Shown here: positions 1-64,000 of the stretch, in pieces | Layout: the number at the start of each line of letters is the position of its first letter | Numbering within the stretch: the stretch's first letter is position 1 | DNA from: Alphaproteobacteria bacterium | GTDB taxonomy: Bacteria; Pseudomonadota; Alphaproteobacteria; Bin95 | DNA length: 64,000 nucleotides | Direction of reading: 5' to 3' | Assembly (NCBI GenBank): GCA_965205265.1 | Contig: CBDBGH010000003.1 | Coordinates: forward strand, 2,208,001 to 2,272,000 | Position numbers and translations under genes: made by a program | Notes under the pieces: model-generated | Seen by the model: the letters and a program-made list of their open reading frames with translations, nothing else | What the model was told of the DNA's origin: nothing | Database searches by the model: none

Positions 1-1219
1 CGACAGGGTTGAAGATGCGGAAATACGGCGCGGCGTCGGTGCCGCTGCCGGCGACCCATTGCCAGCCGGCGCTGTTGTTGGCGAGGTCGGCATCGACAAG
101 CGTGTCGAGGAACCATCCGGCGCCGAGCCGCCAGTCGACCAGCAGGTGCTTGGTCAGGAAGGAGGCGGCGATCATCCGCACCCGGTTGTGCATCCAGCCC
201 GTCGTCCAGAGCTCCCTCATGCCGGCATCGACCAGCGGATAGCCGGTACGGCCGCGCTGCCAGGCCTGCAAACCCTCGGGGTCGTCGCGCCAGGGCATGC
301 GGTCGAAGGCGCGCTGGAGATTGGCCCTGTCCATGCCGGGATTGTGGAAGAGCAGGTGGTAGCTGAACTCGCGCCAGCCAAGTTGCCGGAGAAAGGCATG
401 GGCGCCGCTGCCGGGTTCGGCCGGGCCGAGCGCGGCCGCGACCTGCCGGGGGCCGATCTCGCCGAAATGCAGATGCGGCGATAGCCTGCCCGTGCCCTGC
501 TCCGCCGGGAACTCGCGCCCTTCCGCATAGCCCGAGACGCGCCTGCCCAGGAACTCTTCGAGCCGCGAGCGGGCGCCCGCTTCGCCCGGCCGCCACGCCT
601 CGCGCAGGCCGGAAGCCCGGTCCGGGGCAGTCGGGCGGAGCCGCCAGCCGGCCAGCTCCTCGCTTGCAGGCCAACGGGCCGGCGGCAACAGGCGCCGCAC
701 TGCGCCCCAAGCCGGCTCGAAGCCCTGTTTCAGGCAGGCGTGCCAGAAGGGCGTGAACACACGGTAATGCCCGCCCGTCTGCGTGCGAACGGTCCAGGGC
801 TCGAACAGCAGCGCCGCATTGAACGACCGGGGCGCCAGGCCCGCATCCCGGCACCGCGCCTCCACACCCTCGTCCCGTTCGACAAGGGCCGGTTCGTACA
901 GCCTGTTCCAGACGATGTCCGCCGCGCCGGTTTCCTTCGCCAGCGCGGTAATCGCCTCACCGACAGGACCGCTGCGCAGGACCAGCCGGCTGCCGAGGCG
1001 CGCGAGGCTGCCGCCGAGCGCGCCCAGGCTTCCATGCAGCCACCATTGCGACGCCCCGCCCCTCCGGCGCTCCTTGTCGTCCAGCAGGAAGAAGGGAATG
1101 ACCGGCCGGCCCGTCTGCGAGGCCCAGGCAAGCGCGGGATTGTCGGCAAGCCGGAGATCGCGCCGGAACCACATGAGCACCGGGCCGCTGCGGCGTTCAT
1201 CGCGGTCCACCAAAGCCAT
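1..1219 (-). CDS. phrB: Deoxyribodipyrimidine photolyase (C-terminus runs off the window); not in the ORF track
   Basis: Manual minus-strand translation: MALVDRDERRSGPVLMWFRRDLRLADNPAL... at the start and WQWVAGSGTDAAPYFRIFNPV at the window edge; GGGAG RBS upstream. Confidence 0.92.
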   Translation of the reverse strand, partial: MALVDRDERRSGPVLMWFRRDLRLADNPALAWASQTGRPVIPFFLLDDKERRRGGASQWWLHGSLGALGGSLARLGSRLVLRSGPVGEAITALAKETGAADIVWNRLYEPALVERDEGVEARCRDAGLAPRSFNAALLFEPWTVRTQTGGHYRVFTPFWHACLKQGFEPAWGAVRRLLPPARWPASEELAGWRLRPTAPDRASGLREAWRPGEAGARSRLEEFLGRRVSGYAEGREFPAEQGTGRLSPHLHFGEIGPRQVAAALGPAEPGSGAHAFLRQLGWREFSYHLLFHNPGMDRANLQRAFDRMPWRDDPEGLQAWQRGRTGYPLVDAGMRELWTTGWMHNRVRMIAASFLTKHLLVDWRLGAGWFLDTLVDADLANNSAGWQWVAGSGTDAAPYFRIFNPV

Positions 1220-1333
1220 TCTCCCTTCCGGCGCGCCTGTCCCCGGCGGCCGGGCGCGCGGCGGTCCATGCCGCCGCCGACCGGCTCTATAATGCTTTCG
1301 CAATTCGTAAGGACAGGGAAGAGACAGCCCGTC

Positions 1334-2869
1334 ATGCCCGGACGCTTTCGCCCGCTCGCTTTTGCCGTTGCGCTTCTGGCTCTCATCCCGGCCGTCTGGA
1401 CGCATGCGAGTGCCGAGCCGCTGTCCATAACGCTCGTGCATGTCAACGACTGGGACCGGATGGAGGGCGTGGACGGCCGGGGCGGCGCGGCGAAGATTGC
1501 GACGGTCGTTGCCGAAGAGCGCGCCCGCGCCGAAAAGGCGGGCGGGCTCGTCATCGCCACCTTCGGCGGCGATATGATCTCGCCCTCCCTGCTCTCCGGG
1601 CTGGATAGGGGCGAACACATGATCGAGCTTGCGAACGCCATCGGGTTCGATATCGCGGTGCTCGGCAACCACGAATTCGATTTCGGCCCGGAAGTCCTCA
1701 AGGAGCGGCTCGAACAGTCGGAGACGGCCTGGCTCGCCGGCAATGTCCGCTACCGCGGCGAGCCGGGCTTTCCCGGAGCCGGGACCGTGAAAGTCGTCGA
1801 GCATGGCGGATACCGGATCGGGTTTCTCGGCCTGGTCACGCCGGAAACCGCGAATATCTCGTCTCCGGGCAGGGATGTCGCCTTCGCCCCCTTCGTCGAA
1901 ACGGGCGCCGCCCTTGCCGCCGAACTGAGAGAGGCCGGAGCCGACCTTGTGGTCGCGCTGACCCACAACAACATGGCACAGGATCTGGAGCTTCTGCGCG
2001 TGTCGAGCGGGATCGACGCCGTTCTCGGCGGCCACGACCATCTGGCCGTCGCCTGGTACGACGGGCGGCAAACGGTCCTGAAGGCCGGTTCGCAGGGCGT
2101 CCATGTCGGCGTGCTCAGGCTGACGCTCGACCGTGTCGAAGACCGGCGCGGCAATCTCCGGCCGGTCTGGACGCCGGATTACGAACTGCGTTCGACCGAA
2201 GGCGTGAAGGACCAGCCTGCGCTCGCCGCCGCTGTCGAGAAGCGCCGGAAGCAGCTCGACAGCAGCCTGGGCATTGCGGTCGGCAGGACGACGACCGAAC
2301 TGGATACGCGCCGCGCGTCGGTGCGTTCGGGCGAGACCGCCTTCGGCAATCTGGTGGCGGACGCCATGCGCATCGCCGTCGGAGCGGACATCGCGCTGAC
2401 CAATGGCGGCGGCATTCGCGGGGATACCGTCTATCCCGCGGGCTCCGACATCACGGGCAAGCTGGTGCTGACGGAACTGCCGTTCGGGAACAGGACCGTG
2501 AAGCTCGCCCTCACCGGCGCCGTGGTCCGCGAAGCCCTTGAGCACGGCGTCGCCGGGGTCGAAAACGCCAGCGGGCAGTTTCCGCATGTGTCGGGACTGA
2601 GGTTCTCGTTCGATGCGAGCCGGCCGAAGGGCGGGCGGGTCGTCGAGATACTCATCGGCGATGCGCCGCTGGAGCCGGAGAAGACCTATACGCTCGCGAC
2701 CAACGACTTCCTCGCCGGGGGCGGGGACGGCTACGCCATGTTCGAGGAAGCCGAGCGGCGCATCGGCGCGAAGGACGGCTCCTTCATGGCGGCGCATGTG
2801 ATGGAGTTCCTCGAGACCGTCGGCACGGTCTCCCCGGCCGTCGAGGGGCGAGTCACCCGGCTGGACTGA
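1334..2869 (+). CDS. Secreted 5'-nucleotidase / UDP-sugar hydrolase family metallophosphoesterase
   Basis: Signal peptide, HVND, GGD, LGNHEFD, GGHDH, NGGGIR and LAGGGDGY motifs. Confidence 0.9.
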   Translation: MPGRFRPLAFAVALLALIPAVWTHASAEPLSITLVHVNDWDRMEGVDGRGGAAKIATVVAEERARAEKAGGLVIATFGGDMISPSLLSGLDRGEHMIELANAIGFDIAVLGNHEFDFGPEVLKERLEQSETAWLAGNVRYRGEPGFPGAGTVKVVEHGGYRIGFLGLVTPETANISSPGRDVAFAPFVETGAALAAELREAGADLVVALTHNNMAQDLELLRVSSGIDAVLGGHDHLAVAWYDGRQTVLKAGSQGVHVGVLRLTLDRVEDRRGNLRPVWTPDYELRSTEGVKDQPALAAAVEKRRKQLDSSLGIAVGRTTTELDTRRASVRSGETAFGNLVADAMRIAVGADIALTNGGGIRGDTVYPAGSDITGKLVLTELPFGNRTVKLALTGAVVREALEHGVAGVENASGQFPHVSGLRFSFDASRPKGGRVVEILIGDAPLEPEKTYTLATNDFLAGGGDGYAMFEEAERRIGAKDGSFMAAHVMEFLETVGTVSPAVEGRVTRLD

Positions 2870-3078
2870 ACGCGGGCCCGGCGCGGCGGCAAGGCCCGAT
2901 TTTTCGCACGGATGCGATTTTCAGCTTCCGCCCTGCGCCCGAACGGAGGATGATGCGTCCGGCTGGACAAGGAAGCGCGGCGGGCCGACGGACGCCGGCG
3001 CGAGTCCTGCAATGTTCATTTGCGGCGCGCGGCGTCGAGGCGCCGCGCAGAGGTCCGCAGAACGGGAGAACGGAACCC

Positions 3079-4119
3079 ATGATGTCACGCTGTCTTCGCC
3101 TTCTCCGACCGAGCCGCGGAGGCGCCGCGCTCTTCTCGGCCGCCGCACTTGCGCTCTCGGCCCATGCCGCAGCCGCGGAAACCGCGGTCAAGTTTGCGCT
3201 CGACTGGAAATTCGAAGGGCCGTCGGCCCCCTATTTCGTCGCCATAGACAATGGCTACTACGCCGATGCAGGGCTGGACGTCACCATCGACTCGGGCCCG
3301 GGCTCCGTGAAGGGCATCACGCGCATCGCCGCCGGGACCTATCCCATCGGCTTCATGGACATCAACTCGCTGGCGAAGTTCCTCGACCAGAACCCGGGCG
3401 CGCCCGTGACCGCCGTTCTGATGGTCTATAACCGCCCGCCCTTCGCCATCGTCTCGACGACCGAGCGCGGCGTGCTCAAGCCCAAGGACCTCGAAGGCCG
3501 CATCCTCGGTGCGCCGGCGCCGGACGGGGCCTACGCCCAGTGGAAAGCCTTCGTGAAGGAGAACGGCATCGACGCCTCCAAGGTGCAGATCGAGAATGTC
3601 GGCTTCCCGGTGCGCGAGCCGATGCTGGCCCGCGGCGAAGTCGATGCGATCACCGGCTATTCCTTCTCGTCCCACTTCAACCTGATCCGCAACGGCATCG
3701 CGCCCGAGGACGTGAAGGTCATGATGATGGCCGACTACGGGCTGCAGCTCTACGGGAATGCGATCATGGTCAACACGGACTACGCCGAGGCGAATCCGGA
3801 TGTCATCAAGGGCTTCGTCGCCGCCACCATCAAGGGCGTGCAGGCCGCCGTTGCGGATCCCGAAACCGCGATCAAGTCGGTGATGAAGCGCAACGAGATC
3901 GCCGATGAGTCGCTTGAGCTGGCGCGGCTCAAGATGGCGATCCGCGACAATATCGTGACCGACGAGGTGAAGAAGAACGGCTTCGGCGGCGTGGACGCGG
4001 CGAGGCTGGCGATGTCGCTCGACCAGATCGGCGTCACCTACGAGTTCACCAACCGACCGGAGCCCTCGGCGGTCTTCGATTCGTCCTACCTGCCTCCCGC
4101 GGCGGACCGCCAGCTTTAG
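3079..4119 (+). CDS. ABC transporter substrate-binding protein, NMT1/THI5/SsuA-like
   Basis: Signal peptide, LDWKFEGP..YFVAIDNGYY; precedes ATPase and permease. Confidence 0.85.
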   Translation: MMSRCLRLLRPSRGGAALFSAAALALSAHAAAAETAVKFALDWKFEGPSAPYFVAIDNGYYADAGLDVTIDSGPGSVKGITRIAAGTYPIGFMDINSLAKFLDQNPGAPVTAVLMVYNRPPFAIVSTTERGVLKPKDLEGRILGAPAPDGAYAQWKAFVKENGIDASKVQIENVGFPVREPMLARGEVDAITGYSFSSHFNLIRNGIAPEDVKVMMMADYGLQLYGNAIMVNTDYAEANPDVIKGFVAATIKGVQAAVADPETAIKSVMKRNEIADESLELARLKMAIRDNIVTDEVKKNGFGGVDAARLAMSLDQIGVTYEFTNRPEPSAVFDSSYLPPAADRQL

Positions 4120-4175
4120 CGCCCGGCCGGACGCCCGCCAAAGGGGGAGGACGCGCCATCGTCATTGTCGAGGAC

Positions 4176-4937
4176 GTGACCCTCACCTATGCGGGCGCTT
4201 CCGGCGGAGGCGTCACCGCGGTTCGGGGGCTGGACCTGAATGTCGAGCGGGGCGCCTTCGCCGCCGTGGTCGGCCCGTCGGGGTGCGGCAAGTCCACACT
4301 GATGAAGCTCGCCACCGGCCTCGTCCGGCCGACCGCCGGGCGCATAGCGGTGGACGGGGCCGCTGTGGAGGGGCCCGTCAAGATCGCCGGCATGGCCTTC
4401 CAGAACGCCAATCTGCTGCCCTGGCGGACCATCCGGGACAATGTCCTGCTGCCGCTGGAGATCGTCGAGCCGCACCGCCGGCGTTTCCGCAGAAACAAGG
4501 CCGAATACGCCGAGCGCGCGGACAGGCTGCTCGCCCTGGTCGGGCTCGACGGCTTCGCCGAACGCTTTCCCTGGGAACTTTCGGGCGGCATGCAGCAGCG
4601 GACCTCGCTCTGCCGGGCGCTCATCCACGAACCGGCGCTCCTGATGCTGGACGAGCCTTTCGCAGCCCTCGACGCCTTCACCCGCGAGGAGCTCTGGTGC
4701 GTGCTGCGCGACCTCTGGGCGCGAATCGGCTTCACCGTGATTCTCGTCACGCACGACCTCAGGGAAGCCGCGTTCCTCGCCGACACGGTCCATGTGATGA
4801 GCGCGCGGCCGGGCCGGATCGTGGCCTCCCGCGCCATCGACCTGCCGAGACCGCGCGAGCTCGATGTCTGCTTCGAGCCCGAGTTCGTGGATATCGTGCA
4901 TGACCTGCGCAGCCGCATCTCCGAGGTCCGGCAATGA
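4176..4937 (+). CDS. ABC transporter ATP-binding protein (TauB/SsuB-like)
   Basis: GPSGCGKS, LSGGMQQR, LLMLDEPF. Confidence 0.92.
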   Translation: MTLTYAGASGGGVTAVRGLDLNVERGAFAAVVGPSGCGKSTLMKLATGLVRPTAGRIAVDGAAVEGPVKIAGMAFQNANLLPWRTIRDNVLLPLEIVEPHRRRFRRNKAEYAERADRLLALVGLDGFAERFPWELSGGMQQRTSLCRALIHEPALLMLDEPFAALDAFTREELWCVLRDLWARIGFTVILVTHDLREAAFLADTVHVMSARPGRIVASRAIDLPRPRELDVCFEPEFVDIVHDLRSRISEVRQ

Positions 4938-5710
4938 CGCCGGTGTCGTTCTTCGAACGGACGGCCCCGTTCGCGTTCACGCTCGGCCTGTTCGTCTTCT
5001 GGGAGGCGGTCTGCCAGATCTTCGGCGTCAATCCGATCATCCTGCCCGCGCCTTCCGCCATAGTCGAGGCCACGGTAACGCATTGGAAACCGCTGCTCCG
5101 GCATTCGGGGGCGACCATGTGGACGACGCTTGCCGGTTTCGCGATCGCGGTCGCTTTCGGCGTCGTCCTCGGCATGATCGTCGGCTGGTCGCGGACGATC
5201 TACCGGGGGCTCTACCCGGTTATGGTCGGCTTCAACTCCATCCCCAAGGTCGCGGTGGTGCCGATCCTGGTCATCTGGTTCGGCATCGGCGAAATCCCGG
5301 CGATCCTGACCGCCTTCCTGATTTCCTTCTTTCCCATCGTGGTGAATGTCGCGACGGGGCTCGCCACCACGGAGCCCGAACTGGAAGACGTGCTGAGGGC
5401 GCTCGGGGCGCGCAAGCTGGACATCATCCTCAAGGTCGGCATCCCCCGCGCCCAGCCCTATTTCTACGGTTCGCTGAAGGTCGCGATCACGCTCGCTTTC
5501 GTCGGCTCGGTCGTCTCCGAGACCATCGCCGCGAATTCCGGCATCGGCTACCTGATGAGCGTCGCCGGCACCAACTTCCAGATGCCGCTCGTCTTCGCCG
5601 GGCTGATCGCGCTCGCCATAGAAGGCATCGCCATGTATGCGCTGTTCGCCTTCATCGAGATGCGCACCACCCGCTGGGCGTTCCGCTCCTCCTTCGCCGC
5701 CGGCGGCTGA
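4934..5710 (+). CDS. ABC transporter permease (TauC/SsuC-like)
   Basis: Hydrophobic, EAA-like loop, ATGA overlap with the ATPase. Confidence 0.9.
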   Translation: MTPVSFFERTAPFAFTLGLFVFWEAVCQIFGVNPIILPAPSAIVEATVTHWKPLLRHSGATMWTTLAGFAIAVAFGVVLGMIVGWSRTIYRGLYPVMVGFNSIPKVAVVPILVIWFGIGEIPAILTAFLISFFPIVVNVATGLATTEPELEDVLRALGARKLDIILKVGIPRAQPYFYGSLKVAITLAFVGSVVSETIAANSGIGYLMSVAGTNFQMPLVFAGLIALAIEGIAMYALFAFIEMRTTRWAFRSSFAAGG

Positions 5711-5808
5711 GGGAACGCCCAAGGCTGTCTGCGGACTTTGGCGGATAATACCAGCGGCGGCATGTCACGACTCATCGCGAAAGCTGGGCGCGCCCGGTCC
5801 CCCTTCGG

Positions 5809-5921
5809 CATCACCCCGGCCGGAATGGAGCGAAGCGGAGTGGAGAGCCGGGGTCTTCCCGCGGTGCTACCCCAAATGCGGGAGGTCCCGGATCGACGCT
5901 GACGCGCCGTCCGGGACGACG
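5809..5921. repeat. REP-like bipartite palindromic intergenic element
   Basis: Hairpins accccggc..gccggggt and gtcccgga..tccgggac; second hairpin closely matches 61842-61878. Confidence 0.65.
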
Positions 5922-6006
5922 ACAGGGGCTTGTCGGTCCTTGCTTGCGGCGCTGGTATCGCCGACCGCCGGTATCGTGTTCCTCGGTACGGAAAGTGGGG
6001 TTTGCA

Positions 6007-6243
6007 ATGATCGAGTCCGCCATAACCTCGAAAGGTCGGACGACTCTGCCAAAGGCCGTGCGCGAAGCGCTCGGGGTCTCGTCCGGGGACCGTTTACGCT
6101 ATGTCATCATGGATAATGGCAACGTGCGCCTGTTGCCTGTCCAACGGCTTTCCGAACTTTTCGGCATGCTCGCATATGACGGTCCGCCGGTGACGCTTGA
6201 GGATATGGACCGGGCCGTCGCCGAAGGGGCATGCGACAACTGA
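6007..6243 (+). CDS. AbrB/MazE/SpoVT-family antitoxin, no adjacent toxin
   Basis: [27 protein letters not shown] motif. Confidence 0.85.
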
Positions 6244-6301
6244 TCGGACACGCCGCGTTTTCCTCTCGACAAGGGCAGCGCCCGGTCCCAAATTGCGAGC
6301 C

Positions 6302-7291
6302 ATGTACACGCAGGGATTGAACCAGTCGGTCGAGGAGGGCGGACCCGAGGATGCGGAACTGCTGGCCCGCTTCCAGGCGAAGATCGACCGCGAGGAGAAG
6401 ATCGAGCCGAACGACTGGATGCCGGCGGCCTACCGGCAGACGCTGATCCGCCAGATCAGCCAGCACGCCCATTCCGAGATCGTCGGCATGCTGCCGGAGG
6501 GCAACTGGCTGACGCGCGCGCCGAGCCTGCGCCGCAAGGCGATCCTGCTCGCCAAGGTGCAGGACGAGGGCGGGCACGGCCTCTATCTCTACGCGGCGGC
6601 GGAAACGCTCGGCATTTCGCGGGCGGAAATGGTGGAACGCCTGCTGGACGGCCGGGCGCGCTACTCCTCGATCTTCAACTACCCGACGATCACCTGGGCG
6701 GATATCGGCGCGGTCGGCTGGTTGGTGGACGGGGCGGCGATCATGAACCAGATCCCGCTCTGCCGCTGCTCCTACGGCCCCTATGCGCGCGCGATGATCC
6801 GCATCTGCAAGGAGGAGAGCTTCCACCAGCGCCAGGGCTACGAGGCCATTTCCCGCCTCGCAGGGGGAACGGCGGCGCAGAAGCGCATGGCCCAGGACGC
6901 GCTCGACCGCTGGTGGTGGCCGTCGCTGATGATGTTCGGCCCCTCGGACGCCGACTCGCCGCACACCTCGCGCTCCATGCGCTGGAAAATCAAGCGCTTC
7001 ACCAATGACGAGCTGCGGCAGAAATTCGTGGACGCCACGGTCCCGCAGGCGCGGCTGATCGGCCTGGAGCCGCCGGACCCCGAGCTCCGCTGGGACGAGG
7101 AGAGCGGCCACTGGCGCTTCGGCGAGATCGACTGGACCGAGTTCAACGAAGTGCTGGCGGGCAACGGGCCCTGCAACCGCGAGCGCATGGCCGCGCGCCG
7201 CAAGGCCCATGCCGACGGCGCCTGGGTGCGCGACGCCGCGACCGCCCACGCGCGCAGGAAGCAGGCGCGCGCCGCCGCGGCGGCGGAATAG
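6302..7291 (+). CDS. paaA: Phenylacetyl-CoA epoxidase subunit A
   Basis: [39 protein letters not shown]. Confidence 0.95.
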
Positions 7292-7310
7292 CGCCCGGCG
7301 GACGGAGCGC

Positions 7311-7622
7311 ATGTCGGACGGCGAGAGAAGAGGCGGGAACGAGCGGGACTGGCCGCTGTTCGAGGTGTTCATCCGCGCCCGCACCGGGCTGCACCACCGC
7401 CATTGCGGCTCGCTGCATGCGGCCGACCCCGAAATGGCGCTCGCCCGCGCGCGCGATGTCTATACAAGGCGCGGCGAGGGCACGAGCATCTGGGTCGTCC
7501 CGTCGGACCGCATCCACGCTTCCGACCCCGCCGACAAGGACATGCTGTTCGAGCCGGCGATGTCGAAGATCTACCGCCATCCGAGCTTTTACGACCTCCC
7601 CGACGACGTCGAGAACATGTAG
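7311..7622 (+). CDS. paaB: Phenylacetyl-CoA epoxidase subunit B
   Basis: WPLFEVF, GSLHAAD, ARDVYTRRGEG.SIWVV, YRHP. Confidence 0.95.
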   Translation: MSDGERRGGNERDWPLFEVFIRARTGLHHRHCGSLHAADPEMALARARDVYTRRGEGTSIWVVPSDRIHASDPADKDMLFEPAMSKIYRHPSFYDLPDDVENM

Positions 7623-8378
7623 ATGGCGGATGCGCTGACTGCCGCCTATGCGCTGCGCCTCGGCGACGATGCGCTCATCCTGAGCCACCGCCTCTCCGAA
7701 TGGGTCGGGCACGGGCCTGAGCTGGAAGAGGATATCGCGCTCGCCAACACCGCCCTCGACCTGCTCGGGCAGGCGCGGCTGCTGCTCGCCTGCGCCGGCG
7801 AGCGGGAAGGCCGGGGCCGGGACGAGGACGCGCTCGCCTACGAGCGCGACGTGCTGGACTTCTCCAACCTGCTGCTGGTCGAGCAGCCGAACGGCGACTT
7901 CGCGCAGACCATGGTGCGCCAGTTCCTGTTCGACGCCTATGCGGTCGAGCTCTGGCCGCGCCTTTCCGCCTCCCGCGACGAAGTGCTGGCCGGCATCGCC
8001 GGCAAGGCGGCGAAAGAGGCCGCGTACCATGTCGAGCAGAGCGCCGCCTGGGTGGTCCGCATGGGCGACGGCACGGAGGAAAGCCACGCCCGCGCCCAGG
8101 CCGGCCTCGACCTGCTCTGGCCCTATGCCGGCGAGATCTTCGAGGCGGACGGGGTGGAAGCGGCCCTGGCGGAGAAGGGCATCGCCGTTGCGCCCTGCGA
8201 ATTGCATGCGCCCTGGCAGGCAAGGGTCGAGCCGGTGCTGGACGAAGCCGGGCTCGCGCCGCCGGAAGGCACCGGGGTCCGCAAGGGGGGCAGGCAGGGC
8301 CGGCACAGCGAGCATCTGGGGCATCTGCTGGCGGAGTTCCAGTTCATGCAGCGCGCCTATCCGGGAGCGGAATGGTGA
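7623..8378 (+). CDS. paaC: Phenylacetyl-CoA epoxidase subunit C
   Basis: LGDDALILSHRLSEW, ELEEDIALAN, QRAYPGAEW. Confidence 0.95.
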   Translation: MADALTAAYALRLGDDALILSHRLSEWVGHGPELEEDIALANTALDLLGQARLLLACAGEREGRGRDEDALAYERDVLDFSNLLLVEQPNGDFAQTMVRQFLFDAYAVELWPRLSASRDEVLAGIAGKAAKEAAYHVEQSAAWVVRMGDGTEESHARAQAGLDLLWPYAGEIFEADGVEAALAEKGIAVAPCELHAPWQARVEPVLDEAGLAPPEGTGVRKGGRQGRHSEHLGHLLAEFQFMQRAYPGAEW

Positions 8379-8824
8379 GCCGCGCGGCGGAAGCGCGCCG
8401 GCTCGCAGAGGCGGTGCCGGACCCCGAAATCCCGGTGCTGACGGCCGGCGACCTCGGGCTGGTGCGCGCGGTGGAGGAAGACGGCGGCAGGCTGGTCGTG
8501 CGGCTGACGCCGACCTATAGCGGCTGCCCGGCAAGCGAGGCGATCCGCCGCGATGTCGAGGCGGCGCTCGCTTGCGCCGGGTTCGCCGACGCCGTCGTCG
8601 AGACCTGCCTTGCGCCCGCCTGGACGACGGACTGGATGTCGGAGGCCGGCAAGGCCAAGCTCGCCGCCTACGGCATTGCGCCGCCGGTGCGGGGGCCGGT
8701 CGCCTGCCCGCATTGCGGCGGCGGCTCGGTGGAGGAGCTCAGCCGGTTCGGCTCCACGCCCTGCAAGGCGCTCTGGCGCTGCCTCGGATGCCGCGAGCCG
8801 TTCGAGCGCTTCAAGTGCCTGTAA
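8372..8824 (+). CDS. paaD: Phenylacetyl-CoA epoxidase subunit D
   Basis: VPDPEIPVL, TPTYSGCPA, CPHCG, CREPFERFK. Confidence 0.93.
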   Translation: MVSRAAEARRLAEAVPDPEIPVLTAGDLGLVRAVEEDGGRLVVRLTPTYSGCPASEAIRRDVEAALACAGFADAVVETCLAPAWTTDWMSEAGKAKLAAYGIAPPVRGPVACPHCGGGSVEELSRFGSTPCKALWRCLGCREPFERFKCL

Positions 8825-9900
8825 GGCCGCGTTTCCACGATCTCACCGTCGCTGAGGTCCGCCGGGAGACGGCCGGTTGCGTGTCGGTCGCCTTCGAGGT
8901 GCCTGAGGCGCTGGCCGGGGCCTACCGCTTCGTGCAGGGCCAGTTCCTGACGCTGCGCCGGGACTTCGACGGGGAAGAAGTCAGGCGGTCCTACTCGATC
9001 TGCTCCGGCCTGGAAGACGGCGAGCTTCGCATCGCCGTGAAGGAAGTGCCGGACGGGCGCTTCTCCGGCTGGATCAACAGGGAGCTCGAGGCCGGGGACA
9101 CGCTCTCCGTCATGACGCCGGACGGCCGCTTCCACCGCCCGCTCGCGCCGGGGGGAAGGGGCCGCTATGCGCTGTTCGCGGCCGGCAGCGGCATCACGCC
9201 GGTCATCTCCGTCGCGCGCACCGTGCTCGCCTCGGAGCCGGAGAGCGAGCTGCTGCTGTTCTACGGCAACCGGAACGCCGGGGACGTAATCTTCCGGGAC
9301 GAGCTGGACGACCTGAAGAGCCGGCATCTCGGCCGTTTCTCCGTGCTCCATGTCCTCTCCGGCGAGGACCAGGAGGTGCCGCTCTGCCACGGCCGCCTCG
9401 ACGCGGGCAAGACGCAGGCGCTGATGGAGGCGTTCGGCCCGGCGGAAACCTTCGACGAGGCGCTGGTCTGCGGGCCGGGCGACATGGCCGAGGCCGTGCC
9501 CGGGGCGCTCACGGCTGCCGGCATGGCCGCGGCGCGCGTCCGCACCGAGCGCTTCACCGGCAATCCGGGCCAGGTCGTCGCGCCCCAGGCAGTCGGCCGG
9601 AAAGAGCGCGCCGCCGGCGCGGCCGAAGTCACCGTGGTACTGGACGGCGCCCGGCGCCGCTTCGCCATGGGCTTCGACGGCGAACGCATCATCGACGCCG
9701 GGCGCCGCCACGGCCTCGACCTGCCCTTCTCCTGCAAGGGCGGCATGTGCTGCACCTGCCGGGCCAGGCTCGTCTCCGGCCGGGTCGATATGCTGCAGAA
9801 CTACTCGCTGGAGCCCTGGGAACTCGAAGCCGGCTTCGTCCTCACCTGCCAGTCCCGCCCGCTCACCCGCGAAGTGGTTCTCGACTACGACGCACTTTGA
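8815..9900 (+). CDS. paaE: Phenylacetyl-CoA epoxidase reductase subunit E
   Basis: RRSYSICS, AAGSGITP, C-terminal 2Fe-2S CKGGMCCTC; GTG start overlapping paaD. Confidence 0.92.
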   Translation: MPVRPRFHDLTVAEVRRETAGCVSVAFEVPEALAGAYRFVQGQFLTLRRDFDGEEVRRSYSICSGLEDGELRIAVKEVPDGRFSGWINRELEAGDTLSVMTPDGRFHRPLAPGGRGRYALFAAGSGITPVISVARTVLASEPESELLLFYGNRNAGDVIFRDELDDLKSRHLGRFSVLHVLSGEDQEVPLCHGRLDAGKTQALMEAFGPAETFDEALVCGPGDMAEAVPGALTAAGMAAARVRTERFTGNPGQVVAPQAVGRKERAAGAAEVTVVLDGARRRFAMGFDGERIIDAGRRHGLDLPFSCKGGMCCTCRARLVSGRVDMLQNYSLEPWELEAGFVLTCQSRPLTREVVLDYDAL

Positions 9901-9974
9901 GGAAGACCGGGCTTGTTGCCCGGCCGGCGAGGATATACGGTCCATATCGAATTTGTAGATGGACAGGCGGAACG

Positions 9975-10259
9975 ATGACGCCGGAGATGATTGCGATACT
10001 GGCCGTTGGGGCCAGTCTGGTCGGTATAGGCGTCACCCTGGGCGGCTTGGTCTGGCAGGGTCACCGTGCATTACGCGCCGATCTGGGCGGTCGGATGGAC
10101 CGGATCGAAGGCGTAATGAAGGAACAAGGCGGTCGGATGGACCGGATCGAAGGCGTAATGAAGGAACAAGGCGAGCGTATCGCGCGGATCGAAGGGATGC
10201 TGCATCTGCATCTCGGCCGGAACGCGGACATCGCCCCGCCGGCGGCGCCGGCCGAATAG
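9975..10259 (+). CDS. Small hypothetical protein: N-terminal TM helix plus heptad-repeat coiled coil
   Basis: MTPEMIAILAVGASLVGIGVTLGGLVW followed by (GGRMDRIEGVMKEQ)x2. Confidence 0.7.
   Translation: MTPEMIAILAVGASLVGIGVTLGGLVWQGHRALRADLGGRMDRIEGVMKEQGGRMDRIEGVMKEQGERIARIEGMLHLHLGRNADIAPPAAPAE
10086..10172 (+). repeat. Exact 42-bp in-frame tandem repeat (2 copies)
   Basis: ggcggtcggatggaccggatcgaaggcgtaatgaaggaacaa at 10086 and 10128. Confidence 0.95.
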
Positions 10260-10275
10260 ACTGCCCCGCCCGCCG

Positions 10276-11175
10276 TCACCCGAACACCGCCATCACCTCC
10301 TCGAAGGCCTTCATTTGGCCGCCGGCGGCCGACGACGGGACGAGAACGGGCGTGCGGACGCCGGCGGCGCGCAACTCCTCCACCCCCTCGCGAACCCTCG
10401 CCGGCGGACCGAACAGTGTGACATCGGCAAGCCAGCGGTCCGAGAGGCAGGCGGCGACCGCTGCGTCGCCCCCGGGCATGGCGCGTTCCACCGCCTCCAT
10501 CTCCTCCCGGTAGCCCGCGTCCTTCCAGTAGTTCCGGTAATAGGGAAGCTGCGCATAGCGCGTGAGCGTCTTGCGGTTGACCGCTTTCGCGGCCTCCAGG
10601 TCGTCGGAAACGCAGGTAGGCGTCATACAGGCGATCTCGAAGCCAGCATCCGCGCGCTTCTTCGCCGGCAGCGCTTCCAGCGACGCCGGGATGTGGCGGC
10701 GCGCGGCATTGGCGAACACGATGCCGTCGGCGATCTCCCCGGCGAGCGCGATCATGCGCGGGCGCATCGCCGCCAGCACCACCGGCGGCAACCCGCCCGT
10801 GCGCGGGACGCCCCGGATTTCCTCGACGAAAGCGCGGATATCGCCGAGCGGCTTGCCGGGCCTGATTCCCATGCGCTCATGGGTCGGCTGGTGAGACACA
10901 CCGATGCCGAAGCGGAACCGCCCGCCCGAGACCTCGTGGATAAAGGCCGCCGCCTGAGCGAATTCCTCGGCCTGCTGAAAGTAGATCGGCGCGATCGAGG
11001 TGGCGAAGACCGCGCGCTCTGTGACATGGGCGAGCGCATGGCAGAGCCCGAGGCCGCTGAACGGGCTCGGGACCCACATGCCGGCGAAGCCGCGGCGCTC
11101 GATCTCGCGGGCAAGCTCCAGCGTGGCAAGGCGGCGGCCGGGGACGGCGGTGAGGCTGAGGGCAGGCAAGTCCAT
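10276..11175 (-). CDS. LLM-class flavin-dependent oxidoreductase
   Basis: SGGRFRFGIGVSH, LAAMRPRMIALAGEIADG. Confidence 0.85.
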   Translation of the reverse strand: MDLPALSLTAVPGRRLATLELAREIERRGFAGMWVPSPFSGLGLCHALAHVTERAVFATSIAPIYFQQAEEFAQAAAFIHEVSGGRFRFGIGVSHQPTHERMGIRPGKPLGDIRAFVEEIRGVPRTGGLPPVVLAAMRPRMIALAGEIADGIVFANAARRHIPASLEALPAKKRADAGFEIACMTPTCVSDDLEAAKAVNRKTLTRYAQLPYYRNYWKDAGYREEMEAVERAMPGGDAAVAACLSDRWLADVTLFGPPARVREGVEELRAAGVRTPVLVPSSAAGGQMKAFEEVMAVFG

Positions 11176-11262
11176 CGGGTGGAATCCTTCCATTGCGAAG
11201 GGCGCAAGACTGGCACGGTTCCGCTTCCGGCGGGAAGCGTTCCCGCCTAGACTTTTCCCGTT

Positions 11263-13674
11263 ATGGCCCCCCTCCCCTCCCACGCCTCCATCGTCATCGT
11301 CGGCGGCGGCATTGTCGGGCTGAGCCTCGCCTACCACCTGGCGAAGGCCGGGCGCGACGGCATATTGCTGCTGGAACGCAAGCAGTTCACCTGCGGCACC
11401 ACCTGGCACGCGGCGGGCCTTGTGCGCTCCGCCGCGCCGCATCCGACGCTGGCCGCCATCCTCGCCGATTCGTCGCGGCTCTACGCCGAACTGGAGGCCG
11501 AGACCGGCCAGACCACCGGCTACCGGCGGACGGGCTCGATCTACACCGCCGGCAATGCAGAGCGCTGGGAGGAGCTCAAGCGCTCGGCAGCAAGCGCGCG
11601 GGCCTATGGCGCCGAGATCGAATTCTGCACGCCGGCGGACCTGAAGCGCCTCTGGCCGCTCCTGCATGTCGATGACCTGATCGGCGGCAGCTTCTATGCC
11701 GGCGACGGCCAGACCAACCCGGCGGACACCGCCGCTGCGCTCGCCAGGGGCGCGCGGCAGGCCGGCGCCGTGCTGCTGGAGAATGTGAAGGTCACGGGCA
11801 TCCGTGCGGCAGGCGGGCGCATCACCGGCGTCGAGACCGAGGCCGGGCCGGTCGCGACGGAGTGCGTCGCCAACTGCGCCGGCATGTGGGCGCGCGAGGT
11901 CGGCCTGATGGCCGGAACGCCCGTGCCGCTCCACGCGGCGGAGCATTTCTACATCGTCACCGAGCCGATGGAGGGCGTCGAGGCCGGCCTTCCGGTCATG
12001 CGCGACCAGGACAGTTCCGCCTACTACAAGGAAGACGCCGGCAAGCTGCTCGTCGGCGCGTTCGAGCCGGTGGCGAAGCCCTGGGGCATGGACGGCATCC
12101 CGGAGGATTTCTGCTTCGACCAGCTACCCGACGACTGGGACCATTTCGAGCCGATACTGGAAGGCGCGCTGCACCGCGTGCCGGCACTGAGGGAGACGGG
12201 CATACGCCTCTTCTTCAACGGCCCGGAGAGCTTCACCCCGGACCAGGCGTTCCATCTGGGCCCCGCCGGCAATGTCGAGGGCTTCTGGATCGCGGCCGGT
12301 TTCAATTCCATCGGCATCCAGGCGGCGGGCGGCGTCGGCCAGCGGCTCGCGGCCTGGATCGAGGACGGCGCGCCGCCCTGCGACCTCTCGGCCTTCGACC
12401 CGCGCCGGATGCAGCCCTTCCAGAACGGCAGGACCTACCTCAAGGCGCGCGTCAGCGAGGCGCTGGGCCTCCTCTACGCCATGCACTGGCCCTACCGGCA
12501 ATTCGAGACGGCGCGCGGCGAGCGGCGGTCCCCGGTGCATGGCGCGCTGGCGGAAGCGGGCGCCTGCTTCGGCGAGGTCGCCGGCTGGGAGCGCGCCAAC
12601 TGGTTCGCGCGGCCGGGCGAAGAGCCCGTCTATGAATACAGCTACGGACGGCAGAACTGGTTCGGGGCGAGCGCCGCCGAGCACCGGAGCGTCCGCGAGG
12701 AAGCCGGCGTGTTCGACCTCACCTCCTTCGGCAAGATCCTGGTCGAGGGGCCGGACGCCGAGGCGCTGCTGCAATGGGTCTCGGCCAACGACATGAGCCG
12801 CCCGCCCGGAAGCGTGGTCTACACCCAATGGCTGAATGCGGCGGCCGGCATAGAGGCGGACCTGACCGTCACCCGGCTCGACGAGGCCCGCTACATGGTG
12901 GTGACGGCCGCGGCCGCCGCAGCGCGGGACCTGGCCCGGCTCCGCATGGAGGCTCGCGACCGGCGCGTGGACCTGGCGGACATAACGGACGAGCTGGCCG
13001 TGTTCGCCGTCATGGGGCCGAAGTCGCGCGCCCTGCTCGCGCCGCTGACATCGGCCGACCTTTCGGACAATGCCTTCCCGTTCGGAACCTCGCGGGAGAT
13101 CGAGCTGGCGGGCGCGCCGCTCAGGGCGTCGCGCATCAGCTATGTCGGCGAGCTCGGCTGGGAGCTGTATGTGCCCTGGAGCGAGGCGAGAGGGGTGTTC
13201 GCGGCGCTGCGGGACGCAGGCGCTGCGCCCGTCGGGATGCACGCGCTGGACAGCCTGCGCATCGAGAAGGCCTACCGCCACTGGGGCCACGACATCGCGC
13301 CTTCGGACAACCCGGTCGAGGCCGGCCTCGCCTTCGCCGTGAAGCCCGACGCCAAGGACTTCCTCGGCCGCGAGGCCTATCTCCGCGCGCGCGACGCCGG
13401 CCCTTCGCGCCGCCTGATGCAGTTCCGCCTGCTCGACCCCGAACCGCTGCTCTACGGCCATGAGCCGATCCTGGCGGACGGGCGCATGGTCGATACGCTG
13501 ACCTCCGCCAATTACGGGCACGCGCTGGGCGGGGCCGTAGGCCTCGGCTATGTGCCGGTGCAGGCGCTCGATGCCGGCGCATTCGCGATAAATGTGGCGG
13601 GCGTGGCCGTTCCGGCCGAGGCTTCGCTCAGGCCGCTCTACGACCCGGGGAACCGCAGGATGCGGGGTGTCTGA
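11263..13674 (+). CDS. GcvT-family FAD-dependent oxidoreductase (sarcosine/dimethylglycine dehydrogenase-like)
   Basis: GGGIVG, GTTWHAAG, NGPESFTPD, GWERANWF, SYVGELGWEL, LRIEKAY. Confidence 0.9.
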   Translation: MAPLPSHASIVIVGGGIVGLSLAYHLAKAGRDGILLLERKQFTCGTTWHAAGLVRSAAPHPTLAAILADSSRLYAELEAETGQTTGYRRTGSIYTAGNAERWEELKRSAASARAYGAEIEFCTPADLKRLWPLLHVDDLIGGSFYAGDGQTNPADTAAALARGARQAGAVLLENVKVTGIRAAGGRITGVETEAGPVATECVANCAGMWAREVGLMAGTPVPLHAAEHFYIVTEPMEGVEAGLPVMRDQDSSAYYKEDAGKLLVGAFEPVAKPWGMDGIPEDFCFDQLPDDWDHFEPILEGALHRVPALRETGIRLFFNGPESFTPDQAFHLGPAGNVEGFWIAAGFNSIGIQAAGGVGQRLAAWIEDGAPPCDLSAFDPRRMQPFQNGRTYLKARVSEALGLLYAMHWPYRQFETARGERRSPVHGALAEAGACFGEVAGWERANWFARPGEEPVYEYSYGRQNWFGASAAEHRSVREEAGVFDLTSFGKILVEGPDAEALLQWVSANDMSRPPGSVVYTQWLNAAAGIEADLTVTRLDEARYMVVTAAAAAARDLARLRMEARDRRVDLADITDELAVFAVMGPKSRALLAPLTSADLSDNAFPFGTSREIELAGAPLRASRISYVGELGWELYVPWSEARGVFAALRDAGAAPVGMHALDSLRIEKAYRHWGHDIAPSDNPVEAGLAFAVKPDAKDFLGREAYLRARDAGPSRRLMQFRLLDPEPLLYGHEPILADGRMVDTLTSANYGHALGGAVGLGYVPVQALDAGAFAINVAGVAVPAEASLRPLYDPGNRRMRGV

Positions 13675-13834
13675 CGGATCCGGCTTCCGGCAATCGTCGA
13701 AATCACGAGCTCCGGAACCGCGGAAAGCCCCAGTCCCCACAGTTTCCGGATCAGCTTCCCGATATGCCATTCGCGCATAAATGTTATCCGATTATGCACT
13801 TACCTTTCCGATTCCATGCTTCTAGAGACTATTT
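13674..13834. repeat. 161-bp target duplication, left copy (IS1634 copy 1)
   Basis: Identical to 18547-18707. Confidence 0.95.
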
Positions 13835-15514
13835 CCTGACTTCGACGGTTGATTCGCATAAGTAGTTGATATTGCCTGGTTCTCATTTCGGCTAGGCACT
13901 ACATCCGGCATTTCTTCGAGCCGTGCTTCGTCGACGGTCAGGCGAGTTGATACGGGGTGATCGTCAGGGGCAGCCCCATGGTTGCGTAAATCTGCTCCGC
14001 CGCCGGTGTCGGCTTCGAGGGGATGACGTAGCGGTTGCCCGATTGCCGACAGCGCAGCAGGGAGCACTGGCGGTGGACGAGGGCGGAGCGGATGACCTCC
14101 GGGGACATCCGCCGCTTCTGGATGGCGACGCGGTACGCAAGGTGTCGAACGCAGGCGAAGGCCAGGAAGGCGATGGCGATGTGAGCGCGGATCCGGTCCG
14201 GGTTCCAGTGCCAGATGGGACGTATCTTCAGGTCGTGTTTGGTGATCCGGAAGCTCTCCTCGACCTGCCAGAGCCCCTGGTAGTGAGCCATCACTTCGGT
14301 GACGCGCGCGTCGCGCAGATTGGTGATGACGCCGGTGAGCCCGTCCCATCGTGCGGCCTCGGCGATCTTCTCCGGGTTCACCGTGAGCCGTGCGTCGCCC
14401 TCGACGGCGATGAAGCGCTTCGCCCCGTGATTGGAGAGCAGTTCCCTGGGATTGTCGCTGCGGGCCAGCCTGTCGAGCAGGCGTTCCACCTGATGGCGGC
14501 GCTCGTGCGCGTCCTTGCGTGCGCGCTGGGGGCAGAAGACGACGATCAGGCGACGGCCCTTGTACTCCCACTCGCCGACCCGGCGGTCCTGTGAGCCCTC
14601 CAGCGGGGCATAGGTCCCGGGGTCGAGAACCTGCCCCAGCAGCGCGAGCGGCAGCTTGCGCAGCCGCGCGCCGACGACATACTCGCCGCCGATGGCGTCC
14701 ATGGCGTCGAGGTTGTCGGCGCTCAGCATGCCCCGGTCGGCCACGCATACCGTGCGCTCCACCTGGTGGCGGCGCTGCATGTCCTGCAGGACCGGGACCA
14801 TGCTGTGTCCCTCGTAGGTGGCGCCGGGGAAGACCTCGTAGCTGATCGGCAGCCCTTCGCGCGTCACCATCAGCGCCAGCAGAACCTGCGAGTCCTTGTG
14901 TTTGCCGTCCTTGCTGAAGCCGTGCTGGCGAAGCTCGTCCTCGGCGGCCGTCTCGAAGTAGAGCGTGGTGCAATCGAAGAAGAGGATCGCGACCGGCTCC
15001 GGCAGCAGCGACCGGCTCGCCTCGCCGACGCGCGTGCGCAGTCGCTCGATCACCGTCGCGTCGAGCTGATCCATCATCCGGTAGACCTTCTCGAGCGGAA
15101 GACTCACGCCGAAGTCCTCCTCGAGCCGGCGCACGCTGCCCCGCTTGCTGTCGGGGTTGGCTACCCGCGCCATCACCACATGGAACAGCGCGTCATGGGA
15201 GGCCCGGTAGCGCGAGCGCGGCAGCAGCGCGTCGAGGCCCAGCAGCCGGTAGATATAGCGCGACAATCTGGGTGAGAGCCGCGCGTCAATCAGGATGAGA
15301 TTCCCCGGCGGCATCGGCGAGTTGATGATTGTCGCGCGGGGCGCGGATTGCAAGCGGTTTCGGATTTTGATTGTCGCGGCGCGACAAACAGGGTTTTCGG
15401 AGAGCGTTTTGATTGTCGCGGGGGGGCCGTCGGGTCGGAGAAGAGACGGCCCGCGGAGGCGATTCCCGCGGGCTGTGAGTGTTGTGGCCGCTGGGCCGAT
15501 CTGGCGGCAGCGGT

Positions 15515-17862
<2,348 letters not shown>

Positions 17863-17930
17863 CTACTCGGAAAAACGTCACCGTTCGCCCAGCCGACCGA
17901 CCCCGCCAGAAGGTCCAGGAAAAATTTTTG

Positions 17931-17989
17931 AGGCGGCGGCCCGGAACTCCGGTCGGGCTACGCCCTCCCTCCGTTCCGGGCCGCCGCCT
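17931..17989. repeat. 17-bp-stem hairpin in the istA leader
   Basis: aggcggcggcccggaac ... gttccgggccgccgcct. Confidence 0.8.
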
Positions 17990-18546
17990 TCCCCCGTCTC
18001 ATCCTGATTGTCGCCAGCGTCTCAAGCTGATTGTCGCGCCGCAGGTAGATCTCGCCATAGACCTCGTGGATGCCTGTGATCAGGCGCTGCTCCTCTTCAA
18101 GCTGCTTGAGGTCGACCGGGAGTTCCTCCTTGCCGTCCCCCCGGCGGCCGACACGGATCGCCTGCTCAGCGATCTTCTCGGGCGCAAACAATGCCGGCTG
18201 ACGCTCGTCCTCCAGCTTCGCCTTGACGTACTCGCCGAGCTGCCTCAGGCGCTCGAGCTCGTCCTCGTCCATGGCCACGCCGACATGGCGGACGATGCGC
18301 TGTCGGACCTTGCCGCCGTCGCGCACGGCCTCGACGATCTGGACCGAGCGTCGCGGGCTGTTGGGGGAGGTCTTGATGCGCACGAACATGGGGGGAGTGT
18401 AGCGCGTGGCGGAGGCATTGACAGTCTCAAAGATTTACTAGGCACTACAACGCAGCTTGACCGCACCGCAACTGCCAACTCATTGGCTTTACTGAAAACT
18501 CCAGACGCGAGATCGGTCAGAAGTCAGCCCAACCGTCGAAGTCAGG

Positions 18547-18707
18547 ACGGATCCGGCTTCCGGCAATCGTCGAAATCACGAGCTCCGGAACCGCGGAAAG
18601 CCCCAGTCCCCACAGTTTCCGGATCAGCTTCCCGATATGCCATTCGCGCATAAATGTTATCCGATTATGCACTTACCTTTCCGATTCCATGCTTCTAGAG
18701 ACTATTT
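18547..18707. repeat. 161-bp target duplication, right copy (IS1634 copy 1)
   Basis: Identical to 13674-13834. Confidence 0.95.
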
Positions 18708-18802
18708 CTTGCGGTGAAGGAGGAGACTTCGCGTGCGGCGATGCTTGGGCAACCGGGCCTTGCCGGCAGGCAAATCGACACGGTTGTACCGGGACTGAAC
18801 CC

Positions 18803-19075
18803 ATGAAAAAATCGGATGTTGTCGGCCGGGTTGCCGACAGGACGGGTTTGAGCAGGGGCACGGCGGAAGAGGCGGTCAATGCCATGCTGGCTGCGATAGG
18901 AGAAGCGCTGGCCCGCGGCGAAGCCGTGCGCATATCGGGCTTCGGCAGGTTCTCCGTAAGGACCCGGCCGGCCCATACCGGGCGCAATCCGGGCACTGGC
19001 GAACCGATTCGGGTCGGCGTCTCGAAAACACCGCTCTTCAAGGCCGGCAAGCGTCTCAAGGAGGTTGTGAACTAA
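18803..19075 (+). CDS. HU/IHF-family DNA-binding protein
   Basis: MKKSDVV, ISGFGRF, GRNPGTGE, FKAGKRLKEVVN. Confidence 0.92.
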   Translation: MKKSDVVGRVADRTGLSRGTAEEAVNAMLAAIGEALARGEAVRISGFGRFSVRTRPAHTGRNPGTGEPIRVGVSKTPLFKAGKRLKEVVN

Positions 19076-19186
19076 TGGGTTCCCGGCGGCCGGGCCTTTC
19101 GGAGCCCCAGGGACGGAACCCGGAGCCGCCCCCGTCCCGCCGGCTTGCCTTGACCGCCGGCCCGGCCGTGCTATCCAGCGGCGGCG

Positions 19187-19399
19187 ATGAGCGGGCTCGG
19201 CGAACTCTTCCATATGGGCGGCTATGCGGCCTATGTCTGGCCGGCCTATGGCGCGGCTGCGGCCGTGCTGGCCGGCCTGCTTGCCGAGAGCGTGCTGAGG
19301 CTGCGCCGCGCCCGGCGCCGTCTGGCGGCGCTGGAAGCCGTCGGCGGCGGAGTGGACAGTGCAGCTGCCGCCGGCGGCGGCGCGGACAATGCGGCCTAA
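19187..19399 (+). CDS. ccmD: Heme exporter protein D
   Basis: MGGYAAYVWPAYG motif. Confidence 0.85.
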   Translation: MSGLGELFHMGGYAAYVWPAYGAAAAVLAGLLAESVLRLRRARRRLAALEAVGGGVDSAAAAGGGADNAA

Positions 19400-19820
19400 G
19401 CGCCGGCGCCTTCTGCTGCTGGTCTCCGCGCTGGCGCTTCTCGGCGGGGCGGCCGCGCTGGCGCTCACGGCGCTCGACGACACGATGCGCTTTTTCCACT
19501 CGCCGAGCGAGGTCGCGGCAGGGGCCGTGGCGCCGGGCCGGGAGTTCCGCATCGGCGGGCTGGTGGAAGAAGGTTCGCTGACACGGTCCGGCACGACTGT
19601 CAGCTTCCGCATCGCGGACGGCGCGCACGCTGTCACCGTTCGCTATACGGGGCTGCTGCCGGACCTGTTCCGCGAAGGACAGGGCGTGGTGGCGACCGGC
19701 GCGCTCGACGGCGGGAGGACCTTCCAGGCGACGCAGATACTCGCCAAGCACGACGAGAACTACATGCCGCCGGAGGCTGCGGAGGCGCTGCGGCGCGCAG
19801 GCAAGGCGGACGGGTCGTGA
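19389..19820 (+). CDS. ccmE: Heme chaperone CcmE
   Basis: LPDLFREGQG, LAKHDENYMP. Confidence 0.95.
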   Translation: MRPKRRRLLLLVSALALLGGAAALALTALDDTMRFFHSPSEVAAGAVAPGREFRIGGLVEEGSLTRSGTTVSFRIADGAHAVTVRYTGLLPDLFREGQGVVATGALDGGRTFQATQILAKHDENYMPPEAAEALRRAGKADGS

Positions 19821-21781
19821 CGGCGGAACTCGGCAATTTCGCGCTCGCGCTGGCGCTGGGCCTCGCGTTGTTGCAGGCGGCATTGCCGCTCTACGGCGCC
19901 GCCAGGGAGAAGCCGGCGCTGATGGACCTCGCCCGGCATACGGCGCTCGGGCAATTCGTCCTCATCGCAATCGCGTTCGCTGCGCTCACGAGAGCCTATG
20001 TCGTCTCCGACTTCTCGGTCGCGGCGGTCGCGCAGAACTCGCATTCGCTGAAGCCGCTGCTCTACCGCCTGACCGGCGTGTGGGGGAATCACGAGGGCTC
20101 GCTGCTGCTGTGGCTGCTGATACTCACGCTGTTCGGCGCGATGGTGGCGGTGTTCGGCGGCAGCCTGCGGAAAACTTTCCAGGCCCGCGTGCTCGCCGTC
20201 CAGGCGATGATCGGGTCCGGTTTCCTCGCTTTCACCCTGTTCACCTCCAACCCGTTTCAGCGCGTCTGGCCGCCGCCGCTGGACGGCGCGGGCCTGAACC
20301 CGTTGCTGCAGGACCCCGGCCTCGCCTTCCATCCGCCGCTTCTCTATTTCGGCTATGTCGGCCTGTCGGTCGCCTTCTCCTTCGCCGTTGCCGCCCTTAT
20401 CGAAGGGCGGGTGGACCGGGCCTGGGCGCGCTGGGTGCGGCCCTGGACGCTTGCGGCCTGGGCGGGGCTGACCGCCGGCATCGCACTGGGGAGCTGGTGG
20501 GCCTATTACGAGCTCGGATGGGGCGGCTTCTGGTTCTGGGACCCGGTGGAAAACGCCTCCTTCATGCCCTGGCTCGCAGCCACGGCGCTCCTGCATTCCG
20601 CCATCGCGGCCGAGCGGCGCGAGGCGCTCAGGTCCTGGACCGTCCTGCTCGCCATCCTCGCCTTTTCGCTGAGCCTGCTCGGCGCCTTCCTGGTGCGCTC
20701 GGGCGTGCTCACCTCCGTGCACGCCTTCGCCACCGACCCCGAGCGCGGCGTCTTCATCCTCCTGCTGCTCGGCGTCGCGACGGGCGGCGCGCTCGCGCTG
20801 TACGCATGGCGGGCGCCGGCGCTCGGAGCGGGCGCGCCGTTCCGTCCGGTGTCGCGGGAGGGCGCGCTGTTGCTGAACAATCTCGTGCTGGTCACCGCCT
20901 GCGCGACGGTGCTGCTCGGCACGCTCTACCCCCTGTTCCTCGATGCGCTCGACGCCGGCAAGGTCTCGGTCGGGCCGCCCTATTTCACCGCAACCTTCGT
21001 GCCGCTGGTCGCTCCGGCGCTGGTGGCGATGGCGGTAGGACCGATGCTTGCCTGGAAGCGCGGCGATGTCGCGGGCGCGCTCGGGCGGCTCTGGCTGGCG
21101 GCGCTCGGGGCCGCGCTCGCCGCCGGTGCGGCGCTTTCGTACGGAGAGACGCTGGCGGCGCTGGGGCTTGCCGCCGCCGCCTGGATCGGGCTCGGCGCGC
21201 TGGTCGAGTGGGGGGAGCGCCTGCGCCTCGGCCGCGCGCCGGCCGGCGAGGTCTGGCGGCGGGCCCGCACCATGCCCCGCGCCGCCTGGGGCGGCGGCCT
21301 TGCGCATCTGGGCGTGGCCGTCGTCGTCGCCGGCATCACCGCCTCGCAGTGCTTCCAGTCCGAACTCATCCTTGCGATGAAGCCGGGCGACAGCGCCCGC
21401 ATCGCCGGCTACACGATCCGCTATGACGGGACCGCCCGCGTCGAGGGGCCGAACTACCGGGCGGACCGCGCCACGCTCTCCGTGCTGCGCGACGGCGCGC
21501 CGGCGGCCGTCCTCGCGCCCGAGCGGCGCTTCTATCCGGTCGAGCGCCAGCACACGACGGAGGCGGCGATCCGCACGACCGTCCTGGCCGACCTCTATGC
21601 GGTGATCGGCGAGGACGATCCGCAAGCGGGCCGCACGGTCCGCCTCTACCACAACCCGCTGGTGCCCTGGATCTGGATCGGCGCCATCGTCATGGCGCTC
21701 GGCGCGCTGGTCTCGCTGAGCGACCGCCGCCTGCGCCTCGCCGTTCCGGCCGGGCGCCGCCGGCAGCCGGCGGCCGCCTGA
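19817..21781 (+). CDS. ccmF: Cytochrome c heme lyase CcmF
   Basis: WGNHEGS, WAYYELGWGGFWFWDPVEN, SVHAFA. Confidence 0.96.
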   Translation: MTAELGNFALALALGLALLQAALPLYGAAREKPALMDLARHTALGQFVLIAIAFAALTRAYVVSDFSVAAVAQNSHSLKPLLYRLTGVWGNHEGSLLLWLLILTLFGAMVAVFGGSLRKTFQARVLAVQAMIGSGFLAFTLFTSNPFQRVWPPPLDGAGLNPLLQDPGLAFHPPLLYFGYVGLSVAFSFAVAALIEGRVDRAWARWVRPWTLAAWAGLTAGIALGSWWAYYELGWGGFWFWDPVENASFMPWLAATALLHSAIAAERREALRSWTVLLAILAFSLSLLGAFLVRSGVLTSVHAFATDPERGVFILLLLGVATGGALALYAWRAPALGAGAPFRPVSREGALLLNNLVLVTACATVLLGTLYPLFLDALDAGKVSVGPPYFTATFVPLVAPALVAMAVGPMLAWKRGDVAGALGRLWLAALGAALAAGAALSYGETLAALGLAAAAWIGLGALVEWGERLRLGRAPAGEVWRRARTMPRAAWGGGLAHLGVAVVVAGITASQCFQSELILAMKPGDSARIAGYTIRYDGTARVEGPNYRADRATLSVLRDGAPAAVLAPERRFYPVERQHTTEAAIRTTVLADLYAVIGEDDPQAGRTVRLYHNPLVPWIWIGAIVMALGALVSLSDRRLRLAVPAGRRRQPAAA

Positions 21782-22278
21782 TGCGCCGCCTGCTGTTCCT
21801 GGCGCCCCTGGCGGTCTTCGCCGCGCTCGCCGCCTGGCTGTATGCCGGCCTCGGCGGCGACCCGGCGCGCATTCCTTCGCCGCTGGTCGGGCGGCCTGCG
21901 CCGGCTTTCGCCGTGGACGGCCTCGCAACGGCCGACCTCGAAGGCCCGGCGCTCGTGAACATCTTCGCGTCCTGGTGCGTGCCCTGCCGCGCGGAGCATC
22001 CCCTGCTCACGCGCCTGGCGGAGGAGCGGGGAGTCGCGATTTACGGCATCGCCTACAAGGACAAGCCCGAGGCCGCGAACGCCTTTCTCGCCGAACTCGG
22101 CAACCCCTACCGCAAGGTCGGCTACGACGAGGACGGCCGGGCCGGAGTCGAGTGGGGCGTGACGGGCGTGCCTGAGACCTTCGTGCTCGACGCCGGGGGC
22201 GTGGTGGCGTTCAAGCATACCGGCCCGCTGACGCCCGACGCCGTGCGCCGCGACCTGCTGCCTGCGCTCGGGCGATGA
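21781..22278 (+). CDS. ccmG: Thiol:disulfide interchange protein CcmG/DsbE
   Basis: FASWCVPCRAEHP, GVPETF. Confidence 0.93.
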   Translation: MRRLLFLAPLAVFAALAAWLYAGLGGDPARIPSPLVGRPAPAFAVDGLATADLEGPALVNIFASWCVPCRAEHPLLTRLAEERGVAIYGIAYKDKPEAANAFLAELGNPYRKVGYDEDGRAGVEWGVTGVPETFVLDAGGVVAFKHTGPLTPDAVRRDLLPALGR

Positions 22279-22670
22279 TGCGGCCTCTGGCGATACTGGC
22301 GTTTCTGCTGGCGTTGCTGTCCGCTCCGGCCCAGGCGGCGCTCGATGCGAGCGAGATGCTCGCGGACCCGGCGCTGGAGGCCCGCGCCCGCGCGCTCGCC
22401 AAGGGATTGCGCTGCGTGGTCTGCCAGAACCAGTCCATCGACGATTCGGGCGCCGACCTGGCAAGGGACCTCCGCCGGTCGCTGCGCGCAAGGCTGCTGG
22501 CCGGCGACAGCGACGAGGAGGCGATCGGCTATCTGACGAAGCGCTACGGCGACTATGTGTTGCTGGAGCCGCCGCTCAAGCCCGCGACCTGGGCGTTGTG
22601 GTTCGCGCCGGCCGGCTTCGCCATCGTCGCCCTGCTGCTGGCGCTGCGCTACTTCCGGCGGCGGGAGTGA
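22275..22670 (+). CDS. ccmH: Cytochrome c biogenesis protein CcmH/CycL
   Basis: LRCVVCQNQSIDDS, RYGDYVL. Confidence 0.93.
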   Translation: MMRPLAILAFLLALLSAPAQAALDASEMLADPALEARARALAKGLRCVVCQNQSIDDSGADLARDLRRSLRARLLAGDSDEEAIGYLTKRYGDYVLLEPPLKPATWALWFAPAGFAIVALLLALRYFRRRE

Positions 22671-23389
22671 CCGGCGGCCTCTGGCTCTGGCTCGCGGTCG
22701 GCGCGCTGGCCGCGGCGGCGGCCCTGCTGGTGCTGCGGCCGCTGGCGCGGGCGGGCATGGGCGCGCTGCCGGCCGCCCTGCTTGCCGCCGCGCCCGTCGC
22801 GCTCGCCTTCGCGCTCTATCTCTGGATCGGCCGGCCGGGCCTGCCGGACATGCCCATCGGCGAGCGCGCCGAGGAAGCCGCGCAGCATGCGGAGCTGGTC
22901 GGCCTCGCCGCGCGTCTCGAGGACCATCTCGAAACCAATCCGGGCGATGCGCGCGGCTGGCGGGTGCTTGCGGGGGCCTGGCGCGGCCTCGGGCGAACGG
23001 AGGAAACCGCACATGCGCTAGGCCGCGCGGTGCAGGCGGAAGGCGGCCTGGGCGCCGCGCCGGCCGGCCTCCTCGCGGATTACGGCGAAGCGCGCGCCGC
23101 CGCGGCGGCCGGGATGGTCACGCCGGACGCGCTGGCCGCGTTCCGGGCCGCGCTCCTGCGGGAAGCCGGGCAACCCAAGGCCTGGCACTATCTCGCCGTC
23201 GAGCGCCTGCAGTCCGGCGACGAAGCCGGCGCGCTCGCGCTCTGGCGAGGCCTGGAGGCCGCCTCCGAACCCGGCGCCCCCTGGCTTGGCATTGTGCGGA
23301 CCCGCATAGAAGGGCTGGCGCAGCGCCTCGGCCCCGCCGCAGCGGATGTCGCGCCTGCCGCCCCCGCGGGGGCGTCACCTGACGGATAG
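22667..23389 (+). CDS. ccmI: CcmI/CycH TPR-like cytochrome c biogenesis factor
   Basis: Two TM helices, LYLWIGRP, NPGDARGW TPR-like segment; GTGA overlap. Confidence 0.8.
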   Translation: MTGGLWLWLAVGALAAAAALLVLRPLARAGMGALPAALLAAAPVALAFALYLWIGRPGLPDMPIGERAEEAAQHAELVGLAARLEDHLETNPGDARGWRVLAGAWRGLGRTEETAHALGRAVQAEGGLGAAPAGLLADYGEARAAAAAGMVTPDALAAFRAALLREAGQPKAWHYLAVERLQSGDEAGALALWRGLEAASEPGAPWLGIVRTRIEGLAQRLGPAAADVAPAAPAGASPDG

Positions 23390-23785
23390 CCGCTTCGCCA
23401 GCGCCTGGATGTAGCGCCGGTCCATATCCGAAAGCCCCTCCTCGGAAGCCGCATCGCGGCGCATCTCCTGCAGCTCTTCCTTCAGCGCGCGCGACGCGCC
23501 CTTGCGCTCCAGCAGCTTCTGCAGGAGCTGGACCTCGGCCGAACCGTCGCCCTCGAGCGGCGGGCCGCCCTCGGCATCGTCTTCGCCCTCTTCTTCGAGG
23601 TCGAGGTCGGGCTCGGTGAAATCGCTTTCCGGCGGGTCTTCCGGCGCGATCAGCTCGTCCCAGTCCAGGCCGCCGTCGGAGACGCGCGCCGCGAGTTCCC
23701 GCGCCGCCTGCAGCGCCTCGGCATCGTCTTCCGCGCCCAGGCGCTCCAGGCGCTCCAGCAGGTACATGCGTTCGGATTCGTTCAT
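23375..23785 (-). CDS. Hypothetical acidic protein
   Basis: Coding-like ORF directly downstream of the protease. Confidence 0.7.
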   Translation of the reverse strand: MNESERMYLLERLERLGAEDDAEALQAARELAARVSDGGLDWDELIAPEDPPESDFTEPDLDLEEEGEDDAEGGPPLEGDGSAEVQLLQKLLERKGASRALKEELQEMRRDAASEEGLSDMDRRYIQALAKRLSVR

Positions 23786-23798
23786 CGCGGAAACCCGG

Positions 23799-24818
23799 TC
23801 AATGTCGGTTGGGTGTCTTCAGGAAGCTGCGGCGGTCGGCCGACCGGACGGCGACATGCACCAGTTCGCCGTCGCGATAGACATCCAGCGGCACTTCCAC
23901 GCCGGCCGGCCCGAGCGACCACACGGCGCGGTAGAAGTCCGACAGGCCTCCCACCGGCTCGCCGGCAACGCCCAGCACAAGGTCGCCGACCTTGAGTCCG
24001 GCATCGTCGGCCGGTCCGTCGTCGGTCAGGCCGGCGATGACCACCCGGTCCTCGACCTCCGCGCCGAACATGCCGAGCCAGGGGCGCGGCGGGCGCGCGG
24101 CCCGGCCCGTGGCCGCCATGTCCTCGAAGATCGGGTGCAGCAATTCGACCGGCACGAACATGTTGCCGGGCCGCGTCTGCTCGCCGGGCAGGCTGTCCTG
24201 CACATAGAGCGAACCGACCGCCGCCAGCATCCCTTGCCGGGTTATCAGCGCCGCGCCGCTCCAGCGGGGATGCGGCGGCGAGGTGAACACCGCCTCGTCG
24301 AGGAGATATTCCCAGTAGCCGGCGAACTCGCGCTTCGAGACCACCGACACCACCATGGCGAAATCGCGGCCGCCGCCGGCCGCCGCGACCGCATTGTCGC
24401 CCACGCTGAGGTCGTCCACGCTGCCGAGCGTCAGCGGCCGGCAGTCCAGCGGCCGGTCGGCCCGCAGCAGGCCGAGGCCGGTCACCTGGTCGTATCCGAC
24501 CACGCGCGCCGGGCATTGCGCGCCTTCGACATCGGTCAGCGTCACCTCGTCGGCCTCGGTCGCCAGGTAGCCGATGGTCAGCAGATGGCCCTTCTCGTCG
24601 ATCAGGACCGCATTGCCCTCGCGTTCGTTCCCCAGGGTCGAGGCCGTGAAGGCGTCTTCCGGAATGTCGGCGTGGTAGCCGAACACCGCCCTCAGCGTCT
24701 CGTCGAGGTCGAAGGACCATTCGGCCGGGTCGGGCCGCAGCTTCTCCGGCACGCCGCTTTCGGCCGTCTGGAAGCCTTTGAAGCGGTGGCCGTTGGCCCG
24801 GGAAACACCAGCCATAAT
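23799..24818 (-). CDS. Trypsin-like (S1C) protease with PDZ domain; start uncertain
   Basis: REGNAVLID, LTIGYL, FAGYWEYLLDEA, C-terminal PDZ (GPADDAGLKVGD). Confidence 0.82.
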   Translation of the reverse strand: MMAGVSRANGHRFKGFQTAESGVPEKLRPDPAEWSFDLDETLRAVFGYHADIPEDAFTASTLGNEREGNAVLIDEKGHLLTIGYLATEADEVTLTDVEGAQCPARVVGYDQVTGLGLLRADRPLDCRPLTLGSVDDLSVGDNAVAAAGGGRDFAMVVSVVSKREFAGYWEYLLDEAVFTSPPHPRWSGAALITRQGMLAAVGSLYVQDSLPGEQTRPGNMFVPVELLHPIFEDMAATGRAARPPRPWLGMFGAEVEDRVVIAGLTDDGPADDAGLKVGDLVLGVAGEPVGGLSDFYRAVWSLGPAGVEVPLDVYRDGELVHVAVRSADRRSFLKTPNRH

Positions 24819-24846
24819 CATTCCCATCCGGATCGGAGCGCACAAG

Positions 24847-24873
24847 CTAGCCCGGATTTCTCGCCAATGTCAC
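24847..24873 (+). repeat. 27-bp direct repeat copy A (25/27 identical to 27130-27156)
   Basis: ctagcccggatttctcgccaatgtcac. Confidence 0.85.
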
Positions 24874-24991
24874 GGGCCCGCGTCGCCTCCGCGCGTAACG
24901 CCGCAGGAGTTGGTGTATAACTCCGCTGGAATTCCGGGTTGCCGGAGAGGCGGGGACGCTCGTTCGGGGCCGAAAGGAGCCGCAGAGGGCC

Positions 24992-27133
24992 ATGCCGATA
25001 GACGGTGGCGCATTCGAGTGGTCGGATCTGGAGTCGCCGGCGCGGTTCATCAACCGCGAGGTGTCCTGGCTGGCCTTCAACGAGCGCGTGCTGGAAGAGG
25101 CGTCGAACCCGGTTCACCCGCTTCTGGAGCGGCTGCGCTTCCTGTCCATCTCCGCGCAGAATCTCGACGAGTTCTACATGGTCCGCGTGGCCGGCCTGAA
25201 GGGCCAGGAAGCCGCCGGCGTGCGCACGCCGAGCGCCGACGGGCTGACGCCGGCGCAGCAGCTCGAGGCCATCGACAGCCGCGCGCGCATCCTTGTGGAA
25301 GGCCAGCAGGCCTGCTGGCGGCGCCTGCAGCCGGAACTGCGCCGGGCCGGCATCGACCTCGTGGACGGCCGCACCCTTTCCGGCGAAGACCGCAGCTGGC
25401 TCGAAACCTATTTCATGAGCGACGTGTTTCCGGTGCTGACGCCGCTTACGGTCGATCCGGCGCATCCCTTCCCGTTCATTCCCAATTCGGGCTTCGGGCT
25501 GGCCGTGGACCTCCACAGCCCCTCGGACGGACGCGACTTCGAGGCGCTGGTGCCGATTCCCGGCAAGCTGGACCGCTTCGTCGCCCTGCCCGGGCCTGCG
25601 CGGCGCTATCTGGCCATCGAAGACCTGGTCGCGCTCTTCCTTGGGCATCTCTTCCCGAGATTCGAGCTGCGCGGCGCCGGCTCCTACCGCGTCATCCGCG
25701 ACAGCGAGATGGAGATTGAGGAGGAGGCCGAGGACCTTGTCCGCCTGTTCGAGTCGGCGCTCAGGCGGCGCCGGCGCGGCAATGTGGTGCAGCTCTCCAT
25801 CGATTCGAGGATGCCGCAGGCGCTCTCCGTCGCGCTGACAAGGCGGCTCGGCGCCGAGATTGGCGACGTGTTCACGCTCGAAGGCCCGGTCGGCCTCGGC
25901 GACATGGACCAGCTCATCGACGGGCGGCGGCCGGACCTTCTGTTCCAGCCCTTCGAGCCCCGCTTCCCGGAGCGCATCCGCGATTTCGGCGGCGACTGCT
26001 TCGCCGCCATCCGCGCCAAGGACATCGTCGTCCACCACCCCTACGAGAGCTTCGATGTCGTCGTGCGCTTCCTGCGCCAGGCGGCCCGCGACCCGGATGT
26101 GGTGGCGATCAAGCAGACGCTCTACCGGACCTCGGAGGACTCGCCCATTGTCGCCGCGCTGATCGAGGCCGCGGAGGCAGGCAAGTCGGTGACCGCGCTG
26201 GTGGAGCTCAAGGCGCGGTTCGACGAGGAGGCCAATATCCGCTGGGCCCGGAACCTGGAACGCGCCGGCGCGCTGGTGGTTTACGGCTTCATCGACCTCA
26301 AGACGCATTGCAAGCTTTCGCTGGTCGTGCGCCGCGAGGCCGACGGGCTGCGCAGCTACGCCCATTACGGCACCGGCAACTACCACCCGGTCAATGCGCG
26401 CATCTACACGGACCTGTCCTTCTTCACGACGGACCGGGCGCTCTGCAACGACGCAACCCTCCTCTTCAACTACACGACCGGCTATGCGGAACCGAAGCGC
26501 TTCGACAGGATCGCCGTCTCCCCGCTGTCTCTGGCGCCCCGGCTGCTGGAGCTGATCGAAGACGAGAGCGCCCACGCCCGGGCCGGACGCCCGGCGCAGA
26601 TCTGGGCCAAGATGAATGCGCTGGTCGATCCCGAAGTCGTGGACGCGCTCTACCGCGCATCCGCCGCGGGCGTGGAGATCGACCTCGTCGTGCGCGGCAT
26701 TTGCTGCCTCCGGCCGGGCGTTCCCGGCCTCTCGGACAATATCCGGGTGAAGAGCATCGTCGGGCGGTTCCTGGAGCATGCGCGCATCGCCTGCTTCGGG
26801 GCCGGCCACGGCCTGCCCTCCCCCCATGCCAGGGTGTTCATCGGGTCTGCCGACTGGATGCCGCGCAACCTCCACCGCCGCGTCGAGGCGTTCGTGCCGA
26901 TCGACAACCCGACCGTCCACCGGCAGATACTGGACCAGATCATGGTCGCCAATCTGAACGACACGGAGCAGAGCTGGGTGCTGGGCCCGGACGGCAGCTA
27001 TACCCGCACGGAGGCCGGCCAGGCGCCCTTCTCCGCGCACCAGTACTTCATGACGAACCCGAGCCTTTCCGGACGCGGCAGCGCCCTCGAACGCTCGGCC
27101 AAGAAGCCCGAACCCTTGCCTGCGCCCGTCTAG
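24992..27133 (+). CDS. ppk1: Polyphosphate kinase 1
   Basis: [49 protein letters not shown]. Confidence 0.96.
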
Positions 27134-27156
27134 CCCGGATTTCGCGCCAGTGTCAC
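27130..27156 (+). repeat. 27-bp direct repeat copy B, spanning the ppk1 stop and ppx start
   Basis: ctagcccggatttcgcgccagtgtcac. Confidence 0.85.
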
Positions 27157-28610
27157 AGCAGACGCGGGCCTCACGCCGGGTCGGCATTGTCGATATCGGC
27201 TCCAATTCCGTGCGGCTGGTTGTCTATGGCAACCGGCTGGACAGCTTCCGCCCGCTCTTCAACGACAAGGCGACCTGCCAACTCGGCGCAGACCTGAACC
27301 GCACCGGCAGGCTGAACCCGGCGGGCTGCGCGCTTGCCGAGCAGGCGTTCCTGCGGTTCGTCAATATCGCCGCGCTGCTGCGGGTGGACCGGTTCGAGGC
27401 CTATGCGACCGCCGCGATGCGCGACGCCAGCGACGGGGCCGAATTCGCCCGCCATCTGGAGGAAGTCAGCGGACGGGCGATCGAGGTACTGAGCGGCGCC
27501 GACGAAGCGATGGCGGGCGCGCGGGGGGTCCTCGGCGCCATACCCGATGCGGCCGGCGTGGTGGCCGACCTCGGCGGCGGCAGCCTCGAACTCGTGCGCG
27601 TCGGGGGCGGCCGGGCCGCCGACAACGACAGTTTCCCGCTGGGCGTGCTTCGCCTCGCCGACAATGGGAGCCGCGAGGAAGCCGCCCGGCATGTCGCCTC
27701 GAGCCTGGACCGAACCCGCTGGCTGCAGCCCTCCGACCCGCCGGGCAGCCTTTACTGCATCGGCGGGTCGTGGCGGGCCTGGGCGCGGCTTCACCTGACC
27801 CACAGCCGCCACCCGCTCGACATCATCCACCAATATGCGGTGGCGGCACCGGAGGCGCACGCATTCTGCGGCATGTTGACCCGGATGAGCCGCAACAGCC
27901 TGGCCGAGCTTACCCCGGTCTCCTCGCGCCGCCGGCCGCATCTGCCGGCAGCGGCCGAAATCATGCTGCAGTTGATCGACCGGACCGGAGCGGAGCGGGT
28001 TGTCTTTTCAAGCGCCGGCCTGCGCGAAGGCCTGATGCTGCACCGCCGGCGCAAGAAGCAGCGCAAGCGGGACCCCCTGCTGGCCGTCTGCACCCGCATC
28101 GGGCGCAGCGGCGCCCGCCAGCGCATGACTCCGGACACCCTCATGGCCTGGGTCTCCGCGCTGGGCCTGGGCCTCCCGCCGGCCGAGGAGCGCATCGCGG
28201 AAGCGGCCTGCCGCCTCGTCGATATTGCCGGCATGGAGCATCCGTCCTATCGCGCGGAGCACGCCTTCATGCGGGCCTTCCGCCTGCCCGCCGTCGCTAT
28301 CGAGCACCCGGAACGCGCCTTTCTCGGCCTCGTCATGGCCGCGCGTTACGACGGGCGCATCGACCGGGACTGGACCGGGCCGGCGCGCATGCTGATAGCG
28401 GAGGACGCCCGCAACAGGGCGCTCGCGGTGGGCCTTGCGCTCCGGCTGGCCATGACGCTCGCGCCCGGCATCGAGGGCGCGCGGCTCAGGCGCCAGTCGA
28501 AAACGCTCACGCTTTCCGTACACCGGGACTTTATCAGCCCGGAAGTCGAACGCCGGCTGGCCACGCTCGCCGCCGTGCTCGACCTTTCCCCGGAGCTACG
28601 GGAGCTCTGA
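27150..28610 (+). CDS. ppx: Exopolyphosphatase Ppx/GppA
   Basis: DIGSNSVRL, ATAAMRDA, DLGGGSLE, GLREG. Confidence 0.93.
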   Translation: MSQQTRASRRVGIVDIGSNSVRLVVYGNRLDSFRPLFNDKATCQLGADLNRTGRLNPAGCALAEQAFLRFVNIAALLRVDRFEAYATAAMRDASDGAEFARHLEEVSGRAIEVLSGADEAMAGARGVLGAIPDAAGVVADLGGGSLELVRVGGGRAADNDSFPLGVLRLADNGSREEAARHVASSLDRTRWLQPSDPPGSLYCIGGSWRAWARLHLTHSRHPLDIIHQYAVAAPEAHAFCGMLTRMSRNSLAELTPVSSRRRPHLPAAAEIMLQLIDRTGAERVVFSSAGLREGLMLHRRRKKQRKRDPLLAVCTRIGRSGARQRMTPDTLMAWVSALGLGLPPAEERIAEAACRLVDIAGMEHPSYRAEHAFMRAFRLPAVAIEHPERAFLGLVMAARYDGRIDRDWTGPARMLIAEDARNRALAVGLALRLAMTLAPGIEGARLRRQSKTLTLSVHRDFISPEVERRLATLAAVLDLSPELREL

Positions 28611-29771
28611 CACCTCGACCCGGCCCCGCTTCAGGGTCAGCGCCAGTTCGCCCCGAAGCAGGCGCTGGGCGTCCGCGCCGAACAGCTCCCTGCGCCATCC
28701 CCTGAGCAGCGGCCCGTCCTCAGCGCCGCCCGCCAGGTCTTCCAGGTCCTCGCTGCTGGCGACCAGTTTCTGCGCCACGCCCTCATGCTCCACGCGCGCC
28801 TTGAGCAGCACGCGCAGCAGCTCCATCGCGGGGCCGACGCCCCGGGGCCGTTCCCGCTGCGGCGCCGGCTGCGGGCGGTCCTCCGGCGGCACGGCCTTGC
28901 CCTCGACCACCGCCGCCAGCAGGCCCGGACCGAGCCGCCCGTTCGCCATGCCGCGCGTCACGCCCCGGCAATGGGCCAGCGCGTCCGCGTCCGCCGGCGC
29001 CTGGGCCGCCACATCGAGCAGGGCGTCGTCGCGCAGCACGCGGTTGCGCGGCAGGTCGAGCCGCTGGGCCTCGCGCTCCCGCCAGGCCGCGACCGCGCGG
29101 ACGACCGCAAGATAGGCCGGGTCTCCGCTGCGGGTCTTGAGGCGCTTCCAGGCATGCTCGGGATCGAGCCTGTAGGTCTTGGGGTTCAGCAGCACGGCCT
29201 CTTCCTCCTCCACCCAGTCGGCCCGGCCGTTGCGGCGCAGTTCCCCTGCGAGACCCTCATAAACGGCACGCAGCCAGACGACATCGGCGAGCGCATAGTC
29301 GATCTGCCGTTCGGGAAGGGGGCGGCGCGACCAGTCGGCGAAGCGCGCGCGCTTGTCGAGCCGCCGCCCGGCGAAGTGCTTTACCAGCGTGTCATAGGCC
29401 GCCTGGTCGCCGAAGCCGCAGACCATGGCGCCCACCTGCGTGTCGAGCAGCGGCTCGGGGATGACCCCGCCCATATGGAAGAAGATCTCGATGTCCTGGC
29501 GCGCGGCGTGCATGACCTTGGGCACGGGCGAGGCCAGCAGCCGCCATACGGGCCCCAGGTCGAGGCCGGGCACCAGCGTATCGACCGCCCGCGCGGTCTC
29601 CGCGTCCGCAAGCTGGATCAGGCAGAGCTGCGGCCAGTAGGTCGATTCCCGCATGAACTCGGTATCGACCGTCACATAGTCCGCATCCTGCAGCCGGGCG
29701 CAGAACGCCTCCAGCTCCGCCTGCGTGTCGATGAGGCGCGGGTCGGGGGTCGGCGATGTCGAAGAGGGCAT
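28596..29771 (-). CDS. rnd: Ribonuclease D
   Basis: VDTEFMRESTYWPQLCLIQ, HAARQD, DTQV, DWSRRPL, YALADV, HRDC domain. Confidence 0.95.
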   Translation of the reverse strand: MPSSTSPTPDPRLIDTQAELEAFCARLQDADYVTVDTEFMRESTYWPQLCLIQLADAETARAVDTLVPGLDLGPVWRLLASPVPKVMHAARQDIEIFFHMGGVIPEPLLDTQVGAMVCGFGDQAAYDTLVKHFAGRRLDKRARFADWSRRPLPERQIDYALADVVWLRAVYEGLAGELRRNGRADWVEEEEAVLLNPKTYRLDPEHAWKRLKTRSGDPAYLAVVRAVAAWREREAQRLDLPRNRVLRDDALLDVAAQAPADADALAHCRGVTRGMANGRLGPGLLAAVVEGKAVPPEDRPQPAPQRERPRGVGPAMELLRVLLKARVEHEGVAQKLVASSEDLEDLAGGAEDGPLLRGWRRELFGADAQRLLRGELALTLKRGRVEVSELP

Positions 29772-29862
29772 GGGGCGGGCTCATAAGGTGCGCCACGCGG
29801 CTTGACAAGCCAGCCCGCTCATCCCATTCCCGCGCGACCTTCGCGAGACGAGCCCGAATCCC

Positions 29863-31644
29863 ATGCACCCCTACCGCACACACGATTGCGGCGCGCTGCG
29901 CCGCGCCGATGTCGGCAGCACCGTCCGCCTCTCCGGCTGGGTCCACCGCAAGCGCGACCATGGCAGCCTCCTGTTCGTGGACCTGCGGGACCGCTACGGG
30001 CTGACGCAATGCGTGATCGATTCGAGCCGCGCGGAAACCTTTGCGGTGCTGGATACAGCGCGCAACGAGACGGTGCTCACCGTCACCGGCGAATGCGTGG
30101 AGCGGGACGCCGATACGGTCAATCCGGCGCTGCCGACGGGCGAGGTCGAGGTCTCCATTCGCGAAATCGCCGTGCAGGGCGCAGCCGAGCCGCTGCCGCT
30201 CCAGGTGAACAGCGAGGAGGATTACGGCGAGGAGGTGCGGCTGCGCTACCGCTTCCTCGATCTGCGCCGCGACAAGATGCAGCGCAACATCGCGCTGCGC
30301 TCGGACATCATCGCCTCGATCCGCCGCCGGATGATCGAACAGGGCTTCCGCGAGTTCCAGACGCCGATCCTGACGGCGGAGAGCCCGGAGGGCGCGCGCG
30401 ACTTCCTGGTGCCCTCGCGGCTGCATCCGGGCAGGTTCTACGCCCTGCCGCAGGCGCCGCAGCAGTTCAAGCAATTGCTGATGGTCGCGGGCTTCGACCG
30501 CTACTTCCAGATCGCGCCCTGCTTCCGCGACGAGGACGCGCGCGCCGACCGCTCGCCCGGCGAGTTCTATCAGCTCGACTTCGAGATGGCGTTCGTGACG
30601 CAGGAGGACGTGTTCGACGCCATCGAGCCGGTTCTGGCCGGCGTGTTCGAGGAGTTCGCGGACGGGCGCGAGGTCACGCCGCCGCCCTTCCCGCGCATCG
30701 GCTTCGACGAGGCCATGCTGAAATACGGCAGCGACAAGCCGGACCTGCGCAACCCCATCGAGATCGCCGAAGCGACGGAGATATTCCGGGGCTCGGGCTT
30801 CTCCATCTTCGAGCGCGGCATCGCGGCGGGCGGCGCGGTGCGCGCCATTGCCGCGCCCGGCGGGGCGGCGCAGCCGCGCAGCTATTTCGACCGCATGCAG
30901 GACTGGGCAAAGGCGCAGGGCGCCGGGGGCCTCGCCTATGTCACGCTCGACGAGAGCGGGGCGCGGGGGCCCATCGCCCGCTTCCTGGACGAGCCGCGCG
31001 TCGAGGCCTTGCGCGCGGCGACCGGCGCCGGCCCCGGCGACGCCGTGTTCTTCGCCGCGGACAAGCCGGACAAGGCGGCGGACCTTGCGGGCGCGGCGCG
31101 CACGAAGCTCGGCGAGGACCTGGACCTGCTGGAGAAAGGCGCCTTCCGCTTCTGCTGGATCGTCGATTTCCCGATGTATGAGCGGGACGCGGCCACAGGG
31201 CGGGTCGGCTTCAGCCACAACCCCTTCTCCATGCCGCAGGGCGGGCTGGAAGCGCTCGAAAGCATGGACCCGCTGGCGGTCAAGGCGTTCCAGTACGATA
31301 TCGTCTGCAACGGCGTGGAGCTTTCGTCCGGGGCGATCCGCAACCACGACCCGGCCATCATGTACAAGGCGTTCGAGATCGCCGGATACGGGCCGGAAGT
31401 GGTGGAGGCGCGCTTCGGCGGCATGCTCTCGGCGCTCAAATTCGGCGCGCCGCCGCATGGCGGCTCCGCCCCCGGCATAGACCGCATCGTCATGCTGCTC
31501 GCCGACGAGCCCAATATCCGCGAAGTGATCGCCTTCCCGATGAACCAGCAGGGCCAGGACCTGATGATGGGCGCTCCCGCCCCGGTCGAAGCCGCCCGGC
31601 TGAAGGAGCTCGCGGTCCGCCTCGACCTGCCGAAGAAGCGCTGA
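29863..31644 (+). CDS. aspS: Aspartate--tRNA ligase
   Basis: [30 protein letters not shown]. Confidence 0.97.
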
Positions 31645-31765
31645 GGCGGGCTGAGCTATCGTCCGAGGACGATGTCGAGGCCGGCAAGCAGTAAATCGAT
31701 CTTCGCCGGCGGGATCCGGCCTGTGCGTTCTTCGAGAAGCGTCCGGTCGAGAGCGACGACCTGCG

Positions 31766-31811
31766 ATACGTTCGCGACAGAATCCTTCGGCAAACCCGTC
31801 ATTCCCGCGGT
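31766..31811. repeat. 46-bp target duplication of IS1634 copy 2 (second copy at 33728-33773)
   Basis: atacgttcgcgacagaatccttcggcaaacccgtcattcccgcggt on both sides. Confidence 0.95.
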
Positions 31812-31968
31812 CCTGACTTCGACGGTTGGGCTGACTTCTGACCGATCTCGCGTCTGGAGTTTTCAGTAAAGCCAATGAGTTGGCAGTTGCGGTGCGGTCA
31901 AGCTGCGTTGTAGTGCCTAGTAAATCTTTGAGACTGTCAATGCCTCCGCCACGCGCTACACTCCCCCC

Positions 31969-33624
31969 ATGTTCGTGCGCATCAAGACCTCCCCCAACAG
32001 CCCGCGACGCTCGGTCCAGATCGTCGAGGCCGTGCGCGACGGCGGCAAGGTCCGACAGCGCATCGTCCGCCATGTCGGCGTGGCCATGGACGAGGACGAG
32101 CTCGAGCGCCTGAGGCAGCTCGGCGAGTACGTCAAGGCGAAGCTGGAGGACGAGCGTCAGCCGGCATTGTTTGCGCCCGAGAAGATCGCTGAGCAGGCGA
32201 TCCGTGTCGGCCGCCGGGGGGACGGCAAGGAGGAACTCCCGGTCGACCTCAAGCAGCTTGAAGAGGAGCAGCGCCTGATCACAGGCATCCACGAGGTCTA
32301 TGGCGAGATCTACCGGCTGCTGGGCCTCGACGCGCTGCTGCCGCGCTCGCGCTACCGGGCCTCCCATGACGCGCTGTTCCATGTGGTGATGGCGCGGGTA
32401 GCCAACCCCGACAGCAAGCGGGGCAGCGTGCGCCGGCTCGAGGAGGACTTCGGCGTGAGTCTTCCGCTCGAGAAGGTCTACCGGATGATGGATCAGCTCG
32501 ACGCGACGGTGATCGAGCGACTGCGCACGCGCGTCGGCGAGGCGAGCCGGTCGCTGCTGCCGGAGCCGGTCGCGATCCTCTTCTTCGATTGCACCACGCT
32601 CTACTTCGAGACGGCCGCCGAGGACGAGCTTCGCCAGCACGGCTTCAGCAAGGACGGCAAACACAAGGACTCGCAGGTTCTGCTGGCGCTGATGGTGACG
32701 CGCGAAGGGCTGCCGATCAGCTACGAGGTCTTCCCCGGCGCCACCTACGAGGGACACAGCATGGTCCCGGTCCTGCAGGACATGCAGCGCCGCCACCAGG
32801 TGGAGCGCACGGTATGCGTGGCCGACCGGGGCATGCTGAGCGCCGACAACCTCGACGCCATGGACGCCATCGGCGGCGAGTATGTCGTCGGCGCGCGGCT
32901 GCGCAAGCTGCCGCTCGCGCTGCTGGGGCAGGTTCTCGACCCCGGGACCTATGCCCCGCTGGAGGGCTCACAGGACCGCCGGGTCGGCGAGTGGGAGTAC
33001 AAGGGCCGTCGCCTGATCGTCGTCTTCTGCCCCCAGCGCGCACGCAAGGACGCGCACGAGCGCCGCCATCAGGTGGAACGCCTGCTCGACAGGCTGGCCC
33101 GCAGCGACAATCCCAGGGAACTGCTCTCCAATCACGGGGCGAAGCGCTTCATCGCCGTCGAGGGCGACGCACGGCTCACGGTGAACCCGGAGAAGATCGC
33201 CGAGGCCGCACGATGGGACGGGCTCACCGGCGTCATCACCAATCTGCGCGACGCGCGCGTCACCGAAGTGATGGCTCACTACCAGGGGCTCTGGCAGGTC
33301 GAGGAGAGCTTCCGGATCACCAAACACGACCTGAAGATACGTCCCATCTGGCACTGGAACCCGGACCGGATCCGCGCTCACATCGCCATCGCCTTCCTGG
33401 CCTTCGCCTGCGTTCGACACCTTGCGTACCGCGTCGCCATCCAGAAGCGGCGGATGTCCCCGGAGGTCATCCGCTCCGCCCTCGTCCACCGCCAGTGCTC
33501 CCTGCTGCGCTGTCGGCAATCGGGCAACCGCTACGTCATCCCCTCGAAGCCGACACCGGCGGCGGAGCAGATTTACGCAACCATGGGGCTGCCCCTGACG
33601 ATCACCCCGTATCAACTCGCCTGA
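31969..33624 (+). CDS. IS1634-family DDE transposase, 551 aa
   Basis: FFDCTTLYFE, GFSKDGK, VADRGM, WQVEESFRITK, IRPIWHW..RIRAHI. Confidence 0.93.
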   Translation: MFVRIKTSPNSPRRSVQIVEAVRDGGKVRQRIVRHVGVAMDEDELERLRQLGEYVKAKLEDERQPALFAPEKIAEQAIRVGRRGDGKEELPVDLKQLEEEQRLITGIHEVYGEIYRLLGLDALLPRSRYRASHDALFHVVMARVANPDSKRGSVRRLEEDFGVSLPLEKVYRMMDQLDATVIERLRTRVGEASRSLLPEPVAILFFDCTTLYFETAAEDELRQHGFSKDGKHKDSQVLLALMVTREGLPISYEVFPGATYEGHSMVPVLQDMQRRHQVERTVCVADRGMLSADNLDAMDAIGGEYVVGARLRKLPLALLGQVLDPGTYAPLEGSQDRRVGEWEYKGRRLIVVFCPQRARKDAHERRHQVERLLDRLARSDNPRELLSNHGAKRFIAVEGDARLTVNPEKIAEAARWDGLTGVITNLRDARVTEVMAHYQGLWQVEESFRITKHDLKIRPIWHWNPDRIRAHIAIAFLAFACVRHLAYRVAIQKRRMSPEVIRSALVHRQCSLLRCRQSGNRYVIPSKPTPAAEQIYATMGLPLTITPYQLA

Positions 33625-33690
33625 CCGTCGACGAAGCACGGCTCGAAGAAATGCCGGATGTAGTGCCTAGCCGAAATGAGAACCAGGCAA

Positions 33691-33703
33691 TATCAACTAC
33701 TTA
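33691..33703 (+). promoter_or_regulatory. IHF consensus site in the IS1634 downstream end (present in all four copies)
   Basis: TATCAACTACTTA fully matches WATCAANNNNTTR. Confidence 0.6.
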
Positions 33704-33742
33704 TGCGAATCAACCGTCGAAGTCAGGATACGTTCGCGACAG

Positions 33743-33793
33743 AATCCTTCGGCAAACCCGTCATTCCCGCGGTCAACAGCACGTTCCCCGGCG
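33743..33793. repeat. 51-bp target duplication of IS1634 copy 3 (second copy at 35710-35760)
   Basis: aatccttcggc...ttccccggcg on both sides. Confidence 0.95.
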
Positions 33794-35709
33794 CCTGACT
33801 TCGACGGTTGGGCTGACTTCTGACCGATCTCGCGTCTGGAGTTTTCAGTAAAGCCAATGAGTTGGCAGTTGCGGTGCGGTCAAGCTGCGTTGTAGTGCCT
33901 AGTAAATCTTTGAGACTGTCAATGCCTCCGCCACGCGCTACACTCCCCCCATGTTCGTGCGCATCAAGACCTCCCCCAACAGCCCGCGACGCTCGGTCCA
34001 GATCGTCGAGGCCGTGCGCGACGGCGGCAAGGTCCGACAGCGCATCGTCCGCCATGTCGGCGTGGCCATGGACGAGGACGAGCTCGAGCGCCTGAGGCAG
34101 CTCGGCGAGTACGTCAAGGCGAAGCTGGAGGACGAGCGTCAGCCGGCATTGTTTGCGCCCGAGAAGATCGCTGAGCAGGCGATCCGTGTCGGCCGCCGGG
34201 GGGACGGCAAGGAGGAACTCCCGGTCGACCTCAAGCAGCTTGAAGAGGAGCAGCGCCTGATCACAGGCATCCACGAGGTCTATGGCGAGATCTACCGGCT
34301 GCTGGGCCTCGACGCGCTGCTGCCGCGCTCGCGCTACCGGGCCTCCCATGACGCGCTGTTCCATGTGGTGATGGCGCGGGTAGCCAACCCCGACAGCAAG
34401 CGGGGCAGCGTGCGCCGGCTCGAGGAGGACTTCGGCGTGAGTCTTCCGCTCGAGAAGGTCTACCGGATGATGGATCAGCTCGACGCGACGGTGATCGAGC
34501 GACTGCGCACGCGCGTCGGCGAGGCGAGCCGGTCGCTGCTGCCGGAGCCGGTCGCGATCCTCTTCTTCGATTGCACCACGCTCTACTTCGAGACGGCCGC
34601 CGAGGACGAGCTTCGCCAGCACGGCTTCAGCAAGGACGGCAAACACAAGGACTCGCAGGTTCTGCTGGCGCTGATGGTGACGCGCGAAGGGCTGCCGATC
34701 AGCTACGAGGTCTTCCCCGGCGCCACCTACGAGGGACACAGCATGGTCCCGGTCCTGCAGGACATGCAGCGCCGCCACCAGGTGGAGCGCACGGTATGCG
34801 TGGCCGACCGGGGCATGCTGAGCGCCGACAACCTCGACGCCATGGACGCCATCGGCGGCGAGTATGTCGTCGGCGCGCGGCTGCGCAAGCTGCCGCTCGC
34901 GCTGCTGGGGCAGGTTCTCGACCCCGGGACCTATGCCCCGCTGGAGGGCTCACAGGACCGCCGGGTCGGCGAGTGGGAGTACAAGGGCCGTCGCCTGATC
35001 GTCGTCTTCTGCCCCCAGCGCGCACGCAAGGACGCGCACGAGCGCCGCCATCAGGTGGAACGCCTGCTCGACAGGCTGGCCCGCAGCGACAATCCCAGGG
35101 AACTGCTCTCCAATCACGGGGCGAAGCGCTTCATCGCCGTCGAGGGCGACGCACGGCTCACGGTGAACCCGGAGAAGATCGCCGAGGCCGCACGATGGGA
35201 CGGGCTCACCGGCGTCATCACCAATCTGCGCGACGCGCGCGTCACCGAAGTGATGGCTCACTACCAGGGGCTCTGGCAGGTCGAGGAGAGCTTCCGGATC
35301 ACCAAACACGACCTGAAGATACGTCCCATCTGGCACTGGAACCCGGACCGGATCCGCGCTCACATCGCCATCGCCTTCCTGGCCTTCGCCTGCGTTCGAC
35401 ACCTTGCGTACCGCGTCGCCATCCAGAAGCGGCGGATGTCCCCGGAGGTCATCCGCTCCGCCCTCGTCCACCGCCAGTGCTCCCTGCTGCGCTGTCGGCA
35501 ATCGGGCAACCGCTACGTCATCCCCTCGAAGCCGACACCGGCGGCGGAGCAGATTTACGCAACCATGGGGCTGCCCCTGACGATCACCCCGTATCAACTC
35601 GCCTGACCGTCGACGAAGCACGGCTCGAAGAAATGCCGGATGTAGTGCCTAGCCGAAATGAGAACCAGGCAATATCAACTACTTATGCGAATCAACCGTC
35701 GAAGTCAGG
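33794..35709 (+). mobile_element. IS1634-family element copy 3 (1916 bp)
   Basis: Same IRs and ORF as copy 2; 51-bp DR. Confidence 0.95.
33951..35606 (+). CDS. IS1634-family transposase, 551 aa
   Basis: Translation identical to copy 2. Confidence 0.93.
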   Translation: MFVRIKTSPNSPRRSVQIVEAVRDGGKVRQRIVRHVGVAMDEDELERLRQLGEYVKAKLEDERQPALFAPEKIAEQAIRVGRRGDGKEELPVDLKQLEEEQRLITGIHEVYGEIYRLLGLDALLPRSRYRASHDALFHVVMARVANPDSKRGSVRRLEEDFGVSLPLEKVYRMMDQLDATVIERLRTRVGEASRSLLPEPVAILFFDCTTLYFETAAEDELRQHGFSKDGKHKDSQVLLALMVTREGLPISYEVFPGATYEGHSMVPVLQDMQRRHQVERTVCVADRGMLSADNLDAMDAIGGEYVVGARLRKLPLALLGQVLDPGTYAPLEGSQDRRVGEWEYKGRRLIVVFCPQRARKDAHERRHQVERLLDRLARSDNPRELLSNHGAKRFIAVEGDARLTVNPEKIAEAARWDGLTGVITNLRDARVTEVMAHYQGLWQVEESFRITKHDLKIRPIWHWNPDRIRAHIAIAFLAFACVRHLAYRVAIQKRRMSPEVIRSALVHRQCSLLRCRQSGNRYVIPSKPTPAAEQIYATMGLPLTITPYQLA

Positions 35710-35922
35710 AATCCTTCGGCAAACCCGTCATTCCCGCGGTCAACAGCACGTTCCCCGGCGCGTCGGCCCACCGCAGATTGCTTGTGAGCGGCACGCAGAC
35801 TGCCGTGGCCAGCCGGCTTCGATTCAGGGCATCCCCCTGGACGATGACGACCGGCCGCCGGAATCCCGGTCCCGAACCTGCGGGCTCAGGCAATTCGGCC
35901 CAGCACACGTCACCCTGGGAGA

Positions 35923-36159
35923 TCACCATTCGACGCGATCGAACACCTGCCGGCCCGCCGCGTTGAGGAAGGCGTCATCGGCCTCGCCAACCTCGTCGCA
36001 TACGCGGTTCATCGTGTCGGTGATCTCCTCACGCGCATGGCGCGCAAGATATTCGTCGAGCGCCGCCGCATACACTTCGCTTCGCGATTTCCGCTCTTGC
36101 AAAACCAGGCGTTCGGCGCGTTCGAAAATGTCGTCGGGAATCGATACTGCTGTTTTCAT
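35923..36159 (-). CDS. RHH/CopG-type antitoxin of the MazF/PemK toxin (intact)
   Basis: MKTAVSIPDDIF..SRSEVY; overlaps the toxin start; ATAC-N5-GTAT palindrome at 36158-36170. Confidence 0.85.
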   Translation of the reverse strand: MKTAVSIPDDIFERAERLVLQERKSRSEVYAAALDEYLARHAREEITDTMNRVCDEVGEADDAFLNAAGRQVFDRVEW

Positions 36160-36283
36160 ACCGATAGTATAACCGCTTCATCCGGCCGGCGGTCAAATGG
36201 CTCCGCGCATGAAGTTCTCTTCGGCGAGCGGCTGCACTATCCTGCTCCCGGAGGGGCATCGGGGAAGAGAGGGAACGCGGTCC

Positions 36284-37168
36284 ATGGAACTCGGATATGT
36301 CGGCCTCGGCAATATGGGCGGGGCGCTGGCGCGCCGGCTGCTGGTCGGCCGCGGGCTCAGGGCCTTCGACCTGCGCCCGGAGGCCGTGCAGGACATGGCG
36401 GCGGCGGGCGCGCAGCCGGCGCAGAGCCTGGACGCGCTCGGCCGGTCCTGCGATGCGGTGCTGCTCTGCCTGCCGACCTCGAACGAGGTGCGCGAGGCGA
36501 TCTTCGGCGAGGGCGGGCTGGCCGCGGGCATGGCGCCGGGCGGCATCATCGTGGACCAGACGACCGGCGACCCGAGTGCCACCCGCGCCATGGCCGCGGA
36601 ACTGGCGGAGCGCGGGCTGGAGCTGATCGACGCGCCGGTCTCCGGCGGCCCGCACGGCGCGCTCGCCGGCACCATCGCGATCATGGCCGGCGGCACGGAG
36701 GCACAATTCGCCCGCATGCGCGCCACTTTCGAGGCGATCAGCCCGAATGTCTTCCATTGCGGCGATGTCGGCGCGGGCCACGCGATGAAGCTCGTCAACA
36801 ATGTCATCGCCGCGAGCGTGCGCGCCGCCACCTTCGAAGCGGTGGCGATGGGCGTGAAGAACGGCCTCAGCCTCGCCGCCTGCGCCGAGGTGCTGCACAA
36901 GGGCTCCGCGCGCAGCTACACGACGGAATTCACCCTGCCGCGCCTCGTGGACGGGTCCGGCAAGTCCAATTTCGCGCTGGAGCTCATGCTGAAGGACGTG
37001 CGCCTCGCCACCCAGCTCGGCGCGGACAGCGGCGCGCCGATGTTCATGGCCAATGTGGCGCGCAACCTGTTCCAGCAGGCCGTGAACGAGCATGGCGGCG
37101 CCGAAGACGTGAACGCGCTGATCCACACCGTGGAGCGCAACGCCGATGTAAAGGTCGTCGGCGGCTGA
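36284..37168 (+). CDS. Beta-hydroxyacid (3-hydroxyisobutyrate-like) dehydrogenase
   Basis: GYVGLGNMG, DAPVSGG, MKLVNN, MLKDV. Confidence 0.9.
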   Translation: MELGYVGLGNMGGALARRLLVGRGLRAFDLRPEAVQDMAAAGAQPAQSLDALGRSCDAVLLCLPTSNEVREAIFGEGGLAAGMAPGGIIVDQTTGDPSATRAMAAELAERGLELIDAPVSGGPHGALAGTIAIMAGGTEAQFARMRATFEAISPNVFHCGDVGAGHAMKLVNNVIAASVRAATFEAVAMGVKNGLSLAACAEVLHKGSARSYTTEFTLPRLVDGSGKSNFALELMLKDVRLATQLGADSGAPMFMANVARNLFQQAVNEHGGAEDVNALIHTVERNADVKVVGG

Positions 37169-37199
37169 CCCCGGACCGGACAAGGAGAGGAAAACGAGA

Positions 37200-37517
37200 A
37201 TGGCTCTCTACGAATTACGGACCTACACGCTCTATGTCGGCAAGATGGGCGAGGCGGTGGAGGTCTATTCCCAATACGGATGGCCGGCGCTGGAGCCGCA
37301 CAGCGACAAGCTGGTGGGCTATTTCCAGTCCGATGCGGGCGCGCTGAACCAGCTCGTCCATCTCTGGAAGTTCGACGACGACGCCGACCGCCGCCGGCAC
37401 TGGGCGGCGCTCTATGCGGACGATGCCTTCAGGACTTTCGCCGGCAAGATCCGCCCGCTCATCATGTCGCAGCAGAACCAGCTCCTCCTCGCCGCCCCCT
37501 GGGGCCCACACCCCTGA
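37200..37517 (+). CDS. NIPSNAP family protein
   Basis: YELRTY, GALNQLVHLW. Confidence 0.88.
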   Translation: MALYELRTYTLYVGKMGEAVEVYSQYGWPALEPHSDKLVGYFQSDAGALNQLVHLWKFDDDADRRRHWAALYADDAFRTFAGKIRPLIMSQQNQLLLAAPWGPHP

Positions 37518-37625
37518 GGATTGAGAGATAACAGGAGGGACCGTTGTGGCGAGCGGAGAACAGCTAAGCCAGCCTGAAATGACGGCTGCACTTGCCGATC
37601 TGGAAGCCCGGTTATCGAGGAGGCT

Positions 37626-37817
37626 CTATTCGGCCGCGGCGGTCTTCGCCGGACTGACGGTCGCACTGGAATTCTTTCCCTGACCAGTCCGGTGCTCTTC
37701 GCGAAAACGTCTTGTCTCCTCGACAGCGAGGTTCATCGCCTCAGCTTCACTCAAGCCGGACACTTTTCGCGCCCGAGCAGCGATTTCGCGGGAGGAGTTA
37801 ATGTTGTCTCCGCTCAC
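37626..37817 (-). CDS. Short low-GC ORF, possibly an antitoxin remnant
   Basis: GTGA-coupled to the hemB stop; GLSEAEAMNLAVEETRRFR helix. Confidence 0.4.
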   Translation of the reverse strand: MSGDNINSSREIAARARKVSGLSEAEAMNLAVEETRRFREEHRTGQGKNSSATVSPAKTAAAE

Positions 37818-38860
37818 TTCTCATCCAACAGACGGCACGCCTCCATGGCCGCGTAGGTGAGGATGGCGTCGGCGCCGGCGCGCTTGAAGGCCATCAGGCT
37901 CTCCATGAGCACGAGGTCGTAGTCGAGCCAGCCGCGCTCGCCGGCCGCCTTCAGCATCGAATATTCGCCAGAGACATTGTAGGCCACGGTCGGCACGCCG
38001 AAGCGCTCCTTCACCCGGCGGATGACATCCAGATAGGGCAGGCCAGGCTTGACCATCACCATGTCGGCGCCTTCGGCGAGGTCGGCCGCGATTTCGCGGA
38101 GCGCTTCCTCGGTGTTCGCCGGGTCCATCTGGTAGGTCTTCTTGTCGGCCGCGCCGAGCGCGCCGGCGGAGCCGACCGCATCCCGGAAGGGCCCGTAAAA
38201 AGCCGAGGCGTATTTCGCCGAATAGGCGAGGATCGAGGCGTCCTCGCGCCCTGCCGCGTCGAGCGTGTCGCGGATGGCGCCCACGCGCCCGTCCATCATG
38301 TCGGAAGGCGCGATCATGTCGCAGCCAGCCTCGACCTGCACCCGCGCCTGCTCGCAGAGCGCATGCACCGTCTCGTCGTTCAGAATCTGCCCGTCGCGCA
38401 CGATGCCGTCCTGGCCGTGGGTGGTGAACGGGTCGAGCGCCACATCGCACACCACGCCCATCTCCGGCACGGCCGCCTTCACCGCCCGGATCGCCCGGCA
38501 GACGATGTTCTCCGGGTCGAGCGCATGTTCGCCGTCATGCGTCTTCAGCGCCGGATCGACATAGGGGAAGAGCGCTACAGCCGGAATGCCGGCGTCCTGC
38601 GCTTCCCGGACCCGCTCGACCAGCAGCTCCACCGACCAGCGGCACACGCCCGGCATGGAGGGCACAGGCTGCGACACGCCCTCGCCGTCCACCACGAAGA
38701 GCGGCCAGATGAAATCCTGCGGGCCCAGGCGGCTCTCGGCGACCAGGGCGCGCGTCCAACCGGCGCGGCGGTTGCGCCTTGCGCGCAGGCGCGGATACGC
38801 CCCAAGCGGACGCCCCGGCGCGGCATAGCGCGGCAGTTCGGTTTCACGGTCCCTCGGCAT
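37814..38860 (-). CDS. hemB: Porphobilinogen synthase
   Basis: DVALDPFTTHGQDG, PSDMMDGR, FYGPFRDA, MVKPG, AYNVSGEY. Confidence 0.96.
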   Translation of the reverse strand: MPRDRETELPRYAAPGRPLGAYPRLRARRNRRAGWTRALVAESRLGPQDFIWPLFVVDGEGVSQPVPSMPGVCRWSVELLVERVREAQDAGIPAVALFPYVDPALKTHDGEHALDPENIVCRAIRAVKAAVPEMGVVCDVALDPFTTHGQDGIVRDGQILNDETVHALCEQARVQVEAGCDMIAPSDMMDGRVGAIRDTLDAAGREDASILAYSAKYASAFYGPFRDAVGSAGALGAADKKTYQMDPANTEEALREIAADLAEGADMVMVKPGLPYLDVIRRVKERFGVPTVAYNVSGEYSMLKAAGERGWLDYDLVLMESLMAFKRAGADAILTYAAMEACRLLDEK

Positions 38861-39011
38861 GGTCTGCTCCCCCATGCGGCAAGAGCGCCAATACGCCATG
38901 CCCGCCGCCGCCGGTCAACGCTGCGAAAGCGCGCGGCCCGCAGCCGGCGGCTTGACCCCGGCCGGCCCTGCGTTTCATCTTGGCCGTTCCGGCCAGCATG
39001 GGAGGCGCGTC

Positions 39012-39611
39012 ATGTCGGGGCTTCGGACCATCCCCGCGCGGAGCGGCAAGGCGGCGTTCGTGCGCAAGGGGCAGAAGGTGAAGGTCGTCAACACGCATGG
39101 CGAGCAGGTGGTGGACACCTGGGCCTTCGCGCGCCACGACCTGCGCGAGTTCATGTCGATGGAGCACACCCGCGCGACGCTCACCAAGATGCGCCCGGAG
39201 GTCGGCGACGCGCTCTACAGCAATCGCCGCCGGCCGATCCTCACCCTCGTCGAGGACACCTCGCCCGGCGTCCACGACACGCTGATGGCGGCCTGCGACA
39301 ACTACCGCTACGGCCTGCTCGGCTGCACGGAATACCACGACAATTGCACGGACAACCTCGCCGCCGCCCTCTACGAACTCGGCCTGACGCCGCCGGAAAC
39401 GCCCTCGCCGCTCAACCTCTTCATGAACATTCCCTGGGAGGAAGGCGGCGGCCTCGCCTTCGCCGCGCCGGTGACGAAACCGGGCGACCATGTGCTGTTC
39501 GAGGCCAATCTGGATGTCGTCGTCGCCTTCTCCGCCTGTCCGCAGGACATCCTGCCGATCAACGGCGTGGGACGCGAGCCGACGGAAGCTCATTTCGAGA
39601 TTCTGGACTGA
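39012..39611 (+). CDS. DUF1989 / urea carboxylase-associated family protein
   Basis: GEQVVDTWAF, HDTLMAACD, NCTDN, SACPQD. Confidence 0.85.
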   Translation: MSGLRTIPARSGKAAFVRKGQKVKVVNTHGEQVVDTWAFARHDLREFMSMEHTRATLTKMRPEVGDALYSNRRRPILTLVEDTSPGVHDTLMAACDNYRYGLLGCTEYHDNCTDNLAAALYELGLTPPETPSPLNLFMNIPWEEGGGLAFAAPVTKPGDHVLFEANLDVVVAFSACPQDILPINGVGREPTEAHFEILD

Positions 39612-39617
39612 CGCCTT

Positions 39618-40799
39618 TCAATCCAGCTGCAACACCATCGCCTTGAGATAGGCGGATTCGGGCAGCATGGGATGCACCGGATGGTCGGGGGCAGCCCCGG
39701 CCGTGCGCAGCACGCGGCCCGTCCGCCCGGCCTGCGCCAGTCCCCGCGCGACCTCCAGCGCGAACGCCTCCGGCGCCACATTGTGCGAGCAGGAGGCGGC
39801 GAGCAGGAAACCGCCCGGCGCCACCAGACACGCGGCGAGGCGGGCCAGCTTGCGGTAGCCGCGCAACCCCGCGCCCAGGTCCTTGCGCGAGCGCACGAAG
39901 GCCGGCGGGTCGGCGATGACGAGGCCGAAGCTCTCCGGCTCCGCCGCTTCCAGATAGGCAAAGGCATCGGCGCGCTCGGTCCGGACCCGTTCGCCGACGC
40001 CGTTCAGCTCCGCCGCGCGGGCGGCGAGCTCCAGCGCGGGCCGGGATCGGTCCACCATCACGACCTCACGCGCGCCCGCCAGCGCCGCCCTTGCGCCGAA
40101 GCCGCCGAGATAGGCGTAGAGGTCCAGCACCCGCGCGCCGTCGGCGAGGCCCGCCGCGAAGGCGCGGTTGTCGCGCTGGTCGTAGAACCAGCCGGTCTTC
40201 TGCCCGCCGAGCGGGTCGCAGAGGAAACGGCAGCCGCCCTCGACCAGATCGACCGGCCCGGAGACTTCGCCGAAGACGAGCCGGGTCTCCGTCTCCAGCC
40301 CCTCCAGGCCGCGCTGGGCGCTGTCATTGCGGAAGACCAGCGCCTCCGGTTGCAGTGTCTCGCGCAGCGCCTCGACCAGCGGCGCCTCGAGCCGGGCCAT
40401 GCCGGCGCTGTTGAGCTGCGCCACCGCCACGGGGCCGAAGAGATCGACGATAAGGCCGGGCAGCCCGTCCGCCTCGGCATGGACGGCCCGGCACCAGGGC
40501 GCGAGGCCGAGCCGCTGCCTCAGCGCAAGCGCGGCCCGCAGCCGTTCCGCGAGCCACTCCGGACCGATCTCCCGTTCCGGATCCGGGTCGAGGCGGCGGA
40601 CCGCTGCGAGCGCGCGGGGATTGAACACCGCCGCGCCTAGCGCCCGGCCGTCGGCGCTCTCCAAGCGTACCAGCGTTCCGGGCGGCAGTGCGCGCGCCTC
40701 CGCCGACATCGCGATTTCGTTGGCATAGGCCCAAGGGTGCCCCGCCCGGAGGCGCTTCTGCCGGCCGGGCAGGAGCCGGACGACGGGTCGCGGTTCCAT
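39618..40799 (-). CDS. RlmI-like SAM-dependent rRNA methyltransferase
   Basis: GHPWAY, EADGLPGL, GQKTGWFYDQRDNR, DPPAF, YLK. Confidence 0.9.
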   Translation of the reverse strand: MEPRPVVRLLPGRQKRLRAGHPWAYANEIAMSAEARALPPGTLVRLESADGRALGAAVFNPRALAAVRRLDPDPEREIGPEWLAERLRAALALRQRLGLAPWCRAVHAEADGLPGLIVDLFGPVAVAQLNSAGMARLEAPLVEALRETLQPEALVFRNDSAQRGLEGLETETRLVFGEVSGPVDLVEGGCRFLCDPLGGQKTGWFYDQRDNRAFAAGLADGARVLDLYAYLGGFGARAALAGAREVVMVDRSRPALELAARAAELNGVGERVRTERADAFAYLEAAEPESFGLVIADPPAFVRSRKDLGAGLRGYRKLARLAACLVAPGGFLLAASCSHNVAPEAFALEVARGLAQAGRTGRVLRTAGAAPDHPVHPMLPESAYLKAMVLQLD

Positions 40800-40862
40800 A
40801 AGCGGCGAGAGTCCCACATCCCCGCTTGCCGGGCCAGACGCTTTGGGGAATCTTCCGGCGCC

Positions 40863-41708
40863 ATGCTCACCGCCCGTACCCTCCCGGACCTGCGCCGCCT
40901 CGTCAGCGCCTGGCGCCGGGCGGGTTCCAGCATCGGCGTCGTGCCCACTATGGGCGCGCTTCATGCGGGTCATCTGAGCCTCGTTGCAGCAAGCCGGGAG
41001 CGCGCCGACCGCTCCATCGTCACGCTCTTCGTCAACCCGAAGCAGTTCAACGACGCGGCCGACCTCGCCCGCTATCCCCGCACCGAGGAGAGCGACCGCG
41101 AGAAGCTCGCGCCGCTCGGCATCGACCTCCTGTTCGCACCGCCGCCCGAGGCCATGTATCCGGCCGGCTTCGCGACGAACATCTCCGTCTCCGGCATCAC
41201 CGACGGCCTTTGCGGGGTGGACCGGCCGGGCCATTTCGACGGCGTGGCGACGGTCGTATCCAAGCTCCTGATCCAGACGGGCGCGGATTTCGCCTTCTTC
41301 GGCGAGAAGGACTACCAGCAGCTCGCCGCGATCCGCCGCATGGTCCGGGACCTCGACCTTCCCGTCGAGATCGTCGGCTGCCCGACCGTGCGCGACCCGG
41401 ACGGCCTCGCGCTCTCCTCCCGCAACGCCCTCCTCAACGCAGAGGAGCGCGCCTGCGCCCCGGCGCTCCACCGCGCGCTCGTCACGACCGCCGGGCGCTT
41501 GCGGAACGGCGAGGACGCAGCCTGCCTCGCCGATGCCGAGGTCGAAATCGCCGCTGCCGGCTTCTCCTCCATCGATTATGTCGAGCTGCGCGACGCGGAA
41601 GACCTGGCGCCCATGCAGCGCCTCGACCGCCCCGCAAGGCTTCTCGCCGCCGCCCATATCGGCCGCGCCAGGCTGATCGACAACATTCTTGTCGAGCCCG
41701 CTGCCTGA
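40863..41708 (+). CDS. panC: Pantoate--beta-alanine ligase
   Basis: PTMGALHAGH, FVNPKQF, RPGHFDGV, GEKDYQQ, LSSRN, RLIDN. Confidence 0.96.
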   Translation: MLTARTLPDLRRLVSAWRRAGSSIGVVPTMGALHAGHLSLVAASRERADRSIVTLFVNPKQFNDAADLARYPRTEESDREKLAPLGIDLLFAPPPEAMYPAGFATNISVSGITDGLCGVDRPGHFDGVATVVSKLLIQTGADFAFFGEKDYQQLAAIRRMVRDLDLPVEIVGCPTVRDPDGLALSSRNALLNAEERACAPALHRALVTTAGRLRNGEDAACLADAEVEIAAAGFSSIDYVELRDAEDLAPMQRLDRPARLLAAAHIGRARLIDNILVEPAA

Positions 41709-41740
41709 GACTGTCAGAACCGCCGAAATCATCGGGGCGA

Positions 41741-41769
41741 TTGACAAGGTCGCTACAGGTTGCCACCAT
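41741..41769 (+). promoter_or_regulatory. Sigma70-like promoter of the Phd-VapC operon, probably leaderless
   Basis: TTGACA-N17-CACCAT ending 7 nt before the ATG; tandem aggtcgctac/aggttgccac in the spacer. Confidence 0.5.
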
Positions 41770-41776
41770 CCGGCGC

Positions 41777-42076
41777 ATGAGATCGGTTGGCATCAAGGCG
41801 CTGAACAGTCGGCTGAGCGAATATGTGCGCTTGGCGGCTTCCGGCGAGACGGTGCTGGTGACGGACCGCGACCGGGTGGTTGCGGAACTCGGCCCGCCGA
41901 GGGAGACCCGCAGCCCGATCCTCGCCGACGCATTTCTGGCCGATGCGGTGCGCAAGGGCTGGCTGACGCCGCCTCTCACCGTCAATAGAGACGGGAAGCC
42001 GCCGCCGCGGCCGCCTCCCGTCGCCACGCTGGCTGAAATCCTCGACGAACTGGATGCCGACAGAAGCGACCGGTGA
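41777..42076 (+). CDS. Phd/YefM-family antitoxin
   Basis: VGIKALNSRLSEYVRLAASGETVLVTDRDRVVAEL. Confidence 0.88.
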   Translation: MRSVGIKALNSRLSEYVRLAASGETVLVTDRDRVVAELGPPRETRSPILADAFLADAVRKGWLTPPLTVNRDGKPPPRPPPVATLAEILDELDADRSDR

Positions 42077-42474
42077 TCTACCTCGATACGTCCGTGATAC
42101 TGGCGCATCTCATGGCGGAGGATCGCAGCCCGCCGGAGTCGCTTTGGCGCGAGACGCTGACTTCCAGCAGATTGATGGAGGTCGAGACATGGAACCGGCT
42201 GCATGCGCGCGGGCTTGTCGACACACGCGGCGAACACGCCCGCGCATTGATCGCGCAGGTCGCAATGCTGGAACTCATCCAACCGGTAATATTGCGGGCG
42301 CTGGAGCCCTTCCCCGGTCCCCATTTCCCGCGCACGCTCGACGCGCTCCATCTGGCGTCATGCGCCTGGCTTCGCGACAACGGCCGGGCGGTCTTGCTCG
42401 CGAGCTACGACCGCCGGATGACCGCCACGGCCCGCGCGATGGATATCCCCGTTTTCGATCTGGATGCTTCGTGA
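42073..42474 (+). CDS. PIN-domain (VapC) toxin
   Basis: YLDTS, RTLDALHLAS, SYDRR. Confidence 0.9.
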   Translation: MIYLDTSVILAHLMAEDRSPPESLWRETLTSSRLMEVETWNRLHARGLVDTRGEHARALIAQVAMLELIQPVILRALEPFPGPHFPRTLDALHLASCAWLRDNGRAVLLASYDRRMTATARAMDIPVFDLDAS

Positions 42475-42575
42475 CCGCGCCGTCCGGCCGCTTCCCCTCC
42501 CCCGCCTTGTCAAGCTAGGCTGCGCTTCGTAGGAGACGGCCTGGGGGGCCGAAGTTCTGGAGGCGACAGGCAAGG

Positions 42576-43919
42576 ATGAAGATTACCGGTATTCGCACGG
42601 CGACGGCCGACGTGCCGCTGGAGGAGCCCGTCGCCACCGCGATTCATGACGTTCGTTCCATCGGCTATGTGCTGGTCTTCGTCGATACCGATGCGGAGGT
42701 GACGGGAGAGGGCCACCTGTTCTCGATTTCCGCAAAGCATCTGGAGCCGCTGGAGGCGATGGTGGCAGGCCTCGGCGGCTTGCTTGTCGGCGAGGACGCG
42801 CACCGGGTCGAGGGCCTCTGGCACAGGCTCTGGAGCGAGGTGAATTTCTTCGGCCACAAGGGCATCTCGCTGTTCGCGCTCTCGGCGCTCGACATGGCGC
42901 TCTGGGATGCGCGCGGCAAGGCGCTCGGCCAGCCGGTCCATCGCCTGCTCGGCTCCTGCCGCGAGGCCGTGCCGGCCTATCACAGCGGCGGGCTCTGGCT
43001 CTCCCGCTCGCAGGACGAGCTGGTCGCCGAGGCGAAAAAGTTCCTCAGCCAGGGCTTCCGCGCCATGAAGATGCGGCTCGGCAAGCCGCGCTGGCAGGAG
43101 GATGTCGAGCGCGCCGAGGCGATCCGCGACGCCATCGGCCCCGATATCCGGCTGATGGCGGATGCCAATCAGGGCCTCGACGTCACCCATGCGCTCCGGC
43201 TCGGCCGCGCGCTGGAGCCGGTCGGCCTCGACTGGTTCGAAGAGCCCGTGCCGGCCTACGATATCGCCGGTCACGCCACGCTTGCGGCCGCACTCGACAC
43301 GCCCATCGCCACCGGCGAGACCGAATACACCCGCTACGGCTTCCGCCCGCTGATCGAGGCGAAGGCGGCCGATGTGCTGATGCCGGACCTCGGACGCATC
43401 GGCGGCGTCACCGAGTTCATGCGCGTCGGGCATATGGCGCAGGCCTGGGACCTGCCGGTCTCGCCGCATCTCTATTCGGAGCCCTCGTTGCAGCTATGCG
43501 GCGCGCTCCAGAACTGCGCGCCGCTGGAATACATGCCCTGGTCCGCCCCGCTCTTCTCCGAGGCGATCGAATTCGAGGACGGCCGGGCCCGGATTCCCGA
43601 GAGGCCGGGCCTTGGCTTCTCCTTCGACCTCGACGCGCTGGAGCGCTACCGGGTCGGACCTGCCGCCGACAGCGCGGCAAAGCCGGCGCCGAAACGGCCC
43701 GCGCGCCGCGCGGCGGCGAAGAAGGACGAACCGCCCGCGCCGAAGACCGAGGCGAAGGCGGAGCCCAAGCCGCGCGCGGCGCCGAAGGTCGGGGCGAAGG
43801 CGAACGCGAAGGCCGCGCCCGAGCCGGCCCCGGAACCGCCGCCGAAACCGGTTCGCCGGCGGCGGCGCCAGCCGGGCAAGACGCCCTGGTACTTGCGCGG
43901 CGAAGCGGAAAGCGCATAA
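42576..43919 (+). CDS. Mandelate racemase/muconate lactonizing enzyme family, with a Lys/Ala/Pro-rich C-terminal tail
   Basis: DMALWD, KMR, DANQG, WFEEP, TGE, PGLG. Confidence 0.9.
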   Translation: MKITGIRTATADVPLEEPVATAIHDVRSIGYVLVFVDTDAEVTGEGHLFSISAKHLEPLEAMVAGLGGLLVGEDAHRVEGLWHRLWSEVNFFGHKGISLFALSALDMALWDARGKALGQPVHRLLGSCREAVPAYHSGGLWLSRSQDELVAEAKKFLSQGFRAMKMRLGKPRWQEDVERAEAIRDAIGPDIRLMADANQGLDVTHALRLGRALEPVGLDWFEEPVPAYDIAGHATLAAALDTPIATGETEYTRYGFRPLIEAKAADVLMPDLGRIGGVTEFMRVGHMAQAWDLPVSPHLYSEPSLQLCGALQNCAPLEYMPWSAPLFSEAIEFEDGRARIPERPGLGFSFDLDALERYRVGPAADSAAKPAPKRPARRAAAKKDEPPAPKTEAKAEPKPRAAPKVGAKANAKAAPEPAPEPPPKPVRRRRRQPGKTPWYLRGEAESA

Positions 43920-43950
43920 CGGGCAGGCAGGAATTCAGGGAGCAACAGGC

Positions 43951-44778
43951 ATGCAGGTGAAACCGCTTTCCGGGTCTTGCGGGGCCGAGGTGCGCGGCAT
44001 CGATCTCGCGGCGCTCAACGACAAGGGCTTCGCAGCGGTCAACGAGGTCTTCCTTCACCACAAGGTGCTTTGCTTCCGTGACCAGGAGTTGGACGAGGAA
44101 GCGCTGATGGCGTTCGGCCTGCGCTTCGGCCCGCTGATCGTGCATCCCAACCTGCTGGCGGAGGGCAGGCATCCCGAGGTCATCGCGATCCGCAAGGAGC
44201 CGGAGGACAAGGCGGCGGTCGGCGAGAACTGGCACACCGACACGACCTGCCTGGAGCGGCCGCCGCTCGCTTCGGCGCTCTACGCCCTTGAGGTGCCGCC
44301 GGCGGGCGGCGACACGCTGTTCGCCGACCAGCAGGGCGCCTGGGAGCTCCTGTCGGACGGCATGAAGGAGACGCTGTCCGGCATGCGCGCCGTGCATAAC
44401 GACACCCGCGTTGCCGGGCCGGCGACGAACTTCAACGCGCTTCGCTCGACCAGGAACCGCGAGGACGACGCCTGGCGGCCCACGGAGAGCGTGCATCCGG
44501 TGGTGCGCACCCATCCCGAGACCGGGCGCAAGGGCCTGTTCGTCAACCGCGCCTACACCATCCGCTTCGAAGGCATGACGGAAGCCGAGAGCACGCCGCT
44601 GCTGGACTATCTCTACGCGGCGGGCGAGCGCGTGGAGCTGACCTGCCGCGTCTCCTGGGAGCCGGGCACCCTGACCCTCTGGGACAATCGCTGCCTCAAG
44701 CACGCCGCCATCAACGACTATCCCGGCCACCGCCGCGACATGCGCCGCATCCAGATAGAGGGCGACCGGCCGGTATAG
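43951..44778 (+). CDS. TauD/TfdA 2-oxoglutarate-dependent dioxygenase
   Basis: WHTD, GGDTLF, HPVVRTHPETGRK, WDNR..H. Confidence 0.92.
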   Translation: MQVKPLSGSCGAEVRGIDLAALNDKGFAAVNEVFLHHKVLCFRDQELDEEALMAFGLRFGPLIVHPNLLAEGRHPEVIAIRKEPEDKAAVGENWHTDTTCLERPPLASALYALEVPPAGGDTLFADQQGAWELLSDGMKETLSGMRAVHNDTRVAGPATNFNALRSTRNREDDAWRPTESVHPVVRTHPETGRKGLFVNRAYTIRFEGMTEAESTPLLDYLYAAGERVELTCRVSWEPGTLTLWDNRCLKHAAINDYPGHRRDMRRIQIEGDRPV

Positions 44779-44816
44779 AGAGCGTATTCTTGGCGACGGA
44801 AGCAGGCGAAGACGCC

Positions 44817-45077
44817 ATGCATACCGTCATCGCCGACAAGAAGGAGGAAGTGGCCGCGCTCTGCCGGCGTCACGGCGTTGCGCGGCCGGGGGAGTTCGGT
44901 TCGGCGGCGCGCGGCGCGGATTTCGACCCCGAGACGAGCGACGCCGATTTCCTCGTGGAATTCAGCCCTGCCGCCGGCCCCGGACGCTGTGGGGTGAGCC
45001 CCATGGTCCGGACAGTTTCAAGCAGCGTTTTTGACAGGAATGGGCTCTCCGGGCGAAAGGTTGCCCCTCTTGCGTGA
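44817..45077 (+). pseudogene. Degenerate minimal nucleotidyltransferase (MNT) antitoxin, no HEPN partner
   Basis: LCRRHGV..FGSAARGADFDPETSDADFLVEF, then similarity is lost. Confidence 0.7.
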
Positions 45078-45276
45078 CGCCCCCCGGATCGGGTCCCCCG
45101 CTTTCGCGAGGGCATGCCGGGGCGGCACAAAGGGAAGGCCGCGGCTGCATCCCGGGCAGTTACGACATTCCATGACATGCAGGGGGCCGCCGGAACATGT
45201 GTAAATCCAACCGCCCGCTGGCCGGGGTTCGCCCCGTCCGGGGCCATGCGGCGGGTGCACGTCGCATTTGTGAGAT

Positions 45277-46659
45277 TCATGGTATTGCGCCGGCTCGTCG
45301 TTCCCAGAAGTCGTCGAAGCGATTGCTCTCGACGGCGCAGCGCAGGGCGATGATGGCGTTGGCGCCGTTGACGGTCCAGCGCATGCCTCCCTGCTTGAGG
45401 CGGGCGCCGACGATGTTCTTGCAGCCGCCCTCGACCACGCCGCTGGCCACGCACAAGCCCATCGCGCGGAACTTCGGGTAGTTCATGCGCTCGCGGTTGT
45501 TGGTGAAATACTCGGCGTTCTTGCGGGCGTTCTCGCAAGTTTCGGCATGGCCCTTGAGGGCGGCGATCACCTCGTCGACGCGGCCCTCGTCGAGTTCCTC
45601 GCGCCGCTTCCCGGCCCATCGCTCACCGATCTCGCTGCCGGTCCCGTAGATCGCCTTGGCTGCGTCGAACAGGTGGCCCTTGGCATGGAAGATGTCGACG
45701 ATCTGGATGGCGTCGGGGAAGTGCTCATCGGCGAAGTTCCAGATCCACGGCGCGCCGTCGCCGAGGATGACCCGGCGCTCGGCCGTGTCGAAGCCGCGGC
45801 GTTCGGCCTCGCGGATGACACGCCGGGCGAAGGGCGCGGGCTCGGGGTCGAACTCGCGGGTGGCGATGGATTCGATGGCGGCGTTGTAGGTGGCGGAGCC
45901 GGGGTCGCGCACCGGACGCCCCTCCCTGTCGACGGTCTCCGCCGACCACACGACGGCGAGCTTGGCCTCGCGGGTGCTGGCGGAGCCGTCGGGCTGCTTG
46001 CCCGCGCGGCCCTCGACCTCGGTCTTGCGCGCCGGCACGCCGGTGCCGTCGAGGCCGAGATAGAGGGTGGGGGCGTCGGACGGCTCGGGTTCGATCACGC
46101 GGCATTCGTCGCCTGCGATCTCTCGCCCGAGCGCCTCGGCATGGCGTTCGACCGTCTTCGGCGCGACAGCCAGGCCTGCCAGTTCGCGCAACAGGGCGCT
46201 GGAGCCCTCGAAGCTGGTACGGGCAGCAGCAACGCCGATCATGCGCAGCGCCGCCGGTGAGAGGAAAGTATCTTGCATGCCGAGGGTTCGATCACGCGGG
46301 CTGAAGCCGCGGTGGCAACGGTCGCAGTGATACCAGGCGCGCTCCAGCGTCAGAGGGCCGAGAGCGGTGGTGAAGGTCTTGGGCCGGCGGCCGGCGAAGC
46401 GCGCCTCGCCGCCGCACGCACACGACAGCCACGGTCCCCGGTTGTCGGAACGGTCGGCATTGAGCCTGTGGGCGACGGCCTGCCCCATGATCTGCAACGC
46501 AACCCGCCGCGCTTCGATCTCGATCGCCTGGAAGTCATCGACGACGCCCGCGCCGATCAGCCACTCGACCTCGGCCTCGACCTCCTCCGCGATCGCTGCG
46601 TCGAGACCCCCCTTTTTCCCGGCGCGGCCGGCTTGTCCGCGTCCAGCCTGGCATCGCAT
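45277..46659 (-). CDS. ISKra4-family transposase, probably reached by -1 frameshift
   Basis: CACG, CDRC, LDGTG, GDGAPWIW, DIFHA, SGVVEGGCK, GMRW. Confidence 0.88.
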   Translation of the reverse strand: MRCQAGRGQAGRAGKKGGLDAAIAEEVEAEVEWLIGAGVVDDFQAIEIEARRVALQIMGQAVAHRLNADRSDNRGPWLSCACGGEARFAGRRPKTFTTALGPLTLERAWYHCDRCHRGFSPRDRTLGMQDTFLSPAALRMIGVAAARTSFEGSSALLRELAGLAVAPKTVERHAEALGREIAGDECRVIEPEPSDAPTLYLGLDGTGVPARKTEVEGRAGKQPDGSASTREAKLAVVWSAETVDREGRPVRDPGSATYNAAIESIATREFDPEPAPFARRVIREAERRGFDTAERRVILGDGAPWIWNFADEHFPDAIQIVDIFHAKGHLFDAAKAIYGTGSEIGERWAGKRREELDEGRVDEVIAALKGHAETCENARKNAEYFTNNRERMNYPKFRAMGLCVASGVVEGGCKNIVGARLKQGGMRWTVNGANAIIALRCAVESNRFDDFWERRAGAIP

Positions 46660-46988
46660 ATCCGGCCGCTGACCTCGACAAGCGCGCGCACCAGACCGCG
46701 AAGCCGCTGGTATTCCGCGATCTGCGCCCGCGTTCCCTCAATGGCGTCGGCGGGAACGGTGCGGCCGCGGGACTTCCCTGTCTCCCTGTCCGGCCAAGTC
46801 AACAACCAGTAGGGGCCATGCCCCTGCGCCCCCTCGACCGCGCAATGGCAGTTCGGTTTGCCGCACTTGCGGTACTGTGCCCTGAGCGAACCCTGACGGA
46901 GGTCGCCGATGCCCGCAATCTCCCGCAGCAGCTCGCCACGCTGTTCGACGAGGCCGTCGTGATCGGTCCTGGCCATGTCCGCCTCCAT
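46557..46988 (-). CDS. IS-associated Zn-ribbon ORF (DUF6788-like)
   Basis: GSL..YRKCGKPNCHC..GHGPYW. Confidence 0.8.
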   Translation of the reverse strand: MEADMARTDHDGLVEQRGELLREIAGIGDLRQGSLRAQYRKCGKPNCHCAVEGAQGHGPYWLLTWPDRETGKSRGRTVPADAIEGTRAQIAEYQRLRGLVRALVEVSGRICDARLDADKPAAPGKRGVSTQRSRRRSRPRSSG

Positions 46989-47181
46989 CTGTCCCCAAAT
47001 ATAAGAAACAGATATCGTGGCGAAACCATGGCATTTCTCAACCTCGCAAAATCAGGACGTGCACCCCCATGCGGCGACCGGCTTGCAGTTGCGCACCCGG
47101 ACTTGCTATGGTGGAAGGTCAGCGGGCAGGCCAACGGGGCGCAGCCCGCTTGAGGGGAAACACGACCAAGGGAGTGCAAAC

Positions 47182-48216
47182 ATGAAGATCGTGCGTCTGG
47201 CATGCGGCGTCGCCGCAGCGGCCATGGTGGGAGGCGTCGCCATGTCCGCTTCCGCCGCAGATGAGGTGCTCTGGAACTTCTCCGCCTGGGGCAAGCCGCG
47301 CGCCTTTACCAAGGGCATCGATGCGATGAGCGAGTACCTTGCCGAGAAATCGGGCGGCAATTTCAAGCTCAAGATTCACTATGGCGAGGCGATCTCGCCC
47401 TCGAAAGAGAACATCGACGGCATCAAGATCGGCAGCCACGAAGCTGCGATGATGTGCACCTCCTACCATCCCGGCAAGAACCCGGCCGGCACGGTGCTGG
47501 ACCTGCCGTTCCTGCCCATCTCCGACCTGACGGTTCAGGCGAAGGTGCATGAGGACTTCATCCAGCATCCGGAGTTCAAGAAGGAGATGAAGCGCTGGAA
47601 CGCCATTCCGGTCTTCTCCGGCATCCTGCCGCAATACGAGGCGATGGGCGTCGGCGAGCCGGCCAGGAGCGCGGCGGACTTCAAGGGCCTGCGGGTCCGC
47701 GGCCTCGGCGGCATCGGCCAGTTCTTCGACAAGCTGGGCGCGGTGCCGACCACGGTGACGGCGTCGGAAAGCTACACGGCGCTCGAGCGCGGCACCATCC
47801 AGGTCATGACCTTCCCCTACAGCTACGCCTTCGGCGCCTACAGGCATCACGAAGTCGCCAAGTGGTACACGGAAGGCATGGCGCTGGGTTCGGTCTTCTG
47901 CCCGCAGATCATGAGCGTCACCGCCTACAACGCCCTTCCGGACGAATACCGGGCGCTGTTCAACGACGAGATGAAGTGGAACTCGTACAACACGCTGATC
48001 GACGCCTACAAGGAAGCCGACAAGAAGTGGATTCCGATCTACGAAAAGGCCATGGAGCGGGTGGAATTCACCAAGGAACAACGCGACGAGTTCGTGAAGA
48101 TCGGAGCGGAGCCGGTCTGGAACGAGTGGGTGGAAAACAACAAGGACAAGCTTCCTGCCCAGGAGCTCCTGGACTTCGTTCTCGAGCGCGCGGCGCACCA
48201 CAACAAGGAAGCGTAG
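47182..48216 (+). CDS. dctP: TRAP transporter solute-binding subunit
   Basis: Signal peptide, DLPFL, DFKGLRVR, YTALERG. Confidence 0.88.
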   Translation: MKIVRLACGVAAAAMVGGVAMSASAADEVLWNFSAWGKPRAFTKGIDAMSEYLAEKSGGNFKLKIHYGEAISPSKENIDGIKIGSHEAAMMCTSYHPGKNPAGTVLDLPFLPISDLTVQAKVHEDFIQHPEFKKEMKRWNAIPVFSGILPQYEAMGVGEPARSAADFKGLRVRGLGGIGQFFDKLGAVPTTVTASESYTALERGTIQVMTFPYSYAFGAYRHHEVAKWYTEGMALGSVFCPQIMSVTAYNALPDEYRALFNDEMKWNSYNTLIDAYKEADKKWIPIYEKAMERVEFTKEQRDEFVKIGAEPVWNEWVENNKDKLPAQELLDFVLERAAHHNKEA

Positions 48217-48241
48217 AGGCCTGAGTCCTCGTAAGTATGGG

Positions 48242-48281
48242 TGGGGCCGTTCCGTCGCGAACGGCCCCATTCTGTTGTTTG
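48242..48281 (+). terminator. Hairpin plus T-rich tail after dctP
   Basis: tggggccgttc-N6-gaacggcccca followed by ttctgttgttt. Confidence 0.65.
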
Positions 48282-48305
48282 CCGTAAGGGGAGGAAGCGG
48301 ATTCT

Positions 48306-48962
48306 ATGGCTCAGGCTGAGACGCAAAACGGGCGCCGGAACAGCGCCTTGTCGGGTATAGATCGCTTTTTCGGCCGCATAGAGGATGCCGTCACGCTTTT
48401 CGCGTCGGGGGCCATCTTCATATTGATGCTGTTCGTGGTCTGCGAAGTCATAGGCAGATATGTCTTTAACAGGCCGATCCCCGGAGCGATCGACTGGATC
48501 GAGGTCTATATGGCGATCTTCGCCTTCCTCCCCGCGGCCTACGCGCAGCGGCTGGGCGTGCATGTCCGCATGGAACTCGTCGTCGCCAAGATGCGCGGCA
48601 GACTGTTGTGGGGCGTTGAATGTTTCGCCGTCTGCATCGGTGTCGTTTATTGCCTCATCATCATCGACAAGAGTTGGGAGCATTTTCTGAGGTCCATTAT
48701 CGATGGAGACAGCACAATCGACGTGCAACTCCAGACCTGGCCCGGAAAATTGGTCGTTCCCGTCGCGCTCACACTGCTTTGCATACGGCTCATCATCCAG
48801 GTCTGGGGTTACGGCCGGCTGGCGCTCGATCCCGGCAAGGCTCCGCAGGCGGTGCCGATCATCATGGACGCCGCGGAGCATGCGAGGGCCGAGATCGAAG
48901 AGGTCATGGGACGAGAGAGCCAAGACCCGACGGACCCGCCCGACGGCGGCTCCAGGGCTTAA
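48306..48962 (+). CDS. dctQ: TRAP small permease
   Basis: Four TM helices, GRYVFNRPIPG, HVRME. Confidence 0.88.
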   Translation: MAQAETQNGRRNSALSGIDRFFGRIEDAVTLFASGAIFILMLFVVCEVIGRYVFNRPIPGAIDWIEVYMAIFAFLPAAYAQRLGVHVRMELVVAKMRGRLLWGVECFAVCIGVVYCLIIIDKSWEHFLRSIIDGDSTIDVQLQTWPGKLVVPVALTLLCIRLIIQVWGYGRLALDPGKAPQAVPIIMDAAEHARAEIEEVMGRESQDPTDPPDGGSRA

Positions 48963-48977
48963 AGGGGGGCGGTTATT

Positions 48978-50294
48978 ATGGATCCGTTCAATGCAGGTCT
49001 CGTATCGGTCGCGGTCATCATCGGGATGGTCGTGCTCGGCGTTCGCGTCGCCTACGCCTCCGGAATTGCCGGCGTTGTCGGGCTGATCATGCTGCGGGGT
49101 TACGACCCCGGCGCCGGCCTCGCGGGCCTGCTCGCCCATTCGCAGGTCAGCCATGTCACCCTCTCGGTGCTGCCGATGTTCATCCTCATCGGCTTCCTGG
49201 CCTTCTATGCCGGGCTGACCCGAAGCGCGTTCTACGCGGCGCGTTGCTGGCTCGGCACCCTGCCGGGCGGCCTCGCCGTCGCAACCGTTTTCGCGACCGC
49301 CGGCTTCGCTGCGGTGTCCGGCGCTTCGACGGCGACGGCCGCCGTGTTCAGCCGCGTCGCCATCCCCGAGATGCTGAAATACGGCTACGAGCGCAGCCTG
49401 GCTGCCGGCGTGGTCGCGGCGGGCGGCACGCTTGCATCGCTCATCCCGCCGAGCGCCATTCTGGTGATCTACGCCATCATCGTCGAGGAATCGGTCGGCG
49501 CCCTGCTGCTGGCGGGCTTCATACCGGGCGCGCTTTCGGCGGTCATCTATGCGGTGCTGATCGTCTTCCGCTGCAAGCTGAATCCCAAGCTGGGCGCGCC
49601 GGTCTCGGCGGTTCCGCTGGCCGAGAAGTTCCGCTCCCTGGCCGGCGCCTCGGGTATCTTCTTCGTGATCTTCATCATCCTGGGCGGCATCTACACGGGC
49701 GTGATGACCCCGACCGAGGTCGGCGGCGTCGCCGCATTCGTGATCTTCCTGATCGCGCTTGCGAAACGCAATATGAACCTCGCGAACCTGCGCGAATCGC
49801 TCATGGAGACCGCGAAGCTCACGGTCTTCATCTTCACGATCATCTGGTCGATCCTGATCTATGTGCGCTTCCTCGGCTTCTCGGGCCTGCCGGAGGCGTT
49901 CGCCAATTTCGTCGTCGGCCTCGACGTGCCGCCGCTCGTGGTGATGATCCTGATCCTGCTCGCCTATGTCGTGCTCGGCATGTTCATGGACGGCATCGGG
50001 ATGCTGCTCTTGACCCTGCCGGTCGTCTATCCGGCGGTCACGGCGCTCGGCTACGACCCGGTCTGGTTCGGCATCATCATCGTGAAGATGGTGGAGGTGT
50101 GCCTGGTCACGCCGCCCATCGGCCTCAACTGTTTCGTGGTCAACGGCGTGCGCCCGGACATTCCGCTGGAGGAAGTCTTCAAGGGAATCTGGCCGTTCTT
50201 CGTGGCCGACATCATCACGGTCGCCGTGCTCGTCGCCTTCCCCGGCATCGTGCTCTGGCTGCCGCGATTGATGATCCAGAACATCACCGCATAG
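48978..50294 (+). CDS. dctM: TRAP large permease
   Basis: LPMFIL, GTLASLIPPS, TPTE, TPPIGLN. Confidence 0.93.
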   Translation: MDPFNAGLVSVAVIIGMVVLGVRVAYASGIAGVVGLIMLRGYDPGAGLAGLLAHSQVSHVTLSVLPMFILIGFLAFYAGLTRSAFYAARCWLGTLPGGLAVATVFATAGFAAVSGASTATAAVFSRVAIPEMLKYGYERSLAAGVVAAGGTLASLIPPSAILVIYAIIVEESVGALLLAGFIPGALSAVIYAVLIVFRCKLNPKLGAPVSAVPLAEKFRSLAGASGIFFVIFIILGGIYTGVMTPTEVGGVAAFVIFLIALAKRNMNLANLRESLMETAKLTVFIFTIIWSILIYVRFLGFSGLPEAFANFVVGLDVPPLVVMILILLAYVVLGMFMDGIGMLLLTLPVVYPAVTALGYDPVWFGIIIVKMVEVCLVTPPIGLNCFVVNGVRPDIPLEEVFKGIWPFFVADIITVAVLVAFPGIVLWLPRLMIQNITA

Positions 50295-50318
50295 AGCGGG
50301 GCCGGCGCGGTTTTCCGT

Positions 50319-51875
50319 TCAGGAAAGCCGCGCCGCCAGCCCCATCGGCTCGTCGCGGAAGAGAGCCGCCGGCATTTCGTGAAGATCGTCGGCAATGCGG
50401 GGCCGGAAGGCCATTCGCGCCAGCACGTCGCGTTCGAGATCGACGCCCGGCGCAATTTCGACGACCACCGGCCCGGCCTCCCCGATGCGGAAGACGCAGC
50501 GCTCCGTCACCGCCATGATCGTTTGCCCGCGCGCAAGACCGGCGCGGGCGTTGAAGCTGATCTGCTCGACCGCTTCGACAAATTTAACCGGATCGCCATC
50601 CTGCCGGATGTCGAGACGACCGTCCGCGGCGCGGATATCGGATTCTCCCGCAGAGAACTGACCGCAGAAGACGACCCGCTTCGCGCCCTGCGTCACATTG
50701 AAGAAGCCGCCTATGCCGGGAATGCGCGTACTGAGCTTCGACACATTGACATTGCCGGCGGCATCGAGCTCCGCCATGCCGACGAAGGTTATGTCCAGCC
50801 CGCCGCCGTCGTAGAAGTCGAACTGGTAGGTGTTGTCGATGACCGAACTCGGATTGACCGCCGCGCCGAAGGAAAGCCCATAGGCCGGATAGCCGCCGGT
50901 TGCGCCCGACTCCACCGTGAGCGTGAAGGCGTCGCCGCAGCCCTCTTCGCCCGCCACCGTCGCCACATATTCGGGCGCGCCCACGCCGAGATTGACCACA
51001 TCGCCCCGGCGGAGCTCCATCGCCGCGCGCCGCCCGATCACCTTCTTGACCGACAGCGGCTGCGGCGGACGCGCGCTCAGGTCCGCGCGCACCTCGCCGG
51101 AGAACACCGGGTCGTAGGCCGTTGCGAAGGTCTGCGGGTGGTTCTCCGGCCGCGCGACGACGACCCGGTCCACGAGATGGCCGGGAATCACGACCTTTCT
51201 CGGGTCGAGCGAGCCGCGCTCCGCAATGCGCTCGACCTGCGCCAGCACGGCGCCGCCGGAATTCCGCACCGCCTGCGCGAAGCTGGGCCCTTGGAAGGTT
51301 CCGATCTCGCGCTCCATGGTGATATTGCCGTCCGGGTCCGCGGTCGTGCCTCTCAGCAGGCCGGCATCGAGCCGCATGGAGGGATAGAACAACCAGTCCC
51401 GCCCGCTGAGCCGCACGCGCTCCACATAGTCCTCGACCGTGCGCGCGTTCACCTTGCTGCCGCCATGTTCGGGATCGACGAAGGTGCCGAGGCCGACATG
51501 GGTCACGAGGCCCGGCCGTCCCGCCGCAATCTCCCGGTAGAGCTGGACGATGACGCCGAGCGGCAGCAGGTAGCCTTCGATCTCGTTGTCGATCAGCCGG
51601 CGCTGGAGCATCCGGTTCAGGTTGAGATAGGAGGTCATGAGCCGGCGGATCATCCCGTCATGGCGCAGGCGGTCGAGGCCGCGCCCGCGCGTGTCTCCGG
51701 AGCCGGTGGAGGCGATGACGGTCAGCCCACCGGGCTCGCCCGTCTCCAGGAACCGCGCCTCCAGGGCCAGCAGCAGCTCTTCCGGGCAGACCGAGCCGAC
51801 GAATCCGTCCACGCCCAGCACCGCCCCCGAAGGCACCAGCGCCGCCGCCTCGGCAGCCGTGACGATCTTGCTCAT
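50319..51875 (-). CDS. Acyl-CoA:acetate CoA transferase (YdiF/propionate CoA-transferase-like)
   Basis: VGLGTFVDP, VNLGVG, TVESG, GNVNVS, TERCVF. Confidence 0.9.
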   Translation of the reverse strand: MSKIVTAAEAAALVPSGAVLGVDGFVGSVCPEELLLALEARFLETGEPGGLTVIASTGSGDTRGRGLDRLRHDGMIRRLMTSYLNLNRMLQRRLIDNEIEGYLLPLGVIVQLYREIAAGRPGLVTHVGLGTFVDPEHGGSKVNARTVEDYVERVRLSGRDWLFYPSMRLDAGLLRGTTADPDGNITMEREIGTFQGPSFAQAVRNSGGAVLAQVERIAERGSLDPRKVVIPGHLVDRVVVARPENHPQTFATAYDPVFSGEVRADLSARPPQPLSVKKVIGRRAAMELRRGDVVNLGVGAPEYVATVAGEEGCGDAFTLTVESGATGGYPAYGLSFGAAVNPSSVIDNTYQFDFYDGGGLDITFVGMAELDAAGNVNVSKLSTRIPGIGGFFNVTQGAKRVVFCGQFSAGESDIRAADGRLDIRQDGDPVKFVEAVEQISFNARAGLARGQTIMAVTERCVFRIGEAGPVVVEIAPGVDLERDVLARMAFRPRIADDLHEMPAALFRDEPMGLAARLS

Positions 51876-51941
51876 GGTTGCATCTGCATCGATTCAATCT
51901 TCCAGGGAGCCGGGGCGCTACTCCGGAGCGCAGTTCCCCGC

Positions 51942-52367
51942 TCAGTCACCATCGCGGAACGGGTTGACGATTTGCAAATCGTCGATCCGCTGGCCGTGCT
52001 GGAGGTCCTCCGTAAAGAGTACGCCCGCGCCAGCACTCAACGCCGCCTCGACGATCAGCGAGTCCCAATAGGACAGCCGCATCGAACGGCTCCGGCGGAT
52101 GGCGGCGTTCACCGTCTCGGGATGGACCGGCTGGACGCGGAACCGGCTGAATGCATCGACGGCCTGCGCTGCCGTTTCCAAGCTCATCGATTCGGCAAAT
52201 TTCCGTGTCACCGTCACATAGAACTCGCCGAGTACCTGTATGCTGAAAACGATGCAGTCCCTCTCTCTGCGCAGGAGTTCCTGCGCACGCGTTCGCTTTT
52301 CCGGCGCATCCGCATCGAACAGATAGACCAGTACATTCGTATCGACGAATTTCCATTCAACGCTCAT
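51942..52367 (-). CDS. PIN-domain (VapC) toxin
   Basis: FVDTNVLVY, QVLGEFY, SYWDSLIV, TEDLQHG. Confidence 0.92.
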   Translation of the reverse strand: MSVEWKFVDTNVLVYLFDADAPEKRTRAQELLRRERDCIVFSIQVLGEFYVTVTRKFAESMSLETAAQAVDAFSRFRVQPVHPETVNAAIRRSRSMRLSYWDSLIVEAALSAGAGVLFTEDLQHGQRIDDLQIVNPFRDGD

Positions 52368-52584
52368 GAAGATCGCTGCGCGTCCAGACCGCGCCACCAC
52401 GCCGGGAATCGCTCGACCGCGACAAAGCCAGTAGCGAATCGCAGGCATCGGCGCGTCGGCGACCGATACCCGCATAAGCATGCAGATATTCCCGCACGAC
52501 CGCATTCACGGACGTTCTTTCCCGAATTGCCCGAATCCGGGCGTGCTCGAGAACATCGTCGTCGATGGAGATCGTCAGATTCAT
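52357..52584 (-). CDS. RHH-type antitoxin
   Basis: MNLTISIDDDVL..TSVNAVVREYL..WTRSDLHER. Confidence 0.85.
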   Translation of the reverse strand: MNLTISIDDDVLEHARIRAIRERTSVNAVVREYLHAYAGIGRRRADACDSLLALSRSSDSRRGGAVWTRSDLHER

Positions 52585-52598
52585 CTTCGAGCTCCTTT

Positions 52599-52630
52599 TA
52601 CACGGATTCTCAATTACACGGGATCCGTGT
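52599..52630. promoter_or_regulatory. Probable autoregulatory operator of the vapBC operon
   Basis: TACACGG twice and palindrome ACACGG-gat-CCGTGT just upstream of the antitoxin. Confidence 0.55.
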
Positions 52631-52650
52631 GCAAATCGACTGGAATAATT

Positions 52651-53448
52651 TCACTTGGCTGTATTCGGAAACCCCTGCGCGGACCCGGCGGTGAAGCCGA
52701 CCCGGCCGAGCGGGCCGAAATCCGCGAGGACCTGCGCGCCGGGCCGGATGGCGGCGACGCCGGTGCAGGTGCCCGTGTTCACGCGGTCGCCGGCCCGGAG
52801 CCCGTCGCCGCGCTCGCGCAGATGGTTGGCGAGCCATAAGAGCACCAGCGCCGGGTCGCCGAGCGCGAGCGCCCCGGTTCCCTCGGCCAGCGCTTCGCCA
52901 TCCACCGAGAGCGACACGCCGGCATCCCGCAGGTCCCGGTCCCGCCAGTCGGGCCGCAACTCGCCCTCGACGAAGGCGATATTGGCGCCGAAGTCGGCCG
53001 TCACGCCTTCCCGCCCGAGCCCGGCCAGACCGCCCTCGAAGCGCGATCCGACGACCTCTATGCCGCCGGCGACACCCATGACCGCCGCCATGACGTGTTC
53101 GCGTTCGAAGGGCGCCTCGCGCGGCGGCAGGCCCTCGCCCATCACGAAGACGAACTCGCGCTCCACGGCCGGCGCATGCGCCGCGAAGATGGGCACGTCC
53201 GCCCCGCTCTCGAAGCAGAAAGGTTCGAGCAGCGCACCGGCACCGGGCCGGTCGGTGCCGAGCTTGCGCCGTGCTTCGGCGCTGGTCGATCCGACCTTCC
53301 AGCCGGAGCGGGAACAACCCGACGCCCGCACCGCCCTTTCCTGGACCCGGTAGGCGTCGTCCAGACCGGAGAGGTCCTGCCTCGCTTCCGCCTCGACCAG
53401 GGTTCCGGCCCGCCGGGCCTCCCACAAGCGCCCTGCCAGATCGGCCAT
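52651..53448 (-). CDS. 2-keto-4-pentenoate hydratase / FAH family
   Basis: AYRVQ, GWKVG, IEVVGSR, WLANHL..GLRAGD, TGT. Confidence 0.85.
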   Translation of the reverse strand: MADLAGRLWEARRAGTLVEAEARQDLSGLDDAYRVQERAVRASGCSRSGWKVGSTSAEARRKLGTDRPGAGALLEPFCFESGADVPIFAAHAPAVEREFVFVMGEGLPPREAPFEREHVMAAVMGVAGGIEVVGSRFEGGLAGLGREGVTADFGANIAFVEGELRPDWRDRDLRDAGVSLSVDGEALAEGTGALALGDPALVLLWLANHLRERGDGLRAGDRVNTGTCTGVAAIRPGAQVLADFGPLGRVGFTAGSAQGFPNTAK

Positions 53449-53598
53449 CCGGTGCCTGCCTTTCTTCCGCTTCGACGAATTTGGCAGCAACCCTATCCCG
53501 CCCGACTGCCGTGCGAAAGGATGTCCCCGTTCCGCCCGGGGTCTTTCCCCGCGCCTGAATCTCTTTAGGCTTCCCCGGCACGACGAAGGGGGACGGCG

Positions 53599-54447
53599 AT
53601 GAAGCTCGGCATTTTCAGCTACAACACGGAATACGGGACCCGGCCCGACGAGCTGGCGAAGGCCGCCGAGGAGCGGGGCTTCGAATCCCTCTGGGTCGGC
53701 GAGCACACCCACATTCCGGCGAGCCGCGAGACGCCCTATCCGGGCGGCGATCCCCTGCCGAAACCCTACTACCACATGGCCGACCCGTTCGTGTCGCTGA
53801 TGGCGGCGGCAGGCGCGACCTCCACCATCAAGGTCGGCACGGCCGTCTGCCTCGTCATCGAGCGCGACCCCATCGTGCTGGCGAAGGAGGCGGCGACGCT
53901 CGACTACCTCTCGGGCGGGCGCCTGCTGCTCGGCATAGGCGGCGGCTGGAACCGGGAGGAGATGGCCAATCACGGCACCGACTTCGCGCGCCGCTGGCAG
54001 GTGCTGCGGGAGCGCGTCGAGGCGATGAAGGCGATCTGGACGGAAGAGGAGGCGAGCTATGAAGGCGAGTTCGTCCGCTTCGAGCGCATCGTCTCCTATC
54101 CGAAGCCCGTCCAGCAGCCGCATCCGCCGGTCATCTATGGCGGCGCCACACCGCTCGGGCTGAAGCGCACCGTGCGCTATTGCGACGGCTGGATGCCGAT
54201 CGACGTGCTGCTGGCCGACTTCCCCGCCGCCGTCGCCGAGCTCGACCGGCAGGCCGAGGAAGCCGGGCGCGACCCGGCGTCCATCTCCGTCTCGGTTTTC
54301 GCCTTCAACGGCGCCAATGAGGAGGCGCTCAGGCGGCTCGCGGAGAACCCGCGCATCGAACGCGCCGTGCTGGTGGCGCCCCGCTACACGGAGAAGGCGC
54401 TGCCGTTCCTCGACGCGTTCGGCGCGCTCATCCCCGCATTGGCCTGA
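53599..54447 (+). CDS. LLM-class (F420-dependent-type) oxidoreductase
   Basis: GFESLWVGEHTH, DPFVSL, LSGGRLLLGIGGGWN.EE, PKPVQ. Confidence 0.88.
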   Translation: MKLGIFSYNTEYGTRPDELAKAAEERGFESLWVGEHTHIPASRETPYPGGDPLPKPYYHMADPFVSLMAAAGATSTIKVGTAVCLVIERDPIVLAKEAATLDYLSGGRLLLGIGGGWNREEMANHGTDFARRWQVLRERVEAMKAIWTEEEASYEGEFVRFERIVSYPKPVQQPHPPVIYGGATPLGLKRTVRYCDGWMPIDVLLADFPAAVAELDRQAEEAGRDPASISVSVFAFNGANEEALRRLAENPRIERAVLVAPRYTEKALPFLDAFGALIPALA

Positions 54448-56071
54448 GGCCGGCCGCGAGCTCGCGCAGGCGGTATTTCTGGATCTTCCCGGACGCCGTG
54501 CGCGGCATGGCGTCGATCAATTCCAAGCGTTCCGGCAGGTAAGGCTTCGCCAGCCGGCGCTCCAGCAGGAAGCCGCACATCGCCTCGAAGGTCAGCGCGT
54601 CCGCCTCCGGGTGGAGCGTGACGAAGGCGCAGGCGCGCTCGCCCAGGCGCTCGTCCGGCATGGCGACGATGGCGCAGTCCGCCACGCCCGGATGGCGGTA
54701 AAGCAGCTCCTCCACCTCGACCACGGGAATGTTCTCGCCGCCACGGATGATGATGTCCTTCGACCGTCCGGAGATCCGGATATAGCCGTCGGCGTCCATC
54801 CGGGCGTTGTCCCCGGTCTCGAACCAGCCGTCCTCGTCGGTGTCATAGCGCTCCGGGCGCTTCAGGTAGCCGACGAACTGGCCCGCGCCGCGCACCTGCA
54901 GGCGCCCTTCCTCCTCGTCCGGAACCGGCAATCCGTCCTCCCCGACCACGCGCACTTCCAGGCAGGAAACCGCGCATCCGTCCGTGCCGAACACGCGCTC
55001 CGGCGGGTCCGATTTCCGCGTGCCCGAGCCGAAGCCGTTCTCGGTCATGCCCCAGCCGGAATGGACGAAGCAGCCGAGGCGCTCGCTCGCCCGCTCCACC
55101 AGCACGCGCGGGATCGGCGCGCCGGCGGAGACGAAGGTTTCCAGCGTCGAGATGTCGTAGCGGTCCAGCACCGGGCTGTTCGTGAGATCGGCCAGGAAGG
55201 GCGTCGCCCCCATGGTGAAGGTCACCGCCTCGTCCCGGATCAGCCTCAGTGCCGCCTCCGGGTCCCAGATGTCGAGATAGCAGGTCTTGGCGCCGAGCAC
55301 GGGCGAGAGAATAAGGCCGTACATGAAGCCCGTCTGGTGGGCGAGCGGCGAGCCCATCAGGATCGCCGTGTCCTCGCCGAGCCCGATGCGCTCCACATAG
55401 CTCATCACCATGGCGAGCAGCGTGTTGGAGGTGTGCATCACGCCTTTGGGCTCGCCGGTCGTGCCGGAGGTGTAGAGAAGCTGGATCACCTCGTCCGGCT
55501 CCGGCCTGCCGGCCGCGAACACCGCTCCGGCGTCCACGTCCCGCTCCAGCCCGGGGTCCAGCAGCGCCGCCTCGAAATTGTCGCCGATGACGAACAGGTG
55601 CTCCAGCTTCGGCAGGGACGGGCAGAGCTCCCGCGCCATCGCCGCATGGTCGTGCCCCCGGAAGACGCCCGGCGTCACCAGCGCCTTCGCGTCCGCGAAA
55701 TCGAGCATGAAGGAGAGCTCGCGCTCGCGGAAGATCGGCATCAGCGGATTGGAGCAGACGCCGAGGCGCAGGCAGGCGATATGCAGGCAGTAGAACTGCC
55801 ACCAGTTGGGAAGCTGGAAGGCGAGCACATCCCCGCGCCCGAGCCCGTGCGCATGGAGGCCGAGCGCCATCCTGTCGGACAGCCGCCTGAGCTGGCGCCA
55901 GGAGAGGGTCGTCTCGCCGCCGTCCCCCACCCGCCGGGCGACCACCGCGACGGCGTCCGGCTTGCGCGCGACCGCCTCGTCGAAATAGTCGAGCAGGGTG
56001 CGGTCGCGCCAGTGGCCTTCCGCGCGGTGCGTCTCGCCCCTCCAGACGGGCAGGATCGGATCGAAGATCAT
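54428..56071 (-). CDS. AMP-dependent acyl-CoA ligase (cyclohexanecarboxylate-CoA ligase-like)
   Basis: YTSGTTGEPKG, WGMTE, TGD, RGGENI, SGKIQK. Confidence 0.88.
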   Translation of the reverse strand: MIFDPILPVWRGETHRAEGHWRDRTLLDYFDEAVARKPDAVAVVARRVGDGGETTLSWRQLRRLSDRMALGLHAHGLGRGDVLAFQLPNWWQFYCLHIACLRLGVCSNPLMPIFRERELSFMLDFADAKALVTPGVFRGHDHAAMARELCPSLPKLEHLFVIGDNFEAALLDPGLERDVDAGAVFAAGRPEPDEVIQLLYTSGTTGEPKGVMHTSNTLLAMVMSYVERIGLGEDTAILMGSPLAHQTGFMYGLILSPVLGAKTCYLDIWDPEAALRLIRDEAVTFTMGATPFLADLTNSPVLDRYDISTLETFVSAGAPIPRVLVERASERLGCFVHSGWGMTENGFGSGTRKSDPPERVFGTDGCAVSCLEVRVVGEDGLPVPDEEEGRLQVRGAGQFVGYLKRPERYDTDEDGWFETGDNARMDADGYIRISGRSKDIIIRGGENIPVVEVEELLYRHPGVADCAIVAMPDERLGERACAFVTLHPEADALTFEAMCGFLLERRLAKPYLPERLELIDAMPRTASGKIQKYRLRELAAGLRPMRG

Positions 56072-56184
56072 CGGCGCTCCCCGATAGCCGTGAATGGCAT
56101 CCTTCGCATCGTCGAATCCTTCCCCGAATGCCGGGCCGCTCGCTTGACCCGCCGGCGCGGAGCGGCTAGAAGCCGCCCCTTGTC

Positions 56185-56260
<76 letters not shown>

Positions 56261-56288
56261 TTCCCTTCCCCGCTGTCGACCCGCCCTG

Positions 56289-56600
56289 TCAGGCGTCCGT
56301 CAGCACGTGGATCGTCCGGCTGGCGAGCAGGTCCTTCACCTTCGCCGCATAGGCGGCCATATGGGCGGACGCGCCATGCGCGCGGAGCGCCTCCAGGCTC
56401 GCCCATTTCTCCACCACGACGAAGGTGTCCTCGCCGTATTTCGTCTGGATCGCGCCCGCTTCGGCGTCCACGGCCGCGCCGTATTCGATGCAGCCGTCCT
56501 CCGCATGCACCGCCGGCACATTGGCGTTGAAGGCTTCCAGCACCTCGGCGCGGCAGCCGGGCTTGGCCTGGATGACGGCGATGACATGGACCCTGGACAT
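56289..56600 (-). CDS. Antibiotic biosynthesis monooxygenase (ABM)-domain protein
   Basis: AEDGCIEY, VVEKWASLEAL.AH..HM. Confidence 0.85.
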   Translation of the reverse strand: MSRVHVIAVIQAKPGCRAEVLEAFNANVPAVHAEDGCIEYGAAVDAEAGAIQTKYGEDTFVVVEKWASLEALRAHGASAHMAAYAAKVKDLLASRTIHVLTDA

Positions 56601-56715
56601 TCGTCTTCTCCTCTCTCCGCCGCCCTCGCGGCAACGGTCGTCGGGGCGTTATTGACCGCTTTCGGCCGCCGGGGTCAAGATTGGGACAGTTCCCGGTTCC
56701 CGGAGGCCATGTCCG

Positions 56716-58860
56716 ATGCCCGAAGCGCGCGCCCTCTGCTCTTCCTGCGACATCTACTGCCAGGTCACGGTCGAGACCGCAGGCGGAGAGGTCGCCCGGG
56801 TCAAGGCGATCGACCCGAGGCCGGGCCGGGCCAATATCTGCATGAAGGGCGTGCATGCGCCCGCCGGCTTCGCCCATCCCGACCGGGTGCTGCATCCGCT
56901 CCGCCGCAAGGGGCCGCGCGGGTCCGGGGAATGGGAACGGGTCGGCTGGGACGAGGCGCTGGACGACATCGCCGAACGCCTTCACCGGGTCGTGGACCGC
57001 TACGGGCCGGAAGGGTTCGCGGTCTCGACGAGCTCCTGGAACACGCAGACCGACCAGGGCATGTGCCGGCGCTTCATGAACCTTGTCGGCTCGCCGAACT
57101 GGATTTCCGGCGTGGCGCTCTGCGCCGGCAATACGGCCGCCGTCAACCGGCTGGTCTATGGCTGGTTCCCCTATCCGGATTTCACGAAAACGAACTGCAT
57201 CGTGCTCTTCGGGCACAACCCGAAGCCGCATTCCTGGACGCCGGAATACAACGCCATCCGCCGCGCGCAGGAACGCGGGGCCAGGCTGATCGTGCTGGAC
57301 CCGCGCCGGTCGGAAAACGCCGGGCTTGCCGACATCTGGCTGCCGCTCAAGGTCGGCACCGACGCCGCCATGTGTTTCGGCTGGCTCAAGGTCATCATGG
57401 ACGAGGGCCTCTGGGACCGGGATTTCGTCAGGCGCTGGACGGCGGGGTTCGACGAGCTCCGGGCGCGCGTGGACGAGTTTCCGCTGGACCGGGTCGCGGA
57501 GATCACCGGCGTCGCGCCGGACCGGATCGCCGAGGCCGCGCGGCTCTATGCACAGTCAGGCCCGGCGGTCATCCCCTGGTCGCCGATCACCGACCAGCAG
57601 CGCAACTCGACCTCCGCCATCCGCCTGCAGGCGATCCTGCGCGCGATCTGCGGCAATCTCGACGTGCCGGGCGGCGAGGTGCTGCACGGCTTCCACCCGC
57701 GCATCGTGCCGGAGACGGACCTGGAGTTTCACGACGCGCTGCCCGAGGCGCAGAAGGCGAAGCAGCTCGGGTCCGATACGCACCCCGTTTTCACCTATCG
57801 CGGCGCGGCGCCGCTCGAAGAGCCGACCTTGCGCGTCTGGGGCCGGCGCTACGCCAACATCGTGTCGGGCTGCTACATGGCCACGCCCTCGGCCGTGTTC
57901 CGCGCCATGGCGGACGGCGAGCCCTATCCGGTCAAGGCCTTCTTCGCGCTCGGCAACAACACGCTGCTGAGCTTCGCCAACATGCAGCTGATTCACAGGG
58001 CGCTGCTGAACCAGGACCTGCTCGTCGCCTTCGAGCACATGAAGACGCCGACGGCCGCGCTCTCGGACTACATCCTGCCGGGCGATGCCTGGACGGAGCG
58101 CAAGGCGCTGGCGGACGGCTTCGGCTGGACCGCCATCTGCCGCACGTCGCAGCAGGCCGTCGAGCCGCCCGGCGAAGCGCGCAGCGTTTACGATTTCTGG
58201 CGCGGCCTCGCAGTCCGGTTCGGCCTCGGCAATCATTTCCCGTGGGAGACGGCCGACGCCCTGCTGGACCACCGCGTCGCGGGCCTCGGCATGGATTTCG
58301 ACAGCTTCGCCCGGGAGCACGCCGCGCATACGGACGGCCTGCGGTTCCGGAAATACGAACGGACGGGTTTCGCGACGCCTTCCGGCAAGGTCGAGCTTTC
58401 CTCCTCTGTGCTCGCCGGGTTCGGCTTCGACCCCCTGCCCTACTGGCGCGAGGAGCCGGCGGGACCGGAGGACATGCCGCTTCGCCTCTTCACGGGGCTA
58501 CGCGAGGACGCCTATTTCCAGACCGGCCACCGCCATATCGCGGCGCTCAGGGCGCGCGCGCCCGAGCCGCTGCTGTTCCTGCATCCCGAGGATGCGATGG
58601 AGGCCGGCATCGCCGACGGCGAGCCCGCGGTCGCCCGGACGGCTCAGGGGCAGGTCCGCATGAAGGCGGCGGTTCGCGACGACATGCAGAAGGGCCTGGT
58701 GCGGATACCGCATGGCTGGTGGCTGCCGGAAGTCGGGCTGGAGAGCGCCTGGGAGATGGCCGACGCCCAGCTCTGCCCCGACGACGAGGACTTCCTCGAC
58801 CGCGAACAGGGCATCCCCCACTTCAAGGGCATCCCCTGCCGGGTCGCGCCGGCGGCTTAG
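56716..58860 (+). CDS. Mo/W-bis-PGD enzyme, acetylene hydratase-like
   Basis: CSSCDIYC..CMKG 4Fe-4S motif; RRFMNLVGSPNW..LCAGNT; no Tat signal. Confidence 0.85.
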   Translation: MPEARALCSSCDIYCQVTVETAGGEVARVKAIDPRPGRANICMKGVHAPAGFAHPDRVLHPLRRKGPRGSGEWERVGWDEALDDIAERLHRVVDRYGPEGFAVSTSSWNTQTDQGMCRRFMNLVGSPNWISGVALCAGNTAAVNRLVYGWFPYPDFTKTNCIVLFGHNPKPHSWTPEYNAIRRAQERGARLIVLDPRRSENAGLADIWLPLKVGTDAAMCFGWLKVIMDEGLWDRDFVRRWTAGFDELRARVDEFPLDRVAEITGVAPDRIAEAARLYAQSGPAVIPWSPITDQQRNSTSAIRLQAILRAICGNLDVPGGEVLHGFHPRIVPETDLEFHDALPEAQKAKQLGSDTHPVFTYRGAAPLEEPTLRVWGRRYANIVSGCYMATPSAVFRAMADGEPYPVKAFFALGNNTLLSFANMQLIHRALLNQDLLVAFEHMKTPTAALSDYILPGDAWTERKALADGFGWTAICRTSQQAVEPPGEARSVYDFWRGLAVRFGLGNHFPWETADALLDHRVAGLGMDFDSFAREHAAHTDGLRFRKYERTGFATPSGKVELSSSVLAGFGFDPLPYWREEPAGPEDMPLRLFTGLREDAYFQTGHRHIAALRARAPEPLLFLHPEDAMEAGIADGEPAVARTAQGQVRMKAAVRDDMQKGLVRIPHGWWLPEVGLESAWEMADAQLCPDDEDFLDREQGIPHFKGIPCRVAPAA

Positions 58861-58961
58861 GGCGCGGTCCGCTTCGGGCCAACCGACGGTCGTTCGGCGG
58901 GCGGCCGCCCGTCGCCCGTTTCGGGCCGAGGCGGCGCGGCAGAGCGGCAGGGTCCCCTGCG

Positions 58962-59034
58962 ATGTGTCATGCGATGTCATGTTCTGTCATGCAGCGCGCT
59001 GCACCTTCCCCGCAATGTGTCATGCGATGTCATG
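58962..59034. repeat. 20-bp direct repeat built from 10-bp-phased TGTCATG units
   Basis: atgtgtcatgcgatgtcatg at 58962 and 59015. Confidence 0.85.
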
Positions 59035-59219
59035 ATCTGCATGCGCAGGTCTTATGTCCTGTCGCCGTTTCGAGCATGAGGTTCATCCTTCCCTGCCCCC
59101 CTTCCGTCGCCTGCGAAGGAGAGCCTGCCCCGGACCACGATCCGGGGGTCGGGGCGGGAGGCTGTCTTTCGTCCTGCCAGGGCCTTGCCAAGCCGCACAG
59201 CCGCCGGGCCCTCTCCCGG

Positions 59220-59241
59220 CCTCTCCCGCGAGCGGGAGAGG
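59220..59241. repeat. REP-like palindrome
   Basis: cctctcccgc-ga-gcgggagagg. Confidence 0.7.
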
Positions 59242-59723
59242 GGATTTGCGGCGGCAAACCCTTCCTTCCGAAGCTCCGTCCCCCTGCATCCTGAATATCG
59301 TTCCGTCATCCCGTTTCGTTCCATTCTGTTCCGTCCGCCCCGCCGCCGGCCGGGCCGTGCAGCGGGACCCTAATTCGCGCGTATCCTGCGCGGGCGCCCG
59401 CGCCCGTGGGCGCACGTTTCGCGGCGGCGCGGTTCGCGCGCCCGATTGCCCGCGTGCGCATGCGCGCACGGGCCGAACGCAGGGTGCACCTCGCCCGTCT
59501 GTTTCTAGGGCATTTTTTCGCGCCGGCGCCGACGCGGGAGACGGCGCAACCTCCAGATCACTCCGCCCGACCCAATATAGCTTATGATTCCTATATATCA
59601 ATTTATACTAAGAAATATTTCTAATTTCTTACGAACAAATATTTCTTTCGATCCTGTCACTGTGCGGACAGTCCGTTAAGCCGGGTCGAATCCCGCCCCG
59701 AGTACAGAACCCCCTTTTGATAG

Positions 59724-59830
59724 AGTTACATTCCCATCCGAGCCCGAAATCGCCGCCCCGGCCCGCGAGCCGGGTCCATCCACAACTGTTTCGGTCCGGT
59801 GGAAAGGCCGGGAGATGGACCCCGGATCGT
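59724..59830. repeat. 107-bp target duplication of IS1634 copy 4 (second copy at 61747-61853)
   Basis: agttacattccc...ccccggatcgt on both sides. Confidence 0.95.
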
Positions 59831-61746
59831 CCTGACTTCGACGGTTGATTCGCATAAGTAGTTGATATTGCCTGGTTCTCATTTCGGCTAGGCACTACAT
59901 CCGGCATTTCTTCGAGCCGTGCTTCGTCGACGGTCAGGCGAGTTGATACGGGGTGATCGTCAGGGGCAGCCCCATGGTTGCGTAAATCTGCTCCGCCGCC
60001 GGTGTCGGCTTCGAGGGGATGACGTAGCGGTTGCCCGATTGCCGACAGCGCAGCAGGGAGCACTGGCGGTGGACGAGGGCGGAGCGGATGACCTCCGGGG
60101 ACATCCGCCGCTTCTGGATGGCGACGCGGTACGCAAGGTGTCGAACGCAGGCGAAGGCCAGGAAGGCGATGGCGATGTGAGCGCGGATCCGGTCCGGGTT
60201 CCAGTGCCAGATGGGACGTATCTTCAGGTCGTGTTTGGTGATCCGGAAGCTCTCCTCGACCTGCCAGAGCCCCTGGTAGTGAGCCATCACTTCGGTGACG
60301 CGCGCGTCGCGCAGATTGGTGATGACGCCGGTGAGCCCGTCCCATCGTGCGGCCTCGGCGATCTTCTCCGGGTTCACCGTGAGCCGTGCGTCGCCCTCGA
60401 CGGCGATGAAGCGCTTCGCCCCGTGATTGGAGAGCAGTTCCCTGGGATTGTCGCTGCGGGCCAGCCTGTCGAGCAGGCGTTCCACCTGATGGCGGCGCTC
60501 GTGCGCGTCCTTGCGTGCGCGCTGGGGGCAGAAGACGACGATCAGGCGACGGCCCTTGTACTCCCACTCGCCGACCCGGCGGTCCTGTGAGCCCTCCAGC
60601 GGGGCATAGGTCCCGGGGTCGAGAACCTGCCCCAGCAGCGCGAGCGGCAGCTTGCGCAGCCGCGCGCCGACGACATACTCGCCGCCGATGGCGTCCATGG
60701 CGTCGAGGTTGTCGGCGCTCAGCATGCCCCGGTCGGCCACGCATACCGTGCGCTCCACCTGGTGGCGGCGCTGCATGTCCTGCAGGACCGGGACCATGCT
60801 GTGTCCCTCGTAGGTGGCGCCGGGGAAGACCTCGTAGCTGATCGGCAGCCCTTCGCGCGTCACCATCAGCGCCAGCAGAACCTGCGAGTCCTTGTGTTTG
60901 CCGTCCTTGCTGAAGCCGTGCTGGCGAAGCTCGTCCTCGGCGGCCGTCTCGAAGTAGAGCGTGGTGCAATCGAAGAAGAGGATCGCGACCGGCTCCGGCA
61001 GCAGCGACCGGCTCGCCTCGCCGACGCGCGTGCGCAGTCGCTCGATCACCGTCGCGTCGAGCTGATCCATCATCCGGTAGACCTTCTCGAGCGGAAGACT
61101 CACGCCGAAGTCCTCCTCGAGCCGGCGCACGCTGCCCCGCTTGCTGTCGGGGTTGGCTACCCGCGCCATCACCACATGGAACAGCGCGTCATGGGAGGCC
61201 CGGTAGCGCGAGCGCGGCAGCAGCGCGTCGAGGCCCAGCAGCCGGTAGATCTCGCCATAGACCTCGTGGATGCCTGTGATCAGGCGCTGCTCCTCTTCAA
61301 GCTGCTTGAGGTCGACCGGGAGTTCCTCCTTGCCGTCCCCCCGGCGGCCGACACGGATCGCCTGCTCAGCGATCTTCTCGGGCGCAAACAATGCCGGCTG
61401 ACGCTCGTCCTCCAGCTTCGCCTTGACGTACTCGCCGAGCTGCCTCAGGCGCTCGAGCTCGTCCTCGTCCATGGCCACGCCGACATGGCGGACGATGCGC
61501 TGTCGGACCTTGCCGCCGTCGCGCACGGCCTCGACGATCTGGACCGAGCGTCGCGGGCTGTTGGGGGAGGTCTTGATGCGCACGAACATGGGGGGAGTGT
61601 AGCGCGTGGCGGAGGCATTGACAGTCTCAAAGATTTACTAGGCACTACAACGCAGCTTGACCGCACCGCAACTGCCAACTCATTGGCTTTACTGAAAACT
61701 CCAGACGCGAGATCGGTCAGAAGTCAGCCCAACCGTCGAAGTCAGG
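59831..61746 (-). mobile_element. IS1634-family element copy 4 (1916 bp)
   Basis: Same IRs and ORF as the other copies; 107-bp DR. Confidence 0.95.
59934..61589 (-). CDS. IS1634-family transposase, 551 aa
   Basis: Translation identical to copies 2 and 3. Confidence 0.93.
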   Translation of the reverse strand: MFVRIKTSPNSPRRSVQIVEAVRDGGKVRQRIVRHVGVAMDEDELERLRQLGEYVKAKLEDERQPALFAPEKIAEQAIRVGRRGDGKEELPVDLKQLEEEQRLITGIHEVYGEIYRLLGLDALLPRSRYRASHDALFHVVMARVANPDSKRGSVRRLEEDFGVSLPLEKVYRMMDQLDATVIERLRTRVGEASRSLLPEPVAILFFDCTTLYFETAAEDELRQHGFSKDGKHKDSQVLLALMVTREGLPISYEVFPGATYEGHSMVPVLQDMQRRHQVERTVCVADRGMLSADNLDAMDAIGGEYVVGARLRKLPLALLGQVLDPGTYAPLEGSQDRRVGEWEYKGRRLIVVFCPQRARKDAHERRHQVERLLDRLARSDNPRELLSNHGAKRFIAVEGDARLTVNPEKIAEAARWDGLTGVITNLRDARVTEVMAHYQGLWQVEESFRITKHDLKIRPIWHWNPDRIRAHIAIAFLAFACVRHLAYRVAIQKRRMSPEVIRSALVHRQCSLLRCRQSGNRYVIPSKPTPAAEQIYATMGLPLTITPYQLA

Positions 61747-61773
61747 AGTTACATTCCCATCCGAGCCCGAAAT

Positions 61774-61878
61774 CGCCGCCCCGGCCCGCGAGCCGGGTCC
61801 ATCCACAACTGTTTCGGTCCGGTGGAAAGGCCGGGAGATGGACCCCGGATCGTCACTGGCGTGCCGTCCGGGGTGACG
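61774..61878. repeat. REP-like bipartite palindrome downstream of prfB
   Basis: cccggc..gccggg and accccgga..tccggggt hairpins; related to 5809-5921. Confidence 0.65.
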
Positions 61879-61887
61879 GCTAGGACT

Positions 61888-63010
61888 CTACCCTCCCTCC
61901 GCCGACCGGTCCGCCCCCACCCTTGCGGCCAGGGCGGCGCTCAGGAAGTCGTCGATATTGCCGTCGAGCACGCCCTGGGCGTTGCCCTTTTCGACGCCGG
62001 TGCGCAGGTCCTTCACCATCTGGTAGGGCTGGAGCACATAGGAGCGGATCTGGTTGCCCCAGCCGATGTCGGCCTTCGCCGCCTGCTCGGCCGCGGCTTC
62101 GGCCTCGCGCCGCTGGAGTTCGTGCTCATAGAGCCTGGCCTTCAGCATCGCCATGGCCGTTGCCCGGTTGCGGTGCTGCGAGCGGTCGTTCTGGCACTGG
62201 ACGACGATGTTCGTCGGCAGATGCGTGATCCGGACGGCGCTCTCGGTCTTGTTGACATGCTGCCCGCCGGCGCCAGAGGCGCGATAGACATCCACCCGGA
62301 GCTCGCTCTCGTCGATCTCGACCTCGATCCGGTCGTCCACCACCGGATAGACCCAGGCCGAGGCGAAGCTGGTATGGCGGCGCGACTGGCTGTCGAAGGG
62401 CGAGATGCGCACCAGGCGATGGACGCCGCTCTCGGTCTTCAGCCAGCCGTATGCGTTCTCGCCCTTTATGCGCACGGAGGCGGACTTGATGCCAGCCTCC
62501 TCGCCCGGGCTTTCCTCCAGCCATTCCAGCTTGTAGCCGCCGGCGTCGGCCCAGCGGACATACATGCGCAGCAGCATCTCGGCCCAGTCCTGCGCCTCCG
62601 TGCCGCCCGCACCGGCATTGACCTCCAGATAGCAGTCATTGCCGTCGGCCTCGCCGGACAGCAGGCTTTCCAGCCTGCGGCGCGCGGCCCGGTCCCGAAT
62701 CGATTCGAGTTCGGCTTCGGCTTCCGCTTGCGCGCCCTCGTCCTCTTCCGCCTCGCCGAGCTCGTAAAGCGTGACCGCGTCTTCCAGCGCGCCTTCGAGC
62801 GCGCGGTAGCCTTCCAGCCCGCCGGCCAGCCGCGTCCGTTCGCGCATCACCTCCTGGGCGCGCGCCGGGTCGTTCCAGAGTTCGGGCGCTTCGGCCTCGG
62901 CATTCAGCGCCTCAAGGCGCGCCGTGGATGCGTCCCAGTCAAAGATGCCTCCGGATGAGGGCAAGGCTGTCGCGAATATCGTCCACAAGGGCCTGCGCTT
63001 CGGCACGCAT
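61888..63010 (-). CDS. prfB: Peptide chain release factor 2 with programmed +1 frameshift
   Basis: MRAEAQ..RRHL, then CTT TGA C at 62944-62938 with GGAGG just upstream; SPF and GGQ motifs. Confidence 0.96.
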
Positions 63011-63041
63011 CGAACGGTCTCCAACGAATCCGGAAGTCGGG

Positions 63042-64000
63042 TCAGTATATACCGGAAACGCCTTCGCCGCTTCCCGCCGGCAGGCGGCCGGGCTCTCCGG
63101 GGCGGGGCTCGGTTCCGGGCTTGAAGGCCTCCAGGATGATATCGGCCTCGCCGGGCGCCGCGGGCTTGCCGCTGGTGCGCCCGACCCGCACGAAAGACAT
63201 GCCGGGCGGAATCCGGAAGGGCGCCGCCGGGGCCTTGTCGAGGGCCTCGCGCATGAAGGCGCCGAACACGGGCGCCGCCACCGAGGAGCCCGTTTCCGCA
63301 TGGCCGAGCGTGCGGGGCCGGTCGAAGCCGACATAGACGCCGACCACAAGGTCGGAGGCGAAACCGACGAACCAGGCATCGACATAATCGCTCGTCGTGC
63401 CCGTCTTTCCGGCAAGCGGCTTGCCGACTGCCCTGAGCCGGCGTCCGGTGCCGCGCAGCACCGCGCCTTCCAGCATGGACACCACCTGATAGACGCTTTG
63501 CGGGTCGGCAATCCGTTCGCGCGGGTCCGGCGGATAAGGCACTTCCGGCCTCAGCTCCTCAAGCGCATTGCAATCCGCGCAGACCCGGCGTTCATGGCGG
63601 AAGACGGTTAGCCCGTGGCGGTCCTGGACGCGGTCGATGAGCGTCGGCGAGATGCGCCGGCCGCCATTGGCGAGCATGGCGTAGGCGGCCGTCATCCGGG
63701 AGAGCGTCGTCTCGCCCGCGCCGAGCGACATCGACAGCACCTCGGGCATTTCGTCCTGGATGCCGAACCGGCCCGCAATGGCCGCGACATCGCCCATGCC
63801 GACGGCCTGCGCGAGGCGCACCGTCATCAGGTTGCGGGATTTCTCAATGCCGATCCGCATCGGGACGATGCCGTGGAAGGAGCCGGAGTAGTTTTGCGGC
63901 CGCCAGAGGCCGAGGCCGGCGCCCTGGTCGATGACAATGGGCATGTCGGCCAGCAAGGTCGCCGGCGTGTAGCCCTCCTGCAGCGCCGCCAGGTAAACGA
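63042..64000 (-). CDS. mrcA: Penicillin-binding protein 1A, C-terminal part
   Basis: SRN, LGAGET, GKTGT, DAWFVGF. Confidence 0.9.

Follow-up and report, generated by a model that had tools for sequence, protein, structure and literature searches.

How an insertion sequence comes to lie between exact direct repeats of 161, 46, 51 and 107 bp, when its copies are otherwise the same, is the question raised by this locus. Within the 64,000-nucleotide stretch of DNA analysed here (the window), copies of the element start at positions 13835, 31812, 33794 and 59831 (copies A, B, C and D), and the flanking repeats have the lengths just given, in that order. Over their full 1916 bp copies B, C and D do not differ at any position, and the protein that they encode, of 551 aa, is the same in all three. 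Copy B (31812–33727, plus strand, with its transposase gene at 31969–33624 on the same strand) matches copy D exactly in reverse complement, as well as in translation, and lies between a 46-bp duplication at 31766–31811 and its identical counterpart at 33728–33773; copy C (33794–35709, plus strand; transposase gene at 33951–35606, also plus) is flanked by 51 identical bp at 33743–33793 and 35710–35760; and copy D (59831–61746, minus strand; transposase gene at 59934–61589, also minus, 551 aa) is flanked by 107 identical bp at 59724–59830 and 61747–61853.

The sequence-only reading of this DNA had described four 1916-bp elements with identical transposase translations. The four starts stand, as does the shared translation of B, C and D, but that reading missed that copy A (13835–18546 in all) is split by a 2790-bp IS21-family element, which breaks the transposase gene at about codon 114 and leaves only three intact transposase genes (those of B, C and D) in the window. 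This insert (15254–18043, minus strand) is recognized by its ends, by a 6-bp duplication (GGTAGA) and by its genes istA (16351–17850) and istB (15515–16354), with scores of 200 bits for NF033546 (cutoff 160) and 282 bits for NF038214 (cutoff 200); about 33 copies of it are present in the genome. The two parts of copy A, both on the minus strand (13835–15253, corresponding to element positions 1–1419 and carrying the interruption of the gene, and 18044–18546), together show no mismatch to copy D, and they lie between identical 161-bp duplications at 13674–13834 and 18547–18707. The repeats had also been called different and unrelated from copy to copy; they are exact at all four, but those of B and C share 31 bp of the same target (the last 31 bp of the right repeat of B are also the start of the left repeat of C), since B and C lie 66 bp apart in the same orientation.

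The 1916-bp element has one transposase gene, whose 551-aa product is of the DDE type and Tn5-like, and a perfect 17-bp inverted repeat at both termini (CCTGACTTCGACGGTTG), in keeping with the identical ends noticed at first inspection. Its placement in the IS1634 family, also proposed from inspection, is borne out by the family model NF033559, which the transposase matches with 341.3 bits (cutoff 100) over model positions 1–482 of 483; with the IS4 and IS701 models it scores under their cutoffs. The ends read CCTGACTT, which fits the terminal consensus C-----YT, and the length falls inside the span of 1500–2000 bp, both as listed for IS1634 in the family table of PMC2266710. The transposase region corresponding to the YREK signature is Y438-x2-L441-x3-E445-x6-K452 and has no arginine, a residue that is usually absent in the IS1634 family according to the relevant part of the same source. 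A PF01609 (DDE_Tnp_1) domain is found with E 2.4e-14, and D207, D286 and E445, invariant in an alignment of 34 transposase sequences, are assigned from motif position as the putative catalytic triad. In a Foldseek search with the predicted structure (AF2, pLDDT 80) the top five matches are all chains of Tn5 transposase (E 1.5e-6 to 9.4e-5), the best PDB match being 1muh_A (E 1.5e-6, 451 aligned columns). Tn5/IS50 (IS4 family) has a DDE core of the same Pfam family, and makes a fixed 9-bp duplication through a rigid dimer that catalyses in trans; identity to the Tn5 chains in the structural alignment is 10–13%, and the stagger here, in contrast, is unfixed.

Long, variable target duplications of IS1634 (from Mycoplasma mycoides subsp. 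mycoides SC) and IS1549 (from Mycobacterium smegmatis) have been known since the late 1990s. For these two elements the relevant part of De Palmenaer et al. (2008; PMC2266710) gives direct repeats of 8–514 bp and proposes no mechanistic model, in agreement with the earlier statement on this DNA that the phenomenon is known and its mechanism unresolved; in the later searchable literature we found no such model for long duplications either, nor a published joint consensus, spacing law or absence of phasing for these elements. (One candidate parallel, PMC6209633, proved irrelevant, its long repeats being phage attachment sites and CRISPR repeats.) Both elements belong, by HMM, to the same family as ours, and all three have a single large DDE transposase without the YREK arginine, direct repeats of varied length around copies of one element, and a high copy number in one host. 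Ours is a different element in a host of 68% G+C, likened to them through the family HMM and published descriptions, and its repeats (5–573 bp here, 21–1318 bp in relatives) extend in both sets above the maximum of 514 bp given in that part of the published account. We therefore regard it as a further case of the IS1634/IS1549 behaviour. This behaviour is not family-wide, since ISPfe2 (Paracoccus ferrooxidans), the element of Acidiphilium sp. PM and ISGka5 (Geobacillus kaustophilus), all experimentally active members of the same IS1634 family, have 6-bp repeats in the few events reported. ISPfe2 is similar in size (1884 as against 1916 bp), whereas 5–6 bp is the duplication length in only two of the 57 events recovered here and 52 of them have 33 bp or longer.

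Those 57 events come from collecting all copies in the genome and tabulating their repeats, as the sequence-only reading had proposed. The chromosome holds about 63 copies, of which 55 are full-length (53 of them identical) and eight broken; exact flanking repeats of 6–573 bp border 48 of the 55, which exceeds what chance would give, and all 57 target duplications recovered (5–573 bp, median 143) are exact. In the taxonomic family the element was found in only three of 36 other genomes, as diverged copies (83–90% identity), and the single diverged copies in G005 and G001 have no detectable flanking repeats and are thus uninformative. Clustering of copies is weak (eight gaps under 5 kb, 4.7 expected, p 0.09). 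The identical copies, the unmutated repeats and the rarity of the element in other genomes of the family together support the burst suspected earlier, and the element is evidently still moving, given that an empty allele of copy D exists in a sister sample (run X20). We conclude that this is an active IS1634-family insertion sequence that has undergone a recent burst in the chromosome. Several copies without a flanking repeat of their own were traced to later events, including recombination between copies.

Are the long repeats made at insertion? Two other accounts of them have to be weighed. According to the first, the repeats existed before the element arrived, or were formed secondarily, through rearrangement that followed an ordinary insertion and its short duplication; in its favour, rearrangements do occur around the element, since one reciprocal exchange between copies spans about 310 kb and the copy at chromosomal position 3854289 has an IS21-family element inside its repeat. 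At all four window insertions, it is contradicted by uninterrupted sites with one repeat copy in related genomes: the site of A is uninterrupted and its 161-bp repeat single in L009, L010 and L011, the B/C site is one continuous copy in L014 and L015, and the 107-bp repeat of D is single in L004. Moreover, a 528-bp contig in the public run X20 is an empty allele of D: it joins 59722 to 61746 with no mismatch and skips 2023 bases, exactly 1916 + 107 (109 letters fit either side). The single-copy sites and the empty allele, of the kind that the sequence-only reading had named as a check, thus carry one copy of the repeat and not two. The repeat sequences of different insertions are, besides, unrelated to one another, most of them are present exactly twice in the genome, and the boundaries of every repeat abut the element termini precisely on both sides with the same target motif. 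We consider pre-existing or rearranged repeats extremely improbable.

The second account, that the assembly joined a repeat-rich genome wrongly where copies of the element lie, draws on the difficulty of assembling 63 near-identical copies and on the 7.28% contamination flag that the genome carries. The assembly nevertheless consists of only three contigs with no N; the flanks of the window insertions have the same order as in the relatives; the empty-allele contig of X20 omits precisely the element and one repeat; and the same pattern is present at 50 of the 62 loci evaluated in independent assemblies of other organisms. As a rough check, contig depths were taken from runs X19, X20, X22 and X24: in X19 (which may be the source sample) and X22 the element has roughly 55–60 times the depth of its flanks, depth not being a copy number. 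Since unitigs end at the element termini, no contig in the four runs reaches 31 letters beyond a junction in each direction. An assembly artefact, the other outcome that had been named as fatal to the initial proposal, is to our minds a negligible prospect. From the comparison of sequences we conclude that insertion itself duplicated the target and so made the long flanking repeats, the empty-site proof covering the four window copies. For the three longest repeats compared in this way (573, 568 and 567 bp), which lie in non-conserved or repeat-rich DNA, five relatives gave no uninterrupted sites, or only dispersed-repeat matches, and the 567–573-bp class accordingly rests on exactness, two-copy status and position.

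The two joints of each insertion have one mirror-symmetric target preference, 5'-W-(G/C)^A. Position +1 is A at 45 of the 57 joints at the repeat start and at 42 of the 57 at the far end (background 16%); position −1 is G at 38 and 36, respectively; and position −2 is A or T at 44 and 40 (background 32%). In a leave-one-out matrix 51% of the 114 joints score at least 3 bits, as against 2.5% of 200,000 random positions. As far as sequence can tell, one chemistry with one sequence preference produces the two joints. Only surviving insertions are visible, and joints fall in coding-like frames less often than random positions do (29/114 as against 73%), so that selection shapes the sample.

The distances between the joints are roughly exponential, averaging close to 180 bp (the fit is not rejected; KS p 0.48), and their distribution drops steadily, with no peak at one preferred size. 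The initial estimate, that the two strand transfers occur up to about 160 bp apart, was right in that the spacing is long and too low in scale, as it reaches 573 bp here and 1318 bp in relatives. Three values of 567–573 bp with none beyond them in this genome suggested a hard ceiling near 573 bp, which was rejected because relatives have 609–1318 bp. Helical phasing is absent from the 57 events (power at 10.5 bp 0.66; best period 14.0 bp, p 0.38), and periodicity is likewise absent from the combined set of 106 obtained by adding 49 events from relatives (best period 12.7 bp, p 0.46). Nor do cruciforms or stems between the joints fit, the longest complementary run averaging 4.72 as against 4.88 in shuffled pairings (p 0.93), and the idea that the second end takes the nearest good motif is often false, nearer and better-scoring sites being common. 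No repeat of 15–32 bp occurs in this genome (P about 0.005 under the exponential, in a post hoc test); such a gap would hint at two geometric classes instead of one memoryless law, but relatives have repeats of 21 and 25 bp, and the data do not establish an empty class. The orientation of copies relative to replication shows no bias (29 against 26, p 0.79). We take it that neither a ruler nor the helical repeat determines the spacing, and that cruciforms and the direction of replication do not do so either.

Considering these properties together, we think that two spatially uncoupled strand transfers on opposite target strands, followed by long strand-displacing fill-in, are probably the best explanation. 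Each 3' end of the element would make one transposase-catalysed strand transfer, the two going to opposite strands of the target with a 5' stagger, and, unlike in ordinary DDE elements, the transfers would not be held at a fixed distance: each end would select a site for itself, preferring 5'-W-(G/C)^A, at an inter-site distance that is loosely limited, roughly exponential and able to extend to 573 bp or more (in relatives, to 1318 bp). In the intermediate the intervening duplex would stay paired between the two nicks, and the host, by strand-displacing or replicative synthesis that starts at the two 3'-OH ends of the target, would copy the segment on both sides of the element. That the ends act independently or sequentially, rather than within one rigid target-bound complex, is something we infer, as is the route by which the gap is filled in.

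A rigid complex is the core of one alternative: one compact transpososome would take hold of a target loop bridged by protein, with both sites bound at once on one of its faces, and the size of the loop would give the length of the repeat. A complex with two-fold symmetry, seated at the neck of such a loop, would suit the mirror-symmetric joints, and a lower bound on loop size could account for the lack of 15–32-bp repeats in this genome. From repressor looping, phasing is to be expected of rigid loops shorter than about 200 bp, yet none appears in 57 or in 106 events; many repeats of 21–51 bp are too short for unassisted loops; and the steady fall-off has no peak where a preferred loop size would place one. 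We consider a captured loop unlikely. It is less probable still, and in our view very doubtful, that the two ends join separate sister duplexes behind a replication fork, with recombination resolving the product to a duplication whose length is the offset between the sisters. Long strand displacement would be avoided in this way, and IS1634-family transposases have a link to replication in their binding to the beta sliding clamp, which the relevant part of PMC4549789 gives (for the transposase of Acidiphilium) together with a C-terminal Q-L-x-L-F-like clamp-binding motif. Against it stand the balanced orientation of copies with respect to replication, the extra breaks and recombination that it needs when 57 of 57 repeats are exact and abut the element precisely, and the clamp-binding motif, which is not evident in our transposase: no complete five-residue QLxLF-type motif was seen at its C-terminus (...MGLPLTITPYQLA) or in the clade alignment.

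Uncoupled strand transfer with long fill-in, then, remains our preferred reading, and the relatives bear on how widely it might apply. At the 62 loci evaluated in other genomes (transposases 50–99% identical), 50 of which have repeats of 21–1318 bp, the elements share the terminal motif, and the preference for A at +1 recurs at 31 of 40 joints in the 90% group and 20 of 26 in the 57% group. The long-duplication trait, by these comparisons, belongs to the element and not to the host. We offer more tentatively, as a possibility short of an even chance, that the ends throughout this clade integrate as independent single-end events at their own W-(G/C)^A sites, with a memoryless and unphased spacing that ranges from a handful of bases to above 1.3 kb.

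Finally, the genome and its relatives provide 106 unmutated events, which narrow the possible models, and with them the upper bound known for duplications made by a transposase rises to about 1.3 kb. The point is relevant to genome annotation, since such repeats are easily read as segmental duplications, and it bears on how insertions spare or duplicate genes. By a crude classifier, 15 of the 57 repeats span the edge of a coding-like frame, and a repeat across such an edge regenerates one complete copy of that gene end. If the independent-end reading is true, insertions need not destroy genes, and the regeneration of gene ends may explain the tolerance of 63 copies in this chromosome; such a DDE transpososome would work without a fixed target geometry and have its product finished by replication-like strand displacement, and elements of this kind would be natural duplicators of promoters and small genes.

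Self-comparison of the window resolves a single IS1634-family element, present four times: 1916 bp long, with perfect 17-bp terminal inverted repeats (CCTGACTTCGACGGTTG) and a single open frame of 551 aa. Copies B (31812–33727) and C (33794–35709), both with the transposase on the + strand, and copy D (59831–61746, − strand) are identical base for base and are flanked by repeats of 46, 51 and 107 bp, respectively. The sequence-only reading, which had proposed four 1916-bp copies with identical transposases, is upheld for these three, but in copy A (13835–18546, transposase on the − strand, flanking repeat of 161 bp) a 2790-bp IS21-family element breaks the sequence after element position 1419 (approximately codon 114 of the transposase), the two halves showing no mismatch to copy D. 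The flanking repeats, which had been described as unrelated, are indeed exact in all four copies, but those of B and C have 31 bp of one target in common; a gap of 66 bp separates these two copies, which have the same orientation, and both orders of insertion are compatible with the data. The IS21-family element in copy A (15254–18043) encodes IstA and IstB and is flanked by a 6-bp duplication (GGTAGA). It has about 33 copies on the chromosome, in three subfamilies (100%, ~97.8% and ~90.8% identity to the window copy), and lies inside five IS1634-family copies; two landings at one internal site (element positions 576–584) came from different subfamilies. Other repeats of the window are a 42-bp tandem repeat (10086–10211; two units perfect, the third 62% identical), two 32-nt direct repeats 53 bp apart upstream of the copy D target (58955–59039, 91% identity) and, just left of copy D (59259–59559), a dispersed repeat of ~250–300 bp with 28 matches in the chromosome (~78–83% identity) and dozens in each related genome of the genus.

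On NCBIfam NF033559 ‘IS1634 family transposase’ (cutoff 100) the 551-aa protein reaches 341 bits; it carries Pfam DDE_Tnp_1, and its residues D207, D286 and E445 are conserved without exception in 33 aligned homologues (54–90% identity). Around E445 it has Y-x2-L-x3-E-x6-K and so lacks the arginine of the IS4 ‘YREK’ signature, an absence listed as typical of the IS1634 family (De Palmenaer et al., 2008, PMC2266710). The AlphaFold2 model (pLDDT 80, pTM 0.74) has as its best match among solved structures the Tn5 transposase (1muh_A, E 1.5e-6), and database matches to the protein at E ≤1e-10 number more than 3000, the named ones being mostly IS1634 family transposases.

The window covers C3:2208001–2272000 of an assembly that has 68% G+C, no N and three contigs, of 5.46 Mb, 193 kb and 43 kb. 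In this assembly the element is confined to the chromosome, where 53 of the 55 full-length copies are identical to copy D and two have one mismatch; eight further copies are broken, five split by IS21-family elements, one by a nested copy of the same element, and two truncated. Exact flanking repeats of 6–573 bp are found in 48 of the 55 full copies, and at the six split copies the outer repeats measure 374, 215, 187, 161, 151 and 5 bp. The long and variable duplications claimed from the window are borne out across the genome: 57 were recovered, with a median of 143 bp (interquartile range 71–203 bp), the longest being 573, 568, 567, 528, 466, 455 and 454 bp. Seven full copies have no repeat of their own. 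Two of these, at 4892940–4894855 and, in inverse orientation, 5202993–5204908, pair reciprocally (172 and 100 bp), and this swap of flanks indicates an exchange or inversion across ~310 kb by recombination between element copies. The cumulative GC skew runs irregularly and its arms are unequal, as such inversions would be expected to leave it. The copies at 4290172 and 2317705 have one split 76-bp repeat between them, and at 3854289 the repeat is interrupted by an IS21-family element. Beside one end of the copy at 3249125–3251040, 135 bp recur 0.8 Mb away (4043430–4043564) with no element adjoining, probably a trace of another rearrangement; the seventh copy is at 4956424. At 4596309–4600231 one copy is nested in another, with an inner 91-bp duplication of element sequence and an outer one of 215 bp.

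That the repeats are target duplications, as the sequence-only reading had it, is confirmed for the four window copies by single-copy, uninterrupted sites. In the related genome G014 the copy D site is one uninterrupted sequence, in which left flank plus repeat occupy 217–440 and repeat plus right flank 334–567; the copy A site is uninterrupted in G014, G005 and G007, with the length of one repeat copy, and the B/C region is one continuous copy in G014 and G007. Moreover, in the public sequencing run X20 a 528-bp contig joins 59722 to 61746 with no mismatch, skipping 2023 bases (1916 + 107) and having 109 letters that fit either side; read from its sequence, this contig is an empty allele of copy D at full identity. 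Runs X20 and X19 are different samples of one study, X19 being the best match and perhaps the source sample. The empty-allele contig has a depth of 69.8 and depth is low over the occupied left junction of copy D (window 59300–62300), so occupied and empty alleles might coexist in the X20 sample, contig depths not being decisive. The repeat sequences are mutually unrelated and most occur exactly twice in the genome. For the 573-, 568- and 567-bp repeats no orthologous site was found in five relatives, the insertions lying in non-conserved or repeat-rich DNA, and these duplications are read only from exactness, two-copy status and position. In X19 and X22 the element contigs have ~55–60 times the depth of their flanks, which fits the copy number, though contig depth is not copy number. 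Among the 36 other genomes in the taxonomic family, only three carry the element, as one or two diverged copies (83–90% identity), and no repeats were detectable at the two full-length copies among them. Taken together, the identical copies, the exact repeats, the empty allele in a sister sample and the scarcity elsewhere point to a recent burst that is probably continuing.

Each empty site was rebuilt and every joint between element end and target was viewed on the attacked strand (57 sites, 114 joints). The preference is the same at both element ends: A at +1 in 87 of 114 joints (background 16%), G (74) or C (32) at −1, A or T at −2 in 84 (background 32%), and an enrichment of A at −3; when scored by a leave-one-out matrix, 51% of joints reach ≥3 bits, a level attained by 2.5% of random positions. 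The symmetry between the ends implies that both joints come from the same reaction and argues against models in which the transposase makes one junction and a host process the other. The spacing of the two joints does not reject an exponential with a mean of 179 bp (KS p 0.48) and is not periodic, either at the helical repeat or anywhere between 5 and 40 bp. The partner site is frequently other than the nearest good motif; at the longest repeats both sites tend to rank among the best within 650 bp. Extruded cruciforms as the target were ruled out, since the two joints lack mutual complementarity. With replication direction taken from GC skew, element orientation bears no relation to it (29 versus 26). 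The A+T content of targets is somewhat above that of the genome (63% G+C in the repeats versus 68%). By a crude classifier, 29 of 114 joints fall in coding-like frames, against 73% of random positions, an avoidance in which motif preference and selection on survivors are combined; the classifier also places 28 repeats wholly outside such frames, 14 wholly inside and 15 across an edge, the last retaining one complete copy of that gene end.

The rebuilt sites thus show joints on opposite strands, with a 5′ stagger, an identical preference and a variable, unphased spacing. We suggest that two catalytic units act without a fixed target geometry, being either flexibly linked or acting in turn, in which case the second end would search the DNA nearby. 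Once both transfers are complete, the stretch between the nicks would still be base-paired, and extension from each target 3′-OH would have to pass through it, either by strand displacement or with an assembled replisome; ordinary nick translation would meet a branch and not a free 5′ end. Intramolecular replicative transposition of the Shapiro type gives inversion or deletion products. Nearly all copies have one element between both repeat copies, which makes them simple insertions and not such products. IS1634-family transposases were reported to bind the beta sliding clamp, stronger binding giving more transposition (Gómez et al., 2015, PMC4549789), and clamp binding could be the hand-over to polymerases; since a complete clamp motif was not seen at the C-terminus of this transposase, the link is no more than a lead.

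Scanning one genome per species gave 80 loci with relatives of the element, 62 of which were evaluated (12 lacked a second copy by which the ends could be defined, and 6 lacked recognizable tips). Flanking repeats occur at 50 of the 62 (47 exact, three with 2–20 mismatches; none at 12), and after one was dropped because its target duplicates that of another locus, 49 events of 21–1318 bp remained (median 175 bp; longest repeat detectable ~1840 bp, from the flank length examined). The largest are 1318, 1309, 978, 751, 684 and 609 bp; the top three (contigs L077, L057 and L062, from other Alphaproteobacteria) were re-checked as exact and N-free and lie far over the published family maximum of 514 bp. 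The hosts are several Alpha- and Gammaproteobacteria assemblies, the transposases are 50–99% identical to that of the window, and the tip in common is CC(T/C)GACTTCGA. The preference for A at +1 and G or C at −1 recurs: in the 90% group 31 of 40 joints have A at +1, in the 57% group 20 of 26, while in the small 93% group the pattern is less clear (6 A and 7 C of 14 joints). The long duplications are therefore a trait of this element clade and not of this host.

Finally, considering the known systems, family members usually make A+T-rich duplications of 5–6 bp, while IS1549 and IS1634 make repeats of 8–514 bp, for which, according to the 2008 review (PMC2266710), no model exists; ISPfe2, an Acidiphilium element and ISGka5 make 6-bp repeats in the few reported events. 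In the literature searched, which held few subscription journals, nothing newer was found on the mechanism, on a target consensus or on repeats of greater length. The element is a real and well-supported case of a known phenomenon, not a new phenomenon; what makes it valuable is a large and clean data set and the limits this sets on a long-open mechanism.

Follow-up and report, generated by a model that had tools for sequence, protein, structure and literature searches.

The repeated sequence present in the window (the whole stretch of 64 kb of DNA that was analysed, corresponding to C3:2208001-2272000) is most probably an active insertion element of the IS1634 family, 1916 bp in length and terminated by CC...GG, whose two ends independently choose half-sites of the form a-W-S|A-R in the target DNA, with free spacing between them and with strand transfers that are uncoupled from each other. 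We assign to this reading as a whole a probability of about three in four. Based upon the present genome and the relatives of the element in other assemblies, more than 100 clean and mostly perfect insertion events are now available, which constrain any model for the duplication of the target: the joint lies at a-W-S|A-R, the two ends are alike and independent, and the spacing is free, exponential-like and unphased.

The element, its copies and its relatives

Four copies of the 1916-bp element, designated A to D, are found within the window. These copies, the transposase gene of copy B, and the duplications flanking each of the copies are listed below in window coordinates, to which 2208000 must be added to obtain the genome coordinate on C3.

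13674..13834, no strand: first of the two 161-bp repeats flanking copy A
13835..18546, minus strand: IS1634-family element, copy A, interrupted by an IS21-family element (about 15255-18037)
18547..18707, no strand: second of the two 161-bp repeats flanking copy A
31766..31811, no strand: 46-bp target duplication flanking copy B, left side (ATACG...GCGGT), present once in the relative G014
31812..33727, plus strand: IS1634-family element, copy B, 1916 bp, with ends CCTGACTTCGACGGTTG ... CAACCGTCGAAGTCAGG and a 17-bp perfect terminal inverted repeat
31969..33624, plus strand: transposase gene of copy B, 551 aa (NCBIfam NF033559, Pfam PF01609)
33728..33773, no strand: 46-bp target duplication flanking copy B, right side
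33743..33793, no strand: 51-bp duplication flanking copy C, left side (AATCC...CGGCG), sharing 31 bp with the right repeat of copy B
33794..35709, plus strand: IS1634-family element, copy C
35710..35760, no strand: 51-bp duplication flanking copy C, right side
59724..59830, no strand: first of the two 107-bp repeats flanking copy D, present once in the relative G014
59831..61746, minus strand: IS1634-family element, copy D
61747..61853, no strand: second of the two 107-bp repeats flanking copy D

The transposase matches the NF033559 profile (IS1634 family transposase) with a score of 341.3 bits against a cutoff of 100, over profile positions 1-482 of 483, and its match to the PF01609 profile (DDE_Tnp_1), with 54 bits against a cutoff of 23, points to a DDE domain of the IS4 type. 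In the table of a 2008 review (PMC2266710), members of the IS1634 family are given as 1500-2000 bp in length, with one transposase gene and terminal inverted repeats of the form C-----YT. The review also ascribes to the family a modified YREK motif, in which the arginine is mostly missing. The present element is 1916 bp long and carries a single open reading frame of 551 aa, and its ends, CCTGACTT, have C at position 1 and T at both positions 7 and 8. It is a well-populated member of the IS1634 family, of the subgroup with long and variable repeats. A BLAST search of the whole genome with the element identified 69 segments, nearly all of which were 100% identical, with 63 left and 61 right ends; the copy number in the genome is about 60 and the copies are essentially identical. 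In the public sequencing run X19, the word depth was 1743 for the element contig and 21.9 for the flank, values that are not a measure of copy number.

Long and variable duplications by elements of this family have been known since 1998-99 from IS1634 of Mycoplasma mycoides and IS1549 of Mycobacterium smegmatis, for which the 2008 review gives direct repeats of 8-514 bp and states that there is 'no mechanistic model' (PMC2266710). The present element is similar to these two in the family of its transposase and in its long repeats that vary from copy to copy, but it differs from them in host and sequence, and its repeats extend to 573 bp in this genome and to 1318 bp in its relatives. The norm for the family, according to the same review, consists of duplications of AT-rich tracts of 5-6 bp (PMC2266710). 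Duplications of 6 bp are likewise given for the IS1634-family elements ISPfe2 from Paracoccus, which is 1884 bp long with a single DDE transposase gene (PMC3281130), ISGka5 from Geobacillus (PMC8024623) and IS1634-1 from Acidiphilium (PMC4549789). Although the present element resembles these three in family, in its similar length and in having a single DDE transposase gene, short repeats are rare in its genome, where only two of the 57 insertions analysed have repeats of 5-6 bp and five have repeats of less than 15 bp. The ISH3 family, consisting of archaeal relatives of IS4 and IS1634, is a different family with a fixed duplication of 5 bp.

When species-representative genomes were searched with the transposase, 79 loci were obtained. 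Loci without a recognisable pair of ends were left out, and three further loci were dropped before the counts were made, L047 because it lies at the site of L045, and L002 and L003 because they coincide in place with L034 and L053. The 60 usable copies come from assemblies labelled Alphaproteobacteria, Candidatus Poriferihabitaceae, Pseudohongiella, and Paracoccaceae; their transposases show 93%, 90%, or about 57% identity to that of the present element and the same terminal repeat has been kept in them. Direct repeats of 16-1318 bp (median 142) flank 45 of these copies and the other 15 are without a repeat. Single copies in the relatives G005 and G001 (89% and 85% DNA identity, respectively) had no repeat within 1500 bp. 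Additionally, a Pseudomonadales assembly contains an element with 50% transposase identity and ends CCCGAC...GTCGGG, for which repeats of 59-478 bp were found in 4 of 7 copies and the first duplicated base was A at 13 of 14 junctions. The behaviour described here is conserved down to this level of identity and across several bacterial classes. The insertions within any one genome are separate events, but the elements are kin and hence the p-values for pooled data overstate independence.

The terminal bases of the element

In the preliminary description of this DNA, it was suggested that the true ends of the element may be CTGAC...GTCAG, the base adjoining them then belonging to the target. The observations upon which this was based are accurate. 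The eight outward flanks in the window (genome 2221836-2269745) read GACGG, GAAAT, GACCG, GATAC, GCGCC, GAATC, GAGTT, and GACGA; the outermost base of the inverted repeat matches the target at all eight junctions (G 5' and C 3' of the repeat); and when these ends are assumed, the four copies have repeats of 163, 48, 53, and 109 bp, all of them perfect. However, when the genome as a whole is considered, ends at CTGAC...GTCAG yield a perfect repeat of at least 35 bp for only 23 of the 61 paired copies, plus one match of 3 bp. With ends at CCTGAC...GTCAGG, in contrast, an all-against-all comparison of the flanks gave perfect direct repeats for 57 insertions, a set which excludes four redundant pairings (two spacers between elements, a cross-pairing between copies B and C, and a left end that was duplicated). 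For 25 insertions the target carries the G/C beside the repeat at both ends, for 24 it does so at a single end, and for the remaining eight it does not do so at all; the outermost G/C is left unduplicated at one or both ends in 32 of the 57.

The first base outward from CTGAC/GTCAG is G at all 124 genomic junctions. Because this base is invariant and yet is often not duplicated, it is the terminal base of the element, and what had been regarded as a target signal, an outward G in 8 of 8 flanks, belongs to the element and not to the target. The true termini of the element are CCTGAC...GTCAGG, and the ends of copy B given above were set by the 124 concordant junctions together with the analysis of direct repeats. 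The repeats in the window had seemed longer by one base per end because the target itself tends to carry a G before the joint. Taken literally, the earlier model, in which the G/C forms part of every duplication and all targets read G(A)...(T)C, fits each of the window junctions and, genome-wide, both ends of 25 insertions. The 32 insertions in which one or both ends depart from it, the small proportion of paired copies with long repeats under its ends, the invariance of a base that is frequently unduplicated and the retention of CC...GG by diverged relatives make it scarcely credible, and the rule that it proposed for every duplication is a preference rather than a law.

The assignment of CC...GG agrees with other observations. 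Related elements in other genomes, with 85-89% DNA identity, have the same termini, and in 45 copies from four other assemblies the similarity between copies ends at CCTGAC/GTCAGG, the next base being variable. In four public sequencing runs, the flanks that branch at copy B depart at 31808-31812 and 33729-33730. The contigs over the junctions of copy B in these runs extend for less than 31 letters on each side and hence were not counted as bridging, and no joint that skips the element (the form of an empty site) is listed in the four runs at this copy.

The earlier statement that the flanks in the window were unlikely by chance holds for the A, which is second outward in 7 of 8 flanks (p = 1.8e-5, with A having a frequency of 0.159 in the genome), but only in part for the G. 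For a G in the target at 8 of 8 junctions, p = 1.9e-4 against a frequency of 0.343, but p = 0.03 (0.649^8) against the rate of 74/114 that the element exhibits genome-wide, and the result for the window is a real partial preference together with some luck. For annotation work this case carries a warning, as a chance match between the last base of an element and its target can shift both the inferred ends and the repeat lengths.

A symmetric half-site at each joint

Each uninterrupted target was rebuilt for the 57 insertions and both joints were read outward, which provided 114 half-sites. The composition of the positions around the joint in these half-sites is as follows.

Position -3: A in 44 of 114 (39%)
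Position -2: A in 53 and T in 31 of 114 (W, 74%)
Position -1: G in 74 and C in 32 of 114 (S, 93%)
Position +1, the first duplicated base: A in 87 of 114 (76%)
Position +2: G in 46 and A in 33 of 114 (R, 69%)

The composition is that of the background (A 0.159, G 0.343) from -11 to -7 and again from +10 to +12, and positions +4 to +7 are mildly T-rich. When all 124 junctions are considered, A is found at +1 in 96 of them (p = 9e-52). The dinucleotide GA spans the joint in 58 of the 114 half-sites, and the enrichment that had been noted from eight flanks is therefore retained when a logo is built from many more copies. It is also retained in other assemblies. Among 120 junctions there, 87 had A at +1, where 25.6 were expected; among 90 half-sites, 45 had G at -1 against an expected 26.1, and 65 had W at -2 against an expected 37.7. 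In one relative (93% identity, nine copies) the preference was weaker, with A at +1 in 8 of 18 cases and C also in 8 of 18.

The selectivity of the element for these sites was assessed with a leave-one-out 5-bp matrix. The chosen sites were at a median within the top 3% of all positions on the same strand within 400 bp, and 56% of them fell within the top 5% of the local positions. The left and right half-sites of one insertion are independent of each other (Fisher's test, p = 0.29 when scored for GA and p = 0.49 when scored for A). These observations support a target preference a-W-S|A-R that is real, position-specific and symmetric, lying on opposite strands, with each end choosing locally. 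The earlier suggestion that each end independently selects a GA half-site on opposite strands was thus correct as regards symmetry and independence, but not in making GA obligatory, since G is present in only 65% and A in 76% of the half-sites.

A bias of this kind might also arise from regional base composition, or from the selection of surviving insertions in AT-rich, permissive DNA, rather than from the transposase. The duplicated segments are indeed lower in GC (62.7%) than their flanks (65.6%, p = 0.002) or the genome (68.2%), and the mild T-richness of positions +4 to +7 is in the same direction. However, the bias is sharp and restricted to positions -3 to +2, and the presence of G/C at -1 in 106 of the 114 half-sites, amid a context that favours A/T, is impossible from composition. 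Further, the same half-site logo was obtained from assemblies in which the flanks have 48% and 66% GC. An origin of the bias from composition or selection is for these reasons very improbable, although selection could shape part of the logo, as all of the insertions that are seen are survivors.

Symmetric and degenerate target consensus sequences on opposite strands are a feature of the DDE transposases of IS10 and IS50/Tn5, which are members of the IS4 family. The stagger of these elements is 9 bp for IS10 and 8-9 bp for IS50 according to the table in the review (PMC2266710); unlike this fixed 9-bp stagger, the spacing in the present element is free. No half-site rule for the IS1634 family was found in the literature covered, which consisted of passages from the main texts of PMC8024623, PMC2266710, PMC3281130, PMC4549789, PMC3053259, PMC9392320 and PMC11004492. 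In comparison with the account of IS1634 and IS1549 in those passages of PMC2266710, the logo defined for the present element, from 114 half-sites in this genome and 90 in relatives, is an addition.

Target duplications and the spacing of the joints

The repeats of the 57 insertions are all perfect and range from 5 to 573 bp, with a median of 143 and a mean of 179 bp. In G014, a relative from the same genus, the site of copies B and C and the site of copy D are uninterrupted, the flanks and the repeat are collinear, and each repeat is present once. Because these sites are empty in G014 and contain a single repeat, the direct repeats are true target duplications. The insertion site of copies B and C, whose duplications of 46 and 51 bp overlap by 31 bp, falls within a gene that is intact in G014 and codes for a PemK/MazF-like toxin of 114 aa. 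The outcome of insertion is nearly always a duplication. Three complete copies in this genome are without a repeat, and two further ends are rearranged and partnerless; some of the copies lacking repeats, here or in the relatives, could have arisen from a different type of event.

Copies in this genome do undergo homologous recombination: those at C3:4892940-4894855 and C3:5202993-5204908 have reciprocally exchanged halves of their repeats. Long repeats could in principle be produced by unequal recombination between two nearby copies on sister chromosomes instead of by insertion. Such an origin would require two nearby insertions for each of the 57 events. The repeats are perfect, they bear the half-site at both outer ends in outward orientation, and the same behaviour is seen in five other assemblies. 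Additionally, long repeats of IS1549 and IS1634 upon de novo insertion are cited in PMC2266710. The probability of an origin by unequal recombination is therefore negligible, and we consider the repeats further as products of insertion.

The preliminary description accounted for the variable repeat lengths by supposing that they simply reflect the distance between the two chosen half-sites. Inside each repeat, however, a median of 11 GA and nine TC dinucleotides remain unused, and because so many sites are skipped, the motif does not set the spacing. The half-site acts as a statistical preference without determining the length of the repeat. The 57 repeat lengths are compatible with an exponential distribution (Kolmogorov-Smirnov p = 0.48). 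When these were pooled with the 45 lengths from relatives, the AIC values for the resulting 102 lengths were 1298.3 for an exponential, 1298.4 for a gamma (shape 1.2), and 1299.6 for a lognormal distribution; 37 of the 102 lengths were under 100 bp and 15 under 50 bp. A scan of the 57 lengths for helical phasing at periods of 5-40 bp, which has low power, gave a best period of 14.0 bp with a maximum-of-scan p of 0.41, and at 10.5 bp the periodicity was R = 0.11.

Based upon the standard chemistry of DDE transposases, the 3'-OH at each end of the element would be joined to the target, one end to each strand, with a 5' stagger between the joints. Each joint would be formed 5' of the preferred A, with the terminal G of the element becoming linked to this A, and strand-displacing repair synthesis would then copy the interval between the joints to give the direct repeat. 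The half-site would decide only the local position of a joint, and the distance between the joints, given its range here and in the relatives, is not fixed by the enzyme. The two strand transfers would be uncoupled in space or in time, and before the second end fires there would be tracking or unwinding that starts at the first joint and proceeds along the target, or else the capture of a nearby segment.

The spacing could also originate from the simultaneous capture of two target segments by one synaptic complex, in which the intervening DNA is looped and the repeat length equals the size of the loop. Two half-sites that are identical in logo and statistically independent, the many usable sites that are skipped between the joints, and repeats that reach 1318 bp would all be in accordance with this possibility. 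However, unaided looping of DNA is costly at lengths under 100 bp, where more than a third of the pooled repeats lie, and the low-power scan detected no helical phasing. A free loop also leaves the near-constant outcome of duplication unexplained, and free and independent choice of two sites does not, alone, explain the constant polarity of the duplications. We regard simultaneous looped capture as rather doubtful. Sequential or tracked strand transfer is favoured over it because of the 37 spacings under 100 bp, the lack of phasing and the exponential spread, and our inclination towards it is a cautious one that stops a little short of even odds, with the remaining probability, somewhat less than that of looping, going to other mechanisms. 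A sequential mechanism would be reflected in the exponential-like spacing, whose median is close to 143 bp in both of the independent data sets.

A more specific form of the sequential mechanism, which we put forward only tentatively, is that the two ends share the 5-bp half-site, that their strand transfers are spatially uncoupled, and that, once the first end has joined, the second fires at a constant hazard during tracking of the complex on the target, or during unwinding or replication of the target that starts at the first nick. If this were true, it would represent a mode of target capture undescribed for DDE transposases and would provide the first mechanistic handle on a question that has been open since 1998; with a defined element, the question of repeat length is now testable. 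The possibility that the second step is linked to replication is a plausible one, since transposases of the IS1634 family bind the beta sliding clamp, according to PMC4549789. With respect to its orientation in the genome, the element was scored as co-directional with replication in 25 of 54 cases, where the GC skew shows no clean origin or terminus; the cumulative GC skew has its minimum at 4.34 Mb and its maximum at 5.45 Mb.

Disruption of a PemK/MazF-like toxin gene

The remains of a PemK/MazF-like toxin gene lie around copies B and C of the IS1634-like element, and the gene is split by both of them.

31650-31811, 33728-33793 and 35710-35929, minus strand: remains of the PemK/MazF-like toxin gene (counterpart, L110 1947-2521)

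Only the first 74 codons of this gene (35705-35929) are contiguous. In the same-genus relative G014, the toxin gene is intact (114 aa) and is accompanied by an antitoxin-like ORF of 78 aa upstream. One toxin gene was struck twice independently, by copies B and C, within 66 bp.

Insertion into and recombination between copies of the element

Copies of the IS1634-like element have themselves been targets of insertion. One of them, copy A, is interrupted in the window by an element of a different family, and another copy elsewhere on the same contig, C3 of the source genome G000, has received a copy of the element itself.

About 15255-18037, within copy A: IS21-family element of ~2.79 kb (IstA, NF033546, 200 bits; IstB, NF038214, 282 bits)
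G000:C3:4596309-4600231: IS1634-like element nested in another copy of itself

Genome-wide, the IS21-family element is present in G000 in 34 full-length copies, which comprise three sequence variants. Five of these 34 sit within IS1634-like copies and one more adjoins a truncated copy, and as IS1634-like copies constitute only about 2% of the genome, this represents an excess (binomial p = 6e-4 for five and 6e-5 for six). Two of the IS21-family insertions occupy a near-identical position (about 1333-1341) in the IS1634-like element. In the case of the self-insertion, the 91-bp duplication consists of element sequence and both joints are again at G|A.

The repeat halves of two inverted copies ~310 kb apart (C3:4892940-4894855 and C3:5202993-5204908) are reciprocally swapped, which indicates an inversion through recombination between these copies. 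Additionally, at C3:2317705 and 4292087, a left end and the right end belonging to a different copy, some 2 Mb distant, form a pair.

Distribution of the element and other repeats in the window

Among the transposase-search loci (L024-L102), the element's 15-17-bp terminal repeat (CCTGACTTCGACGGT) is retained even where transposase identity is down to about 57%. The assemblies that carry such elements bear the labels of different classes, and several of these assemblies have many copies. This pattern suggests that the elements have spread horizontally and expanded in a common habitat. Public runs containing the window's flank are mostly labelled as sponge, coral-reef or marine metagenomes, with small word shares. 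Within G000, when C3 is divided into eleven bins of 0.5 Mb, the bin that holds the window (2.0-2.5 Mb) accounts for 13 of the 54 same-copy insertions, and this cluster may reflect either local hopping or a permissive region.

Two other repeats were observed in the window.

59230-59540, immediately left of copy D: member of a dispersed repeat family
10086-10211: tandem repeat with a 42-bp unit

Matches to the dispersed repeat number 36 in G000 and 35-43 in most genomes of the same genus (71-85% identity), and the two overlapping ORFs of the stretch at 59230-59540 are without a Pfam match. Two copies of the tandem unit are identical and the third is 62% alike.

Follow-up and report, generated by a model that had tools for sequence, protein, structure and literature searches.

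Genes and features at the locus

The window, i.e., the whole stretch of 64,000 nucleotides that was analysed, carries on its forward strand at 56716..58860 a real open reading frame of 714 codons, exactly as first claimed. Its product is an acetylene hydratase (AH)-like member of the bis-MGD molybdenum/tungsten enzymes, as indicated by the reading frame, the Pfam domains PF00384 and PF01568, the match to the solved structure 2e7z and an AF2 model. The start codon is preceded at a distance of 9 nt by a GGAGG ribosome-binding site (56702..56706, +), which can be read directly, and the GC3 of the gene is 0.90. A scan for promoters and terminators near the gene gave nothing exceeding shuffled expectation, and the Rfam scan of the whole window for regulatory RNAs returned tRNA only.

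Upstream, separated by 115 bp and divergently oriented, lies a gene for a 103 aa ABM-domain protein (56289..56600, −; PF03992), which is found at the same position in the related loci L001-L007 and L033. A tRNA-Phe(GAA) gene (56185..56260, +), detected by the tRNA and Rfam scans, lies between this pair and a gene for an acyl-CoA ligase (54428..56071, −) resembling cyclohexanecarboxylate-CoA ligases, with a score of 692 bits that is below the cutoff of 792. Downstream there is an insertion sequence (IS) of 1918 bp (59830..61747, −) with a DDE-type transposase reading frame (59934..61589; PF01609), of which 100% identical copies exist elsewhere in the window and which is unmatched in the related loci aligned. 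It separates the AH-like gene from prfB (61888..63024, −), identified by domain scan and locus comparison as the conserved downstream neighbour in relatives, and the gene order ABM, AH-like, prfB is maintained in related genomes. In a relative from Paraburkholderia sp. C35 the AH-like gene is split into reading frames of 543 and 161 aa. The acyl-CoA ligase was also considered as a conserved partner and rejected: a ligase is located within 8 kb of the AH-like gene in 15 loci, but outside the window's near relatives these ligases are only 28-34% identical to that of the window and belong to different NCBIfam types, and thus do not represent an orthologous partner.

The description of the gene as standing alone agrees with this context, since a partner subunit is absent and its neighbours are the ABM-domain gene, the tRNA gene and the IS. 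A ferredoxin-type electron-transfer subunit could be found neither among the 124 neighbour proteins of 21 loci nor in the window. In the window the AH-like gene has no gene next to it that could handle a product, such as one for an aldehyde dehydrogenase, and an aldehyde dehydrogenase occurs near it in just one of the 21 loci. Likewise, there are no molybdate/tungstate transporter or Moco biosynthesis genes among the scanned reading frames of the window, a statement that refers to the window and not to the genome. What the neighbourhoods of the 21 loci do contain are HxlR regulators (in seven loci), DSBA-like proteins (in three), quinone-reductase-type Flavodoxin_2 proteins (in two) and CMD proteins (in two), which belong to families concerned with electrophiles or quinones. 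In line with the proposed aerobic, alphaproteobacterial host, the nearest loci come from alphaproteobacterial MAGs, and the window encodes PaaA/B/C/E, TauD, ccm genes and a photolyase.

Fold, family and catalytic residues

In the Pfam analysis of the 714 aa protein, PF00384 (124 bits) and PF01568 (59 bits) both exceeded their cutoffs, and PF04879 did not reach an E-value of 0.001 although the four-cysteine [4Fe-4S] motif aligns. With the molybdopterin oxidoreductase domain, the C-terminal MGD-binding domain and this N-terminal motif, the protein belongs to the DMSO-reductase (bis-MGD, MopB) superfamily. The best solved structure found by HMMER was 2e7z, the AH of Pelobacter (Syntrophotalea) acetylenicus, with 678 bits and an E-value of 1e-202 over residues 6-705. 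The next-best solved relative, the polysulfide/thiosulfate reductase PsrA/PhsA (2vpw), shares the superfamily and the cysteine ligand but scored only 216 bits, with a TM-score of 0.82; PsrA/PhsA is exported via the Tat pathway and forms one subunit of a membrane complex. The AF2 model (pLDDT 95.5) was superimposed by Foldseek on 2e7z with TM-scores of 0.96/0.95, an rmsd of 1.8 Å and 44% identity, as compared to about 0.80-0.82 for the runners-up, and as AlphaFold has seen 2e7z the high TM-score is partly to be expected. Matches in the ESM Atlas were to generic molybdopterin clusters only. The initial annotation as an AH-like bis-MGD/[4Fe-4S] protein is thus borne out by the Pfam domains, the alignment to 2e7z and Foldseek, and, as far as the predicted model goes, the AH fold is present.

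Residues were mapped by HMMER alignment to 2e7z, where the chain index plus 3 gives the numbering of the literature. All motifs quoted in the initial annotation, namely C8-S-S-C11-D12-I-Y-C15, C42-M-K44-G, RRFMNLVGSPNWISGVALC136-A137-GNT, HSW174, IPW288 and GDAW459, were found at the residues claimed. The cysteines C8, C11, C15 and C42 align with Cys9, 12, 16 and 46, the FeS cysteines of 2e7z; the codons of the first three, together with that of the catalytic aspartate, lie at 56737..56760 (+), and those of C42-M-K44 at 56839..56847 (+). D12 corresponds to Asp13 of AH; of the 121 close homologs, 118 have an Asp here and the remaining three show gaps, whereas C42, K44 (Lys48 of AH) and C136 (the metal ligand Cys141; codons of C136 and A137 at 57121..57126, +) are invariant in all 121. 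The correspondence of D12 with Asp13 and of C136 with Cys141 had been named beforehand as one of the points at which the proposal could fail. Taken from the alignment, the N-terminal [4Fe-4S] site, the cysteine that binds the metal, and the equivalents of Asp13 and Lys48 are all present, and together with AH being the closest solved structure over the full length this places the protein in the AH subfamily. In AH these two residues lie next to the water molecule bound to the metal, with Lys48 located between the cluster and the MGD. An aspartate directly following the second FeS cysteine has been called specific for the AH subfamily in PMC12096430, and outside the AH clade only 6 of the 129 other representatives compared here have one. 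As the FeS motif begins at residue 8, there is no room for a Tat motif, in agreement with the claimed lack of a Tat signal.

The substrate pocket

The hydrophobic ring of AH is reported by Seiffert (2007) to consist of Ile14, Ile113, Ile142, Trp179, Trp293 and Trp472; Ile113, Ile142 and the three tryptophans are named as pocket residues in PMC7970554. According to the alignment to 2e7z, three of the six positions are kept (I13 for Ile14, W174 for Trp179, W288 for Trp293) and three are altered, with Trp108 (codon 57037..57039, +) in place of Ile113, Ala137 in place of Ile142 and Phe469 in place of Trp472, so that the full ring of an AH in the strict sense is absent. The Trp motifs had been considered conserved, which holds for W174 and W288 but not for the GDAW motif, whose W459 aligns with Trp462, the pocket residue Trp472 having become F469. 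The natural replacement of Ile142 by Ala was correctly recognised, and the exchanges at 113 and 472 were missing from the list of pocket residues first drawn up.

It is evident from the 121 close homologs that Ala137 is not confined to this one gene but is the norm of its clade: position 137 is A in 109, S in 9 and M in 3 of them, and position 108 is W in 118. Position 469 is more variable (F 99, Y 8, W 8, L 5, I 1), and W471, two residues further on, is found in 120 of the 121 (codons of F469-G-W471 at 58120..58128, +). Of the 270 family members compared, 189 have a small residue at position 137, and all but one of these (188) possess Trp108; however, this covariation derives from only four independent pairs, which leaves a statistical test without power, and the three sequences combining a small residue at 108 with Met at 137 form one single clade in the tree. 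The larger pocket that had been deduced from Ala137 does not follow, as the same proteins have a bulkier Trp in place of Ile113, and the pocket should therefore more appropriately be considered as remodelled and not as simply enlarged. Trp108 may occupy the room freed by Ala137, and the pocket, and acetylene as substrate, may be retained.

Phylogenetic position and known relatives

The best 120 matches in protein searches are 62-95% identical to the query, and aerobic genera account for hundreds of close homologs, the query clade consisting mostly of aerobic Proteobacteria; it is thus not surprising that an aerobe should possess a gene of this type. In comparison to locus L006, the protein is 88% and the DNA 82% identical. 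With FastTree, the 28 sequences having the CxxCD motif formed one clade against 57 other representatives with a support of 100, and, as proposed, the query lies inside it. A second tree of 69 sequences, rooted on eight representatives lacking the Asp, resolved the subfamily into the groups A, B and C with the query in C, the support for C being 100 with FastTree and 100 by IQ-TREE SH-aLRT. Both trees were computed without Pelobacter AH and without reference dehydroxylases, and Pelobacter AH was placed by bit scores only: against 2e7z, sequences of the Asp clade reach 607-696 bits, as compared to 482 for the nearest representative without the Asp. Pelobacter AH was neither among the best 120 matches nor among the 150 representatives; P0121-P0124, P0279 and P0276 were considered as candidates, and each proved to be a different protein.

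Members of the query clade (P0043, P0332 and P0351) are labelled 'acetylene hydratase' by some sources, and no published description of the clade was found in the literature on AH-like or putative acetylene hydratases. Bradyrhizobium sp. I71 and Rhodococcus opacus DSM 44186 presumably grow on acetylene. The aerobic acetylene users given in PMC7858054 include Rhodococcus spp. The AH-like proteins of the two strains (P0276 of strain I71 and WP_120661552.1, encoded on a plasmid of R. opacus) resemble the query in the CxxCD motif, the cysteine ligand, the equivalents of Trp179 and Trp293 and their origin from aerobes, and the R. opacus gene, like the query gene, is flanked by mobile-element genes. 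However, they share only 41-43% identity with the query and fall with a support of 100 into the separate clade A, with Leu at 142, Trp at 472 and the Ile113 segment missing, and the fdxA, moeZ and ferritin-like genes of the R. opacus island have no counterpart in the window.

With Pelobacter AH the query shares length, fold, the lack of both a Tat signal and a partner subunit, the four FeS cysteines and the equivalents of Asp13, Lys48, Cys141, Ile14, Trp179, Trp293, Arg606 and Phe611. It differs, at 44% identity, by Trp108, Ala137, Phe469 (with Trp471 close by) and Leu135 for Met140, and by a host that appears aerobic. AH is oxygen-sensitive according to PMC6013536, which fits awkwardly with such a host.

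Proposed function and alternative readings

Given the AH fold and the conserved catalytic residues, an AH-like mechanism appears most likely, and with restrained confidence we incline to regard the protein as a cytoplasmic, single-subunit bis-MGD Mo/W enzyme of the AH subfamily that would work as AH does, and hence probably as a hydratase. The metal centre, reduced to Mo(IV) or W(IV), would hold a water molecule that, assisted by the carboxylate of the Asp, would be added to a small substrate with an unsaturated bond, no net redox change taking place, and the FeS cluster would feed no electron chain. The substrate may well differ from acetylene, because three of the six ring positions are altered and the clade is separate from that of the R. 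opacus and I71 proteins. A different substrate is also made plausible by the much reduced activity reported for an Ile-to-Ala pocket variant of AH (PMC6013536) and by the Leu at 142 and Trp at 472 in the R. opacus and I71 proteins.

That the protein is instead a true acetylene hydratase operating in aerobes, which would probably depend on Mo and convert acetylene to acetaldehyde, with Trp108 and Ala137 compensating each other in place of the Ile/Ile pair of the pocket, is conceivable but rather unlikely. The conservation of every catalytic residue, a backbone in the AF2 model nearly identical to that of 2e7z, the near-constant pairing of Trp108 with a small residue at 137 and the labels already given to some clade members would be in line with it, as would standard side-chain volumes, according to which Trp plus Ala is about equal to Ile plus Ile. 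However, this pairing suffers from the small number of independent pairs, Trp472 is altered too, the R. opacus and I71 proteins fall outside the query's clade, an aldehyde dehydrogenase is nearly always missing from the neighbourhood, and many of the genera harbouring members of the clade are not known as acetylene users. The first interpretation of Ala137, i.e., an enlarged pocket accepting larger alkynes or nitriles, is more doubtful still: although the corresponding Ile-to-Ala variant of AH loses much of its activity towards acetylene (PMC6013536), the gain in space is opposed by Trp108, and according to the same source nitriles, isonitriles and acetylene derivatives are not substrates of AH itself.

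The catechol dehydroxylases of Eggerthella and Gordonibacter, which were compared with the query by description only, are likewise bis-MGD proteins and are considered in PMC7028382 to be the nearest characterised relatives of AH within this family; as they are redox enzymes, fold and family alone do not prove hydratase chemistry. The query could accordingly be a redox enzyme that, in soluble form, reduces or dehydroxylates an oxygenated compound such as a catechol or a quinone-related molecule, with electrons for its [4Fe-4S] cluster coming from free ferredoxin or flavodoxin, a reading that we rate as low as that of a true acetylene hydratase. In its favour are the neighbours in other loci, often belonging to families concerned with electrophiles or quinones, and the ABM monooxygenase-like protein encoded divergently in the lineage of the window. 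However, the dehydroxylases described work with separate FeS (and membrane) partner subunits according to PMC11887054 and PMC11574389, the former presenting the FeS subunit as a requirement, and none is encoded adjacent to the gene in the 21 loci or in the window; the Asp beside the FeS cysteine, moreover, marks the AH clade. A decaying or functionless gene copy, as might be suspected from the active IS adjoining the gene and from the split reading frame in Paraburkholderia sp. C35, is hardly credible in view of the intact frame, its GC3, the retention of all catalytic residues, the conserved synteny and a protein that is more conserved than its DNA among relatives.

Returning to the proposed hydratase, one may speculate, though with little confidence, that the clade constitutes a new class of non-redox Mo hydratases in aerobes, in many genomes under the control of HxlR-type electrophile-sensing regulators, that would hydrate not acetylene gas but activated alkynes, allenes or comparably reactive unsaturated molecules, either free or as CoA esters, with the products passing to ligase, enoyl-CoA hydratase and thiolase steps. 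If true, this would represent a detoxification or catabolic chemistry so far undescribed for Mo enzymes.

Implications for the acetylene hydratase family

According to PMC7858054 and PMC6013536, only one acetylene hydratase has been isolated and characterised, and this from a strict anaerobe, and its mechanism is still disputed (PMC12096430, PMC6013536). The gene described here stands for a far larger sister clade in oxygen-respiring bacteria in which Asp, Cys and Lys are kept and the substrate ring is different. Knowledge of the function of this clade would tell whether acetylene use may be concluded from 'AH-like' genes encountered in surveys of genomes and metagenomes, would make available for mechanistic studies an enzyme whose hosts respire oxygen, and could bring to light a hydration or reduction by Mo enzymes that is new.

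The AH-like protein and its active site

With respect to the gene at 56716..58860 (+), the reading frame of 714 aa reported by the initial annotation is present as described, with all quoted motifs at the residues named; a GGAGG ribosome-binding site, read directly, lies 9 nt 5' of its ATG on the same strand, and its third-position G + C content of 0.90 is similar to that of the other genes in the window. Pfam assigns a molybdopterin oxidoreductase domain and an MGD-binding domain to the protein, no NCBIfam model reaches its cutoff (best: formate dehydrogenase alpha, 256 bits, cutoff 666), and by HMMER the top solved structure is that of the Pelobacter acetylenicus enzyme acetylene hydratase (AH; PDB 2e7z; 678 bits across residues 6-705), followed by a thiosulfate/polysulfide reductase (216 bits). 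An AlphaFold2 model from an 81-sequence alignment (mean pLDDT 95.5) matches 2e7z with TM-scores of 0.96/0.95, an rmsd of 1.8 Å and 44% identity, which is partly expected because AlphaFold has seen 2e7z, and every other bis-MGD structure with TM-scores of about 0.7-0.82.

In the HMMER alignment to 2e7z (literature numbering = chain index + 3), the FeS cysteines C8/C11/C15/C42 correspond to AH Cys9/12/16/46, and K44, I13, W174 and W288 to Lys48, Ile14, Trp179 and Trp293; the equivalents of Arg606 and Phe611 are likewise kept. As initially proposed, D12 and C136 align with Asp13 and Cys141. Substituted are Ile113 by W108, Met140 by L135, Ile142 by A137 and Trp472 by F469, W471 lying two residues past the latter. 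The pocket alteration claimed at Ile142 is thus found, but it is not a single change, as three of the six positions of the AH substrate ring (reportedly listed by Seiffert 2007) differ; and the Trp of the GDAW motif, W459, corresponds to Trp462, not Trp472. Ile113, Ile142 and the three Trp are named as surroundings of the AH active site in an excerpt of PMC7970554. In 121 close sequences, D12 is found in 118 (the remaining three being gaps), W108 in 118, W174, W288 and W459 each in all, and W471 in 120, while residue 137 is A (109), S (9) or M (3) and residue 469 is F (99), Y (8), W (8), L (5) or I (1). The pattern at these positions is the same in the homologous loci, and Ala137 is a sequence signature of the query's clade.

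Compared with L006, a homologous locus, the protein (88% identical) is better conserved than the DNA (82%). The query shares the fold of AH as well as its Asp and Lys, has the domains that bind the cofactor and the ligands of the FeS cluster and the metal, and is a single-subunit cytoplasmic protein under purifying selection.

Distribution and clade structure

Of 8000 candidates scored in a protein search with the query, 2355 were hits, and the best 120 of these (all 62-95% identical and 680-817 aa long) include proteins of Paraburkholderia, Cupriavidus necator, Bradyrhizobium, Hydrogenophaga, Variovorax, Mameliella, Sulfitobacter, Albimonas and Myxococcota MAGs. In addition, 55 loci with a homolog were found among one-genome-per-species contigs, the nearest (88-97%) in uncultured Alphaproteobacteria. 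Given so many close homologs in such bacteria, an AH-like gene in an aerobe, initially held to be notable, is therefore ordinary: it belongs, like a great many others, to an uncharacterised branch within a known subfamily, and a literature search found no earlier account of this branch. Of note, Paraburkholderia sp. C35 has two AH-like copies on the same contig (L020, 8001-10169; L043, 7974-10166), one of them consisting of two ORFs (543 + 161 aa), i.e. with a frameshift or stop, and adjoining TetR, Flavodoxin_2, binding protein and ligase genes. The Variovorax sp. WS11 plasmid pVarWS11_iso (L016) also carries a member of the query's clade; the gene immediately after it encodes an enoyl-CoA hydratase, and one farther along an acyl-CoA ligase.

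A first tree was built from the query, 24 loci and the best 60 full-length representatives at 50% identity, 85 rows in all; the Asp-bearing CxxCD motif is present in 28 of them, and these form a single clade with support 100. A second tree of 69 rows, rooted with eight non-Asp representatives, divides this subfamily into A (7 rows: Bradyrhizobium sp. I71, Nevskia soli, Sporichthyaceae), B (8 rows: Bacteroidota and a bioreactor protein) and C (46 rows: a Gordonibacter-containing group and the query's clade of 33), with support of 100, 91 and 100 (FastTree) and 100, 82 and 100 (IQ-TREE SH-aLRT), respectively; rows were hand-picked from about 390 proteins and the 55 loci, excluding fragments and most near-duplicates. 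Pelobacter AH is absent from both trees and its placement is judged by bit scores to 2e7z, which are 696 for P0279, 678 for the query, 646 for P0122, 626 for P0276 (Bradyrhizobium sp. I71), 621 for P0350 (Gordonibacter), 612 for P0124, 607 for P0123 and 482 for P0125, the nearest non-Asp representative. These scores fit a place of AH within the Asp clade, though not one especially close to the query.

Genomic context

In the window, an acyl-CoA ligase gene (-), tRNA-Phe (+) and an ABM-domain gene (-) precede the AH-like gene, which is followed by a spacer of about 970 bp, a 1918-bp IS (59830-61747, -), prfB (-) and a penicillin-binding protein gene (-). The order ABM/AH-like/prfB is kept in related genomes, which makes the AH-like gene a stable part of the chromosome in this lineage; the IS interval has no match in the related loci aligned. 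Just upstream, with tRNA-Phe in between, lies a carboxylic-acid uptake and activation cluster (47017-56071) with a TRAP transporter (DctP/Q/M), a FadX-like CoA-transferase, an F420-type LLM oxidoreductase and a cyclohexanecarboxylate-CoA-ligase-like gene (692 bits, below the cutoff of 792). Elsewhere the window has ccm genes and encodes a photolyase; as to the oxygenases noted initially, TauD and paaA/B/C/E-like genes were recovered. Among the window ORFs scanned, none is for an aldehyde dehydrogenase, for Mo/W transport or for the cofactor, and the window has no riboswitch.

The IS, with a 551-aa DDE transposase, has three full copies (59830-61747, 31811-33728, 33794-35710), the last two in tandem 65 bp apart; their 100% identity across the compared 1917-1918 nt points to very recent transposition. 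In a fourth copy (13833-15259 and 18038-18548), an insertion of about 2.8 kb seems to separate the two parts. Several genes of toxin-antitoxin type (MazE-like, PemK/MazF-like, two PIN-domain) occur dispersed at 5944-6243, 35705-36159, 42073-42474 and 51942-52505, and ORFs of 499, 460 and 311 aa (16351-17850, -; 45277-46659, -; 10315-11250, +) have a high third-position G + C content (0.71-0.89) and no Pfam match at E 1e-5.

From the 55 loci, 21 with long flanks that are less than 77% identical to the query were chosen, and up to three genes per side were scanned at each, 124 proteins in total. HxlR regulators occur at seven loci (L013, L015, L024, L040, L041, L043, L044), enoyl-CoA hydratases at six, AMP-dependent ligases and SDR at five each, DSBA-like proteins at three, acyl-CoA dehydrogenase, CoA-transferase III, Flavodoxin_2 and CMD at two each, and thiolase and aldehyde dehydrogenase at one each. 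In L040 and L041 the HxlR gene overlaps the AH-like start in an operon-like manner, and L015 has the order HxlR, enoyl-CoA hydratase, AH-like gene. The ligases are not orthologs and were rejected as a shared orthologous neighbour. Taken as raw counts, and as a lead only, the recurrence of HxlR and CoA-ester genes may point to a substrate that is reactive or an acid, and not to a gas.

Proposed function

The query would probably hydrate its substrate as AH does, at a reduced centre of Mo or W. In the initial version its pocket is enlarged through Ala137; a small residue (A, S or G) is indeed found at 137 in 189 of 270 CxxCD sequences, but 188 of these have W108, and Trp and Ala together have about the same side-chain volume as two Ile. 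Enlargement is therefore not implied by Ala137, and this version, with larger alkynes or nitriles as substrates, seems quite improbable. W108 is also paired with M (12), L (4) or F (1) at 137, and a test for 108/137 covariation has no statistical power because there are only four phylogenetically independent contrasts. In AH, according to a review (PMC6013536, section 10), hardly any activity is left in D13A and that of D13E is unchanged, a variant with Ala for an Ile of the pocket is much less active, and neither ethylene nor cyanide, nitriles or isonitriles nor derivatives of acetylene are converted. A ferredoxin-fed reductase or dehydroxylase has to be considered because the nearest characterised relatives of AH are catechol dehydroxylases (PMC7028382, in excerpt); these, however, use partner FeS subunits (PMC11887054, PMC11574389, both in excerpt), whereas none lies beside the query, and neither a ferredoxin-type subunit nor a Moco gene was found among the 124 neighbour proteins of the 21 loci, which leaves this activity doubtful.

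The only plasmid hit, a protein of Rhodococcus opacus DSM 44186, was found at 41.6% identity; in a further comparison it is 43% identical to the query, 62% to the I71 protein and 79% to P0281, and it bears the clade A signature. On plasmid pRop44186_a (L056, 1-20196) its gene is part of an island that also carries IS630 and IS5 transposases, three genes for integrases, the ferredoxin gene fdxA, moeZ and a ferritin-like gene, which looks like a mobile acetylene-hydratase module. Akob et al. are said to have described Bradyrhizobium sp. I71 in 2022 as an acetylenotroph with a putative AH beside transfer elements. Both AH-like proteins fall into clade A and thus into a different clade from the query; clade A proteins have Leu at 142, Trp at 472 and no Ile113 segment, in contrast to A137, F469 and W108 of the query, and it is unlikely that the latter is a true acetylene hydratase. 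According to excerpts of PMC7858054, aerobic acetylenotrophs include Rhodococcus spp., the R. opacus enzyme is Mo-dependent, a close AH homolog exists in R. opacus, with matches of only about 22-29% in R. rhodochrous, R. zopfii and Gordonia, and the Pelobacter enzyme is the only characterised AH. In a MopB survey (PMC10100899, in excerpt) the whole 'AH family' is taken as acetylenotrophy; the division into clades described above is a warning against this equation.
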